Positions 1 to 64,000 of a stretch of 64,000 bases of DNA are shown in pieces. Location of the stretch: positions 1 to 64,000 of the forward strand of contig CAVUVW010000011.1 of NCBI GenBank assembly GCA_963745035.1, written 5' to 3'. The notes beneath the pieces are model-generated. The model had not been told where the DNA came from and did no database searches. It saw nothing but the letters and a program-made list of their open reading frames with translations. Numbering within the stretch: the first letter of the stretch is position 1; each line of letters starts with the position of its first letter. A program made the translations under genes and the position numbers. The stretch is from an uncultured delta proteobacterium. Its GTDB lineage: Bacteria > Desulfobacterota > Binatia > UBA9968.

Positions 1-158
1 TCCACGCGTCCGAAGGCTCCGCAAAGGGTGACGTCGTCAGCGTGGGACCACAGGGCCTGGAAGGCGGCGGGGCGCCCCTGCACGAAATCCTCTGCCGCAG
101 CCTCAAGCCTTGCCATGAACGCCGTCCATTCGGAATCGGCTGGCGGTTTGTCATGCAT
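1..158 (-). CDS. NTF2/SnoaL-like (DUF4440-type) protein, N-terminal part, runs off window
   Basis: Manual translation MHDKPPADSEWTAFMARLEAAAEDFVQGRPAAFQALWSHADDVTLCGAFGRV; GGAGG RBS upstream; absent from ORF track. Confidence 0.6.
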   Translation of the reverse strand, partial: MHDKPPADSEWTAFMARLEAAAEDFVQGRPAAFQALWSHADDVTLCGAFGRV

Positions 159-204
159 ACGACCCTCCCATTGCGAGCAACGGCGGCGCGGTCGCTCCAA
201 GGCG

Positions 205-485
205 TTAGGCGTTCTCTGAGTCTCGATAGGGATCTTTTGTTCGTGGACGTCAGGCAATTGTTCGTCCAGCGACTGACGATATTTCAGGCAGCCTTGCAGG
301 AACTGAGGCCAGTCCGGCACTACAGGAATCGGATCGGTCTTCTCCGGCAAGATCCCCCAGAGCGCTGGGTGATGCCAACAGAGTTCATGGCGTGTACTGT
401 CACGATGCTCACGGATACCCTGCCGCAGCTTCCTGACCTCGTCCATCAGTTGTTTGCGCGACATCCTGTCCAAGTCGTCGTCCAT
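205..485 (-). CDS. conserved hypothetical protein (HELCWHHPALWG motif), 1-nt indel near 255
   Basis: Manual translation MDDDLDRMSRKQLMDEVRKLRQGIREHRDSTRHELCWHHPALWGILPEKTDPIPVVPDWPQFLQGCLKYRQSLDEQLPD; GAGG RBS; restoring one base ends it ...DSENA* at a TAA inside GCCTAAC. Confidence 0.65.
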
Positions 486-528
486 GATGCACCTCGCAGC
501 CTCTAAGCACTTTGCGAGAGGCGCTGAT

Positions 529-616
529 TTCTAACGGTGGAATTCAGTGGCCGCGTGCGGCCATTTGTGACCGAAGCGCGCAAACCACACCTAGTCGCTA
601 CGACAATCTGTTAGGC
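529..616 (-). other. degenerate integron attC-like site
   Basis: Minus strand GCCTAAC (contains the GNAT stop codon) ... GTTAGAA, 88 bp, imperfect internal stem. Confidence 0.5.
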
Positions 617-1108
617 AGCGCTTTGAATATGTTTTTCCATAACGATGGAATTGACTTTGCTGCCTGCAACGTCATCGAGTCTAACACCGACTTCCTCGAA
701 TCCAAGTTTTCGGTAAAAACTTCTGCCTTTTGGATTCTGCTCTTCGACGTCGAGTTGGACCCGTCGCGTTTTAGGGAACGCACGCCAACTCTCTTTCATC
801 AGCCTCTCCCCAATCCCTTGTCGCTGAAAGTCCGGAAGCACGTAGAGCCGCGCGATCGACAGACTATCGCCATCCAAATGCGCGGTTACCATTCCGACAA
901 TGCCGTGGGAGCCGCTTTCCGCTACACCGAGGAATGTCGAAGAGCGATTGATTTCGGCTTCAAGGACTTGCGGCGAATGCCATTCAGCGGTCACTTTCGC
1001 GATGAAAGATTCGGGAAGAAATGATTGGTAGGTATCGCGCCAAGTAACGGCCAGAACCGCTCTAATTCCGGGGATGTCCTCCGTCAGGGCTCGACGAATG
1101 GTGATCAC
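611..1108 (-). CDS. GNAT family N-acetyltransferase
   Basis: RLYVLPDFQRQGIG acetyl-CoA motif, FYRKLGF; likely GTG start at 1108 (track extends to 1219). Confidence 0.85.
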   Translation of the reverse strand: MITIRRALTEDIPGIRAVLAVTWRDTYQSFLPESFIAKVTAEWHSPQVLEAEINRSSTFLGVAESGSHGIVGMVTAHLDGDSLSIARLYVLPDFQRQGIGERLMKESWRAFPKTRRVQLDVEEQNPKGRSFYRKLGFEEVGVRLDDVAGSKVNSIVMEKHIQSAA

Positions 1109-1225
1109 ACTATAGATTCCCCATGCTGGTGTTACATCATGCGTAACGTGACCACCAGAGAGAAAATCGCGAGTTCCGTACTCGAGTGTCGTAGACACTG
1201 CCTGCGCTATGTTCGGCAAAAAAGC

Positions 1226-1600
1226 TCATTTGTTTTTGGGCGCGAACTTTCTTTTCAAACGCTGATAATAACGTTTTTGTGACCGCTCGATGGATTTTGG
1301 GTCGTCCATAACGCGACGTCTTGGTTCGTCGACCTGCGCCGCCGTGATCACTTTGATCGTGACAACGTCTCCAGGTTTGAGTTTTCTCTCTTCCCATTTG
1401 AAGTGTTCGCCGATTTCGCCCGTCGTCGAACGGTAGCCGTCAAGGCTGAAGCTCAGTTCCCGTTGCCGCTGCGATTGCTTGCCGCCCGCTCGAAAGGCAC
1501 GACGGTGCACGGACGTCGTGATGGCCGTAAGTACACCGTCAGACCCGACGCCTGCGCGAGCGAGCTTCTTGCCATTAAGAAATACATCAAAGGCGATCAT
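1226..1600 (-). CDS. hypothetical protein
   Basis: ORF MIAFDVFLNGKKLARAGVG..., co-oriented with neighbours. Confidence 0.55.
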   Translation of the reverse strand: MIAFDVFLNGKKLARAGVGSDGVLTAITTSVHRRAFRAGGKQSQRQRELSFSLDGYRSTTGEIGEHFKWEERKLKPGDVVTIKVITAAQVDEPRRRVMDDPKSIERSQKRYYQRLKRKFAPKNK

Positions 1601-1651
1601 GTGCTCCCGATACTTCAATTCTCGACGACACGATGCTGCAGCGATTCTGCG

Positions 1652-1945
1652 TCAATCCGGCGCAAACCCCCCGCAGACGATTTTCGCTTCGTCCCAACAT
1701 CTGGCACAAAAAATTTTAAAGCGCGCGTTCTCGAACCATCTCTCCGATGATGCCCCTTTTAGCGCGACTAGCGCTCGCTCACACTCGGTACACCAGGCAT
1801 CGGGACGGGCCGTGTCCGTGTCGTCGCCCCAGAAGAAACCGACTCGCTCGCCACGATCGACTGCATAGGCAATGTGCTCGCAGACAAGACCAATGCCCTG
1901 CATTCCATGAGCCGCGCAATCGACTTTCTGCACACTCTTGCTCAT
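1652..1945 (-). CDS. small Cys/His-rich hypothetical protein (possible Zn-binding)
   Basis: CxxH, CxH, CxxC, CxxC pattern. Confidence 0.6.
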   Translation of the reverse strand: MSKSVQKVDCAAHGMQGIGLVCEHIAYAVDRGERVGFFWGDDTDTARPDAWCTECERALVALKGASSERWFENARFKIFCARCWDEAKIVCGGFAPD

Positions 1946-2090
1946 GAGGTCAAGGTCGATCAGGACGAATGCTCAAGCGCGCGTAGGCCTTGGCCGCCCT
2001 GTCGTAGCGGGCTCACTCGCTGGCGGCTTGCATGCTAACGTTGAACGTTGAACTGTTGAACATTTGAACGGAGTTCAAAATGCCCCTAGA

Positions 2091-3143
2091 TCATTTCGGC
2101 GGCAGTGGGTCGGCGGCGTTGAGTTTTTTGAAAAGCGCGACTGTTTCGGCGTCGCGCGGCAGATCCTTTAGCGCCTTCTCCATGTCGTCGGGCATGAGAG
2201 GCGTCGCGTCGTCGCCGGTGAACTTCTTGTACTCCGCGGGAAACGCCGGGTCGGTGAAAATCTTGACCATGGCGGTTTTGAGGATTTCCACCTGCTCTTT
2301 CGGCGTCCCCGGCGGCAGGATCGACGGCGTGCCAAATTGCCGGAAGACGCGCACCATATTCAAGAGCTTCCGATCTCTCTCCGCCTTGGCGAAGCTTTCG
2401 ATCTCGGGCAGGTTTGTAAAATGATGGTGCTTCAGACCTTTCGGAACTTCCATGATGATATGCGGGACAATGCCTCCCGACTTGACCATATCTAGGTTGC
2501 GCTGCAGCACGGTGTCCGCGTTATTGATACGCGCATCGATTTCGCCGCGCGCCAATGCTGCGTCCAGCTCGGTGCCGCCATAACCCACCACGAAATTGGG
2601 ATCTTTCATGCCGAGCAGATACGCGAACATCCGGCCGACGAAGTAAATGGAATGGCCGACGGACTGCGCGCCGATTCTCAGTTTCGCGGAGCGGAGGTCA
2701 TCGATAGTTTTTATTCCGGCTTCCCGCCGGGTGAGAAATACCCAATGATAGGTGCTGTGAGGTGAACCCAGGTAGATGAATTTATCGAGATCGTACAAAA
2801 CCCCTTTTTCTCCAAGCACCGCGTTGGCGACCAGGGCCCCCCCGATACGTCCGATCGTGAGCCCGTCGGGTTTGACGTTCTTAAAAACATGATTGGCGGC
2901 TTTGATGCCGCCGCCGCCGGGCATGTACTCGGACACGACCGTTGGATTCCCCGGAATGTGCTTCTGCATGAACGGGATCATCGAACGGGTGAGCATGTCC
3001 GAAGAGCCGCCCGCTTCGGTTCCTTGAAGAACTGTGATGGTCTTGCCCTGGTAAAATGGTGTCTGACCCAATGCTGAGATCGAAGGAAGCAGCAACATGC
3101 CGCATAAGGTTGCCGCAAACTTGACTCGTTTATTGAGTTTCAT
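2091..3143 (-). CDS. TctC/Bug family substrate-binding protein (array copy 1)
   Basis: Signal peptide, FYQGKTI, EYMPGGGG, PDGLTI, RGEID, PPGTP. Confidence 0.9.
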   Translation of the reverse strand: MKLNKRVKFAATLCGMLLLPSISALGQTPFYQGKTITVLQGTEAGGSSDMLTRSMIPFMQKHIPGNPTVVSEYMPGGGGIKAANHVFKNVKPDGLTIGRIGGALVANAVLGEKGVLYDLDKFIYLGSPHSTYHWVFLTRREAGIKTIDDLRSAKLRIGAQSVGHSIYFVGRMFAYLLGMKDPNFVVGYGGTELDAALARGEIDARINNADTVLQRNLDMVKSGGIVPHIIMEVPKGLKHHHFTNLPEIESFAKAERDRKLLNMVRVFRQFGTPSILPPGTPKEQVEILKTAMVKIFTDPAFPAEYKKFTGDDATPLMPDDMEKALKDLPRDAETVALFKKLNAADPLPPK

Positions 3144-3170
3144 TTCGAGCCTCCTTTTCCTTCGACGAAC

Positions 3171-3288
3171 GTTCAAAACGTTCAACCCCCTCCTTCATCC
3201 TCCCCCGCGACGCAGTGGAGGACCAGAGGTTGGGGGCTTGAACTGAGCGTAGCGGTTGAACGGCTTGAACGTTTTGAACGACTTGAAC
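3171..3288. repeat. REP-like element: GTTCAA(n) arm, CCTCCCCCGCG hairpin, TTGAAC(n) arm; empty version of the IS481 target
   Basis: 9-nt-period GTTCAA/TTGAAC arms in inverted orientation; single CCTCCT at 3189-3194. Confidence 0.85.
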
Positions 3289-3302
3289 GGTGCGGTCCCC
3301 CG

Positions 3303-4361
3303 TTACAGCCCCGGCAGTGCTCCCGCGCCGGCAAATTTTTTGAACAGGTCGATCGTTTCCGGATCGCGCGGCAACTCGCGAATGGCGCGCTCGTTTTCTT
3401 CTGGCATCAGCGGCGTCGGATCTTCGCCGACCACCTTGCGGTACTCCTTGACGAACTCGGGATCTTTGAAGCTTTTGCGAATCGCCTCTTTGATAATGTC
3501 GGCGCGATCTTTCTGTGTCGCCGGCGGCAAGATAAAGGGCGATCCGGAGAGCCGAAAAAGGCGGAACAGGGAAAGCACATTGCGGCCGCGCTCGGTTTTG
3601 GCGAAGTTTTCGATGTCGGGGAGATTCGAGAAGAGCGGGTGCTTCAGGCCTTTGGGGATTTCCATGACGACGTGGAAATCGACCATCTTCTTTTCGATCC
3701 ATTCGGGATTGCGCGCGTAGAAATCGTCGGTGTTTGCGATCGCATCGATCTCGCCGCGCAGCAAAGCGACGTCGCGCTCGGGGATCGAATAGCCGGTGAC
3801 GTATTTGCTGTCTTTAAGGCCGAGCAGCGCCGCGAATATTCTGCCGATAGTGTAATTGGTATGACCGACAGACTGAGCGCCGATGCGAATGCCGCTCGCG
3901 GCGCGCAGCTTTTCCAAATTGGTTAGTCCCATGTCTTTGCGCGTGGCGAGAACGTAGTGAGTAGCGCTGTACGGCGAGCCGATGAACGGAAGCTTGTCGA
4001 GATCGTATTGAACGCCCGACTCGCCGAGCACCGCGTTGGCGACCACGCCGCCGCCGACGTTGCCGAGCACCAGTCCGTCGGTGCGGCTCATAGCGAAAAT
4101 ATGATTAGCCGCTTTGCGGCCGCCGCCGCCGTCCATATATTCGTGCACGAAGGTCGGATTGCCGGGAATATACTTTTGCAAGAAGGGCAGCACCGCGCGC
4201 ACGCGATAATCTCCCGATCCGCCAGGCGCTCGGCCGTGCAGCAGGGTGATCGTCTTTCCTTGGTAGAACGGGGCTTGGGCGAAGACGGAATTGGCGAACA
4301 GGAACAGCGCGACGAGCGTGGCTTTACCGGTGATTTGGAGACTAGCTCCGTTAGATTTCAT
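3303..4361 (-). CDS. TctC/Bug family substrate-binding protein (copy 2)
   Basis: Same motifs as paralogues. Confidence 0.9.
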   Translation of the reverse strand: MKSNGASLQITGKATLVALFLFANSVFAQAPFYQGKTITLLHGRAPGGSGDYRVRAVLPFLQKYIPGNPTFVHEYMDGGGGRKAANHIFAMSRTDGLVLGNVGGGVVANAVLGESGVQYDLDKLPFIGSPYSATHYVLATRKDMGLTNLEKLRAASGIRIGAQSVGHTNYTIGRIFAALLGLKDSKYVTGYSIPERDVALLRGEIDAIANTDDFYARNPEWIEKKMVDFHVVMEIPKGLKHPLFSNLPDIENFAKTERGRNVLSLFRLFRLSGSPFILPPATQKDRADIIKEAIRKSFKDPEFVKEYRKVVGEDPTPLMPEENERAIRELPRDPETIDLFKKFAGAGALPGL

Positions 4362-4439
4362 AGAACCTCCGCAAGCGTAAGTTGTCGGGAGTCAGATTGA
4401 AACTATTCACTCCTCACTATTTACACCTTATTTTCACAT

Positions 4440-5480
4440 TCATCGAGGCGGCAGCGGTCCCGGACCGGCGAATTTTTTGTAAAGCTCTACGGTTTCGGCA
4501 TCCCGCGGCAAGTCGCGTATCGCTCTTTCGTTTTCTTCTGGCATCAGAGGACTGGGGTCGTCACCCACTAGCTTGCGGTACTCCTGGAGAAACGCGGGAT
4601 CTTTAAAAGTCTTGCGCAGCGCCTCTTTGATTATTTCCACCCGATCCTTGGGCATGCCGGGAGGAAGGATGAAAGGCGCGCCGGTCAAACTGAAATTGCG
4701 GAACATGGTCACGATCCTGCGCTCCCGCTCTGCCTTAGCGAAGCCGTCAATTTCGGGCACGCTGTGAAATTGTGGATGCTTGTTCTCTCGCGGCACGGCA
4801 AAGATGACATGGAGATCAACGAGACTTTTTTCCAGCCATTCCGGCAGCACGCCGCTGTCGGATACGGCGTAGCCATCGATCTCGCCGCGGATCAACGCGG
4901 CCCGTCTTTCCGGGTTGGTAAAGCCGATGACTTCTTTGATGTCTTTCAGTCCGAGGAGCCAAGCCATGATCCGACCGACGGTGTAGTTCGTATGGCCGAC
5001 CGCCTGGGAGCCCATGCGCATGGCCGTGGCCTGGCGCAACTTGTCAAGGGTGGTGAGGCCGGCCTCGCGGCGAGTGATCAGTACATAGTGGCTTGCGCTA
5101 TAAGGTGTGCCGACGAAATGCAGTTTGTCGAGATCGTACTGCACGCCGGTTTCGCCGAGCACGGCGCTCACCACCACGCCCCCGCCGACGCTGCCGATAG
5201 TCAGGCCGTCGGGGCGCGCGCTGTTGTAGATGTAATTGGCCGCCTTGCGCCCGCCGGCGCCGTCCATGTACTCCTGTACGATGGTGGGATTGCCGGGAAT
5301 ATATTTTTGCAGAAACGGTGCCACCGAGCGGGCGCGAAAATCTCCCGAGCCCCCAGAGGAGCGACCATGGACGAGGACAATCGTCTTACCTCGGTAAAAA
5401 TCGCTCTGGGCTGCGACATCAAAGCCGCAGAAAAATACCATAACAATAAACGAAAGCGTGGAGATGACAGGGTTGAACAT
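4440..5480 (-). CDS. TctC/Bug family substrate-binding protein (copy 3)
   Basis: Same motifs as paralogues. Confidence 0.9.
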   Translation of the reverse strand: MFNPVISTLSFIVMVFFCGFDVAAQSDFYRGKTIVLVHGRSSGGSGDFRARSVAPFLQKYIPGNPTIVQEYMDGAGGRKAANYIYNSARPDGLTIGSVGGGVVVSAVLGETGVQYDLDKLHFVGTPYSASHYVLITRREAGLTTLDKLRQATAMRMGSQAVGHTNYTVGRIMAWLLGLKDIKEVIGFTNPERRAALIRGEIDGYAVSDSGVLPEWLEKSLVDLHVIFAVPRENKHPQFHSVPEIDGFAKAERERRIVTMFRNFSLTGAPFILPPGMPKDRVEIIKEALRKTFKDPAFLQEYRKLVGDDPSPLMPEENERAIRDLPRDAETVELYKKFAGPGPLPPR

Positions 5481-5508
5481 AATTGACCTCCGATATTGGG
5501 AAGCCCGC

Positions 5509-5767
5509 CTAATTCTGGAGAAATGTTTTCATCCGCTGAATCACTTCCGGCGGTTGAACCAACTCTTTGACCAAACCTTCAAGCTCATCGCCGCTCACTG
5601 CGGCCGGCTCCAGCCCTTTTTTGCGTGCGTCAACCAGGACGTCCGGGTCGCTCATCACTTTGGAAAATGCTTCGCGCAAAGCTTTCATCCGGTCTGCAGG
5701 AATTCGCGGTGGAGTCGAAGAACGGCCGGAACACGGTTGCCGATGCCAAGATGATCGGTTGGTTCAT
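5509..5767 (-). pseudogene. TctC remnant: short start joined to the C-terminal ~80 aa
   Basis: MNQPIILASATVFRPFF/PPRIPADRMKALREAFSKVMSDPDVLVDARKKGLEPAAVSGDELEGLVKELVQPPEVIQRMKTFLQN* matches TctC C-termini. Confidence 0.75.
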
Positions 5768-5840
5768 TATTGGTCGCCGACTAGCTTTGCCGCGGGGTTT
5801 TTTTGCCGGTTGTATTCACCGATCCGCTTGGCTTCGAAGG

Positions 5841-6896
5841 TCATTTCCCCATTAGTTTCTTCACGCGTTCGATAACCTCCGGAGGTTGGGCAACAACCTC
5901 CTTTGCTAACTTTTCGAGCTCTTCACCAGTAGATGGGTCGGCTTCTAAATTGCGCTTTTTCACGTCGATCAAAAACGCCGGATCAACCATCAATTTCATG
6001 AATGACTGGCGAAGAATTCTTAAGCGCTCACCAGGTATCCCGGGCGGCGCGAGGTAAGGACGGCCGAGTTCGCCTGAAGCGAGAACTACAGTAGCCAACC
6101 GCCGACTCACGTCATCGGTTTTGAATTCGTCCATCAACTCGTTCAGGGTTGCAACTTGCGCCAGCCGCTCATCCCGTTTTTTTCCGGTTTGTACGAGCAC
6201 ATGAACGAAGCCGTTTTTCTGCCAAGTTCGATAGGGCTCGCCACTGAACCATGCCGCATGCGTGAAGGCGCGGCATTGCGCCTCGTTTTTTTCCACCGCC
6301 AAATCCATTTCGGGTCCGCCCGGATAGCCCAGAATGATCTCGAATTTTGTGCCGATCACTTCATTGAGGAGTTTGGGCATGGAATGGCCCACCGTGCCGA
6401 TTCCCGTCGCCGTGCACTTGGGCCCCTGTGCGGCCCGACGCACATCGTGGATGGTTTTAAATGGCGTGTCGGAGCGCATATACATAACGTTGTCCGAACG
6501 GTCGATGCTGCCGATCCAATTGAATTTGGCGTAGTCAAACTGGACCTCTTTGCTGCCGGCGAGCTGACTAAAATAGATTCCCGGAATGATCGACGTAATT
6601 GTCAGCCCGTCTGGCTTTGCCACGTTGTAGAGATGATTTGCCGAGATCAACGAGCCGGCGCCGGGCATATTTTGCACGATCACCCCTGGATTCCCCGGGA
6701 TGTGCCTACCCCAATGTTGGGCGATCAAGCGGGCATGGGCGTCGTATTGGCTGCCAGCGGTGGTTCCGGTGATTAAGGTAATTGTCTTTCCTTGATAGAA
6801 GGGTGCCTGGGAGAGAGCGGAGGTAGAAAGGAGTATCAGGTGCGCGCAAATTGCTGCGGCCCAAGCAATTCGAATTCGCAACCGTTTGGTTTTCAT
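5841..6896 (-). CDS. TctC/Bug family substrate-binding protein (copy 4, QNMPGAGS subtype)
   Basis: QNMPGAGSL, KCxATG, GYPGG, QCRAF. Confidence 0.9.
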   Translation of the reverse strand: MKTKRLRIRIAWAAAICAHLILLSTSALSQAPFYQGKTITLITGTTAGSQYDAHARLIAQHWGRHIPGNPGVIVQNMPGAGSLISANHLYNVAKPDGLTITSIIPGIYFSQLAGSKEVQFDYAKFNWIGSIDRSDNVMYMRSDTPFKTIHDVRRAAQGPKCTATGIGTVGHSMPKLLNEVIGTKFEIILGYPGGPEMDLAVEKNEAQCRAFTHAAWFSGEPYRTWQKNGFVHVLVQTGKKRDERLAQVATLNELMDEFKTDDVSRRLATVVLASGELGRPYLAPPGIPGERLRILRQSFMKLMVDPAFLIDVKKRNLEADPSTGEELEKLAKEVVAQPPEVIERVKKLMGK

Positions 6897-6996
6897 TTCG
6901 AACCTCTCTTTCGCGTGAGGGGTAGGGTGTCAGGGGTGCGGGGAGCGAAACGCCTCACCCTTTACCTTTACCCTTCACTCCTCACCGGTTCTTAAT

Positions 6997-8031
6997 TCAG
7001 CGCGGCGGCAGCGGTGCCGGACCGGCGAGCTTGTTAAAAAGCGTGATGGTCTCGGCGTCGCGAGGCAATTCCCGAATAGCTCTCTGATTTTCTTCCGGCA
7101 AAAGCGGCGTGGGCTCCTCGCTGACGAGCTTTTTGTGCTCTTTGTAAAACTCTGGGTCAGTGAGGCTTTTGGTCATCGCTTGCTTGAGGATTTCGACCCG
7201 GTCCGCGGGCGTTCGTGGCGAAGCAAAGAACGGCGAACCGGTGAGCCGCAGATTTCGAAACATCGCCAGCACTTTTCGCTCTTTCTCCGACTTCGCGAAG
7301 GTTTCGATATCGGGCAAGTGACCCAAACGGGGATACTTGTTTCCCCTCGGAACTTCCATCAAGGCATGGAGATCAATTTTGTTTGCCGATATCCATTCGG
7401 GATTGCGCACCAGATGATCGTCGGTGGTAGCGAGAGCGTCGAGCTCGCCGGCCATAAAAGCAACATCGCGCTCAGGAGTCGAATAGCCGGTGACAAACTT
7501 GGGATCTTTGAGAGGCAGAACCCAGGCGAAGAGTCTGCCGATATTATAAATGGTATGGCCGACGGATTGCGCACCGACGCGCACGGCCGGCGCTGACTTG
7601 AGTTTCTCCAGCGTTGTCAGACCTGTTTCTCTTCGCGTCAAGAAAAAATAATGAGTGGAACTATAGGGCGACCCAAGGAAAATGAGTTTATCGATGTCGT
7701 ATTGCACACCCGTTTCGCCGAGAACCGCGCTCGACACCATGCCGCTACCCGCGTTTCCGATGGTCAATCCATCAGGCGCCGCCGAGCCAAAAATATAGTT
7801 GCCGGCCTTCCGGCCGCCGCCTCCCGGCATGAACTCATGAACGATGGTGGGATTTCCGGGGATGTATTTTTGCAAAAACGGCACCAGCGCTTTCACCCGC
7901 AGGTCTCCTGAGCCGCCAGCGTCGCGCCCATGCACGATTCTAATAGTTTTGCCTCGATAAAAGTCTGTCTGCGCGAACGCAGGAGTCAGCGAGAATAAAA
8001 TGTAAGTGGCGAGAGCGAATAGTTTCAGCAT
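6997..8031 (-). CDS. TctC/Bug family substrate-binding protein (copy 5)
   Basis: Same motifs as paralogues. Confidence 0.9.
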   Translation of the reverse strand: MLKLFALATYILFSLTPAFAQTDFYRGKTIRIVHGRDAGGSGDLRVKALVPFLQKYIPGNPTIVHEFMPGGGGRKAGNYIFGSAAPDGLTIGNAGSGMVSSAVLGETGVQYDIDKLIFLGSPYSSTHYFFLTRRETGLTTLEKLKSAPAVRVGAQSVGHTIYNIGRLFAWVLPLKDPKFVTGYSTPERDVAFMAGELDALATTDDHLVRNPEWISANKIDLHALMEVPRGNKYPRLGHLPDIETFAKSEKERKVLAMFRNLRLTGSPFFASPRTPADRVEILKQAMTKSLTDPEFYKEHKKLVSEEPTPLLPEENQRAIRELPRDAETITLFNKLAGPAPLPPR

Positions 8032-8125
8032 ACACTCCTCCTTACACGTTCCAATCGGTCAAGCGCGCGGAGCTCGGCCTGAGTCCTTCGACTCCGCTCA
8101 CTCTACCGAAGGGTCGCCCCCACCT

Positions 8126-9431
8126 GTTCAAGCCGGGGATCATTTACGTTTTGAACCGGGCGCATGGTTTACAGTTTTTTAGAGTTAGTTCCGTGCCAGG
8201 TTTTGCGCTGGCATAATCTTTTTTGCATGTTGATCGAGAATACCCAGCAGATGAAAACTATAACGGACTTCCCACTGCTCGGGTCCGACCTGCTTCAGTC
8301 CAACCGGCTCGTGTGCCAGGACTTCAGAGACATAAAGGAGATCGCCGTGCCACTTGATCTCGCCGTTGTGTCGCACTCGTCTAACGGTCATGCCCGGACT
8401 GTATTGTACGGGCGGGAGTTTGTCGGGATAGCGCCGTGGGGAGCTAAGATAAACACTGCCCGGGGTCTTTCGTCCCAAGGCCTCATGGGAACGCTGGCCG
8501 TTATACTGCTTTACGAAAAAGTCAAATGCGCGCTGTTGTCGACTGTAGGTTGGCTGAGGCGCAACATCGTGCTTAAGCGTTCGATGCATCCGTTCATGGC
8601 GCCCGTTCTGGCTTGGCTTACCCGGCTTGATCCGTTCAGGACGGATGCCAAGCTGGATCCACCACTTCGACAACTCGCTGACACCGCCCACACAGAGCGA
8701 GGCAAACGGTGCTCCGTTGTCGGTACGAATGGCCCGGAGCAGTCCGTATTGTCGAAAGGCTCTTTCAAACCACGGCCGAACCACCCGATAGCTGTGCTGC
8801 CCCAAGGCTTGGCACATCAACAGATAACGAGAGAAATTGTCGGTCAACGTAAGCGGGTAACAGCGCTGACCATTCCCCAAGAGAAAGTCTCCCTTGGAGT
8901 CCGCACTCCAGATCTGATTCGGTCCATGGCAGTCGCTAAACGGTTCACTGTACGGTACCACGTGGCGCCGACGTACACGGCGGTTGACCAGCCCGGCACG
9001 CTTGAGGATCGCACCGGCTGCAGAGTCCGCAGGCCAGGTCAACTTAGGTTTTTTCTCACCCAAATAATCCAAAACCTTTTTCGGACCCCAGCTCGGATGG
9101 CTAAGCTTGATGGCAATAATCATCTCGCGGATTTCCTCAGGGGTCTCATTGCGATGACGGTGCGCCGCGCGCGAGCGCTCCTCGAGCGCCTCAACTCCAC
9201 CGTCTTGGTAGCGCTTAATCCATTTGTCAGCCGTGGGACGGCTAATTCCATAGGCTCTGCACAATTCAATCTTACTGTATTCCTTACTCAGCCAGTCAGC
9301 GATAAATTTAACTCGTTGATCCATGGCACTGGTCTGTTCCCAAGGCATTGGCAAGCTCCTCCTTGCCTCTGCCTCTTAAACTGTAAACCATGTGCCCGGT
9401 TTGTTTTGTAAATGATGCTACCGGTTTGTAC
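8126..9431 (-). mobile_element. IS481-family insertion sequence, copy 1 (~1306 bp)
   Basis: ~50-bp imperfect terminal inverted repeats GTTCAAGCCGG..ATGGTTTACAG / CTGTAAACCAT..CCGGTTTGTAC; flanks CCACCT / CCTCCT. Confidence 0.9.
8185..9354 (-). CDS. IS481-family DDE transposase
   Basis: MPW start, HTH, WSAD, LTLTDNFSR, IRTDNGAPF, NGRHERMHRTLK. Confidence 0.92.
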   Translation of the reverse strand: MPMPWEQTSAMDQRVKFIADWLSKEYSKIELCRAYGISRPTADKWIKRYQDGGVEALEERSRAAHRHRNETPEEIREMIIAIKLSHPSWGPKKVLDYLGEKKPKLTWPADSAAGAILKRAGLVNRRVRRRHVVPYSEPFSDCHGPNQIWSADSKGDFLLGNGQRCYPLTLTDNFSRYLLMCQALGQHSYRVVRPWFERAFRQYGLLRAIRTDNGAPFASLCVGGVSELSKWWIQLGIRPERIKPGKPSQNGRHERMHRTLKHDVAPQPTYSRQQRAFDFFVKQYNGQRSHEALGRKTPGSVYLSSPRRYPDKLPPVQYSPGMTVRRVRHNGEIKWHGDLLYVSEVLAHEPVGLKQVGPEQWEVRYSFHLLGILDQHAKKIMPAQNLARN

Positions 9432-9519
9432 CCTCCTTCATCCTCCCCCGCCACGCGGGGGAGGATGAAGGAGGGGTTTTGAACAGCTTGAACTTTTTGA
9501 ACGACTTGAACCATGCGAT

Positions 9520-10557
9520 TTACCGTGCCGGCAGCGGCTCCGCGCCGGCAATTTTCTTGTATAGCTCGATGATCTCGGGCTCGCGGGGGATTTCTTTGAT
9601 TACGTTTTCATGGTCTTCGGGGAGGAGAGGCGACGCGTCATCGCCGGTGAGCTTTTTATAGTCGCGCAAAAATTCCGGGTCTTTGTAGGTTTTCCGAAAT
9701 GCCTCTTGGACCATAGCGACCCGATCCTTGGGAGTTCCCGGCGGTAGGACCGAGGGTCCACCGGCCACTCTGAAAGCGCGCGACAAAATGATCACCTTAC
9801 GCTCTCTATCCGATCTGGCAAAGCTTTCCAGCTCAGGAAGCTGCTTGAACTGGGGATGTTTGTCGCCCTTGGGGATTTCCAAGATCGCGTGAAAGTCCAC
9901 CAATCCGCCGGCGAGCCAGTCCGGGTTCCGTTGCGCGACCGAATCGGCCGCCGTCGCCCGAGCATCGACCTCCCCGCGCATGAGCGCCTGGTCGATTTCC
10001 GGCCCAGCGTAGCCGGCGATAAATTTGGGGTCCTTGAGACCAAGAATGTAGGCGAAGAGGCGACCTTCATTGTAGGTAGAGAAACCCACGGATTGGCCGC
10101 CGATCCTGACTCCGGAAGCGGCGGTGAGTTTCTCAATGCTGCTCAAGCCTGCCTGTCTCCTGCTTAAAAAGAGCGGGTGATACGAGCTGTAAGGTGACCC
10201 CAGATAAAAAAACTTATCGAGATCGTAAAGAACTCCCGATTCTCCGAGCACCGCGGCAGCAACCATGCCGAGCCCGGGGTTACCGATCATCAAGCCGTCA
10301 GGCCGAGCAGACCGGTAGACATGATTGGCGGCCTTTCGACCGCCGCCGCCGGGCATATACTCGTTGACAATATTCGGGTTTCCCGGAATGTATTTCTGCA
10401 GGAAAGGTATCATCGCTCTAACCCGCATATCGCCCGTGCCGCCCGGATCACGGCCGTGAATGATGGTAATTGTCTTGCCTTGATAATACGGAGTCTGGGC
10501 GAACGCGGAAGTCAGTAAGAATAAAGTGTAAGTGATGAGAGCAAATAGTTTCAGCAT
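9520..10557 (-). CDS. TctC/Bug family substrate-binding protein (copy 6)
   Basis: Same motifs as paralogues. Confidence 0.9.
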   Translation of the reverse strand: MLKLFALITYTLFLLTSAFAQTPYYQGKTITIIHGRDPGGTGDMRVRAMIPFLQKYIPGNPNIVNEYMPGGGGRKAANHVYRSARPDGLMIGNPGLGMVAAAVLGESGVLYDLDKFFYLGSPYSSYHPLFLSRRQAGLSSIEKLTAASGVRIGGQSVGFSTYNEGRLFAYILGLKDPKFIAGYAGPEIDQALMRGEVDARATAADSVAQRNPDWLAGGLVDFHAILEIPKGDKHPQFKQLPELESFARSDRERKVIILSRAFRVAGGPSVLPPGTPKDRVAMVQEAFRKTYKDPEFLRDYKKLTGDDASPLLPEDHENVIKEIPREPEIIELYKKIAGAEPLPAR

Positions 10558-10573
10558 ACCCTCCTCTTTACAG

Positions 10574-10695
10574 GTTCAAAAAGTTCAAGTCGTTCAACCG
10601 CTACGCTTCGTTCAATCCCTACCTTTGTCCCCCGCGATGCGGGGGAAGATATAGGAGGGGGCTTGATCGGTTTGAACTTTTTGAACGATTTGAAC
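10574..10695. repeat. GTTCAA/TTGAAC REP-like element, empty variant
   Basis: Arms plus TCCCCCGCGATGCGGGGGA hairpin; left arm reads CCTACCT instead of CCTCCT. Confidence 0.8.
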
Positions 10696-10704
10696 CATTC
10701 CAAT

Positions 10705-11778
10705 TCACCGCGGCGGCAGCGGGCCGGCGCCGGAGAATTTTTTCACCAACTCCAAGACCTCGGGCTCACGCGGCATTTCCTTAACCAGCCGAGTCAACTC
10801 TGCCGCTCCCAGGGGCGAAGGATCGTCGTCGACAAGTTTTCTGAAGTACTTTGGGAACTCTGGATCTCTATAGGTCTTGCGCATCGCTTCTTCGAGAATC
10901 TCAACTTTGTCCTTGGGCGTTCCGGGAGGCAAGATGTAAGGCGATCCCACGCCGCGGAAAGCACGCCAGACAGTAAGAACCTTTTTTTCCCTTTCGGTCT
11001 TGGCGAAAGCTTCTATCTCAGGAAGATGAGTAAGGCGAGGATGCTTGACCCCTTTCGGGATCTCCATAATGGCATGGAAGTTCATTATTTTCTTGTCCAA
11101 CCATTCCGGATTACGGCGCAAAACCGATATGGCTGCATTGGCTCTGGCATCGAGCTCTCCGTTGGTCAGCGCGACGTCCACCTCGGTGGATGTGTAACCG
11201 ACAATAAACTTCGGATCCTTCATCTCCAGGAAATACGCAAAGAAACGCCCCGCAACGTAGGATGTATGACCGACGGTCTGTCCGCCGATCCTAATCCCAG
11301 GTTTGGCCTTTAGCTTCTCCAAGTTGTCCAGGCCTAGTTCCGCTCTCGTGTAAACGACGGCGTGGTTTTCACTCTCTGGAGTACCGAGATAGATGAATTT
11401 GTCGACATCATAGGAGACGCCTTGCTCACGCATGATGCCCAAGCCCACGATTGCCCCGCTGCCGCCGCCTATGGTGAGCCCATCAGGGCGCGCCGATTGA
11501 TAGAGGTGATTTGCCCCTTTCCGACCGCCGCCGCCGTCCATGTACTCAATCACGATGGTGGGGTTTCCGGGAATGTGTTTTTTCAAAAAAGGAACCACCG
11601 CTTTTACTCGAAGGTCTCCGCTTCCGCCCGGCGCCGTGAACGCGACGACGGTGATGGTTTTGCCTTCGTAAAAATTAGTTTGGCAGCGCGCGTGAGTCGA
11701 TAGAAATCCTAGAGAAAGAACTGAGCCGGTCAGGAGCATCGATAGTGACGAGAATCTGCATTTGCAATTCTTCATCAT
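10705..11778 (-). CDS. TctC/Bug family substrate-binding protein (copy 7)
   Basis: Same motifs; close to copy 8. Confidence 0.9.
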   Translation of the reverse strand: MMKNCKCRFSSLSMLLTGSVLSLGFLSTHARCQTNFYEGKTITVVAFTAPGGSGDLRVKAVVPFLKKHIPGNPTIVIEYMDGGGGRKGANHLYQSARPDGLTIGGGSGAIVGLGIMREQGVSYDVDKFIYLGTPESENHAVVYTRAELGLDNLEKLKAKPGIRIGGQTVGHTSYVAGRFFAYFLEMKDPKFIVGYTSTEVDVALTNGELDARANAAISVLRRNPEWLDKKIMNFHAIMEIPKGVKHPRLTHLPEIEAFAKTEREKKVLTVWRAFRGVGSPYILPPGTPKDKVEILEEAMRKTYRDPEFPKYFRKLVDDDPSPLGAAELTRLVKEMPREPEVLELVKKFSGAGPLPPR

Positions 11779-11797
11779 CCCTCCTTAGGCCCGGCGC

Positions 11798-12865
11798 TCA
11801 CCTCGGCGGCAACGAGCCGGCGCCGGAAAGAACTTTTATCAATTCGATAATTTCCGGATCGCGCGGTGTTTCTCTAATCAGCTTGGTTAATTCCTCGGGC
11901 ATCATCGGCTCCATTTCCTCGCCGACCAACTTCAAAAACTCACGGTTCAACTCGGCGTCTGTGAGAGCCTTGCGCATGGCGTCCTGGAGAGTCGCGGCGC
12001 GCTCCTTCGGCGTTCCCGGCGGCAGCACGTACGGCGAACCGACGGATCTGAAGACGCGCCAGACCTCGAGAAGCTTCTTCTCGCGGTCGTTTCTCACAAA
12101 GCTCTCGATCTCGGGAAGGTGACTGAGGCGAGGATGCTTGGCGCCTTTGGGGACTTCCATGATGGCATGAAAGTCCATCACGCCCTTGTCCAGCCAATCG
12201 GAGTTGCGCCGCAAGACCGACACGGCCGCATTCGCCCTAGCGTCGAGCTCGCCGCGCAACAACGCGGCGTCCACTTCCGGCGCGGTGTAGCCGGCGATGA
12301 ATTTGGGATCCTTGAAGTCGAGGAAATAGGCGAAGAATCGTCCCGCTATGTACGAAACGTGTCCCACAGTCTGGGCGCCGATGCGCAGGCCCGGCTTGGC
12401 GCGGAGCTTTTCAAGGCTGTTCAGGCCCAGATCTTTGCGCGTGTAGATCGTTTGATGGCCGGGGGTTTCCGGCGCGCCCAGATAGATGAATTTATCGAGA
12501 TCGTAGAGGACGCCGCTTTCGCGCATGATGTTGAGCGAAATGACGCCGCTGCTCATGGCGCCGATTGTAAGTCCGTCGGGCTTGGCGTTGCGAAACATGT
12601 AGTTGGCGGCTTTGCGACCGCCACCGCCGTCCATGTACTCGAGCACCAAGGTGGGATTTCCCGGGATATGCCTTTTTAGAAAAGGCATCAGCGCTTTTAT
12701 GCGGAGATCGCCGGTTCCCGCGGGCGAGGTGCTGACGATGACAGTGATGGTCTTGCCTTGATAGAAAGGCGCCTGGGCGTAGGCGTAACCCGACGGGAGA
12801 CTGGCAACGATGATGCATGCGGCAAATAGAATCCAACTCCAGCTCTTACGCTTGTGAGTTGTCAT
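11798..12865 (-). CDS. TctC/Bug family substrate-binding protein (copy 8)
   Basis: Same motifs. Confidence 0.9.
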   Translation of the reverse strand: MTTHKRKSWSWILFAACIIVASLPSGYAYAQAPFYQGKTITVIVSTSPAGTGDLRIKALMPFLKRHIPGNPTLVLEYMDGGGGRKAANYMFRNAKPDGLTIGAMSSGVISLNIMRESGVLYDLDKFIYLGAPETPGHQTIYTRKDLGLNSLEKLRAKPGLRIGAQTVGHVSYIAGRFFAYFLDFKDPKFIAGYTAPEVDAALLRGELDARANAAVSVLRRNSDWLDKGVMDFHAIMEVPKGAKHPRLSHLPEIESFVRNDREKKLLEVWRVFRSVGSPYVLPPGTPKERAATLQDAMRKALTDAELNREFLKLVGEEMEPMMPEELTKLIRETPRDPEIIELIKVLSGAGSLPPR

Positions 12866-12886
12866 CGTCGTGCTCCGTCAAAAGTC

Positions 12887-13012
12887 AGGAGTTGAAAAAC
12901 TCGCTCGGAGTCCTTCGACAGGCTCAGGACGAGCGGACATAAGTTGAAACAACTGAAAAAAATCCGCGCATGCCGAGCTAGTCGAAGCATGGAAGTCGTT
13001 TTTCAATAGCCT
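12887..13012. repeat. MITE-like element with TTGAAAAAC / GTTTTTCAA ends enclosing a CCTTCGACAGGCTCAGG repeat
   Basis: Inverted ends AGGAGTTGAAAAAC / GTTTTTCAATAGCCT; inner TTCGAC..GTCGAA pair. Confidence 0.55.
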
Positions 13013-13077
13013 TTAGCAGTTAGAAATGATGCAAATCGGTCTTACTGCTTACTCCTTACTATTTACTCTTTGCTTCG

Positions 13078-14152
13078 TTATCCCCGCGGCGGCAATTTCT
13101 TGGGCCCCGCAAGGATTTTGAATAACTCGATCGCGTCGGGATCGCGCGGCACTTCTTTGATGGCCTTTTCATGGTTTTCCGGCAGCAGCGGCGTTGGATC
13201 GTCGGCGGTGAGTTTTCTATACTCTTTGGCGAAATCCGGATCCAGATAGGTTTTGCGGAAAGCCTCCTTCAACGTGTCGACCCGGTCCTTCGGTGTTCCC
13301 GGCGGCAGCACGAAGGGCGTGCCCGTGACGCGGAAACCCCGCTGCAAGGCAAGCATCTTACGCTCGCGGTCGTTCTTGGCGAAGGTTTCGATCTCGGGAA
13401 GCTTGGCAAAGACAGGATGGGGATGCTTGTCGCCTTTCGGAGTTTCCATAATCGCATGAATGTTGACCAGACCTTTTTCGAGCCATTCCTTATTGCGCGA
13501 CAGGATAGTATCAGGCCCGGTGGCGCGGCCGTCGATCTCGCCGCGCATCATTGCCGGGTCGAGTTCTGCGCCGCCGAAGGCGGCGATGAAAAGCGCGTCC
13601 TTCAAGCCCAGCATGTAGGTGAAAAGACGCCCTTCATTGTACGTGGAGAAGCCGACCGACTGCCCGCCGATCTTGACGCCGCTGGCGGCGCGCAGCTTGT
13701 CGAGGGTGTCGAAGCCGGCGTCTTTGCGGGTGACAAACACCGAATGGTAAGTGCTGTAGGGCGAGCCGAGGTAATGAAACTTATCGATATCATACAGCAC
13801 GCCGGATTCACCGAGGATGGCGAGCGACACCATGCCCGAGCTCAAGTTGCCGATGGTCAGGCCGTCGGGACGGGACGAGCGAAAAACGTGGTTGGCGGCC
13901 TTGCGGCTGCCGCCGCCCGGCATGAATTCCATCAACGATCGTCGGGTTCCCCGGAATGTATTTTTGCAAGAATGGCACGAGAGCGCGCACGCGGAGATCG
14001 CCGGTGCCGCCGGGATCGCGGCCCTGAATGATGGTGATGGTCTTCCCTTGAAAGAATGAAGTTTGGGCTGCCGCGGGCGCGGAAAACAATATTCCGGCCA
14101 GAGCAGTGAACAAGAAGCCTCCAAAAAAGAGGGCATGATTTTTGGCCTTCAT
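13078..14152 (-). CDS. TctC/Bug family substrate-binding protein (copy 9), 1-nt frameshift near 13935
   Basis: MKAKNH..GNPTIV in one frame, MEFMPGGGSRKAAN.. in the next. Confidence 0.85.
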
Positions 14153-14281
14153 AAACTCTCCCTTGGCGAAAGGTTTTGGCGAGGAGGTCAACTGATGCGC
14201 AGTGATATGTTGTTGTAAGGCGCACGAGAACGCACGACCTCGCTGTCTTTTCGTCTCGTAATTCCAGTCGGCGCGTTTGCA

Positions 14282-15316
14282 CTACTTGGGTCCCAACACT
14301 TTCTTCAAGCGGTCGATGACTTCCGGCGGTTGGCTCGTCAGCTCCTTGGCCAGAGTCTGGAGCTCTTCGCCGGCTACCGGGTCAAACTCGTAGTTGCGCT
14401 TTTTCACTTCCGCGCGGAACTGCTCATCGGCCATGGTTTTCGCATACGCGTCCCGCAAAGTTTTCAGCAGATCGGCCGGCAGGCCGGGAGGGCCGAACAT
14501 GGGCCGGCCCATGTCGTCGGCGCCGAGCAGCACGGTAGCCAAGCCGCGGCCCGATTGATTTGTTTTGTACTTATCCATGATTTCGAAGACAGTCGGAGTC
14601 TGCGGCAATCGAGCGTCGCGGGTTTTGCCGGTCTGAAAGAGATGATGCACGAAACCGTTCTTGCGCCAGGTGTGATAGGGTTCGCGGCCGAAAAACGCCT
14701 CGATCGTGAAGGCGCGGCAATGGATCTCGCCGCGCTCGACGCCAAGGTCGATATCGGTTCCGCCGGGATAGCCGGTGACGATGTTGAACTTGGCGCCGAC
14801 AGTTTCTTGCATGAGTTTTGGCAAATAGGAATCCGGCCCGGTAACGCCGGTTGCGCCGCATTTCGGCGGCTCCTTGGCGGTGCGCACGTCCTCGATCGTT
14901 TTGTATGGACTGTCTGCGCGCATGTACATCTGGCTGGAGCCGCGAGCCGGCGAGCCGATCCAGCTGAACTTGGCCCATTCAAACTGGATCTCCGAGCGGC
15001 CGATAATTTGATTAAGATAGAGCGACGGGATAACCGAACCGATGATCGTCAGTCCGTCCGGCTTCACATTGGAATAGAGGTGATTGACCGCGACGACGTG
15101 GCCGGCGCCGGGCATGTTCTGCACGATGAAACTAGGATTGCCCGGAAGATGTTTTCCCATATGCTCGACGATCAGACGTGCCCAGAGATCGTAGAGGTTA
15201 CCGGGCGGCGTACCGACAATGACGCGGACGGTTTTTCCCTGATAGAAGGGCGCTTGAGCGTGCGCGTTGGCAGTCCAAAGGAGTGCCGAAAGGATCAACA
15301 GCAACGCTTTCCTCAT
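14282..15316 (-). CDS. TctC/Bug family substrate-binding protein (copy 10, QNMPGAG subtype)
   Basis: QNMPGAG, KCGATG, GYPGG, HCRAF. Confidence 0.9.
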   Translation of the reverse strand: MRKALLLILSALLWTANAHAQAPFYQGKTVRVIVGTPPGNLYDLWARLIVEHMGKHLPGNPSFIVQNMPGAGHVVAVNHLYSNVKPDGLTIIGSVIPSLYLNQIIGRSEIQFEWAKFSWIGSPARGSSQMYMRADSPYKTIEDVRTAKEPPKCGATGVTGPDSYLPKLMQETVGAKFNIVTGYPGGTDIDLGVERGEIHCRAFTIEAFFGREPYHTWRKNGFVHHLFQTGKTRDARLPQTPTVFEIMDKYKTNQSGRGLATVLLGADDMGRPMFGPPGLPADLLKTLRDAYAKTMADEQFRAEVKKRNYEFDPVAGEELQTLAKELTSQPPEVIDRLKKVLGPK

Positions 15317-15480
15317 GTTGAGCCTCCGCAACTGAAATTTCGGATCAAATCGCCCCCACTCGCGCTCTTAGTCGAGTCGCGCCAACGATTACCTAAAAGC
15401 AGAGGTTCGGTCAAGGGACCGGGAAGCCGTGAGGCGCGAGGCCTGAGGCGAAAGTTTTCGGAATAAATGACGCTGTCGCT

Positions 15481-16881
15481 TTATTCGTCTTTGGCGGCCA
15501 ACGCAGACTTTAGGATTTTTCCCGTGGGACCTTTGGGAAGTTCCGTCAGGATGTGAATTCTCCGCGGATACTTGTAGCGCGCGAGATGTTCTTTGCAGTA
15601 GTCGTGCAGTTCCTCGGAGGAAAGACGCTGCGCGCGTTTCAGACTGACGAAGGCCGCAACTTCTTCGCCCAGATCGGCATCGGCTACGCCGACGACTGCC
15701 GCCTCGGCGACAGCCGGATGGGAGACCAGAACCGCTTCAATCTCTTGCGGGAAGACGGAATAGCCGCCGCGCAGAATGCGCTCGCGCTTTCTGCCGACGA
15801 TTTGAACGTAGCCGTCCGAAGAGACGGTCGCGAGATCGCCGGTTTTGAACCAACCATTGGAGATAACCTCGTTGGTTTCCTCCGGAGCATCCAAGTAGCC
15901 GTCCATCATCGCCGGCGACTTGATCCAGAGCTCGCCGATATTATCGCGAGTGGCCCCGTCGTCGAACTCCAGCTTGATCTCGACATCCGGCACCGCTTTG
16001 CCGACGGCGTTAGGCACCTCATGGGTTTCGCCGGCACGAAAGGACAACGGCCGGAAGAGCTCCGTCATGCCGTAGCCGCGCACAATGCGTGTTCCTGATT
16101 TTTCGCGCCACTCGACCGCTAACTCCCATGGGCATGGCGCGGCTCCGGCCACCGCCCATCGCAGGCTTGAGAAATCGCATCCGGCAAAAGACGGCGAGTT
16201 GAGCAGGCGACGAAAGATCGTCGCTACGCCCGGCAGCACAGTTACCCGATGCGCACTGATTGCGGCGAACACCGCTTCCGGGGTGAACCGCTCGAGGATC
16301 ACGATTGTTGCGCCGGTGAGAAGCGGTGCCAGGAGGCCGCCGTTGAGCCCCAGAGAGTGCGCCAACGGCACGGCGACCAACACCGTGTCATCGGCGGTAA
16401 GCCCCATAACCGGCTCGGCCCAGGAGTGATTGGCAAACGTCAACGCGTCATGGCTGAAGACGGCGCCCTTCGGCCGTCCGGTGCTGCCGGAGGTGTAGAG
16501 AATCAACGATGGAGCATCGACTTCTTCGGCCGTCCGCCAAGGTCCGCCGCTCGTCGCAACTCGATCGATGCTTAATTTCGGCCGGAGATCCGCTTTGAAC
16601 GCGGCGAGCTCTTCCTCTTTGACTTGTGGGTTGAGCGGCGCAGGCGTTGCGCCGAGCTTGAGAATAGCCAGAAACGCGATGACGAAGTCGATTCCATTGG
16701 GGAGCAGGATCGCGACGCGATCGCCGGCAACGACGCCTCGAGTCGAAAGATCGCTCGCGAAGCCCGATGCGAAAGCGTCGAGCTCGGACCACGTCACTGT
16801 GCGATTGTCCGCGATGAGAGCTGGTTTGGCGCCGAAGCGGCGCGCGTTGGCTTCGACGGCGCAGACGAAGTTGGGTTGCAT
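15481..16881 (-). CDS. acyl/aryl-CoA synthetase (AMP-forming, class I adenylating enzyme)
   Basis: YTSGSTGRPKG, GYGMTE, WFKTGD, LPKGPTGKILK; track N-terminal extension is repeat-derived. Confidence 0.9.
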   Translation of the reverse strand: MQPNFVCAVEANARRFGAKPALIADNRTVTWSELDAFASGFASDLSTRGVVAGDRVAILLPNGIDFVIAFLAILKLGATPAPLNPQVKEEELAAFKADLRPKLSIDRVATSGGPWRTAEEVDAPSLILYTSGSTGRPKGAVFSHDALTFANHSWAEPVMGLTADDTVLVAVPLAHSLGLNGGLLAPLLTGATIVILERFTPEAVFAAISAHRVTVLPGVATIFRRLLNSPSFAGCDFSSLRWAVAGAAPCPWELAVEWREKSGTRIVRGYGMTELFRPLSFRAGETHEVPNAVGKAVPDVEIKLEFDDGATRDNIGELWIKSPAMMDGYLDAPEETNEVISNGWFKTGDLATVSSDGYVQIVGRKRERILRGGYSVFPQEIEAVLVSHPAVAEAAVVGVADADLGEEVAAFVSLKRAQRLSSEELHDYCKEHLARYKYPRRIHILTELPKGPTGKILKSALAAKDE

Positions 16882-16890
16882 GGCTATACT

Positions 16891-16978
16891 GGGAGTATTG
16901 GAGTACTGGAGTGATGGAGTGATGCGAAGGATTTCCGGACCCAACACTCCACTACTCCAAGACTCCATTACTCCAACT
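16891..16978. repeat. inverted 8-nt-period repeat arms (TGGAGT(n) / ACTCCA(n))
   Basis: GGAGTATTGGAGTACTGGAGTGATGGAGT ... ACTCCACTACTCCAAGACTCCATTACTCCAA. Confidence 0.8.
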
Positions 16979-16981
16979 CGC

Positions 16982-18340
16982 TTACTTGCCGGTGAAATCT
17001 TTCAGGTTAATCCGCTGCCAGACTTCTTTCGGGATGCGATGGCGCGGCGTAAACGCCCCCAGCGACGGCTTTGCCGTGGCGTCCACGCCCCACTTGGCGG
17101 TGTTGCCGTCCTCCTTGGTCGATGGATCGAGGTCGGAGCCGCGGGCATTGGAAATAGTAACGATGTCGCGGTCCGGCTGGCAGCGCGTCGCGATGGCCCA
17201 GTTGACCTCGCGCTCATTGAAGACGTCCACGTCGTGGTCGACCACCACAACCCGTTTCATGTACAGATCGGCGCCGAGCACGGCAAGAATCGCATTCTTG
17301 GCCTGGCCTGAGATGCGCTGTTCGATCGAAACGTAGCAGGTAAACGGCGCCGGCACGCGCACGGCTTTCACCGTCGGCACCATGGCGCGCACGGCGCGGT
17401 AAAGATTCGCCTCGATGGGCGTGGTGGAAAGCATCAGGTGATCGAGATGTCCCACGGTGATGTCTTGAAAGATCGCATCGCGCCGATGGGTGATTGCGCG
17501 CACCTTGAGAACTTCGCGTTGGCGCTCGCCGAGGCTGTAGCCGGTGAACTCGCCGAAAGGGCCCTCTGCGGTGCGCTCGTGCGGTAAAATCTCTCCTTCG
17601 ATGATCATTTCCGCATGCGCTGGAACAAGCAGGTCGGAAGTCTCGCACTTGAGGAGCTCCAGCGGCTCGCCGAGCAGCCCGCCCATGATCGCGCGCTCGT
17701 CCTCATCGATGGAGCCGATGGCGAGACAGCCGAGCGCGATGGCCGGATGAACACCGATGGCGAACGCCACAGGAAGCGCTTTTTTCTGCGCTTCGGCGGC
17801 GCGCTGAAATTCCCATAGATGCTTCGCCAAGGTGAGATGAATCGAAGTCGTGTCGCGGCCCTGGATCATGAGCCGGTTGTAGGCGCAGTTCCAGGTGTCG
17901 CCGCTCGGATCCTTTGCAAATGAAATAGCGGCCGTGATGTAGGGACCGGCGTCCTCTTGGTGGTGCAGAATTTGCGGCAGCTTGTAAAGATCGATTTTGT
18001 CGCCGTTGAGAATGACCTCCTTCACCGGAGCTTTAGCGACGAGCTTTGGCGGAAGCGGTTTCTCCATGGCGCCGAGATAAGCGCGCTGCATTTCGTCTGG
18101 TTTGGCATGGATCGCCGCCGCCAATCGCGAGCGCCCGGCGTGAAGATTGGTCAGTACGGGAAACTTGGTACCTTTGACTTTTTCGAAAAGGATGATCGGC
18201 CGCCGCTTGGCTTCCTGCTCGAGCTTCACGGTGATCGCGGTGATCTCGAAAGCCGGATCGACTTCGCGGGAGACAACCAGAAAGTCTTCCGGGTGATCTC
18301 GTTTGACCTGTTCTAGAAAGGTGCGGAGATCTTGAGACAT
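16982..18340 (-). CDS. UbiD family prFMN-dependent (de)carboxylase
   Basis: EGPFGEFTGY, YNRL, VVDHDVD, DLDPS, DATAK. Confidence 0.92.
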   Translation of the reverse strand: MSQDLRTFLEQVKRDHPEDFLVVSREVDPAFEITAITVKLEQEAKRRPIILFEKVKGTKFPVLTNLHAGRSRLAAAIHAKPDEMQRAYLGAMEKPLPPKLVAKAPVKEVILNGDKIDLYKLPQILHHQEDAGPYITAAISFAKDPSGDTWNCAYNRLMIQGRDTTSIHLTLAKHLWEFQRAAEAQKKALPVAFAIGVHPAIALGCLAIGSIDEDERAIMGGLLGEPLELLKCETSDLLVPAHAEMIIEGEILPHERTAEGPFGEFTGYSLGERQREVLKVRAITHRRDAIFQDITVGHLDHLMLSTTPIEANLYRAVRAMVPTVKAVRVPAPFTCYVSIEQRISGQAKNAILAVLGADLYMKRVVVVDHDVDVFNEREVNWAIATRCQPDRDIVTISNARGSDLDPSTKEDGNTAKWGVDATAKPSLGAFTPRHRIPKEVWQRINLKDFTGK

Positions 18341-18528
18341 AAGTCAGTTGATCCTCACTCGACGATCTTTGGGCTTTCTGCGTCCAAAAACTGGTGACTG
18401 CAATAGGGGCAGAGGAGCTTGATCTTTTTGTGGCGGAGTTCCTGATAGTGACAATAGAATTCGCCGTTGCATTGCGGGCAGGTCACCCAAAATATTTTTG
18501 TCACAGGTCCTCCTGGCACCAGCCGATT

Positions 18529-18617
18529 TTCACCGCAGAGACGCAGAGTTCACAGAGTTCGAATATTTCATAAAGAGAAAATTCTTTCCTCCGCGCCCTC
18601 AGCGCCTCCGCGGTGAA
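18529..18617. repeat. ~85-bp MITE-like element CACCGCAGAG...CTCCGCGGTG
   Basis: Siblings at 20180-20265 (inverted), 34339-34422, 34665-34739, 34759-34833, 41428-41511. Confidence 0.85.
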
Positions 18618-18647
18618 TACTCCGAGCTCTCTATCCGTTACGGCTCG

Positions 18648-20076
18648 CTAAACCTTCGGCACTCGATCTAACACCGCGCGCGGGATGAAATCTTCGAGCC
18701 GGGTTTTTTCCATCGCCGTTTTCGGCACCGCGACCCGCGCTTCATACGGACGTTGCACCGGCTTGGTCGCGTCGATGATCATCTTTGCGGTCATGATGTT
18801 GTCGGTCTGCGACGGATCGAGCGTGTTGCCTTTGACGTTCTTGATGATGTCCACGTCCTGATCCGCTTGGACGCGTGTCGCCGTCGCCCACAGAACTTCC
18901 TCTTCGTTGTAAATATTGATGTCGGCGTCGACGACGATCACATGCTTGACGAAATCGCAGCCGCCCAGCGCGGCGAGCGCCGCTTGCTTGGTCTCGCCGT
19001 CGACTTTCTTGTCGATGGAGATGTAGCAATTGAACCGGCAGCTGCCCGAGATAGGGAAATGCACGGCTTTGACAGTCGGCACGACGCCACGGATCAAGTT
19101 GAACAGGCTTCCTTCTTTGGGAATGCCGCCGAGCACCCAGGTGTCGCGATGGCCGGTGAAGATGTGCTGGAAGATCGCGTCGCGCCGGTGGGTGATGGCT
19201 GTGACTTCGATGACGTTGCGCAGGCGCTGGGGGCCGTAGTAGCCGGTGAATTCTCCGAACGGCCCTTCGACTTCCTTCACGTTGGGCAGCACATGCCCTT
19301 CGATCACCATCTCGGCGTCGGCCGGCACCATGAAATCCTCGCCGAGAGTTTCGGAAGGCGTGAGCCGAAGCGGCGCACCCATGATGGCGCCGACTTTGGC
19401 GTAATCGTCGACGCCGAAGGGCGAGACGTTCAGCGAGCCCAAATAAAATGCCGGATGATGGCTGATGACGATCGCCACCGGTGTCGGCCGGTTTTTCTCT
19501 TCGTTCTTGCGGTGGATCTGCCAGTTGTGGCGCGGCGACATATGCAGGCCGAGCTTCCGCGGGCCTTTCACCATGTTGCGCTGGAAAGCGATATTGTAAA
19601 AGCCTTCGTCAGGGTCCTTCATCACCGGCGTCATGTCGATGTACGGCGCCGGATCCATCGCGTGATGCCGCACTACCGGCAGATCATACACATTCGCCTC
19701 GTCGCCGCGCTTGACGATCTCTTTAACCGGCGCCTGGCTTCTGGCGACGGTTACCGGAGCGAGCATCGTGTCTTCGCGGCGCGCATATTCGAGGCTCAGC
19801 GGCAATTCGCCTTCGTTGGCTTTCATGCCGAGAGACAGCGCGCAACGTTGGCGTGTGGCGAAGACGTTGCTCAAGCAGCGGGAATGCGGACGGTTTGCCG
19901 TTGAGATCCAGCGGTTTTTCAAAAAATAGGACAGGAAATTTTTTTTGATTCTCCAGGTGTTGGAGCAGGGCGGTTACTTCAAAGTCTTTAGGAGAGACAG
20001 TGCGCTCGATGCGCACGAAGTCGTGTGGGAGGCGTTCTTGCAGGTCATCGAGAAAGACTCTGAGATCCTTGCTCAT
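18648..20076 (-). CDS. UbiD family (de)carboxylase, 1-nt frameshift near 19875
   Basis: MSKDLRVFL N-terminus joined to SNVFAT..EGPFGEFTGYY..TLDPS..IIDATK. Confidence 0.88.
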
Positions 20077-20093
20077 GAAAGACTCCGTAACTT

Positions 20094-20335
20094 ATGGAGT
20101 GTTGAGTATGGGAGCATTGGAGTGTCAGCTTTAAAAGCAGGTTCTTTACGCTTCCGTGTGAAGCAGGACTCGGAGATTCCACCGCGGAGGCGCGGAGGGC
20201 GCGGAGTAAGGAGTTTTTGACTAGAAAAATACTCCGAACTCTGCGACCTCTGTTTCTCTGTGGTGAATTCTCCCGACAATCAACCGGAAGAGCCAAAAGC
20301 ATCACTCCATTACTCCATCACTCCAGTACTCCATT
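20094..20335. repeat. nested repeat: TGGAGT/ACTCCA arms enclosing a CACCGC MITE
   Basis: Arms at ~20094-20125 and ~20300-20335; MITE at 20180-20265. Confidence 0.75.
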
Positions 20336-21320
20336 TCATTCCTGCCACCTCGCCAGCACTCTTTGCGTGTACACTTTCGCCATCTTCTTTCTATACCAAT
20401 AATCCAAGTCGGCATTGTCGAGCGGATGAGCGGCTTTCGCCGCCGCGTCGGCGACGGCATCGATCAACTCAGGAGTAACTTTCTTGCCCTGCAGCAATGT
20501 CGTCGCTTCGTTGATCACCTTTGGCGCCGACGCCACGGCGGTAAGCACGAGGCTCGCATGACGGCATTCCCCGCGTTCATCGATATCCATCGTAGCGGCC
20601 ACGCCCAGGATCGGAAAGTCGAAGGAGCCGCGGCGGCGCAATTTGAGATAGGCATTGCGTCGCGTCAAACTTTGCCGCGGAATGAATAATGATTTGAGCA
20701 CTTCGTCTTTCGCTTTGGCCGAATACTCGATGCCGTCGTCGCGATACAAATCTTCGAGCTTGACCCGGCGCTCGCCTTGCCGATTGACGACAATTGCTTC
20801 GGCGTCCAAGCTCACCAGCACCGGCGCCGTGTCCGACGAAGCGATCGCCAAGCACTTGGCACTGCCGGGAGCGACCAGACAAATGTCGCCATCTTTTTTC
20901 ATGCAGAAGCCCACGGCCTGACGCCAGAAATGAGTTTGATCGTAGTAGTTGCAGCGGGTGTCGACGATGACGTTGCCGCCGATGGTTCCCATGTTTCGAA
21001 GCTGCGGGCGTCGAGACCGATTCCGCGGCGTGCGCGAGCGCGGGAAGATGTTTTGCGATCAGACGATGATGTGAAACCGTGGTCAGGCTTTCCCCGGCGC
21101 CGATCCAGAGACCGTCTTTGCTCTGGCGAATGCCCTTCAGCTCACGCAGCCCTCTCAAGGAAATTAAGTTGCGCGGCGTGAATTGCCCGCGCTTCATCTT
21201 CGGATACACGTCCGTACCGCCCGCGACGAACATGGCGTCGGGCCCCAGGTCTGCAAGCGCTTTGGTCGCCTGCTTCAGCGAACGCGGTTGATAGTATTTG
21301 AAGTCCGGCAATCGCAGCAT
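20336..21320 (-). CDS. hcrB: 4-hydroxybenzoyl-CoA reductase beta-like FAD subunit, frameshift near 21005
   Basis: AGGTD, GTIGGN FAD motifs plus four-Cys insertion RCNYY..FCMKK..ICLV..KCLA typical of the HcrB [4Fe-4S] domain. Confidence 0.8.
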
Positions 21321-21368
21321 AGTCTCAGGCGGTGCCCTGATCTGACAGATCTTGAGATCTTGCGTGTT

Positions 21369-21457
21369 CGTCATTGCGGCCAAGCTGGAGATAGCTAGCG
21401 CGAGCCGGAATCCAGGTATTAAGAAAGGCCTGGATTCCCGCTTTCGCGGGAATGACG
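21369..21457. repeat. CGTC-tagged inverted palindrome pair
   Basis: CGTCATTGCGG..GGAATCCAG / CTGGATTCCCGCTTTCGCGGGAATGACG. Confidence 0.8.
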
Positions 21458-21498
21458 AAAAGGCCATTCACTGTTTCATCAAGTCTTTTCATTCGAGC

Positions 21499-23874
21499 CT
21501 AGCTCTTCTGCTGCACTTCGATCCCATCCCCCGGCTGCCATTTGATCGGCGCCGGAAATTTGAAATCAGGAATCGAAATCGGCTTTAGCCGACCCTCCAG
21601 AGCCCGCAGAATCTTGTCCGGCGTGATCGGCACTTCATGGATGCGCACGCCGATGGCGTCGTAAACGGCGTTCGCCACCGCGGGCACGACCGGCAGGAGC
21701 GGCCCCTGGCCCGCTTCTTTTGCGCCGTAGGGTCCTTCGGGGTCATCAGTCTCGACGAGGATCGTTTCGATCTCCGGCGTTTCCAAAGTGGTCGGGCTTT
21801 TGTACTCCAAGATGGACGGGATTTTATGCAGGCCGTTCTTGCGAAAGATCTGCTCCTCCATTAACGCCTCACCCAGCGCCATGTAAACGCTGCCTTCGGT
21901 TTGCCCTTCGACGAGTAGGGGATTGAAGGCGCGCCCGCAGTCGTGCGCGATCCAAACTTTGTCGAGCTTGATTTCGCCCGTGGCGCTGTCGCAGTGCAGC
22001 TCCACGATCGAAGTGGTGAAGCTATAGGCCGGCGTGGGGCCGACGCCCGAGCCTTTGAAGTCGCGCGGGTTCTTGGGTGGCCAGTAGCTGCCGGTGGCGC
22101 CGAGTGTGCCGTGCTTCCCCTCAGCTTTTTGAACCGCGTCGGCAAAGCTCATGGCGCACTTGGGTATTTTTGTACTGCGAATCATGCCTCCAACGAAATC
22201 GAGATCGTCCGGCGGCACTTCGAGCGCTTTGCTCGCGGCTTCGAGCAGCAAAGGCTTGAGCTTGCCGCAGGCCTGGACCGCGGCGTTGCCTGTCATTACC
22301 GTGACGCGGCTCGAATAGCTGCCGAGATCCACCGGGGTCAAATCCGTATCCGCCGTTAAAACTCTGATGTCGGCGGGATCGATGCCGAATTCTTCTGCGA
22401 CGGCATAGGCGAGGATCGAATCCGATCCCTGCCCGATGTCGATGGAGCCGCAGAATACGGTTACGCCGCCGCTGCGGTCGAGCTTGATCTGCACGCCCGA
22501 GTGCGGCATGTCGTTCCAATAAATCGGCAATCCCGCGCCGCTGATGTAGGAGCTTGCCGCGAAGCCGACGCCGTGGCCGAAGGGGAGCTTGCGGAATTTT
22601 TTCTTCCATTCGGCGCGCTCGGCGACCCGCTCGGTGCACTCGCGCAAGCCGGTGCTGCTGACGCGTAAACCGTTCACCGTGGTCGTGTTCGGCCCGACAA
22701 GTTGCTTGAGACGCAGATCGATGGGATCGATGCCGAGCTTCTCGGCGATCTCGTCCAGTTGGATTTCCAATGCGAAGCGCGGCTGCGGCGTGCCATGGCC
22801 GCGCTTGGGGCCGCACGCCGGTTTATTGGTGAACACGCGCACGCCTTCGAACTTGTACGCTGGCACATTGTAAGTCACGGTCTGCAGCGCGCCGGTATAA
22901 TAGACCGTCGCCAGGCCGTAGCTGCTGTAGCCGCCGCCGTCGAGGTAGGTTTTATACTGCATCGCCTGGATTGTGCCGTCGTTCTTCACGCCCATCTTGG
23001 CGAACATTTTCACCGGATGCCTGCCGCGGTGGATGTAGAACGATTCCTCGCGATTGAGGGTGATCTTGACCGGCCGCCGGGTGATCATCGACAGCTTGGC
23101 GGCGCAGAGCTCGTGCGAAAACGGATCGCTCTTGCCGCCGAAGCCACCGCCAACCGGAGTGGCGACCACGCGAATGCGGCTTGCCGGCAAGTCCAAAACT
23201 TTGGTCAAAGCCCGATGAACGTAATGCGGCGTTTGGGTAGACGACCACAGAGTGAGTTTGTCGTCCGGACCGTAGAAGGCGACGGCCGCATACTGCTCCA
23301 TCGGTAGATGGGTATTGCCTTGGTAGAAGAAAGTTCCTTCGTGAATGTAGTCGGAATCGGCGAAGCCGCGGTCGACGTCGGCAAACTCAAATGAAACTGC
23401 TTTCTGAATATTGGCGTGGCGGTTCCAGGTGTGAATGCGCTGACTCTCTTCGGTGGATGCGAGCGCTTCTTCGATGCTGAGAATCGGTTTTAGCACTTCG
23501 TAATCAACATCGATAAGGCCCAATGCTTTTTCCGCCAGGCTTTCGGTGGCTGCCGCGACCGCGGCGACTGGATCGCCGGCATAGCGCACCTTATCGGTGG
23601 CCAGCGCCTCTTCGTCCTGGGTTGACGGCATGATCCCGAATTTCTCCGGCAGATCTGCGCCGGTAATCACAGCGTAGATGCCTTCGAGCTTCAGCGCACG
23701 CGCGGCATTGATGCCAAGCACACGCGCGTGCGGGTGGGGGCTGCGCAAGAGTTTCGCATAAATCGTGCGCGGCAAGTTGAGATCGTCGGCGTAAATAGTC
23801 TCGCCGGCGCATTTCGCCATCGCGTCGATTTTGCGCAGCGGCTTGCCGATGACCGAAAGAGTTTTCTTCGGCAT
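21499..23874 (-). CDS. hcrA: 4-hydroxybenzoyl-CoA reductase alpha-like molybdopterin subunit (xanthine oxidase family)
   Basis: GGGFGGK, RGHGTPQ, GSYSSRVT, VEGQ, GAKEAG. Confidence 0.8.
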   Translation of the reverse strand: MPKKTLSVIGKPLRKIDAMAKCAGETIYADDLNLPRTIYAKLLRSPHPHARVLGINAARALKLEGIYAVITGADLPEKFGIMPSTQDEEALATDKVRYAGDPVAAVAAATESLAEKALGLIDVDYEVLKPILSIEEALASTEESQRIHTWNRHANIQKAVSFEFADVDRGFADSDYIHEGTFFYQGNTHLPMEQYAAVAFYGPDDKLTLWSSTQTPHYVHRALTKVLDLPASRIRVVATPVGGGFGGKSDPFSHELCAAKLSMITRRPVKITLNREESFYIHRGRHPVKMFAKMGVKNDGTIQAMQYKTYLDGGGYSSYGLATVYYTGALQTVTYNVPAYKFEGVRVFTNKPACGPKRGHGTPQPRFALEIQLDEIAEKLGIDPIDLRLKQLVGPNTTTVNGLRVSSTGLRECTERVAERAEWKKKFRKLPFGHGVGFAASSYISGAGLPIYWNDMPHSGVQIKLDRSGGVTVFCGSIDIGQGSDSILAYAVAEEFGIDPADIRVLTADTDLTPVDLGSYSSRVTVMTGNAAVQACGKLKPLLLEAASKALEVPPDDLDFVGGMIRSTKIPKCAMSFADAVQKAEGKHGTLGATGSYWPPKNPRDFKGSGVGPTPAYSFTTSIVELHCDSATGEIKLDKVWIAHDCGRAFNPLLVEGQTEGSVYMALGEALMEEQIFRKNGLHKIPSILEYKSPTTLETPEIETILVETDDPEGPYGAKEAGQGPLLPVVPAVANAVYDAIGVRIHEVPITPDKILRALEGRLKPISIPDFKFPAPIKWQPGDGIEVQQKS

Positions 23875-23890
23875 CAAATCACCTTGTACA

Positions 23891-23985
23891 AATCTCCCCT
23901 GACCCCTCTTTTTCAAAGAGGGGAATCGGCATGGGTATAAACTCCGAACACATCCCCCTTTCAAAAGGGGGAACAGGGGGATTTT
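23891..23985. repeat. paired CCCC..GGGG hairpin REP-like repeat
   Basis: CCCCTCTTTTTCAAAGAGGGG and CCCCCTTTCAAAAGGGGG within AATCTCCCCT / AGGGGGATT ends; similar element at 55643-55732. Confidence 0.7.
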
Positions 23986-23988
23986 GAG

Positions 23989-24540
23989 TCATCGAATCAT
24001 TTCCTTGGCGGCCAGCTCGACGGCTTGCAATATTTTCGTGTAGCCGGTGCAGCGGCAGAGGTTTCCCGACAACGCTTGGCGGATCTCATCGCGCGTCGGC
24101 TGCGGATTTTCCTCCAGCAATGCTTTCGCCGTAAGGAGAATCCCTGGTATGCAATAACCGCATTGCGCCGCGCCGAGGTCGGCGAAGGCGTTTTGCAGCG
24201 GATGCGGTTTACCGTCGTGCATCATCCCCTCGACGGTGAGGACTTCCGTATTCAACGCTTCGATGCCGAGCGTCAAGCACGAAAGCACCGGCTTGCCGTC
24301 GACGAGCACCGCGCACGTGCCGCATTCGCCGAGCTCGCAGCCATGTTTCGTCCCGGTGAGGTTCATGTCTTCGCGCAGGACTTCCAGCAAAGTCTTGTTG
24401 ACCTCCGTGGCGACTTCGCGAGTCTCGCCGTTCACCCTCAGGCGCAAGAGCATTTTCGATGGATTCTGGGGATCCTTGCCGTTCTTTTTCATCCGGAGTT
24501 CCGCTCGGACAGTTCTATGCTCCGAAATAGTAGCTTGCAT
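23989..24540 (-). CDS. hcrC: 4-hydroxybenzoyl-CoA reductase gamma-like 2x[2Fe-2S] subunit (start may be 24492)
   Basis: GCELGECGTC, QCGYC, NLCRCTGY. Confidence 0.8.
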   Translation of the reverse strand: MQATISEHRTVRAELRMKKNGKDPQNPSKMLLRLRVNGETREVATEVNKTLLEVLREDMNLTGTKHGCELGECGTCAVLVDGKPVLSCLTLGIEALNTEVLTVEGMMHDGKPHPLQNAFADLGAAQCGYCIPGILLTAKALLEENPQPTRDEIRQALSGNLCRCTGYTKILQAVELAAKEMIR

Positions 24541-24599
24541 CCGAGATCGACTGCAAATCCGTGGTTTTTCGTTCCTCTATGCGAGCAGCGCGGCGCGGC

Positions 24600-25698
24600 T
24601 CATTTGCCTTTGGACAACTCACGCAAATAGTCCACTCCGGCCTTATAATCGTCCATGAGTTTTTTGACCCCATCTTTGACGATTCGATCCGCCTGATCTC
24701 CCATGATCGCATCGGGAGGCTCGCCGAGCGCTTTTTCGAACTCCGAGCGAAACGCCGCATCCTGGGTCATCTTCGCAAACGCATCGCTCAATGTCTTGAT
24801 CCGTTCCCGCGGGGTGCCCGGATGCAGGCCGACTGAGTATTGAAATGCTTGCGGGATGACCGAAGCTTTCCAGGCCTGCCAGCGGGCGCCGCTTTTCTTT
24901 TCCTTGGGCAGCACTTGGTCAAGGGTCGGCACATGCGGCAAGAGCTTCGACCGGGTAAAGCTTTCGTCGGTGCCGATGATGCCGGTCTGCCAGAGCACCG
25001 CCGCGATCCCGCTCTTTTCCCGCGGTTGAATATTCGCCTGATAGCCGTCCTGCGGATCTTCGAACAAGTGGATCTCGCCCTTTTCGAAGGCCAGCAAAAG
25101 ATCCGAAGAGCCTTTGTAGCCGTTGACCCATGTATGATCCACGCCGAACAATTCCAGGGCGAGTTTCGGTCTCAAGCTTCTCAAGCTCGATACTCCGGAG
25201 CCGCCGACACGAAACTGCATCGACGCTTTAGACAACTCCTCGGCCTTCCGCAATCCGGTAGTGTTAGGGTTCAATACGGTGAGCCAACTGTCGGAGCCGA
25301 GCCAGATGATCGGCACTTGACGGATGTCGTACTTGACGGTCGCGCCGGTCGTCAAGAAAGTATTCATGACCGTGCTCGAGGGGAAATGAAGCAACGTCAG
25401 TCCGTCCGGTTTGGCCACGCTGAAGGTGTAATTAGCCGCGACCAGACCGCCGGCGCCGACCATGTTTTGGACGACAATGGATGGATTGCCCGGAAGATAT
25501 TTCGCTAGGTGGCGGGCGAACAGGCGGGCGCGAATATCGATGGTTCCACCCGGCGCAAATCCGGCGATGATATTGACCGTTTTCCCGGCGTAAAACGGCT
25601 CTTCGGCGGCGCCTGGCGAGTTGCGCCGAGGACTGAAAAATTGGCGCGAGTCCAAGCGCCGCGAACGTTATGACCAGAGCTAGTTTTGCAATCTCCAT
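24600..25698 (-). CDS. TctC/Bug family substrate-binding protein, frameshift in signal peptide region near 25640
   Basis: MEIAKLALVITFAALG + FYAGKTV, PGGTID, QNMVGAGG. Confidence 0.85.
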
Positions 25699-25807
25699 AG
25701 TTAGACCTCCTACGAGTATGGATTACGATGACGCATCGAAATCTACAATGAAGCGGTCAGCTTTCAGTTTAGTTGGGTGACTCAGAAACTTGCGGAACAA
25801 TTCGATC

Positions 25808-25903
25808 GGCATTCCCGGCAACCCGGGATCAGAATCCGGGGTAACGCGACCCGGAATCCAGAAATTTCAAAACTATCGGATACCGGCCTTCGCCGGTATG
25901 ACG
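25808..25903. repeat. CGTC-type inverted palindrome pair
   Basis: GCATTCCCG..GGAATCCAG and GGATACCGGCCTTCGCCGGTATGACG. Confidence 0.65.
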
Positions 25904-25947
25904 GTTCGAGATGAACAGATTATTCATCGAACTTCTGAGACGGAACA

Positions 25948-27222
25948 CTAGATCTTGAAGAACCGTTTAGCCTTAAGCTCGAATCTGGGCAAGCTGCCCG
26001 GCGTCACCGTCTCAACCTGAGCGCGCAGGCCGATCCGTTCGCGCACGCGTTGGGCGACTCGTTCGGCCAATCCCTGAAGCGCGCTTGCGGCGGGACTCGG
26101 CTCCAAAATGATCTTCATTTGCTGCATCGAGGATTGCGCTGAAATTTCCACCCGAAACTCTTCGATGTCGGGAAATTCTCTAAGCAGATTCTCGACCGCG
26201 CTGGGAAATACGTTGACGCCGCGGACAATCGTCATGTCGTCCGCTCGTCCAAGTACTCCGCCGTCGAGGAGCATGAACGGCCGACCGCAGGGACAAGGTT
26301 CAAGGTTCGGTCGAACCAGATCGCCGATGCGGTAGCGAATCAACGGGCTGCCGATCCGGCCCAGATTGGTGATCACCAATTCGCCCTCGGCGCCGGGCTC
26401 GATCGGTTGTCCTGTCGACGGATCGATGACTTCGACGATGAATTCGTCTTCGTTGACGTGAATGCCGCCGGGTTGATTCTGGCATTCGAAGCCGAACGCT
26501 CCGACTTCGGTCGCGCCCGCGTGGTCGTAGCACTTTGCGCCCCAGGATTCTTCGATCAGTTTTTTGGTGCTGGGAATGCTCGCTCCCGGCTCGCCGGCAT
26601 GAATGGTGATCTTGATCGCGGTCTCTTTCGCGGGATCCATGCCGGCCTTTTTCGCTTCCGAGGCCAGATGCAGCGCATAGGTCGGCGTGCACACGAGCAC
26701 GGTTGCGCCGTAATCGACGATCGATTTGAGCCGCTGGGCGGTGGATTGCGCGCCGCCGGAAATCGCCAAAGCGCCGAGCTTGCGCGCGCCCTCCCAACCG
26801 GCCCAAAAGCCGATAAACGGGCCAAACGAAAACGCAAAGAAAATGCGATCGCCCGGCCGAACGCCGGCCCCCTCGAAGACGACCTTCCAGCACTCCGCCC
26901 ACCAGTTCCACGACTCTTCGGTGTCGAGCCAGTACATCGGCTTTCCCGTTGTGCCCGAGGTTTGATGGATGCGGATGTAGCGATCAACCGGGAAGGTCAG
27001 GTTCGTTCCGTAGGGAGGATAGCGAGATTGATTCTCCACCAGCTCGCTCTTCGTCGTAAAAGGCAACTGCGCCAGATCGTCCAAAGATTCGGCGTCCGTA
27101 ATACCCTTTTGCAAAAGCTTGTTGCGGTAGAACTCGTTGCTTGCCGCGACCGACTGAAGCATGCGGCGCAGTCGTTTGAGCTGCTCCTTTTCAATCTCGG
27201 CGCGCCCGGTTGCAGATGCCAT
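25948..27222 (-). CDS. phenylacetate-CoA ligase family (PaaK-like) protein
   Basis: LPFTTK, HQTSGTTGKP, DHAGATE, IRYRIGD, FELKAKR; AAGGAG RBS. Confidence 0.9.
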   Translation of the reverse strand: MASATGRAEIEKEQLKRLRRMLQSVAASNEFYRNKLLQKGITDAESLDDLAQLPFTTKSELVENQSRYPPYGTNLTFPVDRYIRIHQTSGTTGKPMYWLDTEESWNWWAECWKVVFEGAGVRPGDRIFFAFSFGPFIGFWAGWEGARKLGALAISGGAQSTAQRLKSIVDYGATVLVCTPTYALHLASEAKKAGMDPAKETAIKITIHAGEPGASIPSTKKLIEESWGAKCYDHAGATEVGAFGFECQNQPGGIHVNEDEFIVEVIDPSTGQPIEPGAEGELVITNLGRIGSPLIRYRIGDLVRPNLEPCPCGRPFMLLDGGVLGRADDMTIVRGVNVFPSAVENLLREFPDIEEFRVEISAQSSMQQMKIILEPSPAASALQGLAERVAQRVRERIGLRAQVETVTPGSLPRFELKAKRFFKI

Positions 27223-27403
27223 GCAATCTCCTTTACGGGGTTGGCAAGACGCAATCTTCCAGCACTTGTTCGATCGGAATCTATTATCGACATGGTAGAA
27301 CTGCAAGCCGGCAATCGCACCGGACGCCGCTGCGAAATGAGCCTTGCCCTGGTCAGTCCCCTTGATATAACTTGCGAGCGCCGGAGTCAGGGTTGGCAAA
27401 TCC

Positions 27404-28204
27404 ATGACGCAAGCAACGAAGATCGCGATTCGCGATATTGAGCATGTTTACGCGAGCGATTTCTCCACCGTTGCGGCACTGGGAAGCGTGAGCCTCACCG
27501 TCGGCGAAGGCGAATTTGTCGCGCTCTTGGGACCGAGCGGATGCGGCAAGTCTTCGCTCCTGCGCATCGTCGCCGATCTCTTGCGCCCGACGGCCGGCAC
27601 CGTGGAGATCTATTCTTCTTCCAGCGAAAACGGCAACGACCGTCCGAAGACCGCGCTGGTGTTCCAGGAGTACGCGCTTTTTCCGTGGCGCACCGTGCTC
27701 GAAAATGTCGTCTTCTCCCTGGAAATGCGCGGCATGCCCGGCGAGGAGCGCGCCGCCCGCGCGCGCAAAGTGCTTGGCCGGGTCGGGCTGCAAAGCTTTG
27801 CCGGAGCTTACCCCCATCAGCTTTCCGGCGGCATGCGCCAGCGGGTCGGTATCGCCCGGGCCCTGGCGGCGGAACCGGAGGTGCTGCTGATGGATGAGCC
27901 GTTTGGCGCCCTGGATGCGCAGACGCGCACGGTTCTGCAAGAGGAATTGCTGCGCGTGTGGGAGAGCGAGCGCAAGACCGTTCTGTATGTGACCCACAGT
28001 ATCGACGAAGCCGTCTACATGTCGGATCGAGTGGTGCTGCTGAGCGCGCGGCCGGGGCGAATCAAAGCCGAGTATACCGTCGAGCTGCCGCGCCCCCGCA
28101 ACATGGAAATGCGCGGTTGGAATTCGTACACCAAGCTGTCGTTGGACATCTGGGCTGCGCTCAAAGACGAAGTAGATCGGGCGATGGTTTCGGAAAATCC
28201 ATAA
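27404..28204 (+). CDS. NitT/TauT family ABC transporter ATP-binding protein
   Basis: GPSGCGKS, LSGGMRQR, DEPFGALD. Confidence 0.92.
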   Translation: MTQATKIAIRDIEHVYASDFSTVAALGSVSLTVGEGEFVALLGPSGCGKSSLLRIVADLLRPTAGTVEIYSSSSENGNDRPKTALVFQEYALFPWRTVLENVVFSLEMRGMPGEERAARARKVLGRVGLQSFAGAYPHQLSGGMRQRVGIARALAAEPEVLLMDEPFGALDAQTRTVLQEELLRVWESERKTVLYVTHSIDEAVYMSDRVVLLSARPGRIKAEYTVELPRPRNMEMRGWNSYTKLSLDIWAALKDEVDRAMVSENP

Positions 28205-28390
28205 CAAGAGAAACTCAAAGCACGAAATCCGAAGCACGAAACTCGAAACAAATTCAAATGATTGGAACAAATGCAATATTCCAAACTCGATTCTTCGGAC
28301 TAGTATTTGATTTTTGTTTGGTAATTGAGGGTTTCTTTGGCTTCGGGTTTGTTTCGGATTTCGATATTCGAATTTCGGATTTTGATCTGA
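28205..28390. repeat. inverted 7-nt-period repeat arms (AAATCCG(n) / TTTCGGA(n))
   Basis: GCACGAAATCCGAAGCACGAAACTCGAAAC ... GTTTCGGATTTCGATATTCGAATTTCGGATTT; siblings at 30045, 38720-38945, 42610-42730. Confidence 0.8.
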
Positions 28391-28457
28391 TGGCTTCTCT
28401 GCGCGATAAGGCTGAGCGGTTTCCATTGGGCATGTTATTAGAGGAACAAATTTGAAA

Positions 28458-29250
28458 ATGCTGCTTTCTCGAGTTTTGTCGCGCGAGGTCGTTATTCCTT
28501 TGGCGACCTCGTTGGCCATGCTCGCGGCTTGGGAAATCCTGGTGCATATCGGCGTGCTGCGCGCAGCGTTCTTTCCTGCGCCGACGAGCGTTGCTCAGAC
28601 TCTGTGGGGCTTGGCCCTGAGCGGCGAGCTATGGATCCATGTGGCGATGACGTTAGTACGGCTGGTCGGGTCTTTTCTGATGGCGGTGATTCCCGGCACC
28701 GCCATCGGCCTCGCGATGGGCTGGTGGCTCCAAATGCGGCTAGTTGCCGATCCGCTGGTGCGGCTTTTGTTTCCGATTCCAAGCATCGCTTTTTTTCCGG
28801 TGGTGATTTTTTATCTCGGCCTGAGCGAATGGGGCTTGCTGCTGACGGCGGCGATCACGCCGTTCCTTCTGATCTCGGTGCAAGCCGCCGCCGCCGTTGA
28901 AGGCTTGGAGCGAACGCTGCTGGAGGCGGGCAGGAATTATGGGGCCACCGGAGGGCGGCTGTTCACGCGAGTAATCCTGCCGGCGGCGCTGCCGCATCTC
29001 TTCGTCGGCTACCGCCTGGCGGTAGGAGTCGGGATTTATCGTCACCGTAGCCGTCGAGATGATCGCGGCCAAACACGGCCTTGGCGGGTTTCTCTGGCAC
29101 TCCTGGCAGATCCTGCGCATAGAAGAGATGTACGTTGGACTCGTCCTTATAGGGATGCTCGGAATTCTGGTTACCTATGGGCTGGAAGCGTTGGCGGAGC
29201 GTTTGATGCCCTGGCAGGTGGACTTGTTGCGCTCGAAGGGACAGCGATGA
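28458..29250 (+). CDS. NitT/TauT ABC permease 1, frameshift near 29031
   Basis: Hydrophobic, LLEAGRNYGA loop, LPAALP; C-terminus VEMIAAKHGLG in shifted frame. Confidence 0.85.
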
Positions 29251-30023
29251 TGGCGCGCCGTCCCGGCTGGCGAGCTTTTGCATCTCCGGCTATCGCCATC
29301 ATCGTCTGGGAGCTGCTGGCGACAGCAGGAATCCTGCGGCCTGACTACGTGCCGCCGCCGAGCCAACTGGGACCTCACCTGGCCGGGCTTCTGGCAGGCG
29401 GCGAGCTGTGGCGACATCTTTCCATGACGCTGTACAGACTTTCACTGAGTTTTCTATTTGCGGTCATACCCGCTGTGCTCCTCGGCTTGAGCCTTGGCAT
29501 GTCCCGCAACGTAAGGCTGGCTCTCGAACCTCTCCTCAACTCGCTCTATGCGATTCCCAAAATCGCTCTGCTGCCGTTGGTGATGTTGATCCTGGGGGTC
29601 AACGAGCGCACCCTTATTTTCACCTCCATGCTCACAAGCTTCGTGCAGATGACCGTAAGCACGATGGGCGGCGTGCTGGCGGTCGATCGGAGCATTCTGG
29701 AAGCCGGCAAAAATTACGGCGCCACCGGCTGGCGCTTGTTCCGCTACGTGCTTTTGCCCGCGGCTCTGCCCGCCATCTTCACGGGTATGCGTATCGGACT
29801 GGGTCTCACTTTGGTGCTGGTGGTCGCGGTCGAACTGACGGCGGCGCAGGAAGGGCTCGGCGCCTTCCTTTGGACGGCGGGCCAGACCTTTGCGGCAAAA
29901 AACCTGTTCTCGGTCTTTATCGTGATCGGCGTTCTCGGGTGGATGCTCACTTACGGGCTGGAGCGAATCGGCGAGCGGCTCATGCCTTGGCAGCAGCGGT
30001 CGAGCGCTTCTATGTTCCTGTGA
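29247..30023 (+). CDS. NitT/TauT ABC permease 2
   Basis: ATGA overlap with permease 1; ILEAGKNYGA, LPAALP. Confidence 0.88.
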   Translation: MMARRPGWRAFASPAIAIIVWELLATAGILRPDYVPPPSQLGPHLAGLLAGGELWRHLSMTLYRLSLSFLFAVIPAVLLGLSLGMSRNVRLALEPLLNSLYAIPKIALLPLVMLILGVNERTLIFTSMLTSFVQMTVSTMGGVLAVDRSILEAGKNYGATGWRLFRYVLLPAALPAIFTGMRIGLGLTLVLVVAVELTAAQEGLGAFLWTAGQTFAAKNLFSVFIVIGVLGWMLTYGLERIGERLMPWQQRSSASMFL

Positions 30024-30189
30024 CGCGTATGTGACAGGACGACAAATTCGAAGCGCGAAATCCAAAATTCGAAACAAATTCAAAAAAGCGAAATCATAAA
30101 CTTTGCGAGCTTGGCGTCTTGGCGGGAGGTAAATCTCGATTCGGAAGAGAATCATTTCGCGCAAAGGCGCCGAGACGCCAAGCAGAAAA

Positions 30190-30380
30190 TGAACTACCCC
30201 CGGCAGCTAGCTTCGGGGTAGCAGAGCTGAGCGATGACAATTGTCTCTAGGGCGTCACCCCCGAATGTTTTTATCGGGGGTCCAGGTTTGGTCTCGCCTG
30301 GATTCCCGCTTAATGCATGCGGGAATGACGGACTTCGAAAATAAACCAGCTAATGCAGCAAGCTGCACCCGCAGCAATTA
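30190..30380. repeat. composite repeat: ACCCC..GGGGT hairpin and GCAGCAAGCTGC palindrome enclosing a CGTC pair (30253-30330)
   Basis: CGTCACCCCCGAATGTTTTTATCGGGGGTCCAG / CTGGATTCCCGCTTAATGCATGCGGGAATGACG. Confidence 0.6.
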
Positions 30381-30408
30381 AAGGAATGATTTCGAAGGAG
30401 GAAACCAT

Positions 30409-31419
30409 ATGACCGGCAACAACTCGTGGTTTATCGGGATGATCGTTCTTGGATTCGCGATCTGCTTCGGGACGGTTGGTGTCGTTTCGGCGCAATCCGT
30501 CGTGAAAATCGGCTTTGTTCCTTCCGAATCGTTCGCGCCGCTTTTCGTGGCGCACGAGCGGGGCTATTTCAAAGCGCAGGGATTGTCCACCGAGCTGGTG
30601 CGCTTGCCCAGCGGCGCGGCGATTCTCACCCAGGTCAGCACCGGGGACATTCAGGTGGGCGGCGGCGCTCTCGGAGCCGCGGGATTCAACGCGGCGAATC
30701 AGAAATTGCCGGTGGCGTTCGTTGCGCCGATGCATTTTGCCTACGTTGAGGATTATCTGGTGATTCGAAAAGCGGAGATCGATGCGGGCCGGTTCAAGTC
30801 GGTCGCCGACCTGCGCGGCAAGCCCTGCGCGGTCAATGCCAAAGGCGTGGCCACCGAATGGGTGCTCGACGAAGTATTGAAACCAGGTGGGATCAGGATC
30901 GACAACGTCGACGTGAAGACGCTGCCGTTTCCCGAAATGCTGCCCGCCCTCGACAACGGCGCCATTCACTGCGGCATTGTCACTGAGCCGTTCGCAACCC
31001 AGGCGGAGGAAAAAAATATCGGCGTGCGCCCGCTCAAAGCCAAACCCGGCGCCAAACCGGTGCCGATCACGGTGGCGTTTTGGAACAGCGACTGGGCGAA
31101 GAAGAACGACAGCGCGGCCCGGGCGTTCATGAGCGGCTATCTGCGCGCGGTCAGAGACCTGAGCGAGCCGAACGCGTGGAAAGCGCCGGTGCATACCGAG
31201 ATCATCAGCAAGCATACCGGCGTTGGCGCCGCCGTGTTGCTCAAGACCCGGGCGCCGGTTTTCAGTCCGAATCTGGAGCTCGACGACAAAGAGATGATGT
31301 CGCAGCAGGAGTTCAACCTGCGTCTGGGTTACTTGAAATATAAGGAGATGAAACCGATCAAGGAGTTGATCGATCTATCCTACGCGGAGGCGGCGGTGAA
31401 GCAGGCGGGACGAAAATAA
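30409..31419 (+). CDS. NMT1/TauA-type ABC substrate-binding protein
   Basis: Signal peptide, APLFVAHERGYF, DLRGK; GGAGG RBS. Confidence 0.9.
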   Translation: MTGNNSWFIGMIVLGFAICFGTVGVVSAQSVVKIGFVPSESFAPLFVAHERGYFKAQGLSTELVRLPSGAAILTQVSTGDIQVGGGALGAAGFNAANQKLPVAFVAPMHFAYVEDYLVIRKAEIDAGRFKSVADLRGKPCAVNAKGVATEWVLDEVLKPGGIRIDNVDVKTLPFPEMLPALDNGAIHCGIVTEPFATQAEEKNIGVRPLKAKPGAKPVPITVAFWNSDWAKKNDSAARAFMSGYLRAVRDLSEPNAWKAPVHTEIISKHTGVGAAVLLKTRAPVFSPNLELDDKEMMSQQEFNLRLGYLKYKEMKPIKELIDLSYAEAAVKQAGRK

Positions 31420-31468
31420 ACTAAGCGTTCAAGACGTTCAAATCGTTCAAACCGTTCAAGCCCCCTCC

Positions 31469-32534
31469 GTTCAAGCCGGGGATCATTTACGTTTTGAACC
31501 GGGCGCATGGTTTACAGTTTTTTAGAGTTAGTTCCGTGCCAGGTTTTGCGCTGGCATAATCTTTTTTGCATGTTGATCGAGAATACCCAGCAGATGAAAA
31601 CTATAACGGACTTCCCACTGCTCGGGTCCGACCTGCTTCAGTCCAACCGGCTCGTGTGCCAGGACTTCAGAGACATAAAGGAGATCGCCGTGCCACTTGA
31701 TCTCGCCGTTGTGTCGCACTCGTCTAACGGTCATGCCCGGGCTGTATTGTACGGGCGGGAGTTTGTCGGGATAGCGCCGTGGGGAGCTAAGATAAACACT
31801 GCCCGGGGTCTTTCGCCCCAAGGCCTCATGGGAACGCTGGCCGTTATACTGCTTTACGAAAAGATCATATTCTCGCTGTTGTCGTCTGTAGGTTGGCTGG
31901 GGCGCAACATCGTATTTAAGGGTTCGATGCATTCGTTCATGGCGCCCGTTCTGGCTTGGCTTACCCGGCTTGATCCGTTCAGGACGGATGCCAAGCTGGA
32001 TCCACCACTTCGACAACTCGCTGACACCGCCCACACAGAGCGAGGCAAACGGTGCTCCGTTGTCGGTACGAATGGCCCGGGGCAGTCCGTATTGTCGAAA
32101 GGCTCTTTCAAACCACGGCCGAACCACCCGATAGCTGTGCTGCCCCAAGGCTTGGCACATCAACAGATAACGAGAGAAATTGTCGGTCAACGTAAGCGGG
32201 TAACAGCGCTGACCATTCCCCAAGAGAAAGTCTCCCTTGAAGTCCGCACTCCAGATCTGATTCGGTCCATGGCAGTCGCTAAACGGTTCACTGTACGGTG
32301 CCACGTGGCGCCGACGCACACGGCGGTTGACCAGCCCTGCACGCTTGAGGATCGCACCGGCTGTAGAGTCCGCAGGCCAGGTCAACTTAGGTTTTTTCTC
32401 ACCCAAATAATCCAAAACCTTTTTCGGACCCCAGCTCGGATGGCTAAGCTTGATGGCAATAATCATCTCGCGGATTTCCTCAGGGGTCTCATTGCGATGA
32501 CGGTGCGCCGCGCGCGAGCGCTCCTCGAGCGCCT
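31469..32534 (-). mobile_element. IS481-family element, copy 2, 5'-truncated
   Basis: Near-identical to copy 1 up to GAGCGCCT, then joins the REP hairpin; lacks one terminal repeat and the first ~55 codons. Confidence 0.9.
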
Positions 32535-32640
32535 TCCACCTCTTTCCTCCCCCGCGTCGCGGGGGAGGACCAGAGGTGGGGGATTGAACGGAGCGCAGCG
32601 GTTGAACGGCTTGAACGTTTTGAACTTCACGAGGAAATCT

Positions 32641-34311
32641 ATGCGCGTCTACGAAGCGATCGGTGAAACTTTAAAGAAGCTCGAGGTCCAGGCGACCTTC
32701 GGTTTGATGGGCGACGGCAATCTGCGTTTCATGACGCACCTGGCAGAGGAACTGGGCATGCCCTACTATGCGGCTCGTCATGAGGGCGGCGCGGTGGCCA
32801 TGGCCGATGGCTACGCCCGCGTGACCGGCCGGGTCGGTGTCTGCAGCGTCACTCAGGGGCCGGGTGTCACCAACACGCTCACGGCGCTCACCGAGGCGCG
32901 CAAAGCCAGCACTCCGATGTTACTCCTTGCGGGCGATACCGCGGCAAGGATCTTACGGCACAATCAGGATGTCGACCAGACTGCCATATTCAAATCGATC
33001 GGCGTTACCGTGGCGCGAGTGCGCTCGGCCGACACCTTGATGATCGATCTCAGCCGCGCTTTCAATCAAGCTCTAGCCGCGCAGCAGCCCATCGCGATCT
33101 CCATCCCGAGTGACATGCAAGTGCTGGAGTGCGAGGCCGATGGATTAGCCGCGGTGACAGTGCAAACGTCAATGCCGAGCCGGCCTCCGGCTGAAGAAAT
33201 TCGGCGCGCCGTGGAGTTAATCGCCGCCTCTAAGCGGCCGGCGATCATCGCCGGCCGGGGGGCAGTTCGTTCGAACGCCAGGGAAGCGCTAGAACATTTG
33301 GCCGAGCAGATCGGCGCATTGTTGGCGACCACCGCCCAGGCCAAGGGTTTGTTCGCTGGGAATCCTTTTTACGTCGGAAGCTCCGGCGGATTTGCCTGGG
33401 AGCTGGGTGAGCGGCTGCTTCCACAGGCTGATTTGATTTTGGCGTTCGGGGCCAGCCTGAACTACTGGACGACCCGAAACCGCGAGCTCTATAGTCCCAC
33501 CGCGCGTATTCTGCAGTGCGACAGAAACAGCGCGGCCATCGGCGCTCTTACATCTGCTGATTTTGGTTTGGTAGGCGACGTAGCGGCGACCGCCGAAGCT
33601 CTAACCGAGGAGTCGGCTCAGCGCGGCTTTAGCGCTGCCGGTTTTCGCACGCCGGAGATCCGCCGGGAGATCGAATCGTTTCGACTCGATAACTTCCAGG
33701 ATCAAAGCAACGGCCGCACCATCGATCCGCGCACGTTGATGCTCAATCTTGATCGGATGCTGCCGCGAAATAGAACTGTCGTGATCGACAGCGGGCATTG
33801 CATGGGCTGGCCGATCATCTACCTTTCCGCGCCGGACGCCGCCGGCTTTGTTTTTTCCAACGACTTCATGGCGGTCGGTTTAGGTTTGGGAACCGCCTTC
33901 GGCGCCGCGATCGCCCACCCCGATCGTCTGACCATTTGCACCCCGGGTGATGGCGGGCTGATGATGAGTCTCGGCGAGCTCGAGACTTTCGTGCGTTACA
34001 AAATTCCGGCGCTCGTGATCGTCCTCAACGACGCGTCGTATGGCGCGGAGGTGCATTTGCTCCAGAACGTCGGCTTGCCGGGACATGGGGCCTTCTTCCG
34101 CGACAATGACTTTGCCGCCATCGCCACGGCGATGGGCGCCGATGGAATCACCGTCCGCGACGTCGGAGACCTCGAAGGGCTGCGGCCATGGCTCGATGAG
34201 CGCCGCGGACCGATGGTGGTCGATTGCAAGCTCGACGCGCAGTTGCGCGGCGACTGGTTCAGCAAAGTGTTCGCCCCCGGCGGCTGGTACCAGCGCATGT
34301 GCGGGCATTGA
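32641..34311 (+). CDS. thiamine pyrophosphate-binding enzyme (acetolactate synthase/decarboxylase-like)
   Basis: ARHEGGAVAMADGYAR, QGPGVTN, GDGG..LNDASYG; GAGG RBS. Confidence 0.9.
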   Translation: MRVYEAIGETLKKLEVQATFGLMGDGNLRFMTHLAEELGMPYYAARHEGGAVAMADGYARVTGRVGVCSVTQGPGVTNTLTALTEARKASTPMLLLAGDTAARILRHNQDVDQTAIFKSIGVTVARVRSADTLMIDLSRAFNQALAAQQPIAISIPSDMQVLECEADGLAAVTVQTSMPSRPPAEEIRRAVELIAASKRPAIIAGRGAVRSNAREALEHLAEQIGALLATTAQAKGLFAGNPFYVGSSGGFAWELGERLLPQADLILAFGASLNYWTTRNRELYSPTARILQCDRNSAAIGALTSADFGLVGDVAATAEALTEESAQRGFSAAGFRTPEIRREIESFRLDNFQDQSNGRTIDPRTLMLNLDRMLPRNRTVVIDSGHCMGWPIIYLSAPDAAGFVFSNDFMAVGLGLGTAFGAAIAHPDRLTICTPGDGGLMMSLGELETFVRYKIPALVIVLNDASYGAEVHLLQNVGLPGHGAFFRDNDFAAIATAMGADGITVRDVGDLEGLRPWLDERRGPMVVDCKLDAQLRGDWFSKVFAPGGWYQRMCGH

Positions 34312-34338
34312 TTCACGAAGCCCAGAACAGAGAGATTG

Positions 34339-34833
34339 CACCGCAGAGACGCAGAGTTCGCCGAGTTCGAATATTTTTTAAGCAAGAACTCTTTACTCCG
34401 CGTCCTCGGCGTCTCCGCGGTGAATACTCCGGGTCGTTATTCAGCACAGAGACTGACGCGATAGCTCGGCAAGAGAAACTCGGAATATCTCGCGCAAAGG
34501 CGCCAAGGCCGCAAAGGTCGGAAAAAAGGTAAAAATTATTTGTACAAATATTTCTTTCCCTTCCAAACTTGGCGCCGTTGCGACTTTGCGGGAGGAGTAT
34601 CCGGATCGGAGTGTCTTTGACTCACACAAAATTTGCGCGCGCCGCGCAAATGTTTACCAATTGTAATACAGAGTTCGCACAGTCCGGAATATTTCCTAAG
34701 GATAAATTCTTTCTCAGCGTCCTCCGCGCCTCCGCGGTGCGATTTCCGATTTCTTCTTCACCACAGAGACGCGGATTTCACAGAGTTCGGATATTTTTTA
34801 AGCAAGAATTCTTTACTCCGTGACCTCCGCGGT
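34339..34833. repeat. repeat cluster: three CACCGC/CACCAC MITEs plus one CGCGCAAAGGCGCCAAG inverted pair
   Basis: Direct inspection; lies between convergent genes. Confidence 0.8.
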
Positions 34834-34839
34834 GATGTC

Positions 34840-35769
34840 TTAGCGATTCGACTTGGTCGCGCGACGAGAAACTGATCGACGCAGGCGGCTCCATGCCTCG
34901 ACCAACCCGCCCGGTAGGAGCAGCACGACCAGGATGAACAACACGCCGAAAATGATCAGGTGGAACTCGACCCAGCGCAGCGCGAGCACTTCCTTGAGGA
35001 TCACATAAAAGAGGGCGCCCAACACCGGACCATGAACGGTGCCAACGCCGCCGATGAAAGACATCAGCACGGCGTCGAAAGTCCAGACGGGGGAGAAGGT
35101 ATGCTGCGGGTAATAGCTCACGTGGTAGTAGGCGAAGGCGCCGCCGGCGAGGCCGGCCAGCGCCGTGGAGACGGCGAGAGCGAGGATTTTATGGCCGAGC
35201 GCGCTTACGCCCGAAGCTTCGGCCGCGGCCTCGTCCTCGCGCACCGCGCGAATGCCCAGTCCCACGCGCGAGGGAATCATCCAGGCGACGACGGCGACGC
35301 ACAGAACAGCCAATCCGAGAGTCAAATAGTAGCGCGGCAGCATATTGTAGGAGGCGAGCTCGGCGGCGCGGATCGTGGAGATCTCGGGGAGAACATTGCC
35401 GATCGTGATGCGGAGAATTTCCGCCAAGCCGAGAGTGCCGATGGCGAAATAGGCGCCGCGCAGTCGAAAGGCTGGGACTCCGATCAAGCATCCAAACGCT
35501 GTAGCGACCACGGCGCCGGCAGCGATCGACAAAAGCAGCGGCGCGCCGCCAACCCACAGCATGCGCGTCACCAACGCGCCCAAGCCAAAAAATGCAGCAT
35601 GGCCGAGATTAATTTGTCCGGCGTAGCCGCCGATCAAGTTCCAGCTTTGCGCCAATGCGACGGCGAGAAAGATCTGCACGCCGAGATTCAGGAGATCGTT
35701 GCGCGCGGTGAAAAGCGGCAGCGCGGCGAAGCCGACCGCGAGCAATATTCCGGCGCCGGCTAATTTCAT
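34840..35769 (-). CDS. livM: branched-chain amino acid-type ABC permease
   Basis: GYAGQINLGHAAFFG, RLRGAYFAI, AVREDE. Confidence 0.88.
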   Translation of the reverse strand: MKLAGAGILLAVGFAALPLFTARNDLLNLGVQIFLAVALAQSWNLIGGYAGQINLGHAAFFGLGALVTRMLWVGGAPLLLSIAAGAVVATAFGCLIGVPAFRLRGAYFAIGTLGLAEILRITIGNVLPEISTIRAAELASYNMLPRYYLTLGLAVLCVAVVAWMIPSRVGLGIRAVREDEAAAEASGVSALGHKILALAVSTALAGLAGGAFAYYHVSYYPQHTFSPVWTFDAVLMSFIGGVGTVHGPVLGALFYVILKEVLALRWVEFHLIIFGVLFILVVLLLPGGLVEAWSRLRRSVSRRATKSNR

Positions 35770-36638
35770 GAGCGCGCTCCGAACAATCCTTGAGGGCGCA
35801 GAATCAAAACGACAAGAAAAAGAATGAGCCCGATGACCTCGCGGTACGGGCCGCCGACAAACACCACGCTCATCGCCTCGGCGAGGCCGAGTAGAATCCC
35901 GCCGGCGAAGCTGCCGAAAAGCGAGCCCATGCCGGCGAGCACGATGACGATCAAAGCCTTTAAGGTCCACTCGATGCCGATCGAAGGACTAATCGAATAG
36001 GAAATGCTCACCAGTCCGCCGGCGACACCCGCCAGCGCGGTGCCGAGAGCGAATGCCAGCAGGTAGGTTTTTCCCACCGGGATGCCCATGAGCGCGGCGG
36101 CCTCCCAATCCTCCGCGGTGGCGCGGATCGCCCGGCCCCAGCGCGTTTCCGAAAGAAACATGTGCAGCGCAGCGAGGATCGCGAAGGCGAACAGCAGGCT
36201 GCTTAGACGCAGCCACGGCACCGCAAAGGGGCCGAGACGCAGCACGGCGCCTGAATACGCCGTCGTCACGCTGCGCTCGTCGGCGGTCCAAAGTTGTATC
36301 GCGAGCGCGTGAAGAACGAGGGTCAGACCGAAGCCGATGAGCAGTGAGTTCTTGATGCGCGCTTCCTCGTGCGCTTTTACGACAAATTGAAACAACGCGA
36401 CGTAAAGCAACGCTCCCAAAAGGAACATGGCCGGAGCGACGGCCAAGAGCGAAGCGAACGGATCGATCTTCCAAAGGGTGAACAGCCAGAACGTCCCGTA
36501 GCCGCCGAGCATGAGCAGCTCCCCGTGCGCGACGTTCAACACCCGCAGGACACCGAACGTCAAAGACAGCCCGGCGGCCGCAAGACCGTAAAGCCCGCCG
36601 ACGAGAAGGCCGAGTATGAGCTGTTGGGTAAGGATCAT
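35766..36638 (-). CDS. livH: branched-chain amino acid-type ABC permease
   Basis: GLSLTFGV..NVAHGE, GRAIRA. Confidence 0.88.
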   Translation of the reverse strand: MILTQQLILGLLVGGLYGLAAAGLSLTFGVLRVLNVAHGELLMLGGYGTFWLFTLWKIDPFASLLAVAPAMFLLGALLYVALFQFVVKAHEEARIKNSLLIGFGLTLVLHALAIQLWTADERSVTTAYSGAVLRLGPFAVPWLRLSSLLFAFAILAALHMFLSETRWGRAIRATAEDWEAAALMGIPVGKTYLLAFALGTALAGVAGGLVSISYSISPSIGIEWTLKALIVIVLAGMGSLFGSFAGGILLGLAEAMSVVFVGGPYREVIGLILFLVVLILRPQGLFGARS

Positions 36639-36705
36639 TTTTGAAAAGCCGACGAGAACCTTCAGCGCAGTAGAGAATCGCAGGTAAGCGCCAACGGTTG
36701 CCTTA

Positions 36706-37070
36706 CGTCATTCCCGCGCACGCGGGAATCTAGGTTCGTCCGTTTCTAAATTATTTCGTCCCACAAGTCCTTCCATTCGGGATTGTGTCCTTCGATCAGC
36801 TCCAGTTTCCAGGCGCGGTTCCATTTCTTGATCTGTTTCTCTCTGGTTACTGCTGAAATCATATCGGGGTGCAGCTCGTAATAGACCAGTCGGTGAACAC
36901 CGTATATTTTTGTGAAACCTTCAACAGACCCGTTCTTATGTATCCACGTACGAGTTTGGAGATCGCCGGTCACGCCGACGTAAAGTGTTCCGTTGCGCTT
37001 ACTTGCAAGAATGTAGACTGCCGGCTCTTTAGGCATTATTAGCCTGGATTCCCGTTTTCACGGGAATGAC
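36706..37070 (-). mobile_element. 365-bp unit: GIY-YIG gene bracketed by inverted GTCATTCCCG..GGGAATC hairpins
   Basis: Left CGTCATTCCCGCGCACGCGGGAATCTAG, right CTGGATTCCCGTTTTCACGGGAATGAC; lies within the liv operon. Confidence 0.7.
36746..37036 (-). CDS. stand-alone GIY-YIG nuclease family protein
   Basis: VYILAS..LYVGVT..R..H..REKQIKKWNRAWKLELIE..NPEWKDL. Confidence 0.92.
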   Translation of the reverse strand: MPKEPAVYILASKRNGTLYVGVTGDLQTRTWIHKNGSVEGFTKIYGVHRLVYYELHPDMISAVTREKQIKKWNRAWKLELIEGHNPEWKDLWDEII

Positions 37071-37105
37071 TTCGGGAGAAAATGTTCTCATAAGTTCTAG
37101 CCAAC

Positions 37106-37831
37106 TCACGAGTCAGTTCCTTTCGCCAACGGGCCGAGGTACGCCGCACGTACGTGATCATCTTCGAGGAGTTTTCGGCCTTCGCCCTCTCCGACAATGC
37201 GGCCGCCTTCGAGAATATAAGCGCGCTCTGCGAGCGCGAGGACGGCGTGCACGTTTTGCTCGACAATCAGCACGCTCATGCCGCCGCGGTGGAGATCGGA
37301 GAGGATCGACATGATCGACTCGACCACGCGCGGCGCCAAGCCGAGTGAGGGTTCATCGAGCAAAAGGAGCCGCGGCAGCCCCATGAGCGCGCGTCCGAGG
37401 GCGAGCATCTGCTGCTCGCCGCCGGAGAGCGATCCTGCGCGTTGACGCTGGCGTTCGGCGAGGCGGGGGAAAAGAGCGAAGATTTTTCCGAGCTGACTAT
37501 GCTTCTCTTTTTGCGCCCGCGAAATGAAGGCGCCGAGCTCGAGGTTTTCCCTGACTGTCATCGCGGCGAACAGCTTTCGTCCTTCGGGCACCAAGGCCAC
37601 GCCGCGCTCGACGATCCGCTGCGGCGAGCCGCCGTTGATCGCCTCGTCCTGCCAACGAACCGTGCCGGCCCGCGCCGGCAACAAACCGGAAATGGCTTTG
37701 AGCAAAGTCGTTTTGCCGGCGCCGTTGGGACCGACGAGCGCCACCAACTCGCCCGGTTGAACCTTCAGGCTAACGCCCTGGAGCGCGGGTAATTCCCCGT
37801 AGGCGACGTGGAGATTAGTTACTTGGAGCAT
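37106..37831 (-). CDS. livF: ABC transporter ATP-binding protein
   Basis: GPNGAGKT, LSGGEQQM, DEPSLGLAP. Confidence 0.9.
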   Translation of the reverse strand: MLQVTNLHVAYGELPALQGVSLKVQPGELVALVGPNGAGKTTLLKAISGLLPARAGTVRWQDEAINGGSPQRIVERGVALVPEGRKLFAAMTVRENLELGAFISRAQKEKHSQLGKIFALFPRLAERQRQRAGSLSGGEQQMLALGRALMGLPRLLLLDEPSLGLAPRVVESIMSILSDLHRGGMSVLIVEQNVHAVLALAERAYILEGGRIVGEGEGRKLLEDDHVRAAYLGPLAKGTDS

Positions 37832-37845
37832 GTCTCAATAACAAC

Positions 37846-37960
37846 CGTTCAAGCCGTTCAAAAAGTTCAAATCGTTCACATCGTTTTCGGACGTAAGGCT
37901 CTTGGTTTTTGTATTTTTTCTGACGGTTTGAACGGCGTAAACGGCTTGAACGATTTGAAC
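37846..37960. repeat. GTTCAA/TTGAAC inverted arms with AT-rich filler and no GC hairpin
   Basis: Four 9-nt units on each side. Confidence 0.8.
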
Positions 37961-37963
37961 TCT

Positions 37964-38686
37964 TCACGTGTTTCCGCCGAGATAGACTTCGATCACCTGC
38001 GGATCGTTGGCGACCATGGCCGGCGCGCCGTCAGCAATCTTTTCTCCGGCGCTCAACACAACGATGCGGTGCGACACGTCGAGCAGGGCCCAGACGATAT
38101 GCTCAACCAGCACGATCGTCAGACCTTGGCCTTGCAATTCCCTGATGAGATGAAGCGCCGCCGCGGTTTCGGTGGGCGTCAATCCCGCCATGAACTCGTC
38201 GAGCAGCAAGAGCTTGGGCGACGTCGCAAGAGCGCGCGCCAGCTCCAGGCGCTTGCGATCCATGACCGTGAGTGTGCTTGCGAGGCGATCCGATCGCCCA
38301 AGTAAACCTGCGGAGTCTAGAAGTTCCGCCACCTTTTGACGTGCCGGCGCGCCGCTGAGTTTCTCCCGCCCGTAGCCGAGACCCACTAGGACGTTCTCCG
38401 ATACCGTCAACGCGAGAAACGGCCGAACCAATTGGAACGTGCGCGCAACCCCGCGCCGGCAGAGTTGATGAGGGCGTAAGCCGTTGGTGCGCTCGCCGTC
38501 GATACGGATTTCCCCACTGTCCGGCGCCAGCGCACCGCTTACGAGGTTGAACAGCGTCGTTTTTCCCGAGCCGTTGGGGCCCATGACGCCCAGGATCTCG
38601 CCGGGTTCGACGGTTAAGCTGACATTTTTTACGGCGTTGACACCGCCGAAAGACTTAGAAACGGATGCGAGTGTTAGGAGGGACAC
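37964..38686 (-). CDS. livG: ABC transporter ATP-binding protein
   Basis: GPNGSGKT, RTFQ, LLDE, VEH, VYLG. Confidence 0.9.
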   Translation of the reverse strand: MSLLTLASVSKSFGGVNAVKNVSLTVEPGEILGVMGPNGSGKTTLFNLVSGALAPDSGEIRIDGERTNGLRPHQLCRRGVARTFQLVRPFLALTVSENVLVGLGYGREKLSGAPARQKVAELLDSAGLLGRSDRLASTLTVMDRKRLELARALATSPKLLLLDEFMAGLTPTETAAALHLIRELQGQGLTIVLVEHIVWALLDVSHRIVVLSAGEKIADGAPAMVANDPQVIEVYLGGNT

Positions 38687-38987
38687 TAGATTTCAGATTT
38701 GTCGCGCCAAGATCCCAGGGAATCCAAATCCGAAATTCGAAGCACGAAAGAGGCCCGCAGACCGAAACAACCCCACAAGGGTAAATCCGAAATCCGAATA
38801 TCGAAATTCGAAACAAACCGGAGCCAAAATAAATCCAAAACCAGAAAATCCAAAACCTCGAATCCGATTTGGGCTCGTTTGGAATTTGTCATGCTTGGAT
38901 CATTCGAATTTGTTTAGAGCTTCGTGCTTCGGATTTCGTGCTTTTTATTCTCCGTTCTTGTCGCTGTTTACGTATGCGTCAAAAAGG

Positions 38988-40181
38988 TTATCGCTTGTCG
39001 AACGGTGGCGCGGGGTAGCCGAACGGCGCAGTAGCGAACTCCTTGGGCCAGACGAGTTCCTGCTTGCCTTTGAGCCATTGCTGGAAAAAGACTTTGACTT
39101 CGCCGGTGCCGTCGGTGCGAAAGCGCACGGGGCCGACGACCGTCGTCATTTTCGTCGCGGCGACGGCGTCGCGCAGCTTATCGCGGTCAAGCGTCTTGGC
39201 GCGTGTGAGCGCATCGGCAAGGATCTGCAAGCAAGCATAGGACGGACCGACCAGAGGATCGGCCGGCCGGTTGAATAATTTTTGATGCGCGTCGTTGATC
39301 TCGCTTACTCGGGGATACTTCGCGGCAAAGTGCCAGCCGGGCGAAAGCAGCACGTAATCGCCGTCTTTGCTCAAGTTCTGGGACCATACGGGTGGATCGG
39401 CGGCGCGGATGAAGAGATTCACCTTAGTGTTGAAATCCAATTCTTTCATCTGTTTGACGATCGTCATGCCGTCGGGCGGTGACGGCAGCGCAAGCACCGC
39501 TTCGGCGCCCGCTGTTTTGGCTTTCAGGATCAGATCCGAAAAATCCTTCGAGCCGGGCGCGTATTCGCCGCTGGCGACCACTTCGTAACCATGTTTCTTG
39601 GCGAGACCTTGCCAACCAGAGCCCATCTCCTTTCCCCAGTCCGTTCGTTCGAGAAAGAGCGCCACTTTGCGCGGCCGTTGTGCGGCGGGGATCATCGCAT
39701 CGAGAAAAACAAAAGTTTCTCTGGTCAGATCGGGAGATTTGGGAAACGGGGAAAAGAGATACCGCAGCCCCTGTTGATGGATACCATAGAAGGCAAAAGC
39801 GACGCCGAGGTAGGGAATCTTGTTCTTATCGGCGATGGAAGCGGCCGCGCCGTGGAGATCGGAGCCCGCTCCGCCCAGGTAGGCAACCACGCCCTGGGTG
39901 GCGAGTGTTTCCAGGCGCGCGACGGTTTTGGTCGGGTCGGACTCGTCGTCGAGCATCGTCAGCTCGATCTGCATTTTTTTGCCGCCGACGGAGACGCCGC
40001 CGGCCGCGTTGATGTGCTGGACGGCAAGCTCGTAACCGGTTTTCACCTGGCCGCCGAGCGCCGCGTAACGCCCGGTGAGCGGCACTACCGCCCCCACTTT
40101 GATCGTTTGACTGTCAGACTCGGAGCCTGAAGTAAGCAGCGTGAGTACTATAAAAACTGCAGCGCAAATCAGCCGTCTCAT
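38988..40181 (-). CDS. LivK-type amino acid ABC substrate-binding protein
   Basis: IKVGAVVPLTG, DDESDP; GGAGG RBS. Confidence 0.9.
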   Translation of the reverse strand: MRRLICAAVFIVLTLLTSGSESDSQTIKVGAVVPLTGRYAALGGQVKTGYELAVQHINAAGGVSVGGKKMQIELTMLDDESDPTKTVARLETLATQGVVAYLGGAGSDLHGAAASIADKNKIPYLGVAFAFYGIHQQGLRYLFSPFPKSPDLTRETFVFLDAMIPAAQRPRKVALFLERTDWGKEMGSGWQGLAKKHGYEVVASGEYAPGSKDFSDLILKAKTAGAEAVLALPSPPDGMTIVKQMKELDFNTKVNLFIRAADPPVWSQNLSKDGDYVLLSPGWHFAAKYPRVSEINDAHQKLFNRPADPLVGPSYACLQILADALTRAKTLDRDKLRDAVAATKMTTVVGPVRFRTDGTGEVKVFFQQWLKGKQELVWPKEFATAPFGYPAPPFDKR

Positions 40182-40248
40182 GATGCCTCCCTTGGTTGGG
40201 GTTCTTGAGCGCGACGATAGATACCACCAACGATCTAAGGCGTCAAAG

Positions 40249-41353
40249 TTAAACTGTGCTCCATACCTTGCGCGCTGTCTCGATGACCAAGCCAAGTTTT
40301 TGCCACTGTTGGTCTTCCGTGAGCAGGTTGCCTTCCATGGTCGAAGCAAAGCCGCATTGGGGGCTGAGAGCGAGATTCTCGAGCGGCACGTACTTGCTCG
40401 CTTCGTCGATTCTTCTTGCGAGATGATCCGGCGATTCCATATCAGCCAGCTTGCTGCTCACGAGGCCCAGGACCACCGTCTTACCGCGCGGCACGAAGCG
40501 CAGAGGTTCGAAGGTGCCGGCGCGCTCGGACTCGTACTCGAGGAGAAAAGCATCGACGTTGAGGCGGCCGAATAATTTTTCCGCGATCGCGTCGTAGCCG
40601 CCTTCGGCGTACCACTGGCTGCGGTTGTTCCCGCGGCAAAGGTGAATAGCGAGAATCACGCCTGCCCGTTTCGCGCCTTCCAGACAAGCGTTGTCAACGT
40701 TAATCGCTTCGTCGAGCGCCTGGTCGGGATCGAGGCCCATTTCAGTTTTTCACGTAGCTGCGCCATTTCGGATCGATGTAATAGCTGTAGCGCGGCGCGT
40801 CGATTTGCACGTACTGTGCTCCTTCATCGACCAACGCCTGAATCTCCGCCTTGAAGATTGGCACGATATCCCACAAGAAATCGGAGTAGTTCGGATAGAC
40901 TTTGTCGCTGATGCCTTTCTTATAATAGATCGCTGGAAACTGATTGGCGGTGGGCAAGGTGACCTTGACGTCTCCGGGGCTGTGCTGCTTGATGAAAGCG
41001 AATTCATGGCCGGTGAGACGCCGCTTCTGTTTGATTTTGGCCACGATCGTGCCTGGCACCATTGAAGGGCGGGACGATGGGCCGGTGCCGGTTTGCCAAG
41101 TGCGCGCCACGGCCACGCCTTCGTCGATGCCTTCCACGGCGTCGTTGAAATCGCTCATGAAGTTGTTGCGGCGCAGCTCCCCGTCGGTAAAGATCTTGAA
41201 GCCGAGATCCTTCTGCCGCTCGATGACCCGCAGGATGTGTTTGTCTTCGAGCGCTCGTAGTTGCGCGGTGTCGGAAACTGTGTTGCGTGCTTGCAGCAGC
41301 TCAGCGGGTCGAAGCAGGCTGCCGATGTGGTCGGCGCGATATCTTGCTGGCAT
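40249..41353 (-). CDS. cobalamin-independent methionine synthase II family protein, frameshift in A-run near 40745
   Basis: RADHIGSLLRP, TDGELRR, VQIDAP, HLCRGN, LSPQCGFAS. Confidence 0.88.
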
Positions 41354-41369
41354 AGAACCTCCCAAGATT

Positions 41370-41580
41370 CGAGTGTTGGAGTGAGTATGGGAATTGAGGA
41401 TTTTCCGAGTTTCCTTTGGGGACGACTCACCGCAGAGGCACGGAGTTCGCAGAGTCGAAGTAATTTTTAATTAAGAACTCTTTACTCCGCGACCTCAGCG
41501 CCTCGGCGGTGCAATCTCCGCATCGTTCCGGAATTGAAGACCCATCACTCCAGTACTCCAATAATCCATTACTCCAATCT
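41370..41580. repeat. nested repeat: TGGAGT/ACTCCA arms enclosing a CACCGC MITE
   Basis: Same layout as 20094-20335. Confidence 0.75.
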
Positions 41581-42667
41581 TCATTCTCCCAACAGTTTCT
41601 TCAATCTGGCCACCACCTCGGGCGGCTGCGCAATTACTTCTTTAGCCAATGCGGAGAGCTGTTCACCACTGATGGGATCGACGGGCCAGCCGCGCTTCTT
41701 TGCATCGGCCAGGAGATCGGGATCTTTGAGCGTCTTATCCCAAGCGTCGCGAAGGATCTTGATTCGATCGGCGGGCATGTTCGGCGGCGCGGTCCACGGC
41801 CGCCCAAACTCATTGGACGCGGTGATCAACGTGACCAAGCGGCGATCGGCGTCGCTCGCCTTGTAGCGATCCAATAGCTCATGAAAAGTAGGCGTATCCG
41901 GCAACAAGTGATCCCGCTTGCGGCCGGTTTGCACGAGTGGGCGGGTGAATCCCTTTTTATACCAGGAGATGTGCGGCTCGCGGCCAAAAAACGCCGCGAT
42001 GGTGATCAGCCGGCACTGCAACTCGCCGCGTTCGAGCGCGACGTCGATGTCGCCGGCGCCTTGATAGCCGGCGATGATGGTGGATTTGGCGCCGAGCACG
42101 TCATCCAAGAGCTTGGGAATGTGATAGGTGATCGAAGCGGTACCCGTGGAGCCGCATTTTGGCGACTCGCCGCCCTTGCGCATATCGTCGATGGATTTAT
42201 ACGGACTGTCGCCGCGCATAATGAACAGCAGCTCGGTCGGTTCCGGCGTACCGATCCAATTGAACTTCGCCCAATCGAACTGGACTTCTTTGCGGCCGAT
42301 CAGTTGATCCATGTAGATGGCCGAATTGAGTGAGCCCAGAGTGAGGCCGTCCGGCTTGGCGACATTGTACACATAGTTGGCCGCAATCACCGAACCCGCC
42401 CCCGGCATGTTTTGCACCGTGACGCTCGGATTGCCGGGGATGTGTTTTCCCAAATAGGTTGCGATGTGCCGCGTCCAGAGATCGTAAAGATCGCCGGCTT
42501 GGCCGCCGCGGATGATTCTTACCGATTTCCCTTGGAAGAAATTGTCCTGGGCATGGGCGGGACTGCTCCACGCAGCATAGAGCAAAGCGCAGGGCGAGAA
42601 GCCTCATCCATTTTGGATTTTCGATTTTGGCTTTTAGATTGTCGGACCGAGAATTCGAAGATCGCAT
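41581..42667 (-). CDS. TctC/Bug family substrate-binding protein, frameshift in leader near 42590; start uncertain
   Basis: QNMPGAGS, KCGSTG, GYQG, RGELQC. Confidence 0.85.
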
Positions 42668-42731
42668 CCAGGTTCTCTCAAGCATGTTGTTTTACTGCTC
42701 ATCTGAAATCGGCAATCCAAAATCGAAAATG

Positions 42732-43718
42732 TCATTTGATGACTTTATCCGCTCTTTCCAGTCATCTTCTGCGGAATCGTCAGACCGATCTGCTTGGCGG
42801 TTTTGAGATTGACGAGAAACTCAAATTTCGTCGGCTGCTCCACAGGCATGTCGGCGGGCTTGGTGCCTTTCAAGATCTTGTCGACAAAGTCAGCGGCGCG
42901 CCGCCATAAGTCCGTATAGTCTCGGCGCGTAGCTCATCAAGCCGCCGGCCTCAACAAACTCACTCGTTGGGTACATCGCCGGCAACCGGTTCTTTGCCGC
43001 GAAGTCCAACACTTGGCGTTGCTGAGTAATGATAAGTCCACCTGATGCTCGTAATGAGCGCCTGGGCGCGTTCCCTTTTCGCTCGCGCAAATGCGCTCTC
43101 AAAATCGTCAAGGCTTCGCACCGGAAGCGATAGAAGTTTGACTCCCAACGCCTTGGCCGTAGCTTCCATCTCTGTGAGAGCCAGGTTTCCCCTCATGCCA
43201 CCCGATTGCCAGAGGAAGGCCACCCGGGCAACCTTGGGGAAGGCTTCCTTGAGCAGTTCCAACCGTTTGCCATCTAGATCCGGCGCCATGACGCTAAGTC
43301 CGGTGATATTCCCGCCTGGTCGTGCCAGGCTGGAGACAAGCCCAGTTCCTACTGGATCGGAATGGAGCGCGAATACGATGGGAATTGTCGGGCTCGCCTT
43401 CTGAGCAGCTAAAATAGCCTGGGGGACGGTGACGATCACGTCAACTTTGAGACCGACCAGTTCGGCTGCAAGGTCAGGCAGCCGTTCGAGTTTTCCTTCT
43501 GCATATCGGTACTCAATGACAATGTTTTTTCCTTCGACATAGCCAAGCTCGCGCAGCCGTTGGCGAAATGCTTCGACCCGGGCCGATTGAACGGACGCGG
43601 AGGACGCGAACAGAATTCCTATCCGGGGAATTCTCGCCGGCTGCTGCGCCTCGGCTGTCAACGCAACACAGAGCAGCATCGCTGCAACCAGGATGGGCAG
43701 CGCCACAGCGTTTTTCAT
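42732..43718 (-). CDS. ABC transporter substrate-binding protein (ABC_sub_bind type) with three indels; possible pseudogene
   Basis: LRELGYVEGKN, DPVGTGLVSSLARPGGNITG, GGLMSY, PTKFEF, RADKVIK. Confidence 0.8.
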
Positions 43719-43826
43719 CGCGCACCTCGTTTCGAGGGTTATCTATCACGGCGATCGAGCGAAAGAAAAGTGTGGTTTATAGCGGAAGGCGACGGATTTG
43801 GATTGCGGACAGCCGACTATTCTCAG

Positions 43827-44288
43827 CTAGGAGTTTGTTTGATTTCGGTCCTTGCGCTTCAACGCTTCGACGTCGGCTAAGTCTTGCGTCCTCGCCGATG
43901 CGAGTTTGTTCTTGATCAAGTGTTCTTTGGAGAGCACGGCCACCGGTTGATCGGCGAATTTCGAAATCATCCGCTCTGCCCAAGCTTCGTCGAACTGGAC
44001 GCCGTCGATCACGGTCAAGACATCGATGCGTATGGGTTCCACTCCGATCTGGAAGATGAGGCCGGGTGTCGAAAGGTCTTTCTCCGTAAGATCATGCAAC
44101 GGCGCGCCGAAGGCGCGTAGGGCTTCGATGACTCGTGTCGCGTTCTCAGGGGAAGGACGCACCCAAACGTCGAGGTCTTGGGTTGCGCGGACATGGCCGT
44201 GGGCGGCCAAGGCGTGCGCGCCGACCAAGAGAAATTCAACTTGTCGGCCGTTGAATTCTGCTAATAGATCTCTGAAGTCTTGGTTCAT
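43827..44288 (-). CDS. stand-alone nucleotidyltransferase-fold protein
   Basis: LVGAHALAAHG..RATQDLD..RIDVL..LIKNK..RTQDLADVE. Confidence 0.8.
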   Translation of the reverse strand: MNQDFRDLLAEFNGRQVEFLLVGAHALAAHGHVRATQDLDVWVRPSPENATRVIEALRAFGAPLHDLTEKDLSTPGLIFQIGVEPIRIDVLTVIDGVQFDEAWAERMISKFADQPVAVLSKEHLIKNKLASARTQDLADVEALKRKDRNQTNS

Positions 44289-44451
44289 GGGCTTGGTTCG
44301 GTTGCCAAGCGAGGCAGAGCAGGGTCAATTCCCAAACCGCGTTCATCCGCTCTTCGGGTGTAGCGTTGTCCCAATATTGCTGGTCGGGAACGGGGTCTCC
44401 GGGTCGGATAACGGAGCTAGTGATCTTCTTGCGTCCGGCTCGATGCTTCAT
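44236..44451 (-). CDS. small protein overlapping the nucleotidyltransferase (putative partner)
   Basis: YW..TPEER..AVWEL..PRLQR; 53-nt overlap. Confidence 0.6.
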   Translation of the reverse strand: MKHRAGRKKITSSVIRPGDPVPDQQYWDNATPEERMNAVWELTLLCLAWQPNQAHEPRLQRSISRIQRPTS

Positions 44452-44546
44452 ACAGTGACTTTATAGCACATTCCGGAGAACACCTCCGCTGATCGTTTTT
44501 ACTCCCGCTTCCTTCCGGGAACCAATCACGGAACACTGGCAATAAG

Positions 44547-45531
44547 TCATCGAATCACTTTATCCGCTCTTTCCATCACCTTCTGCGGAATCGTCAGACC
44601 GATCTGCTTAGCGGTTTTGAGATTGACGAGAAACTCAAATTTCGTCGGCTGCTCGACTGGAATGTCGGCTGGCTTGGTCCCTTTCAGGATCTTGTCGACA
44701 AAGTCAGCGGCGCGCCGGAATAAGTCCGTATTGTCTGGCCCGTAGCTCATCAAACCGCCGGCCTCAACAAACTCACTGTTTGGGTACATCGCCGGCAAGC
44801 GGTTCTTTACCGCGAAGTCCAACACTTGGCGTAGCTGAGTCACGATAAGTGCACCGGTGCTCGTAATGAGCGCCTGGGCGCCGTTCCCTTTTCGCTCGCG
44901 CGAATGCGCTCTCAAGATCGCCAAGGCTTCGCACCGGAAGCGATAGAAGTTTGATTCCCAACACCTTGGCCGCAGCCTCCATGTCTGTGAGTTCCAGGTT
45001 TCCCCTCATACCACCCGCTTGCCAGAGGAAGGCCACCCGGACAATTTTAGGGAAAGCTTCCTTGAGCAGTTCCAACCGTTTGCCATCTAGATCTGGCGCC
45101 ATCTGGCTAAGTCCGGTGATAGTCCCCCCTGGTTGCGCCAGGCTGGAAACGAGCCCACTTCCTACTGGATCGCTACTAGCGGCGAATACGATGGGAATCG
45201 TCGGGCTCGCCTTTTTAGCAGCTAAAACAGGCACGGCGCCGGTGGTGACGATGACGTCCACTTTGAGACGGACCAGTTCGGCTGCAAGGTCAGGCAGCCG
45301 TTCGCGTTTCCCTTCTGCATATCGGTACTCAATGACAATGTTTTTTCCTTCGACATAGCCATGCTCGCGCAGCCGTTGGCGAAATGCTTCGACCCGGGCC
45401 GAGTTGAGGGACGCGGAGCCCGAGATCAGAATTCCTATCCGGGGAATTCTCGCCGGCTGCTGAGCCTGAGCGAAAGGAGCAGTTATCAGCAAGACAGTTG
45501 TCAGTAACCAGAAAAGAGGTTTTGAACTCAT
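44547..45531 (-). CDS. ABC transporter substrate-binding protein (ABC_sub_bind type), frameshift near 44883
   Basis: Close paralogue of 42732-43718. Confidence 0.82.
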
Positions 45532-45585
45532 AGTATTCGCTTCTGTTTTATACTGACGACTGATTACTAATCACTGGCAAATTGT

Positions 45586-45620
45586 CACCGTATCACCTTA
45601 TCCGCCCGCATCAGCGCGTC
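45586..45620 (-). pseudogene. isolated 3' tip of a third ABC-SBP gene (DALMRADKVIR*)
   Basis: Minus strand GACGCGCTGATGCGGGCGGATAAGGTGATACGGTGA. Confidence 0.6.
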
Positions 45621-45657
45621 GCAAAGTTCAGAACAGAAAAGCATTGTGGCGCGCGCG

Positions 45658-45768
45658 CGTCATTCCCGTGCACGCGGGAATCGGGTGACGGACTGTGTCC
45701 GTCATACCGTTGAAGAACGGTATCCAGGTGGATAATGGGTCTGGATTCCCGTTTTCACGGGAATGACG
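45658..45768. repeat. gene-less sibling of the GIY-YIG unit
   Basis: Right arm identical (27/27) and left arm 24/25 to those at 36706-37070; third hairpin at 45700-45727. Confidence 0.85.
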
Positions 45769-45811
45769 GATATGCAACGCCGCTTCTTGATCAAGCTTGT
45801 GAGGCGGTACA

Positions 45812-46735
45812 CTAGCGAAATGTCTCCTTGATGTAGCGATATGCTGCGATGGCAGCGGTGGCGCCGTCGCCGGCGGAAGTGATCGCCTGCGCGGCCGAGT
45901 CTTGGCGGATGTCGCCGACGGCGTACAAGCCGCCGCGCGCGGTTTTCATCCAGCCGTCGGTCGGCACATGTCCGGTGTCGCCGAGGCTTAAAATATTTTT
46001 AAACAACGCAGTATTCGGCTTCAAGCCGACATAAACGAATAAGCCCGCCAGCTCGATTTCAGATGTTTCACTAGTACCAAGGTTGCGCACCTGCACCCCG
46101 CTGAGTTTATCATCGCCCAAGACCTCTTCGACGGCGGTTCGATAGTGCGGCGCGATCTTCGGCTCGTTCAATACTCTGTCGAGATACGAACGATGGCCGG
46201 TAAAACTTGCTTCGCGCTGAAAAACTAAAACCGACTGCGCGAAATTGGCAAGTGTCAGCGCTTCCTGGAGCGCGGAGTCGCCGCCGCCGACCACGCCGAC
46301 GACCTGGCCGTCGTAGAGCGGGCCATCGCAGCTTGCGCAGTGGCTTACGCCTCGACCCATCAGTTTCTCTTCGCCTGGCACGCCGAGTTCTTTGAGCGCC
46401 GAACCCGTGGCGACGATGACGGCTTTGGCCACATGGGATTTTTCGTCGGTTGCAACCGACCAGAAACAATCTTTGGCTTCCAGCTTGAGGACCTCGGCGC
46501 GTTCAAACTCGGCTCCCTGGTCCGCCGCCTGGCGCTGAACTGTCGGACAAAGGTCATAACCGGCGATGCCATCCGGAAAACCGGGGAAATCCTCGATCTT
46601 CTCGATGCTGATGAGATGCCCGCCGGGAATATTCGATTCCAGGATCAGGGTGGAAAGGCCATGCCGGGCGGAGAACAACCCGGCAGTTAGTCCGGCGAGG
46701 CCGGAGCCGACGACGATTACATCATACTCGGACAT
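45812..46735 (-). CDS. trxB: thioredoxin-disulfide reductase-like flavoprotein
   Basis: GSGLAG, IVATG, GVSHCASCDG, GGGDSA, YAVGD. Confidence 0.85.
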   Translation of the reverse strand: MSEYDVIVVGSGLAGLTAGLFSARHGLSTLILESNIPGGHLISIEKIEDFPGFPDGIAGYDLCPTVQRQAADQGAEFERAEVLKLEAKDCFWSVATDEKSHVAKAVIVATGSALKELGVPGEEKLMGRGVSHCASCDGPLYDGQVVGVVGGGDSALQEALTLANFAQSVLVFQREASFTGHRSYLDRVLNEPKIAPHYRTAVEEVLGDDKLSGVQVRNLGTSETSEIELAGLFVYVGLKPNTALFKNILSLGDTGHVPTDGWMKTARGGLYAVGDIRQDSAAQAITSAGDGATAAIAAYRYIKETFR

Positions 46736-46792
46736 ATTTAAATTCTTTGGTTCAAGCCGTTCAAAAAGTTCAAATCGTTGAAGCCCCCTCCT

Positions 46793-48097
46793 GTTCAAGC
46801 CGGGGATCATTTACGTTTTGAACCGGGCGCATGGTTTACAGTTTTTTAGAGTTAGTTCCGTGCCAGGTTTTGCGCTGGCATAATCTTTTTTGCATGTTGA
46901 TCGAGAATACCCAGCAGATGAAAACTATAACGGACTTCCCACTGCTCGGGTCCGACCTGCTTCAGTCCAACCGGCTCGTGTGCCAGGACTTCAGAGACAT
47001 AAAGGAGATCGCCGTGCCACTTGATCTCGCCGTTGTGTCGCACTCGTCTAACGGTCATGCCCGGACTGTATTGTACGGGCGGGAGTTTGTCGGGATAGCG
47101 CCGTGGGGAGCTAAGATAAACACTGCCCGGGGTCTTTCGTCCCAAGGCCTCATGGGAACGCTGGCCGTTATACTGCTTTACGAAAAGATCAAATTCTCGC
47201 TGTTGTCGTCTGTAGGTTGGCTGGGGCGCAACATCGTATTTAAGGGTTCGATGCATCCGTTCATGGCGCCCGTTCTGGCTTGGCTTACCCGGCTTGATCC
47301 GTTCAGGACGGATGCCAAGCTGGATCCACCACTTCGACAACTCGCTGACACCGCCCACACAGAGCGAGGCAAACGGTGCTCCGTTGTCGGTACGAATGGC
47401 CCGGGCAGTCCGTATTGTCGAAAGGCTCTTTCAAACCACGGCCGAACCACCCGATAGCTGTGCTGCCCCAAGGCTTGGCACATCAACAGATAACGAGAGA
47501 AATTGTCGGTCAACGTAAGCGGGTAACAGCGCTGACCATTCCCCAAGAGAAAGTCTCCCTTGAAGTCCGCACTCCAGATCTGATTCGGTCCATGGCAGTC
47601 GCTAAACGGTTCACTGTACGGTGCCACGTGGCGCCGACGCACACGGCGGTTGACCAGCCCTGCACGCTTGAGGATCGCACCGGCTGTAGAGTCCGCAGGC
47701 CAGGTCAACTTAGGTTTTTTCTCACCCAAATAATCCAAAACCTTTTTCGGACCCCAGCTCGGATGGCTAAGCTTGATGGCAATAATCATCTCGCGGATTT
47801 CCTCAGGGGTCTCATTGCGATGACGGTGCGCCGCGCGCGAGCGCTCCTCGAGCGCCTCAACTCCACCGTCTTGGTAGCGCTTAATCCATTTGTCAGCCGT
47901 GGGACGGCTAATTCCATAGGCTCTGCACAATTCAATCTTACTGTATTCTTTACTCAGCCAGTCAGCGATAAATTTAACTCGTTGATCCATGGCACTGGTC
48001 TGTTCCCAAGGCATTGGCAAGCTCCTCCTTGCCTCTGCCTCTTAAACTGTAAACCATGTGCCCGGTTTGTTTTGTAAATGATGCTACCGGTTTGTAC
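46793..48097 (-). mobile_element. IS481-family element, copy 3 (~1305 bp); transposase 46852-48020 with 1-nt deletion near 47404
   Basis: Both terminal repeats present; perfect CCTCCT duplication at 46787-46792 and 48098-48103. Confidence 0.92.
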
Positions 48098-48220
48098 CCT
48101 CCTTCATCCTCCCCCGCGTCGCGGGGGAGGACAAGAGAGCCTGCCCCGGACGTGATCCGGGGTGGGGGTTTGAACGGAGCGTAGCGGTTGAACGGCTTGA
48201 ACGTTTTGAACGAGCTATAA

Positions 48221-49882
48221 TTATCTCCACTCATCGACCGAAACGGTTTTCTGATAACTGCATCCCATGATGCGCCAGTAGCCATTGGTTTCGCCGCCGA
48301 CGACCACGACGTGAATCTCGTCGGGCTTGAACATCTTGACCATCTCGTCCGGTGCGGCTTTCAGCTTGGAGGCGTAGGGCTCTTCGCCGAAGGTCGCGCG
48401 CGGGTAGATGTAATTTTGAATCAACTGGTAGTCCCAGTATTCGCCGGCCGGCATCAATGCGTTTTCATAAATCCACTGGATAAGTTTTTCCTTGGTGTCG
48501 AAGCCGCCGCGGTCGATGTACTGGCGCGCCGCGATGGGATCGAGCAAAAACGTCGGCGCGCTGTGCGCGTCCATGCCGCGCAGCATGTTGCGCACGTGCT
48601 CGCGCCAGTACTTCTCGCGCACGCCGAGGGTAAACGCCGTCGAGCGGCAGCCGGTGAATATGCTCACCGTGCTGTCGGTCGGCTTGAATCCATGCTGCGT
48701 GTGGAACGGCGTCCACGGGCTGCGTTCTTCATTCTCGGCGAATGTGACCGTGCCGTAGGCATAGCCGTTGCCCTGGGAGCCCATATAGCTGTCGCCTGGG
48801 ATCGAGCCGCCCTGGAGATTTTGCGACAGTAAACCGTAGGCGCGCCCGATGGTCGCGTTGGCATGATTGTACGGCGCCATGGCGCCGGTGCCGGAGTTCA
48901 TGGCGATCTCGTTTCGGATCGGGCCGTTGACGACGACCATTGCCGCCATGGAGCTGGTCGTGCTGCCGCGCGCGCTCACGCCGCTGGCCGCGAGAGCGAG
49001 AATGACCGGAAAATATTCCGGGCGGGCGCCCGCCATCACCGCGTTGACCGCGACCTGCTCGACGGTAAATTCCCAGTGCTGGCGAAACTGGTTCGAGCGA
49101 ATATGTCCGGCGATTTCGCCCGGCTTGTGGCTCGTGTGCGAGAGCATTTCCGCTACGCGCTTCTCCGTGGGCAGCACGATCGGCAGTTTATCGGTCCAGT
49201 TATTGTCGAGGAACAACCGCTGCAGGTTCTCGTCCGTGTCGGCCTCGACGAACCGCGGCGTTGTGCGCTCGAATTTGGTTTCTCTGATCCGATCTCCCTC
49301 GGCCGGGCGGGTGAGACCTTCGATGACTTCCTGCATCACCGGCCGGCCGCTGATCGGACTTTTGCCGTCGACGTAGGCGCGCAGCTGCGCCGCGGTCTTG
49401 CCCATCACCGGCTGGGGAACGAACGTGTAGCGCGCTTCGGGCATGCCGTGCATGCGCGTCACCGACTGCACGGCCTTCTCGAAGACGTTGGTATGGATAG
49501 CAACGGTGGGAACACCGTATTTACTATCGAGAGCGATTGCATGCACGGCGACCGCCGGCGCGCAGGTGCTTCAATGGCCGACACCGATAATCGCGCCGTC
49601 GCCGTTGGCCTTGATCATCTCCCACGTTTTCGGATCGTCCTTGGTGTAGACGCTCGACATTTCGACGAGCTTGGTTTTGACCGAAGGCATGTGCTCGCCG
49701 AACCAGTCTTGCACCTGGCGCAGAAAAAGGCCGGAATCATCGAAGCGCGGATCGACCAAGTAGATGGTCTTGCCGTCGAGGCCGTCGAGCCGCGGCGCCA
49801 TCGGCTTCGGGGTCACTTTGGGCGCATATCCAACGGGATTGAGCGCGGAGATCTTGTCTAACCCATTGTTACTATCAGCCAT
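48221..49882 (-). CDS. UGSC-family thioredoxin-like (seleno)protein fusion, 553 aa, in-frame UGA read as Sec (GH-U-STC)
   Basis: The two track ORFs are in one frame, separated only by TGA at 49571-49573; UxxC motif; downstream hairpin. Confidence 0.8.
49542..49564 (-). promoter_or_regulatory. candidate bacterial SECIS hairpin
   Basis: TGCG-cgc-CGGC[GGTC]GCCG-TGCA, loop starts with G 17 nt after the UGA. Confidence 0.55.
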
Positions 49883-50057
49883 GTCGTGTCCTCCCCTGTA
49901 TTTGTGATCAATCGCGCGGCCGCTACAAAGAAAAGGTTTGTCGGCTGCGAGCTTTACGCTATGCGAAGTTCCGCACGTTCGTCAAGAAGACCGGCTGTTG
50001 GAAGATGAAACGGTCGGGATTGAGAGCGCCGTTGGAGGGCGGGGAATGAGAGAGCAC

Positions 50058-50348
50058 TCACCTGACTTGATGCAGATTAAAATGCCCGCCGTCGCTTTTT
50101 TGAGTTTGATAACGCGACGTCATTTCTCTCATGGCGTCGTGGGTCGGCGTGCCGCGGTGTTGGGTATGCGCTTCCACGCTGTCCCATTCGATCATCAAGA
50201 TCACCCGGCTGGGGTCTTCGATACTGGTAAAGAATTTGACGCCGTGAGCGCCGGCGTAGTCGGCTTTCTTCAGAAAATCGCCGAAAACCTGGATGTATTC
50301 ATCGCGTTTTTCCGGTGCCACATGCTGAATTAAGATTTCGTGGGTCAT
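50058..50348 (-). CDS. antibiotic biosynthesis monooxygenase (ABM) domain protein
   Basis: IEDPSRVILMIEWDSVEAH. Confidence 0.75.
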   Translation of the reverse strand: MTHEILIQHVAPEKRDEYIQVFGDFLKKADYAGAHGVKFFTSIEDPSRVILMIEWDSVEAHTQHRGTPTHDAMREMTSRYQTQKSDGGHFNLHQVR

Positions 50349-50423
50349 TGTTCCCCCTTCGCGTCATGGATTGTGAAATCGGGGTTGGTCGGCGCTAGTC
50401 AATAACGAGTGCGACTCTTTGCC

Positions 50424-50813
50424 TCAATTGATCGACCCGCTCGAACTGCTAAAGGTGAAACTCGGCTGCGTGCCGCCTGGCTTGGCGGCAGTAATCGTAA
50501 AGCTGTTCGGCGTCACAATGTTGAGAGTCAACGTGACGCCGCTGGTTGCGTGAAAGCCAAACCCCTGAAGTTCTTCGATGGTGGCGGGATAGACCGATCG
50601 CTTGGTGAAGTAACTTTCGACGGTCACCGCTGCGTTTCTGAGATCGGACTTCAATTGCGCGTCGACCGCGCGGCTGCGATAACTGATGAACTGCGGAATT
50701 GCAATCACGGCCAAGATGCCGATGATTGCAATGATGATGAGAATTTCCACTAGCGTAAAGCCACTCGTTGGTATGAAGCGCCGCAGTGCTTTGCGTTCCC
50801 GTTGATTGATCAC
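50424..50813 (-). CDS. type IV pilin-like prepilin
   Basis: G/FTLVEILIIIAIIGILAVIAIPQF cleavage-methylation motif; GGAGG RBS. Confidence 0.88.
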   Translation of the reverse strand: MINQRERKALRRFIPTSGFTLVEILIIIAIIGILAVIAIPQFISYRSRAVDAQLKSDLRNAAVTVESYFTKRSVYPATIEELQGFGFHATSGVTLTLNIVTPNSFTITAAKPGGTQPSFTFSSSSGSIN

Positions 50814-51133
50814 GCTGTCGTTCCTCCCGCCTATAATTAAATGCCGTTCGTTGTCTGACTGTTTCTTGATTCAACATCACGACTCTCTTTGCGGGTCATG
50901 TGGATTTAAAGACCGCGGTGCACTTTTGTCAAGAAATTTTTATCGACGCGCGGGTCCGTCCGACCCGGCTGGTGGGTAGCGTCAAGAGTTGTGTGTAAAG
51001 TTTAGGGGTTGCAGAAGCCAATTTTGATTGAGGTGATTGTTCTTGACGTTTCGTTTCGATCTGACCTATCTTTTCAAGCCGCAACGAGCTTGGATCGGTT
51101 TCTCGCAACTTACGTTCGATACGAGGAGGCGAT

Positions 51134-52165
51134 ATGAAACGGATTACACTGTGGCTTTTGCCCTTCCTGTTTTGCGCCGGCCAGGTTGCGGCGCAGACTC
51201 CTTACTACCAAGGCAAGACAGTCAGAGTCGTTGTCGGTTACCCGACGGGGAGTGCGCACGACCTGTGGGGCCGCCTGATTGCGCCGCAATTGACCAAACA
51301 TCTTCCCGGCAATCCCGCCACCGTGGTCCAGAACATGCCCGGCGCCGGGTCGATGACAGCTACTAACTACGTTTATGGGGTAAGCAAGCCCGACGGCTTG
51401 ACTCTCGGCATCAACAACGCGGCGCTCTATTTCGAGCAGCTCTTGAAAAAGAAAGAAGTTCAATACGACTGGTCCAAGTTTACCTGGGTGGGCAGCACGA
51501 CACCGACGAGTCCGCTTTTGTATATGTGGGCGAATGCTCCCTACAAAACGATTCATGACGTGCGCAGTGCGACCGTTCCGCCCAAGTGCGGGGCAACGGG
51601 AACGGGGAACACGGGTTACTATCTGCCGCGATTGCTCGAGGAGGCGATCGGCGCGAAGTTTCAAATTGTCACCGGCTATCAAGGTGGCGCTGACATCGAA
51701 ATCGCCGTCGAACGAGGTGAAGTACAGTGCCGCGCATTCACGATTCAGGTTTTTTACGGGCGTGAGCCGTTTCACACCTGGCGCAGCAAGAACCTGGTGC
51801 GCGTGTTGGTGTTCGCGGGTAAGAGGCGCGATCCTCGCATACCCGATACGCCGCTGCTCAGCGAATTGATGGATCAATACAAGACTTCGGATCTGAACCG
51901 CCGTCTCGTTACCGTGATGCTCGGCTCGGGCGAATTCGGCGCCGCCCCGATGTTCGCCGCCCCGGGAACGCCACCGGAGGTCACCAAGCTTCTCCGCGCG
52001 GCATATGCGAAGGCGCTTACAAGCCCCGAGCTGATTGCCGATGCCAAAAAGCAGGGTCTGGAACCGGAGCTCATTCACGGCGACGAGGTCGAAGCGCTTG
52101 CGAAGGAAGTCTTGAACCAGCCGGCCGAAGTTGTTGCGGCGATGAAAAAAGTGATGGGAGAGTGA
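51134..52165 (+). CDS. TctC/Bug family substrate-binding protein
   Basis: QNMPGAGS, KCGATG, GYQGG, RGEVQCR. Confidence 0.9.
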   Translation: MKRITLWLLPFLFCAGQVAAQTPYYQGKTVRVVVGYPTGSAHDLWGRLIAPQLTKHLPGNPATVVQNMPGAGSMTATNYVYGVSKPDGLTLGINNAALYFEQLLKKKEVQYDWSKFTWVGSTTPTSPLLYMWANAPYKTIHDVRSATVPPKCGATGTGNTGYYLPRLLEEAIGAKFQIVTGYQGGADIEIAVERGEVQCRAFTIQVFYGREPFHTWRSKNLVRVLVFAGKRRDPRIPDTPLLSELMDQYKTSDLNRRLVTVMLGSGEFGAAPMFAAPGTPPEVTKLLRAAYAKALTSPELIADAKKQGLEPELIHGDEVEALAKEVLNQPAEVVAAMKKVMGE

Positions 52166-52534
52166 GCGGCCCAGAATAGATTACTGTTCCGTGCGGCAAT
52201 GACTTGCGCTGAGCAGTCGATACGTGTGCCCGCTTGCTCGGAGCCTTGATGACTGCTGCGAGCTTCGTGCGTAAACTTGACGAAACCGGCTTCATCGACT
52301 GAGTCTACGGCGCATCGAATAGCGTTGCCCGCCGAGTCTCGAGTTCGGCGTCTCACGTCTCGTGATTTCCATCGCGATCGCCGGAGTTCCGCAGAAGGCC
52401 GCTAGCGAGTCGTATTCCGGCAACCCTAGACTTGAGACATTAGACGCAAGAGATCCTCGGTTCCCGCGTTGAATCCGATTCTGGATTGCGATATTCGCTC
52501 AAGAGAGAAGTAGTTATTCACTCGGGAGGCAATC

Positions 52535-53275
52535 GTGCTGCAAGACAAAGTCGTCGTCATTACCGGCAGCGGCCAAGGCATCGGCAAGCACGCCGCGAAA
52601 ACTTTCGCCAAAGAAAAAGCCAAGGTCGTCATCGCCGACTTCAACGCCGATCTGGCGATGAAGACGGCGGCGGAAATCGGTCAAGCGACCGAGGCGCTCG
52701 CTGTGCACGCCGACGTGCGCGACGAAGACAGCGTTAAGAAGATGATCGATGAAGTCATCCGCCGGTTCGGGCGGATCGACGTGATGATGAACAACGCCGC
52801 CATCGTGCCGCACTTTGCCTGGAATATTCCGCGCTGGCCGCTCATCGCCGACATGCCGCTCGAGTTTTGGGACCGGGTGATGCGCACCAATCTCTATGGA
52901 ACGTTCTTCGGCACAAAGCACGTGATTCCTCACATGGCCAAGCAGAAATCCGGCCACATCATCAATCTTTACGGCGGCGGTGGTGTAAGACCCGGCGGCG
53001 CCGGGACGTACATGGTGACCAAGGACGGCATTCGCACTTTCACCCGGTACGTCGCCGAGGAAGTGCGCGATTCAAACGTGTGCGTGGTGACGTTCTCGCC
53101 GCGCGTGCCGATCGCGACCGAGACCGCGCCGGAAGAAGCGCTCAAGAGATTGCCGGGCCCGGAGATTCTTGGACAAGGCTTCGTGCTTTGCGCCCAGTTG
53201 CCGATGGAGCAAAGCGGGAAGTGCTTCGCCTACGAAAACGGCAAGCTGGTCGATGAGTCGGTGCGGGAAGGGTGA
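52535..53275 (+). CDS. short-chain dehydrogenase/reductase
   Basis: TGSGQGIG, NNAA, YMVTK. Confidence 0.88.
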   Translation: MLQDKVVVITGSGQGIGKHAAKTFAKEKAKVVIADFNADLAMKTAAEIGQATEALAVHADVRDEDSVKKMIDEVIRRFGRIDVMMNNAAIVPHFAWNIPRWPLIADMPLEFWDRVMRTNLYGTFFGTKHVIPHMAKQKSGHIINLYGGGGVRPGGAGTYMVTKDGIRTFTRYVAEEVRDSNVCVVTFSPRVPIATETAPEEALKRLPGPEILGQGFVLCAQLPMEQSGKCFAYENGKLVDESVREG

Positions 53276-53323
53276 AAAGAAGGCAACAGGCAGTAGGCAG
53301 CAGTTAAGACAAAGGGATAAAGA

Positions 53324-54343
53324 ATGACGGTGATTGATGCGGATGCGCATGTGATCGAGAGCGAATCGGCGTGGGACTACATGCTCGAATCCGAGCGGCA
53401 GTATCGTCCGCGGATTGTCGCCGCGGCGAGCGGGGATGCGGCGATTGATTTTTGGCACATCGACGGAAGGTTGATGCCGCGGACGAATGTGGAAAAGAAA
53501 TTGCCCGAAGCGGCTCGCGACATGAGCGACCTGAGCATCCGGATCAAGCACATGGACGAGCTCAACATCGACATGCAGGTGATCTATCCGACCATTTTTA
53601 TTTTTCCCACAGCGCGCCGGCCCGAGGTGGATCTCGCGATCTGCCGCAGTTACAACCGCTGGATGGCTGACATTGTTGCGAAAGCGCCGGAACGATTTCG
53701 CTGGGTGGTGGTTCCGCCGCTGCTCAACATGGACCGAGTCGCTGAGGAGTTGAGGTTTGGGAAAGAGCACGGCGCGTGCGGCGTGTACTTGCGCGGATTG
53801 GAGGCTGACCGCCGATTGAGCGATTCGTACTTCTATCCTTTATATGATGAGGCCAGCCGGCTCGATCTGCCGATCTGCGTTCACTCGGCCAACGGCAGCA
53901 TCGAATCGCATGATTTCTTTCTCGATGAGCCGGGCTTTTGCAAGTTCAAGCTCGCGGTCGTCGGCGCCTTTCATTCGCTGGTGAACGACGGTATTCCCGA
54001 ACGATTTCCCCGTTTGCGCATCGGTATTATCGAAGTCAGCGCCCAGTGGATTCCCTATGCGATCCATGATCTGGCGCGACGCCATACGCGCCGCGGTAAG
54101 AAGCTGAGCGACCAATTGCTCAAGGATAAACGGGTGTACGTCACGTGCCAGACCGACGACGATCTCGATTACATTCTTGGGTACGCCGGCGAAGATAATC
54201 TCGTGATCGGGACGGACTATGGCCACTCCGATAACGCAAGCGAGATCGAGGCGCTGCGCAAGCTCAGAACCGAGGGCCGATTGCCGGGTCGCGTGATCGA
54301 TAAGATTCTCGACGACAATCCGCGGGCGCTCTACGCGCTGTAG
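53324..54343 (+). CDS. amidohydrolase family 2 protein (decarboxylase/hydratase-like)
   Basis: IDADAH, YNRWMAD, PICVH, GTDYGH. Confidence 0.88.
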   Translation: MTVIDADAHVIESESAWDYMLESERQYRPRIVAAASGDAAIDFWHIDGRLMPRTNVEKKLPEAARDMSDLSIRIKHMDELNIDMQVIYPTIFIFPTARRPEVDLAICRSYNRWMADIVAKAPERFRWVVVPPLLNMDRVAEELRFGKEHGACGVYLRGLEADRRLSDSYFYPLYDEASRLDLPICVHSANGSIESHDFFLDEPGFCKFKLAVVGAFHSLVNDGIPERFPRLRIGIIEVSAQWIPYAIHDLARRHTRRGKKLSDQLLKDKRVYVTCQTDDDLDYILGYAGEDNLVIGTDYGHSDNASEIEALRKLRTEGRLPGRVIDKILDDNPRALYAL

Positions 54344-54471
54344 CAGACTGCTGAAAAAGCCTCATATGCTTCGTTGCGCTCAATCGCCTCGCGTCAACGT
54401 ACTGCCGATGTACGCCTCCGCTCGTCGATTCATCGCGCGCCTTGCCTCTGAGATCTTTTTGAGCAGTCTGC
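54343..54471. mobile_element. 129-bp MITE with 17-bp terminal inverted repeats
   Basis: GCAGACTGCTGAAAAAG / CTTTTTGAGCAGTCTGC (16/17). Confidence 0.7.
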
Positions 54472-54532
54472 AAGGAAAGGTTTGTCGGTAGACCAAAGAT
54501 GCAACAGCATTTCCGAATTTGGGGGTTGTAGC

Positions 54533-55570
54533 ATGTTGACCATCGATGCGGATGCGCATGTCATCGAGTGCGAGAAGACTTGGGATTATTTGGAGGGTGC
54601 CGACAAACGCTACCGGCCGGTGCCGATCGCTGTGGACATGCCTACAGGCAAGACGCAGAATTTTTGGATCATCGGCGGGCGGCTGATCGGCGGGCGCGAC
54701 AACATCGGCCAGGACACTTCGAAAGAGTCGCGCGAGATGGCCAATATCGATTCGCGCCTGAAACACATGGACGAGATCGGCACCGGCGTGCAGGTGCTTT
54801 ATCCAACGCTCTTTCTTCGCCCTGTGACCGACAATCCGCCCATCGAGCTGGCGCTTTGTCGTTCCTACAATCGCTGGATGGCGGACATCTGGTCCAAGGA
54901 CAAAAAACGTTTGCGCTGGGCGGTGCAGCTGCCGCTTTTGACCATGGACAAAGCGCTCGACGAGCTTCGCTGGTCGCACGGCAACGGAGCGTGCGCGGTA
55001 TTCATGCGCGGCATCGAGACCCATCACGTTTTGCACGATCCATATTTTTTTCCGCTCTACGAAGAGGCCAGCCGACTTAATATGCCGATCGGCATTCACT
55101 CGGGCATCGGCAATTTCACAGTCAACGAAATGTTGGGCGGTGAACCGTTCCGGGTGGCCAAGCTGATGGTGATCGGCGGCTTTCATTCCATGATTTTGAA
55201 CGGCATTCCGGAAAGATTTCCCAAGCTGCGCATCGGCGCCATCGAAGTGGCTGCGCAGTGGGTGCCGTATATCGTGCACGATCTCAATCTACGGTTCCCC
55301 AAGCTTGCCGGTAAGGAGGCGCGGCCGGACGTGCTGAGCGGCAGCAATCAGTTATTTGCGGCCTGTCAGACCGACGACGATCTTCCTTACGTGCTCAAGT
55401 ACGCGGGCGAGAATAGTCTCATGATCGGCTCGGATTACGGCCACGCGGACAACGCGAGCGAGTTGCTGGCTCTGGCGAAACTAAAAGAGAACGGCGAGAT
55501 CGATCCGGCAGTGATCGACAAGATTCTTTATTACAATCCGGCGAAGTTCTACGGGCTGGATCAGGATTAG
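54533..55570 (+). CDS. amidohydrolase family 2 protein (paralogue of previous)
   Basis: IDADAH, YNRWMAD, PIGIH, GSDYGH. Confidence 0.88.
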   Translation: MLTIDADAHVIECEKTWDYLEGADKRYRPVPIAVDMPTGKTQNFWIIGGRLIGGRDNIGQDTSKESREMANIDSRLKHMDEIGTGVQVLYPTLFLRPVTDNPPIELALCRSYNRWMADIWSKDKKRLRWAVQLPLLTMDKALDELRWSHGNGACAVFMRGIETHHVLHDPYFFPLYEEASRLNMPIGIHSGIGNFTVNEMLGGEPFRVAKLMVIGGFHSMILNGIPERFPKLRIGAIEVAAQWVPYIVHDLNLRFPKLAGKEARPDVLSGSNQLFAACQTDDDLPYVLKYAGENSLMIGSDYGHADNASELLALAKLKENGEIDPAVIDKILYYNPAKFYGLDQD

Positions 55571-55750
55571 AAAAAGTGTTCGCGAACGTGGTTCGTTTCG
55601 CTAGATCAGGCAATGAAAGTTGAGCGGGGTGATGGCCTAGCCTTTCCCCTTTGACGGGGAAAGGTTGGATAGGGGTGCCGTGAGCAAATGCAAGATCACC
55701 CCTTCCTTACCCTTCCCCGTCGAGGGGAAGGAATCAGGTCGGGCTAGGGC

Positions 55751-56919
55751 ATGAGTAACCGAGAGAAAGCGAATGAGCTGAGGCCTTTGATCTATTGCTG
55801 ACCGGCGGCACGGTTCTCAATCCAGCGACCGGGCTCAACGCAAAATTGGACGTCGGCGTGACCGGGGATCGAGTCACGGCGATTCAATCCAATATTCCAC
55901 GGGCCAACGCCAATAAGACTGTGGACGTCAGCGGCTGCTACGTCACGCCGGGGCTGATCGATTTTCACGTGCACAGCTATTGGGGCGTGAATCCTTACGG
56001 CTGCAATCTCGATTCCCTCTGTCTCGCGACCGGCGTGACTACCACGATGGATGCGGGCTCGGCGGGGCCGGTGAACTTTCTCGGCTTTCGCAAGCTGGTC
56101 TATGAGCAATCCAAGGCCCGCATGCTCGGTTTCGTCGCGCTGGCGCAGCATGGCGTGTTGAACACGCCGGGGGAATTGCTCAATCTCGGCTTTGCTGATT
56201 CGGATGGCGCCGCTGAAACGGTCGGCAACAACCGTGACATCGGCATCGGCATCAAGCTCCGGCTGCACAAAAAATCCATCGGCGACAACAGCCGCGAAGC
56301 TTTGCGCCTGGCGATCAAAGCAGGTGAGGCGACAAAGACGCCGATCATGGTGCATGTCGGCGACACGGCCATAGGCATGGACGAGATCGCCGATACTTTA
56401 CGCCCTGGCGACATCATCACGCATTGCTACACGCCGCAGCGGCCGTCGATCATCGATGATAAGGGCAAGCTCCTGCCGCTGGTGCGGAAAGCCAAGGAGC
56501 GCGGCGTGATCTTCGATGTCGGCCATGCGGGGGGGCACTTCGATTTCAATCTCGTCGAGCGTGCCATCGGTGAAGGGCTGGTGCCCGATATCATCAGCTC
56601 GGATTTGCACAGCCGGCTCGCGCAACCGGGCTTCGGCGTGGTCGGCGACTTGCCTACGACGTTGACGAAATTTCTACCTTTGGGGTTGAGCCTCGAGCAG
56701 ATCATTGCCAATTGTACAATCAACCCGGCCCGCGCCATCGGATGGCAGGATCGGATCGGCAGCCTGGAAGTCGGCCGCGAGGCCGACATTGCGGTACTGC
56801 AGGTTCTCGACGATCCCGTCACCCTGCGCGATTCGGTGGGCGCCGAGAAATTGCACAGGCAGCGCATCGCGGCGAAGTGGACAGTGCGTGCCGGGGAATT
56901 ATTTCAGGGCCGAGGCTAA
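55751..56919 (+). CDS. amidohydrolase/deacetylase family metallohydrolase (dihydroorotase-like), probable indel near 55785
   Basis: PGLIDFHVH, DAGSAG, IMVH, ITHC, FDVGH, ISSDLH. Confidence 0.88.
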
Positions 56920-56947
56920 TCGGCGCATCGCTCTTGGTGAAGTCGTA

Positions 56948-57053
56948 TGTCATTCTGAGGAGCTTTGCGACGAAGAATCTGCTTTTTCGCCTTCGTAGAT
57001 TAAGTGCGTTCGCTGAGTAAAAGCAGATCCTTCGCCATGGGCTCAGGATGACA
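56948..57053. repeat. TGTCATTCTGAG / CTCAGGATGACA inverted palindrome pair
   Basis: Inverted ends and inner CGAAGAATCT / AGATCCTTCG. Confidence 0.75.
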
Positions 57054-57113
57054 GAAAGTAGAGTTGACGTGTCGTAACCAGCATTTCGCGCTAGCTACTT
57101 TCATGGAGGATTT

Positions 57114-57821
57114 ATGCCTTGGGAAAATGTTCAGGTCGATAATTCGAGGATGAGAGTCTATCTGAGCCAACCGGAGAGTTCTCGGCCGGCTCCGGCTATC
57201 GTCGTGGTTCAGGGACAGACGGGCGTGGATGACTTTGTGAAATTCTCGGACTTGGTCGCCACGCATGGCATCGTTGCGGCGGCGCCGGACCTGTATCATC
57301 GCGATCCGCCGGACTGCAAGGACGATGCGCCGACCCGGCGCATGAGACTGCGCGACGCGACGGTGATCCAGGACATCAATGCCACGGTCAATTTTCTGAA
57401 GTCGCACAAGTCCGTCGATCCGAGCGGCATCGGGATCGTTGGATTTTGTATGGGTGGGCGAATCGTCTATCTGATGTCTGCGGTCAATCCGGATATCAAA
57501 GCCGGCGTGATGTATTACGGCGGCGATACGTTCTCTGCGTGGGGCGAGGGCAAATCCCCATTCGAGCGGACGAAAGACATTCGCTGTCCGATTATGGGTC
57601 ACTTCGGCGAGGACGATAAAAATCCATCGCCCGCGGATATGAAGAAGCTCGACGCCGAATTGACCAAATTCGACAAGCCGCACGAATTTTACTCTTATCC
57701 GAACGCGGCCCACGCCTTCGCCAATTTCGGCTCAGGCGCTTATCGCGAGCACGCGGCCAACGCGTCGTGGCCGCGGACTTTCGGATTTTTCGCGAAACAT
57801 CTTAAGGGAAATAAATCCTAA
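57114..57821 (+). CDS. dienelactone hydrolase family protein
   Basis: GFCMGG nucleophile, YPNAAHAF. Confidence 0.9.
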   Translation: MPWENVQVDNSRMRVYLSQPESSRPAPAIVVVQGQTGVDDFVKFSDLVATHGIVAAAPDLYHRDPPDCKDDAPTRRMRLRDATVIQDINATVNFLKSHKSVDPSGIGIVGFCMGGRIVYLMSAVNPDIKAGVMYYGGDTFSAWGEGKSPFERTKDIRCPIMGHFGEDDKNPSPADMKKLDAELTKFDKPHEFYSYPNAAHAFANFGSGAYREHAANASWPRTFGFFAKHLKGNKS

Positions 57822-57965
57822 CGCGTTCAAATCGTTCAAGCCGTTCAAAACGTTCAAGTGGTTCGAAGAGCGGCATGGCTGCGAACTCGCGATAAACTTG
57901 GCGCATTGACAGGAATGAGGCGCATGTACTAGACCAGCACCGTCGCGAAGAGAGGAGGATCCGAG

Positions 57966-59003
57966 ATGAGACACTCGATTGATTTTCCGTCTTCTTACCG
58001 GTCTTTGAGGGTTTGCCGCAGGCTTGCTCTCATTCTCGTGGCCGCGCTTCTTGTGCCTAGTCCCGTCTTGGCGCAGGCGCTCAAAAAAGTTCCGTTTCCC
58101 TTTTCGCCCATCGGTCTCAATTGCCTCCCGTGGTTCGTCGCCAAAGATGCCCGCATCTTCGAAAAGCACGGGATAGAATTCGATCCGGTTTTTATCGGCG
58201 CTTCGTCCGCGCTCTTCAACGCTATGCTATCGGGCGCGGCCGATTTCGCGGGATCGGGTGGTCCTGCGGTGATATCCAATATTTTGCAGGGTGGCGACGT
58301 TATCCATATTACCGCCATGGTGCCGCGCTTTACCCAATCGATCATGGTGAAGGCGGACATCAGGAAGCCCGAGGACATGGCGAACAAGAAGATCGGCGTC
58401 AGCCGGCTCGGCACGGTGACCCATTTCGCCTTGCAAACCCTATTGGATGGTCATGGCATCAAGAACGTAACGATTCTCCAGATGGGCGGGCAGCCTGAGG
58501 CTTTCGCAGGTTTGAGCCGCGGCTCGGTGGACGGCGCGGTATTCTCGCCGCCCTATAACTTTCAACTGAAGAAGCAGGGTTATAACGAGCTGGCGTCGCC
58601 AAGCGATCTCGCCAAACTTACGCCGTTCATTACAAACGGCATTGTCGCGCGCCGCTCGGTTGCCGAGAAGGACAAAGACACGGTGATCAAGGTAATCAAA
58701 GGCACCGCGGAGGCGATAAAGATCATTCAAACCGACAGGGAATTTACCAAGAAAGTCATGAGCAAGTGGATGCCGATGAAAGACGCGGATCTGGCGGAAC
58801 AATCGTACCGCTTCGCGACTGAGAATTATTCCAAGGAAGGTATCGTCCCGGAACCTGCACTACGCGGGATGGTCAAGCAAATGGTGCAGAGCAATCTCAT
58901 CGACGCCAAGGCGGCGGCGAGCACGCCGGTGACCGCGTATTATGATAATCGCTACGTCGAGGAAGTGAAGCGATCGGGGTTTTTCGATCAACTGTGGAGA
59001 TAG
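57966..59003 (+). CDS. NMT1/SsuA-type ABC substrate-binding protein
   Basis: Signal peptide, PWFVAKDARIFEKHG, KKIGVSRLG. Confidence 0.85.
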   Translation: MRHSIDFPSSYRSLRVCRRLALILVAALLVPSPVLAQALKKVPFPFSPIGLNCLPWFVAKDARIFEKHGIEFDPVFIGASSALFNAMLSGAADFAGSGGPAVISNILQGGDVIHITAMVPRFTQSIMVKADIRKPEDMANKKIGVSRLGTVTHFALQTLLDGHGIKNVTILQMGGQPEAFAGLSRGSVDGAVFSPPYNFQLKKQGYNELASPSDLAKLTPFITNGIVARRSVAEKDKDTVIKVIKGTAEAIKIIQTDREFTKKVMSKWMPMKDADLAEQSYRFATENYSKEGIVPEPALRGMVKQMVQSNLIDAKAAASTPVTAYYDNRYVEEVKRSGFFDQLWR

Positions 59004-59019
59004 CGATGACGCCGTTGCT

Positions 59020-60012
59020 TTACTGCTTGTATAGCTTGCCGATAAAGCCTTCCTTTTCCAGCTCGGCGACGATGGAGTCGTCGACGATGTCATCGACCTT
59101 CACAGTCGATCCGGGCTTTTTGGACAACGCGTCCTTAAGTTGTATGTCCATGCCTTCACGGGTCACGTAAGGAACCCGGTCGAAGAGCTTGGCGTTGATC
59201 TCGTGGGCGGCCTCCAAATAGGCTTCGTCATTGTGGCGTGAGTATTTGGCAAGGATCTTCTTGCTCTCTTCCTTGCGCGTCTTGAAGAAATGCACGCCTT
59301 CGGTGAGCGCCATGACCAGGCGTTTTACCGTGGGCCGGTTGCTCGCGAGATAGGCCTTGGTGGTCGTGCCGCAGATGTAAGGAAAAGGATAGGGCTTGGG
59401 AAATTCCGCGGTGCTTACCAGGACGCGCTGCGGCATGCCTTTCGTCAGATGGAGCACTCCCGGGGGCGCAGGGAATGCGGCGATCTTGCCGGTGCGGAAA
59501 GCCGCAGCCCGTTCGCCCGAGCCGCCGACTTGAATGATCGCCACGTCTTTGTCCGGCTCCAGTCCGAGATGCTTGAGAAAGACGCGCGCGATCACGTCCG
59601 ATGAGCTGCCGATGCGGCTGATGCCGATGCTCTTTCCTTTCAATTGTTCTTTGGATTTGATCGATTCCTGCACGATCAACTCATAGGGCAGAGTGTTCAT
59701 GAAGCAAGCGACGGCGACGAGATTCGCGCCGCTGACCGCGGCGCTGGCGATGGTGCCGCCAGTGCCATTGCCGAACTTGAGTTGTCCGGCGACAAGCACG
59801 GCCACATTGGTGGAGGACGCTGGAATAAAAATCGACTCCACGTCCATGCCGTATTTTTTATAAAGTCCTTTTTCCTGGGCGATGTACCAGTTGGCGCTCG
59901 GCGCATCGACGGAGCTGTAAGAAACCGTGAGCTTCTCCTGGCTCAAAGCATGGGAACTGACCAAACAGAGCGTAAAGCTCGCCAGAACTATTGTACGGCA
60001 ATATCTGTGCAT
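59020..60012 (-). CDS. NMT1/SsuA-type ABC substrate-binding protein
   Basis: Signal peptide, IAQEKGLYKKYG, LKGKSIGISRIG, GLEPDKDV. Confidence 0.85.
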   Translation of the reverse strand: MHRYCRTIVLASFTLCLVSSHALSQEKLTVSYSSVDAPSANWYIAQEKGLYKKYGMDVESIFIPASSTNVAVLVAGQLKFGNGTGGTIASAAVSGANLVAVACFMNTLPYELIVQESIKSKEQLKGKSIGISRIGSSSDVIARVFLKHLGLEPDKDVAIIQVGGSGERAAAFRTGKIAAFPAPPGVLHLTKGMPQRVLVSTAEFPKPYPFPYICGTTTKAYLASNRPTVKRLVMALTEGVHFFKTRKEESKKILAKYSRHNDEAYLEAAHEINAKLFDRVPYVTREGMDIQLKDALSKKPGSTVKVDDIVDDSIVAELEKEGFIGKLYKQ

Positions 60013-60188
60013 GGCTGTGACCTCCGTTTGTCGCATCCTAGGGTAAGGTAAGCGCGACGGTCAAGACGCTTAATCTTTCCGTCAAGCCAGGCAACGCGAA
60101 CGAGGATGTGTGTTGACGATGCCGTGTTTGGTCGGCTAGTGTTTTGGACAGGTGCCGTGCTGCCACTATCCTCGCGAAGGAGAACCCC

Positions 60189-60473
60189 ATGCTTTCCGCC
60201 ATCGTGCTTTTGAACACCGAACGAGACAAGACCAACAAAGTTGCCGAGGCGCTGGCCGACACGGACGGCGTCAGCGAAGTTTATTCAGTCGCCGGACGCT
60301 ACGATCTCGCCGCGATCGTGCGGGCGAGCGACAATGACCAATTGGCGAAAATCGTGACCGAGCACATTCGCGCAGTGCCCGGCATTACGACTTCGGAAAC
60401 GCTGATCGCGTTTCGAGTCTATTCGCGCCACGATCTGGAGCGGATGTTCTCGATCGGGATGGAGAAAGTTTGA
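60189..60473 (+). CDS. Lrp/AsnC ligand-binding domain protein (no HTH)
   Basis: GVSEVYSVAGRYDL..GITTSETLIAF; GGAG RBS. Confidence 0.85.
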   Translation: MLSAIVLLNTERDKTNKVAEALADTDGVSEVYSVAGRYDLAAIVRASDNDQLAKIVTEHIRAVPGITTSETLIAFRVYSRHDLERMFSIGMEKV

Positions 60474-60560
60474 ACACGTTCAAGACGTTCAAGTCGTTTT
60501 AACGGTCAAATGATTTTCGGACATCGAGGTGGAGGTCCAGATCCAAGGTTCAGTTTTCGC

Positions 60561-60599
60561 AAAAAAATGGGGCAGAGTGAGAATTTACTCTGCCCCATT
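60561..60599 (-). terminator. intrinsic terminator
   Basis: 13-bp stem AATGGGGCAGAGT / ACTCTGCCCCATT followed by a T-run on the minus strand. Confidence 0.8.
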
Positions 60600-60620
60600 A
60601 AAATTGAAACATAGAGGCTG

Positions 60621-60896
60621 TTATCGTCCGTCGATCGTCTTTACTCGAACGTCGCCTCCACCCCGATCATCAAAGAGGATCTTTACCTTGGTGCCGTCCT
60701 TGAGAAGATCGGCCTTCTCTTTGGCGTCCGCGCTGCTTACTTTGGCCTTCTGCTCCCAGTCTTTGCCCTTAACGGTAACCATGCGGGATTCTTTGTCGTA
60801 ACCCGAAATCGTCCCGTTTTTTTCCTGGGCGTAGCTTACTGCCGGAGCGAGCGCCAGCGCCAAGAAAATACCCATCACTTGGTTCCTTAACTTCAT
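60621..60896 (-). CDS. small secreted protein (OB-fold-like)
   Basis: Signal peptide ending AYA-like SYA/QE, AAGGAGG RBS, own terminator. Confidence 0.7.
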   Translation of the reverse strand: MKLRNQVMGIFLALALAPAVSYAQEKNGTISGYDKESRMVTVKGKDWEQKAKVSSADAKEKADLLKDGTKVKILFDDRGGGDVRVKTIDGR

Positions 60897-61053
60897 GTGT
60901 TGTTCACCTCCTTTCGATCGTAAAGTGCACCTTCTTCCTGGAAGGGCTAAACGATATTTCTAGAATAAATCTCTCTACAGTGTAAAGAGTTTCCGCCGAG
61001 TGGAGCGGGCTCCTCCCCATTTTCCGACTTTAGTCGCACGCGGCGAAACCGGT

Positions 61054-62541
61054 TCAGCGCCTGCGTGCCAGTTGAATGATCAGCGGCACGATGAGCAGCA
61101 GCAAGGAAATAGCCAGGATCGTCGCGGAGATCGGCTGGGTGATAAATACCGTGGCATCGCCCTGGCTGATGGCGAGCGCGCGGCGCGCTTGGGTTTCGGC
61201 GAGCGGGCCGAGAATCAAGCCGATCACCGCCGGGGCGACCGGAATATTCCAACGGCGCATGACGAAGCCCAGTAAACCGAAGATATAAAGGATGATGAGA
61301 TCGACCACGGACTGGTGCAGGCTGTAAGCGCCAAGAGTGGCAAAAACCAAGATCCCGCCGTAGAGCAGCGGCCGCGGGATCGCCAGTACCTTCACCCAGA
61401 TTCCCACCAGCGGCAGGTTGAGAATTAACAGCAACACGTTGCCGATATACAAGCTCGCGAGCAGGCCCCACACCAAATCTCCCTGGGTTTGAAAGAGCAG
61501 CGGCCCAGGTTGGATGCCGTAGTTTTGAAAAGCGCTTAGCAAGATCGCCGCGGTCGCCGAAGTCGGAATGCCCAAGGTCAGCAAAGGCACGAGCGCGCCC
61601 GTGACGGAAGCGTTGTTTGCCGCCTCCGGTCCGGCGACGCCTTCAATCGCGCCTTTGCCGAACTCTTCCGGATGCTTGGTCAGTCTTTTTTCAGTCGCAT
61701 ACGAGAGAAACGTTGGAATTTCCGCGCCGCCGGCCGGCACCGAACCGAATGGAAACCCGATGCCGGTCGCGCGCAGCCAGGCAGGCCACGAGCGCTGCCA
61801 GTCCTCCTTAGACATCCAGAGCGAGCCTTTAAGTTGTTCCAGTTTTTCTTCGAGCCGGCTGGAGTAGGCGGCGACGTAAAGCGCTTCGCCGACCGCGAAT
61901 AGTCCTACCGCCAGTACGACCACGTCGATGCCGTCGAGCAACTCGGGTACGCCGAAGGCGAAGCGCGATCTGCCGGTCTGACTATCGATGCCGACGACGC
62001 CCAGCAGCAGGCCGAGAAAAAGGCTCGTCAGGCCGCGTGAGGTCGAGCTGCCGATGACGGCCGAGACTGTAGTAAACGCAAAAATCATCAACGCGAAATA
62101 TTCCGCCGGGCCGAATTTTAGTGCCAGCTCGACGACAATCGGCGCGAGCAGCGTGACGAGGATCGTCGCGATCGTTCCCGCGACGAACGACCCGATGGCA
62201 CTTGTCGCCAGTGCCGGACCCGCGCGGCCTTTCTTGGCCATCAAGTTGCCTTCGAGGGCCGTGGCGATGGAGGCGGACTCTCCCGGCGTGTTGAGCAGAA
62301 TCGTCGTCGTCGAACCGCCGTACATCGCTCCGTAGTAAATGCCGGCGAACATGATGAGCGCGCCGGTGGGATCGAGTTTTATGGTGAGCGGCATGAGCAT
62401 CGCCACGGTGAGCGCGGGGCCGACGCCGGGGAGGACGCCGATGAAGGTGCCGAGCGTAACGCCGATGAACCCCCAGAGCAGGTTGATCGGCGTGAGCGCG
62501 ATGCTGAAGCCCTGGAGAAGTGAATTAAGCGCGTCGGGCAT
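61054..62541 (-). CDS. tctA: tripartite tricarboxylate transporter large permease
   Basis: [28 protein letters not shown]. Confidence 0.93.
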
Positions 62542-62550
62542 TTGAAGCGA

Positions 62551-63051
62551 TCAAATGCCCGCGCCGCCGAGGATTGGCCGCAGCCAGCCGGCGGGGAGGT
62601 TGACGTTCAAAAATTTTACGAAGAACAGAAATACGACGAGACCCAAGACCAGTCCAATAGCGAGATCCCGCGGTATCTTGGCGCTGCCGAAGCCGCGCGC
62701 AACGCAGGCGAAGAGCACCGCTTGCGCGATCACGAAACCGCCGGTGTGGATCAGCAACATTTGCGCGAATAGGCCGATGCTCACCCAAATGAACGCGCCG
62801 GTATGAAAGGCATGCTCGCCGCGCGCCGCAGGATCATCGGAGATGGCGTTGCGCCATCCGCCGGAAAACGCTTCGATGGCCAGCCAAACGCCGAGCAGGA
62901 TAAGACCGCCAGCGATCACCGCGGGAGCGGCGTTTGGCCCCACGCGCGCGTAACCGCCGGCACTCGACAATTGCGACGCGCCCACCGCCACAGCGATTCC
63001 CAAGGCGAGCACCGCCAAGGAGAGAATCGCCTCCGCGGGCTTGGCTTTCAT
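62551..63051 (-). CDS. tctB: tripartite tricarboxylate transporter small permease
   Basis: About 4-5 TM segments, VGP, LNVNLPAG; between tctC and tctA. Confidence 0.88.
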   Translation of the reverse strand: MKAKPAEAILSLAVLALGIAVAVGASQLSSAGGYARVGPNAAPAVIAGGLILLGVWLAIEAFSGGWRNAISDDPAARGEHAFHTGAFIWVSIGLFAQMLLIHTGGFVIAQAVLFACVARGFGSAKIPRDLAIGLVLGLVVFLFFVKFLNVNLPAGWLRPILGGAGI

Positions 63052-63060
63052 TGGGGCTCT

Positions 63061-63996
63061 CTATTTCTTGCCTTTGATGCCGAGCGAATCGATGATGCCG
63101 GCGATGCGCTTGCTGTCTTCGTCAACGAATTTTTTGTATTCGTCGCCGCTCAAGAAAATAGGCGACCAGCCGAGTTTTTCCACCGTGGCTTTCCAAGCCG
63201 CCGACTCGGTAGCGCCGCGGATGATCTTGATCAACGCATCGCGCTGTTGGGTGTTGATGCCGGGAGCGCCGAATGTGCCGCGCCAATTGGATAGCTCGAC
63301 GTCGAGGCCCTGTTCCTTGAGGGTAGGATATCCGTCCATTTTTGATGGGCTCGACACTGCGAGCGCGCGCATGCGCCCGCCTTTGATCTGCTCGCCGAAT
63401 TCGCCGACGCCGGAAACACCGGCCGTGACGTGGCCGCCGACGATCGCCGCGATCGCCTCGCCACCGCCTTTATACGGCACGTAATTGATTTTTGCCGGAT
63501 CGACACCGGCCGCTTTGGCGACCAGCCCCACAAGATGTGGTCGGTGCCGCCGGCCGAGCCGCCTCCCCAAGAGATGCTGCCCGGATTGGCTTTGAAGGCT
63601 TTGACCAGGTCGCCCAGGTTTTTGTGCGGCGAGCTTGCCGGTACGACGATGATCTCGTACTCGCCGGTGAGGCGGGCGAGAGGCGTCACCTGGTTCAAAT
63701 TTACCGGAGAGTTCTCCAAATAGATGGCCCCGACCATCACCATACCGCCGATCAGAATCGCGTTCGGGATCGCCCTTCGCCGAGTTGATGAATTGTGCAA
63801 GGCCAATGGTGCCGCCAGCGCCGCCCTTGTTGTCGAACTGCACCGAGGAAACCAGTTTCGCGCTCTGCATCGCCGCCGCGAGATTCCTCCCGGTCTGATC
63901 CCAACCGCCGCCGGGATTGGCGGGGATCATCATTTTCAGACTCGGTTGGGCGTGGATCGCGGATGCTGCTGCAAAAAATACGATGAACCACATCAT
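63061..63996 (-). CDS. tctC: canonical TctC with two compensating indels (~63770, ~63533); start may lie beyond window
   Basis: [32 protein letters not shown] (shifted frame), NWRG. Confidence 0.88.
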
Positions 63997-64000
63997 GCTG

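Follow-up and report, generated by a model that had tools for sequence, protein, structure and literature searches.

An IS481-type insertion sequence in a Binatia genome

The window, i.e. the whole 64,000-nt stretch of a Binatia contig analysed here, contains three copies of a 1306-bp IS481-like element (Table 1). A blastn search of the 7.43-Mb, 28-contig assembly retrieved a fourth one, 99.9% identical, on contig C16 (C16:148739-150044) and no further copies; a deletion scar on the same contig (C16:127152-127254) keeps the first ~33 nt of the left inverted repeat (IRL). Every copy is intergenic, and those in the window all point the same way, the transposase being encoded on the minus strand. 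The inverted repeats of copy 1 have 40 matches across a 51/53-nt alignment. Copy 2 lacks the last ~240 bp, comprising the right inverted repeat (IRR) and the first ~38 transposase codons; a short motif, TCCACC, is shared at the breakpoint. Copy 3 has lost a single base pair (alignment column 611), which shifts its transposase frame. Coding capacity for the enzyme is retained only in copy 1 and the C16 copy.

The transposase is encoded by a single ORF of 389 aa and matches Pfam domains HTH_32, HTH_28 and HTH_29 as well as rve and rve_3. It is thus a DDE transposase in which an N-terminal helix-turn-helix region is combined with an integrase core, made from one frame and not by programmed frameshifting. 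The best NCBIfam model is that of the IS481 transposase (NF033577), matched over positions 1-283 of 284 with 204.2 bits against a curated cut-off of 224, whereas the second-best model, IS3, scores 100.3 bits. An alignment of 69 distinct relatives shows no variation at residues D152, D212 and E254, which are predicted to form the catalytic acidic triad. Terminal inverted repeats, a short target duplication (4-6 bp) and the element's length, within the ~1-1.5 kb characteristic of the family, agree with the IS481 assignment.

Table 1. Copies of the element and of its target repeat (window positions unless contig C16 is named)
Feature	Position	Strand	Remarks
Empty repeat copy	3171..3288	.	single CCTCCT 3189-3194; 3' hairpin arm degenerate
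Left direct repeat of copy 1, CCACCT	8120..8125	+	
IS copy 1	8126..9431	-	1306 bp, intact; IRL 8126-8176, IRR 9379-9431
Transposase gene, copy 1	8185..9354	-	389 aa from TTG, 387 aa from ATG
Right direct repeat of copy 1, CCTCCT	9432..9437	+	
GC hairpin of target repeat, copy 1	9442..9464	.	10 nt from IRR; four TTGAAC units at 9479-9511
Second empty repeat copy, more diverged	10574..10695	.	GTTCAA units, hairpin, TTGAAC units
Left repeat arm, copy 2	31427..31468	.	four GTTCAA units and C-rich arm, ends CCCCCTCC
IS copy 2, truncated	31469..32534	-	1066 bp, first 1066 bp of the element kept
GC hairpin adjoining truncated copy 2	32546..32568	.	TTGAAC units at 32584-32625
Left repeat arm, copy 3	46750..46792	.	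three GTTCAA units, C-rich arm, CCTCCT
IS copy 3	46793..48097	-	1305 bp; longest ORF 278 aa
Right direct repeat and hairpin, copy 3	48098..48130	.	CCTCCT 48098-48103, GC hairpin 48108-48130
Hairpin at C16 copy	C16:150057-150077		

The target repeat and the insertion junctions

The flanking repeat is a short imperfect intergenic palindrome, in which a 23-nt hairpin lies inside roughly 55 nt (the latter estimated by eye from the flanks). GTTCAA units may precede it and TTGAAC units follow it; beyond the hairpin of copy 3 there is a second small hairpin and then TTGAAC units at 48170-48211. A first-pass annotation of this DNA had placed all three window copies at the same point of the repeat and in one orientation. 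This description holds, except that GTTCAA units are absent to the left of copy 1 and copy 2 has lost its IRR and the start of its transposase, and the genome-wide search extends it to the fourth copy and the scar, both likewise in the repeat. The same junction, constant in position and orientation, is thus found at 4/4 copies and one scar, although these five events comprise only two sequence variants and three of them fall into a 40-kb stretch. The statistics are accordingly limited by local hopping and a small number of founders.

At the left junction all four copies are preceded by CCCCC(T/A)CC(T), with the final T missing in copy 2. The right end, IRR, adjoins the 5' end of the transposase gene, and a short spacer separates it from the hairpin further out. 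The distance from the element end to the CCTCCCCC-type hairpin is 10 nt in three copies and 12 nt in the fourth (C16). Ten nucleotides correspond to about one helical turn. The direct repeats are as first annotated, namely CCACCT/CCTCCT at copy 1 and CCTCCT/CCTCCT at copy 3 (46787-46792 and 48098-48103). The C16 copy, whose hairpin is degenerate, has no direct repeat (CCTCCT vs CAAGCT). The duplication may be 4, 5 or 6 bp in size (CTCC to CCTCCT), and the T and C that flank its core may belong to the element; among 118 ends of related elements, the terminal GTAC is followed by C in 104 cases and by A in 14. The genome has 2494 occurrences of CCTCCT, and each copy uses the one that lies 4 nt ahead of such a hairpin.

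In total, the genome contains 53 hairpins of the wider type, which we divided by hand into three sub-families (A, B and C). According to this sorting, insertions are confined to sub-family A, although roughly 27 hairpins of similar shape belong to B and C. Describing the repeat as abundant was an overstatement, because the sub-family used has 7 strict copies, or about 18 on a loose reading; the high copy number of REP/BIME-like repeats (hundreds per genome) is not reached. GTTCAA/TTGAAC arrays are commoner than the hairpins (309 arrays). It had also been suggested that the arms might be the recognised feature. However, GTTCAA arms are evidently not needed, because copy 1 lacks the left ones and relatives of the element in other genomes have none, and we rejected the arrays as a determinant. 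Nor was an association of the hairpins with Y1 (RAYT-like) transposase genes found: none of the five genome matches to PF01797 (Y1 transposase) has hairpins or arrays within 900 nt.

The repeat exists independently of the element. The empty copy with a single CCTCCT noted in the first-pass annotation is present, a second, more diverged one lies in the window, and others are found at C19:122552, C17:265418, C27:120632 and elsewhere. The intergenic site orthologous to that of copy 3 in two genomes of the same genus (G401 and G373) contains the repeat and lacks the IS. The hairpin pattern was detected in 24/26 same-genus genomes including the unpublished G403 (23/25 without it), with 0 matches for the reversed-pattern control in the same search, whereas the transposase was found in only 2 of 22 same-genus genomes, G000 and one of the 21 others. 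The empty sites, both within the genome and at the orthologous position, and the same-genus genomes with a hairpin but no transposase match show that the flanking repeat lies outside the element: it is the landing pad into which the element has been inserted. One feature might seem to connect the two: IRL starts with GTTCAAGCC, a 9-mer identical to one unit of the flanking arrays. A one-base coincidence is the probable reason, since elements of 76-90% identity begin with GTGCAAGCC, and their flanks contain no such arrays.

Placement of related elements

Relatives with transposases 58-90% identical show the same placement beside C-rich-first hairpins, the stem sequences of which are different. 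In 17/21 evaluable flanks of metagenomic relatives a hairpin starts 5-14 nt outside IRR. In one genome (G029) such a hairpin lies at a distance of 8-10 nt from 3/3 copies, in one case next to IRL; in another (G292) 3/3 copies examined (of 4), and in a Burkholderiales MAG 3/3 contig ends, are located beside one.

In total, 7,559 homologues were identified. To survey more distant relatives, we scanned the genomes of 185,579 species with the IRR consensus and obtained 118 usable flanks. Element ends were read from the conserved GTAC terminus, automatic calling of inverted repeats being imprecise at many loci. A perfect stem of 6 bp or more at an offset of 7-13 nt, with a peak at 10, is present in 31/118 flanks compared to 31/1382 random windows from the same loci, which include coding DNA. 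Folding energy did not differ significantly between the 118 flanks and controls (mean -15.2 vs -14.1 kcal/mol, one-sided p = 0.09); the two sets were separated solely when compact perfect stems at a fixed offset were scored. Among the 28 fully assembled elements of the scan a hairpin was found on the IRR side in only 3 and on the IRL side in 2, and whole lineages, e.g. nine Bryobacterales copies, lack the trait. A universal 10-nt rule for the group sharing the IRR consensus is therefore rejected, also in view of a Pseudomonas element which inserts at the stem base (see below).

In the tree of relatives the trait clusters in the clade of the element itself (7/11 rows) and in a second Binatia clade (13/14 rows). 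It requires 11 changes on this quickly built tree, against a mean of 21.3 for shuffled data, and none of 500 shuffles was as low. These results suggest that several branches of the family have inherited the targeting habit, with a spacing near 10 nt preferred and the hairpin sequence varying with the host.

What determines the target

Taken together, these observations make it very probable that the 1306-bp IS481-type element itself selects its target, namely a REP-like palindrome already in place, into whose C-rich outer arm it inserts 10 nt before the inner GC hairpin, with 4-6 bp duplicated and IRR facing the dyad. Mechanistically, the transposase might dock on the hairpin or on its C-rich arm, either via its N-terminal helix-turn-helix region or as part of the assembled transpososome, and such docking would fix the site of strand transfer. 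Transposition itself may follow the copy-out-paste-in circle route known for the related IS3 family. The presumed benefit for the element would be a harmless intergenic site, and the hairpin upstream of its own gene could perhaps block read-through.

A broader reading, which we offer tentatively, is that a widespread IS481-type branch, represented here in more than 10 phyla, finds its targets by DNA shape (a GC hairpin or cruciform, or its C-rich arm) rather than by fixed sequence, the transposase-proximal end lying about one helical turn away. If targeting is based on shape, one lineage could consequently take up any REP family that its current host offers, be it the Pseudomonas REP, the enterobacterial palindromic unit, or repeats of CCTCCCCC or GGCACGGC type. 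DDE transposases would then capture targets under the guidance of structure throughout the bacteria, a phenomenon reported so far for one Pseudomonas strain only.

Alternatively, targeting could be real but the determinant could be a double-stranded pyrimidine- or C-rich tract ~10 nt from the cut, to which the hairpin is incidental. In an Acidobacteriota clade, 9/10 IRR flanks have a long C-tract 10-16 nt out without a complementary arm. Moreover, C-rich runs outnumber G-rich ones 50 to 16 in the 118 flanks, the first arm is pyrimidine-rich (C-rich) in 17/17 of the metagenomic hairpins, and in the present genome sub-family A alone is used despite the similar shape of the B and C hairpins. Part of this signal is automatic, however, since such a palindrome reads C-rich first from either side. 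Furthermore, Acidobacteriaceae and Terriglobus relatives (6 loci) lie 8-10 nt from GGCACGGCT-type hairpins devoid of a C-tract, further hairpins without it, the Pseudomonas REP and the enterobacterial type, are found beside other relatives, and a 90%-identical relative (in G316) lies 11 nt from a hairpin of another sub-family. We therefore consider a C-tract acting on its own rather unlikely to be the determinant.

It is much harder to envisage that the copies were spread between repeats by homologous recombination or gene conversion, without repeated target choice by the transposase. Conversion would also produce a junction and an apparent duplication common to all copies; on the right, 20 nt are indeed identical between copies 1 and 3, on the left 8-9 nt are common to copies 2-4, and an A/T mismatch occupies one and the same position in the duplications of copies 1 and 2. 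Yet the flanking homology is very short, diverging after 9-20 nt, and copy 1 has no left GTTCAA arm. Neither the like placement of relatives beside different hairpins in unrelated genomes nor a laboratory insertion of the SBW25 element described below (PMC11708052) would be explained, and we regard this scenario as quite improbable. Finally, it is barely credible that the hairpin repeat belongs to a larger composite mobile unit, as the array-like start of IRL might hint, or that insertion is random and only harmless copies survive, as their intergenic location might hint, because empty and orthologous empty repeats exist, the hairpin is genus-wide while the transposase is not, close relatives start differently and have no arrays in their flanks, and a nucleotide-exact position in 5/5 events is beyond the power of selection.

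Target selection by the element itself thus remains the preferred reading. ISs that land only in small intergenic repeats do little harm to the host, and the repeats become hot spots of rearrangement. If the habit is inherited in this way, these elements would offer a natural system for studying how a DDE transposase gauges its distance to a DNA hairpin. From a practical standpoint, REP-like repeats could predict the positions of such elements in fragmented metagenome assemblies, in which they commonly break contigs.

Comparison with known systems

The first-pass annotation knew of no IS481-family element with this habit, a statement that is outdated since the 2024 report of such an element in P. 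fluorescens SBW25, all copies of which are found at one REP position (PMC11708052). In a full-text literature search, IS481 combined with REP targeting was found only in that paper and its preprint. The SBW25 element is described as ~1.3 kb long, carries one transposase gene and inverted repeats of ~49 bp, and duplicates 4 bp; the REP is at the 5' (upstream) end of every copy, and a new laboratory insertion was observed (PMC11708052). The window element resembles it in size, single transposase gene, inverted repeats, fixed position at a repeat that adjoins the upstream end, and short duplication, but differs in the target repeat family and the host phylum. Our scan also recovered a 1279-bp Pseudomonas element that matches the IRR consensus of the window element, has 3/3 IRR ends in Pseudomonas REP and encodes a transposase 43% identical to that of the window element. 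Judging from its length and the REP, it is probably the SBW25 element. It inserts at the base of the REP stem, whereas the window element stays 10 nt ahead of the stem.

Among more distant systems, IS1397 and ISKpn1 of the IS3 family also possess a DDE transposase of the retroviral-integrase type with an N-terminal helix-turn-helix and show insertion specific to REP hairpins. Their insertions fall within or at the loop of the palindromic unit, whereas the window element is located 10 nt outside the inner stem; in addition, the IS3 transposase is produced from two frames by frameshifting, unlike the single ORF of the window element. The units used by IS1397 and ISKpn1 are those of enterobacterial BIMEs, and experiments suggest that the REP hairpin is chosen by the transposase (Tobes & Pareja 2006, PMC1525189). 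In the IS110 family, (nearly) all copies of IS621, ISPpu9, ISPpu10 and ISPa11 occupy one REP position (PMC1525189; PMC11208160), with 7/7 and 6/6 copies in REP in the examples tabulated (PMC1525189, Table 2). These elements, however, rely on a DEDD enzyme with an unrelated mechanism, have no terminal inverted repeats and choose their target by a bridge RNA. The type element of the family, IS481 of Bordetella pertussis, shares with the window element the best-scoring transposase profile, the single ORF and the short duplication, but its target is a short palindromic hexamer and not a hairpin repeat.

The repeat-targeting habit is known in the IS3, IS110, IS4, IS256 and IS5 families (PMC1525189). 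The window element shows two features of this class: its copies all occupy the same position and orientation within a single repeat family, and the repeat exists without the element. It represents a well-documented example from Binatia, an uncultured phylum, of a habit that for IS481 has otherwise been reported once (PMC11708052).

Copies of the element and its transposase

The observation in the first-pass annotation of an IS481-type element lodged repeatedly in one REP-like repeat is confirmed with small corrections. A blastn search of the entire source Binatia assembly (7.43 Mb in 28 contigs) with copy 1 as the query added a single copy, on contig C16, and none further to the three same-orientation copies found in the window by repeat finding and by reading of the sequence, giving four in total. 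Copy 1 and the C16 copy represent one sequence variant, copies 2 and 3 a second. The inverted repeats, IRL on the left and IRR at the transposase-proximal right end, are 51/53 nt long and match at 40 positions. The single ORF carries helix-turn-helix and integrase-core domains. Of the NCBIfam models, that of the IS481 transposase scores highest; it is matched from end to end and reaches 204.2 bits, below the curated cut-off of 224, with IS3 second at 100.3 bits. Residues D152, D212 and E254 are invariant across 69 relatives.

Coordinates of the element, its target repeats and other features (window positions unless a contig is named; C11 is the contig of the window, which spans C11:1-64000)
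Feature	Position	Strand	Description
Element copy 1	8126-9431		1306 bp; intact
Transposase ORF	8185-9354	minus	389 aa
Element copy 2	31469-32534		1066 bp; IRR and gene start lost; 6-nt shared motif at break
Element copy 3	46793-48097		1305 bp; frame broken by 1-bp deletion
Fourth element copy	C16:148739-150044		99.9% identical to copy 1; intact
Scar	C16:127152-127254		~33 nt of IRL left at usual junction
GTTCAA/TTGAAC array pair, empty repeat copy	3171-3288		single CCTCCT at 3189-3194
GTTCAA/TTGAAC array pair, empty repeat copy	10574-10695
GTTCAA/TTGAAC array pair	37847-37960
Six GTTCAA/TTGAAC array pairs	C24:46658-52282		one run between tandem genes
Nested second hairpin	~48131-48165
Nested second hairpin	C11:125215-125242
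Nested second hairpin	C14:111889 region
Other C-rich-first hairpin families	55711-55731		~27 further sites genome-wide
Run of paralogous ORFs	2091-15331	minus	~10 ORFs of 344-364 aa; DNA 61-71% identical, repeats in between
Pair of 252-aa ORFs	42960-43718, 44773-45531		1.8 kb apart; DNA 90-93% identical over 200-290 bp
ORF beside copy 3	45812-46810		listed start 46810 inside copy 3

Among the other ORFs of the window, four members of the paralogous run were scanned against Pfam and matched no family at E ≤ 1e-5, and the 252-aa pair is a recent local gene duplication. In the ORF beside copy 3 the Pfam match begins at residue 29, and orthologues indicate that the gene really starts near 46724, so that automated annotation could wrongly stretch it into the element.

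The target repeat and its independence of the element

The target is a composite palindrome. Its outermost parts are GTTCAA units at 9-bp spacing; further in come a C-rich arm and, across a 4-nt spacer, a hairpin, and the other half mirrors this order. The genome contains 309 GTTCAA or TTGAAC arrays, and in 49 cases a forward array precedes a reverse one around highly varied centres. The 53 hairpins of CCT(C/T)CCCC type were sorted by eye into three sub-families, and on this sorting all five insertion events (four copies and a scar) fall in sub-family A. The label 'REP-like' is fair, although sub-family A, with 7 strict copies and ~18 on a loose reading, lacks the classical high-copy REP character. 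Hairpins with the C-rich arm first outnumber G-first ones (46 versus 12). Two further C-rich-first families, also sorted by eye, are of the CCTTCCCCC type with flanks CACCCC...TCCTAA and of the CCTCTCCC type with flanks CCCTCACCC; the element is absent from both in this genome. None of the five Y1-transposase matches of the genome is flanked by the target hairpins. In some repeat copies a second, small hairpin of CCCCGGA...TCCGGGG type is nested outside the GC hairpin but within the outer arm, which looks like one small repeat inserted into another.

The target repeat is not part of the element. Empty copies occur in the window and on contigs other than C11. The intergenic region of copy 3, flanked by a pyridine-nucleotide-disulphide oxidoreductase gene and its neighbour, is represented by orthologues elsewhere in the genus: two (G401 and G373) carry the intact repeat without the element, and two (G407 and G337) have other centres. 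GTTCAA-type arrays are also seen at the G407 site, around its own centre. The hairpin pattern is present in 24 of 26 same-genus genomes (23 of 25 excluding the unpublished G403), in which a reversed control pattern gave no match, and the transposase (E ≤ 1e-60) was found only in the source genome and in one of 21 others of the genus. The suspicion that the repeat belongs to the element is contradicted by the empty copies, the G401/G373 sites and the distribution of the hairpin, and the core interpretation, site-specific insertion into a pre-existing repeat, was right.

Junctions and direct repeats

As first described, the three window copies share one junction and one orientation. A C-rich motif, CCCCC(T/A)CC(T), immediately precedes the left end in all four copies, copy 2 being without the T. 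Where the right end is kept (3/3 copies), a short spacer of 10 nt (copies 1 and 3) or 12 nt (C16 copy) leads to the GC hairpin; 11 nt separate the deletion break of truncated copy 2 from its hairpin. The perfect CCTCCT duplication at copy 3, the CCACCT/CCTCCT direct repeats at copy 1 and the single CCTCCT of the empty target likewise hold; the flanks of the C16 copy lack a direct repeat. Among the matches listed, the base following the terminal GTAC of 118 related ends is C in 104, A in 14 and never G or T, and many relatives start with TG. The true ends may thus hold one extra base on each side, in which case the duplication would be CTCC, as long as the 4 bp of the IS481-family element of Pseudomonas fluorescens SBW25, so its true length is uncertain.

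Both the sole additional copy and the scar lie in the repeat. In the scar, the usual C-rich arm leads into 20 nt from the start of IRL, then 2 extra bases and 11 more IRL bases, with the TTGAAC units of the right-hand side directly behind; the hairpin and the remainder of the element are deleted, apparently between the 11-nt IRL motif and its match in the TTGAAC array.

Insertion sites of related elements

Insertion beside a hairpin is inherited in parts of the family. A 90% identical relative (G316) lies 11 nt from a hairpin of a different sub-family; a 61% identical one (G029) has 3/3 copies 8-10 nt from such a hairpin, with IRL instead of IRR facing it in one; and for a 47% identical one (G292) all three copies fetched, of four in total, sit beside one. 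The same setting is seen at 3/3 contig ends of a Burkholderiales MAG. In metagenome relatives with transposases 49-90% identical, a hairpin starts 5-14 nt out in 17 of 21 evaluable IRR flanks; the first arm is pyrimidine-rich in 17/17, and stem sequences vary.

In a wide scan, in which each species was represented by one genome, the IRR-end consensus matched at least 120 stretches from many phyla. Among the matches listed, 31 of 118 usable flanks contain a perfect stem (≥6 bp) that starts at offset 7-13, most often at 10, against 31 of 1382 random windows of the same loci. The kind of hairpin, again among the matches listed, tracks the host: CCTCYCCC type, GGCACGGC type in Acidobacteriaceae and Terriglobus, Pseudomonas REP, and an enterobacterial type in Dryocola. 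On a quick tree (81 rows) the trait clusters mainly in two clades, that of the element itself (7/11) and a second Binatia clade (13/14), and it requires 11 changes versus a shuffled mean of 21.3, a test that near-copies inflate. On a more distant branch of the transposase family (G128:C6:109252-122826, with one locus in G168), three copies ~5 kb apart each have a different repeat ~20 nt past the end, a TTGCAGCGG...CCGCTGC hairpin followed by GCCGCTGAACC.

Several results speak against a general rule. Overall folding energy of the flanks did not differ from controls (p = 0.09); among the matches listed, only 3 of 28 fully assembled wide-scan elements are bordered by a hairpin at IRR and 2 of 28 at IRL, and 0 of 9 Bryobacterales copies have one; in an Acidobacteriota clade a long C-tract lies at the appropriate distance without a second arm; and the Pseudomonas element inserts at the stem base. 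The habit is thus lineage-specific, and its determinant may differ among lineages.

Possible mode of target recognition

Position and orientation of the insertions are observed directly, and we infer that the transposase or transpososome would dock on the hairpin or its C-rich first arm. Strand transfer would then most likely occur at a distance of roughly one helical turn, the stagger being 4-6 bp and IRR pointing toward the dyad. The related IS3 family uses a copy-out-paste-in route, which by analogy may be assumed here. Recognition of the C-tract by sequence only, which we count as a variant of the docking model, seems rather unlikely. That gene conversion between repeat copies spread the element is very improbable, and a composite mobile unit, or selection acting on random insertions, is scarcely credible.

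Comparison with known REP-targeting elements

REP targeting was catalogued for IS3, IS110, IS4, IS256 and IS5 by Tobes and Pareja (PMC1525189), and their text does not mention IS481. The first-pass remark that the habit is undescribed for IS481 is out of date. According to a report on P. fluorescens SBW25 (PMC11708052, mBio 2024), four ~1.3-kb IS481-family copies with 49-bp inverted repeats and a 4-bp duplication each have a REP at the 5′ end, at an identical position within the REP, and a fifth, new insertion entered a REP cluster. Our literature search returned no report of a REP-targeting IS481 other than this one. A 1279-bp element of one Pseudomonas genome fits the IRR consensus and, judging from its length and the REP, is presumably the SBW25 element. 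Its transposase is 43% identical to that of the window, its IRR ends lie in Pseudomonas REP in 3/3 cases, and its IRL ends follow the same 7 bases in 3/3. The multi-phylum pattern is the part that merits follow-up.

Follow-up and report, generated by a model that had tools for sequence, protein, structure and literature searches.

The UGSC family (PF24696, NF041046) is a selenoprotein family that is abundant in environmental DNA, with 255 selenocysteine (Sec) sequences reported from the GOS data (PMC2398784). The same 2008 paper suggested a thioredoxin-like fold for UGSC proteins, printed a fusion of the form 'UGSC/Unknown_1' (its Fig S1A), and gave in its table the UxxC motif of another selenoprotein type, GrdB/PrdB (PF07355). 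Unknown_1 also occurs as a protein of its own, both in bacteria and in methanogens. In their lists of selenoprotein families, the reviews of 2022 and 2026 (the latter PMC13188914) give the UGSC family without a function, and they describe most prokaryotic selenoproteins as redox proteins. A functional study of the UGSC family was not found in the literature searched, most subscription journals lying outside that search.

The window analyzed here is a stretch of 64,000 nt (positions 1 to 64,000 of contig CAVUVW010000011.1, assembly GCA_963745035.1) from an uncultured delta proteobacterium (Desulfobacterota; Binatia; UBA9968). It contains a gene belonging to this widespread, computationally described selenoprotein family, a kind of gene that is already known. 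The first-pass annotation of the window had called the selenoprotein hidden; this was not upheld, as both the family and its fusion were published in 2008 (PMC2398784) and homologues are named by NCBI. The features of the locus, all on the minus strand, were as follows.

49890-49894, minus strand: putative Shine-Dalgarno-like GGAGG, 7 nt 5' of the ATG at 49880-49882, as read from the sequence
48221-49882, minus strand: probable selenoprotein gene, complete, 553 codons and a TAA stop (48221-48223), in one frame with a single internal TGA
49571-49573, minus strand: UGA codon 104, probably read as Sec, the U of the U-S-T-C motif (73 TGA and 5 TGC in 78 loci)
49538-49564, minus strand: putative bacterial SECIS hairpin, its GGUC apical loop (49550-49553) lying 17 nt past the UGA (fold and comparison)
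49298-49882, minus strand: N-terminal UGSC domain, residues 1-195 (PF24696, AlphaFold2 and structural neighbors)
48224-49297, minus strand: C-terminal 'Unknown_1' domain, residues 196-553 (motif of Fig S1A, PMC2398784)
46793-48096, minus strand: insertion sequence encoding HTH and rve integrase domains in two overlapping frames, 47178-48020 and 46852-47358 (Pfam)
45815-46735, minus strand: thioredoxin reductase (TrxR)-like flavoprotein, 307 aa from an internal ATG, with a CASC motif (Pyr_redox_2, 131.6 bits)

Reading Frame of the Selenoprotein Gene

Two open reading frames, 49571-49882 (103 aa, ATG start) and 48221-49546 (441 aa, GTG start), shared a common minus-strand frame. Translation from 49882 to 48221 with the TGA read through gave 553 residues and one internal stop, which stood in the context ...DGAIIGVGH-U-STCAPAVAVHAIAL.... 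This translation across the TGA at 49571-49573 confirmed the 553-aa reading that the first-pass annotation had proposed by joining the two frames. Taken with the evidence below, 48221-49882 is very probably a single gene for a 553-residue UGSC-family selenoprotein, its UGA being recoded with SelB, tRNA-Sec and a SECIS hairpin. Because codon 104 is UGA, the gene is split by gene callers or cut to 441 aa; the annotation of this genome is to be corrected from two 'genes' to one selenoprotein.

UGSC Family Membership and Paralogues

The protein passed the Pfam model of the UGSC family, PF24696, which aligned to residues 14-171 at 85.3 bits (cut-off 25), and its N-terminal domain alone scored 88.7 bits. 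The UGSC-type kinship proposed in the first-pass annotation was therefore right. The equivalog cut-off of NCBIfam NF041046 was missed (60.9 bits vs 125); nonetheless, NCBI names homologues of 65-86% identity 'UGSC family (seleno)protein', and several NCBI records of both the short and the full-length kinds bear that name. The protein resembles the described family in having Sec/Cys-x-x-Cys at the equivalent place (PMC2398784) and differs from it in reading H-U-S-T-C-A-P instead of U-G-S-C. Its U104-S-T-C107 has the UxxC spacing with middle letters other than G-S, as the first-pass annotation had noted.

Three further UGSC genes were found in the same genome. All three contained a TGA and read D/A-U-G-S-C-T-S-W, and each was fused to or adjoined an Unknown_1 gene. 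Among the four copies in the genome, the present gene had the lowest PF24696 score (81 bits vs 120-154 bits). With its motif, H-U-S-T-C-A-P, the present protein represents a distinct UGSC subfamily.

A word-indexed protein search gave 6481 matches at E <= 0.001 among 8000 scored candidates, and an exhaustive search of cluster representatives gave 4526 at the same threshold. Protein matches at 74-91% identity were 410-441 aa long; as they covered only ~75-80% of the query, they were taken to be calls truncated at the TGA. They start just past this codon. Matches of 546-569 aa were 65-71% identical. These full-length database forms are biased against Sec forms, since gene callers truncate the latter.

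Kinship with GrdB/PrdB was considered and found no support from the family model. Glycine reductase relies on the thioredoxin system. The UxxC selenoprotein motif is a shared feature (table of PMC2398784), but the PF07355 model was unmatched by the present protein at E up to 10. A scan of the whole genome with PF07355, also at E up to 10, matched none of the four UGSC loci. It did find four other GRDB-like loci, which were without a TGA.

Selenocysteine Machinery and the Sec Column

Profile searches of the genome (7.4 Mb, 28 contigs) found selA (PF03841, 523 bits), the SelB wing domain (76 bits) and selD (TIGR00476, 385 bits), selD itself containing one in-frame TGA. The three genes, selA-selB-selD, were contiguous at 315-320 kb of contig C17, and a tRNA-SeC with anticodon tca was located on the same contig.

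One genome per species was scanned for relatives, which gave 506 stretches encoding them; the best 80 of the 506 were examined. A motif search found the Sec column in 78 of these 80 loci, with TGA in 73 and TGC in five, and the pattern was unmatched in the remaining two (L055 and L092). With Sec or Cys at the first motif position, H-U-S-T-C-A-P was invariant across the 78 loci. Carriers bore the labels Binatia, 'delta proteobacterium', Chloroflexota, Rokubacteria/Methylomirabilota and Dormibacterota, among others. TGC stood at the column in Thiobacillus, Rhodospirillales, Terripilifer, Xanthobacteraceae and Hyphomicrobiales, and these five Cys-codon forms were continuous reading frames. One of them is a natural Cys form in a named strain, Terripilifer ovatus (L086).

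Orthologues found among 41 related genomes were 72-93% identical over residues 1-553. All 21 matches covering residue 104 had exactly one TGA (20 of 20 when the unpublished genome G005 was left out), and because the single TGA is shared in this way, neither an error of sequencing nor a nonsense mutation of recent date can account for it. Among the full-length database homologues that were aligned, 16 of 16 read GVGHCSTCAP, with C at the Sec column; since alignment tools print U as C, it is the DNA counts that are the firm evidence.

The first-pass annotation had named three findings that would speak against a selenoprotein: a genome lacking the Sec machinery, homologues lacking both Cys and a conserved TGA at this column, and reads with TGC or TGT in place of TGA. 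The machinery was present (selA, selB, selD and tRNA-Sec), homologues carried TGA or TGC in every locus where the column was found, and the orthologues all carried the TGA, so that the claim was supported on each count.

The SECIS Hairpin

The hairpin at 49538-49564 folds at -13.8 kcal/mol into ten pairs (4+2+4, parted by two single-base interruptions) capped by a GGUC tetraloop. Its stem consists of four G-C/C-G pairs, a bulge, and six further pairs. The SECIS of E. coli fdhF likewise has a GGUC apical loop. The folding energy of the hairpin was not beyond chance in G+C-rich DNA (z -0.74; 42 of 200 shuffles folded equally well), and for the 91-nt stretch around it z was -2.47 (4 of 200 shuffles). 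An Rfam scan of 46000-52000 with E up to 1 gave no matches, a result that is uninformative either way because Rfam has no matching model. The energy of the hairpin alone is thus unremarkable, and the case for its function has to rest on comparison.

The bacterial SECIS consensus in the legend of Fig 2 of the 2026 review (PMC13188914) comprises a loop of 3-9 nt, an upper stem of 4-16 bp, a G in the first two loop positions, a distance of 16-37 nt from the UGA and a minimum free energy <= -7.5 kcal/mol. The present hairpin agrees with these published constraints in its 4-nt GGUC loop, its stem, its spacing of 17 nt and its energy.

Across 74 distinct Sec sequences, third-position entropy was 0-0.10 bit at codons +4 to +9, compared with about 1-1.9 bit over invariant four-fold codons elsewhere (about 1.1-1.7 bit at nearby Gly, Val and Pro codons). 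Codons +4 to +9 encode A-P-A-V-A-V/A and are all four-fold degenerate, and their 18 nt make up the upper stem and loop. Every distinct Sec 45-mer (49 of 49) had the GGTC loop. A compensatory change was seen once, in locus L078, where a G-C pair was replaced by C-G on both sides. The five Cys forms vary at these synonymous sites and keep on average 7.4 of the 10 pairs, vs 9.3 in the Sec forms. The hairpin thus appears to be under selection in the Sec forms, at the published distance from the UGA. The SECIS-like hairpin with a G-starting loop that the first-pass annotation had placed 17 nt past the UGA is real by its fold, and the evidence that takes it beyond chance is comparative.

Predicted Structure of the N-Terminal Domain

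AlphaFold2, run on a 34-sequence alignment, gave a model of the whole protein with a mean pLDDT of 92.4 and a pTM of 0.91. In this model, the N-terminal domain (residues 34-195) forms five helix-flanked strands in strict beta-alpha alternation, and U104-x-x-C107 is placed after strand 96-102 and before helix 107-121. The 50 best structural neighbors of the domain were flavodoxin, CheY-receiver or Rossmann-like, at Z 8.2-11.1. The top neighbor was 8s7v_H (Z 11.1, rmsd 4.9, 138 aligned residues), with many others at Z 8-10 and no stand-out.

The domain is accordingly predicted to be a flavodoxin/CheY-like parallel alpha/beta domain and is not visibly thioredoxin-like, with the caveat that absence from a neighbor list excludes no fold. 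The thioredoxin-like fold suggested for UGSC proteins in the 2008 paper (PMC2398784) was not borne out by the model, which likewise departs from the 'thioredoxin-like' label of the first-pass annotation.

The Unknown_1 Domain

The C-terminal ~350 residues correspond to Unknown_1 (PMC2398784, Fig S1A), and the proposed fusion of the Sec domain to a larger domain bearing WTDKLPIVLPT and VAVNAVMAG was right. By-eye comparison with the printed alignment showed that the region following the UGSC domain contains the AVNxVMAG.xPEYxP ... NGP block. The domain order is identical to that of the printed fusion, and the Unknown_1 block reads AVNGVMAGCRPEYMP...NGP there and AVNAVMAGARPEYFP...VVNGP here. 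Two differences were noted: the conserved Cys highlighted in Fig S1A (MAGC) is replaced by Ala286 in the present protein, as it is by Ala in most of its close relatives, and the block starts at 167-181 in the GOS reads but near residue 278 here, the linker being longer in the present protein.

Matches in relatives and in this genome indicate that Unknown_1 goes with UGSC domains at other loci too, where it is fused to them or encoded by the neighboring gene. Each of the stand-alone UGSC matches in relatives had a TGA, and ~20 of 24, by a reading of the match table, had a same-strand Unknown_1 match within ~1.1 kb. Split UGSC and Unknown_1 neighboring pairs also occur in this genome, on contig C13.

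Searches for a family that would include the C-terminal domain gave no named match. Pfam, run on 46 family members, placed no family on the domain; a search of the ESM Atlas with the domain returned unnamed clusters only; and a sequence-profile search of the PDB with an alignment of 34 diverse full-length relatives (A2) gave chance-level matches only (E 0.36). Folded alone, the domain had a pLDDT of 91.8. Foldseek with the whole protein against the PDB reached a TM of ~0.15 only, and Foldseek with the C-terminal domain against solved structures gave nothing at E <= 0.001, its weak top rows being class I fumarate hydratases (probability 0.23-0.44, TM 0.21-0.25). With VIA-align, the highest Z among 48,161 chains was 5.6, over 75 residues; the weak matches, to OmpA-like, FakA and fumarate hydratase sub-domains, fell within model residues 216-346 only. 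Because the VIA-align matches barely probe the first half of the domain, a new fold is not claimed.

Ten positions were invariant across relatives down to 29% identity: P16, P238, M283, G285, G320, P321, R347, G363, E383 and D550. One or both redox residues were missing from roughly half of the 34 relatives in alignment A2. Relatives lacking the Cys/Sec pair (e.g., GHMDTLGP and APSSSTTA in its place) keep the C-terminal motifs, and some begin with a hydrophobic, signal-peptide-like stretch and look exported. Since about half of these relatives are without the redox pair, the C-terminal domain may not always need a redox partner.

Gene Neighborhood

All ORFs of the best 80 loci (of 506) were clustered. 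Setting aside clusters within the selenoprotein gene itself (frames overlapping it and its two halves), the only widely shared neighbor was a TrxR-like flavoprotein (Pyr_redox_2), found in 35 of the 80 loci by ORF clustering and in 36 by tblastn. In 31 loci this gene started between -103 and +182 nt from the end of the selenoprotein gene, on the same strand, and encoded CASC or CATC. Sixty-eight loci had at least 1100 nt of downstream flank; the TrxR-like gene was found in 34 of them, directly downstream in 31, and was not found in the other 34, mainly from Rokubacteria/Methylomirabilota. Other neighbors were rejected as partners, being lineage-specific: an ABM monooxygenase-like gene upstream (4 of 80 loci), a pilin-like gene (6 of 80), a TctC receptor (22 of 80) and an SDR (16 of 80).

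In the window, the TrxR-like gene at 45815-46735 lies within an ORF listed as 45812-46810. Its product aligned end to end with the thioredoxin reductase model TIGR01292, with a CxxC motif (CASC), and scored 312.2 bits, below the equivalog cut-off of 343.45; the description that suits it best is that of a TrxR paralogue. By comparison with the thioredoxin system, such a flavoprotein would most naturally be read as supplying a dithiol or selenol-thiol acceptor with electrons from NAD(P)H. The presumed acceptor differs from thioredoxin in having no predicted thioredoxin fold.

An insertion sequence separates the selenoprotein gene from its usual TrxR-like partner in the window. The closest relative (L015, 96% nucleotide identity) was collinear with the window up to position 48097 and again from 46792. 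Relative to it, the window contained ~1.3 kb extra, with an HTH-rve transposase and terminal inverted repeats of 39 nt (46806-46844 and 48044-48082) that were 82% complementary.

Proposed Mechanism and Alternative Readings

If the UGA were a true stop, there would be either two genes, of 103 aa and 441 aa, or a single one disrupted by a sequencing error or by a nonsense mutation. This reading would account for the public calls of 410-441 aa and could make use of a GTG 24 nt downstream of the TGA. The commonest Sec 45-mer (18 of 74 sequences) has GCG in place of this GTG, however, and the TGA itself recurs in 73 of 78 loci from several phyla, the protein being conserved to either side of it. 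The continuity of the Cys-codon forms and the full Sec machinery of the genome also argue against a stop, as does the AlphaFold2 model, in which residues 96-121 form a single strand-loop-helix spanning the TGA (pLDDT >= 92). A true stop is therefore very improbable. Reassignment of UGA to another amino acid (e.g., Trp or Gly) would leave the frame open too, but an open frame under such a code is no evidence for it and nothing specific favors it. The genome has a tRNA-SeC with anticodon tca together with selA, selB and selD, the Sec column alternates solely with Cys codons, and the hairpin, which fits the bacterial SECIS consensus, appears to be under selection exactly at the published distance; reassignment is hardly credible.

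For the selenoprotein so defined, the likely role is that of a selenol-thiol reductase fed by NAD(P)H and TrxR, to which about an even chance is given. The U104-x-x-C107 pair would cycle between selenol/thiol and selenenylsulfide, and the TrxR-like flavoprotein, through its CASC motif, would re-reduce the selenenylsulfide using NAD(P)H. Electrons would then pass from NAD(P)H to the FAD and CASC of the TrxR paralogue, on to the U104/C107 selenenylsulfide, and finally to a substrate bound by the C-terminal domain, in which the invariant R347, E383 and D550 would be the likeliest residues to form a site for binding or catalysis. As we infer every step, the relay is offered as the most economical reading.

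The protein could instead be a real selenoprotein whose U-x-x-C is not the catalytic reductant and serves as a redox switch or sensor, or as a peroxide or disulfide scavenger, on a non-redox enzyme. Several observations are consistent with this: the C-terminal motifs persist in the pair-lacking half of the A2 relatives, several of which have signal-peptide-like N-termini; half of the 68 well-flanked loci showed no TrxR-like neighbor; and the predicted fold of the N-terminal domain is of the receiver/flavodoxin type, which is common in regulatory domains. Sec is costly, however, and is usually kept at catalytic redox sites. The invariance of H-U-S-T-C-A-P in 78 loci and the dedicated TrxR paralogue directly adjacent in 31 also speak for a catalytic pair, so that a non-catalytic U-x-x-C is considered rather unlikely.

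Significance

UGSC is among the commonest prokaryotic selenoprotein families in environmental DNA. To the published description, the present analysis adds the prediction of a flavodoxin/CheY-like N-terminal domain, a C-terminal domain without a Pfam family or a clear structural match, and the adjacency of a TrxR-like gene. What is particular to the window is the insertion sequence parting the gene from its partner, together with the occurrence of four UGSC-type Sec genes in a single genome. A biochemical test would be straightforward, as UGSC comes with an Unknown_1 partner, often with an adjacent TrxR paralogue, and in natural Cys forms.

UGSC, Unknown_1 and the TrxR-like flavoprotein may make up a selenoenzyme system that is self-contained and driven by NAD(P)H. 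The catalytic domain of this system, of ~350 residues, would have a fold unrepresented among solved structures, and the reduction it carries out would be one unassigned to any enzyme family. This proposal is tentative and is given somewhat less than an even chance. If it is true, bacteria of soil and fresh water (Binatia, Chloroflexota, Rokubacteria) would carry such a system in abundance.

Selenocysteine machinery and related genes

The genome from which the window derives encodes selA, selB and selD contiguously on contig C17, which also carries tRNA-SeC at a distance of about 50 kb. The selD gene holds one in-frame TGA, which makes SelD itself a selenoprotein. Three more UGSC-family genes lie on contig C13, and all of them have an in-frame TGA within the classical U-G-S-C-T-S-W motif. 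One of these terminates with TAA, after which Unknown_1 follows as a gene of its own; another is fused to a C-domain that is apparently frameshifted; and the third stands alone, upstream of an Unknown_1 gene that seems to be frameshifted. Four GRDB-family loci (PF07355, 278-418 bits), two of them broken across frames, contained no TGA and encode Cys-form glycine/proline-reductase-B-like proteins of a Binatia-type genome.

Loci elsewhere in the genome
C17:315468-319742, selA, selB and selD
C17:371273-371367, tRNA-SeC
C13:568835-570551, UGSC-family gene
C13:572855-574429, UGSC-family gene
C13:712709-713897, UGSC-family gene
C13:702486-703523, GRDB-family locus
C11:122680-123735, GRDB-family locus
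C15:302335-303377, GRDB-family locus
C27:167171-168227, GRDB-family locus

Surroundings of the selenoprotein gene

A roughly 1.3-kb insertion sequence, bounded by terminal inverted repeats of 39 nt each, separates the selenoprotein gene from its thioredoxin-reductase-like partner. Its HTH and rve transposase is spread across two overlapping frames and is either frameshifted or programmed. The closest relative locus (L015, 96% identical) lacks this insertion sequence. Solute-binding-protein genes flank the selenoprotein locus, and amidohydrolase genes lie nearby. Among the best 80 of 506 stretches encoding relatives, TctC neighbors occurred in 22 loci and SDR neighbors in 16, both limited to the Binatia lineage.

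Neighboring features in the window
41581-45531 and 51134-52165, periplasmic solute-binding-protein genes (two TctC-family, two ABC_sub_bind)
46793-48096, insertion sequence
53324-56919, amidohydrolase genes

Two repeat features (48107-48131 and 48150-48215) lie shortly downstream of the selenoprotein stop codon: TCCTCCCCCGCG / CGCGGGGGAGGA, which is a perfect inverted repeat of 12 bp, and a series of short repeats that contain GTTCAA. Both are kept in L015. A classical terminator was rejected because no T-tract follows these repeats.

Public annotation and distant relatives

Close homologues (P0002-P0014, P0022, P0023 and others) are deposited in JGI, ENA and NCBI as 410-441-aa proteins beginning immediately past the TGA, including records named "UGSC family (seleno)protein". 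Public annotation systematically truncates the Sec forms of this H-U-S-T-C subfamily.

Five distant full-length relatives (P0153, P0158, P0194, P0202 and P0220; 29-38% identical) have hydrophobic, signal-peptide-like N-termini and lack the Cys/Sec pair in an alignment of 34 diverse relatives (A2). Non-redox, apparently exported versions of the two-domain architecture thus exist too.
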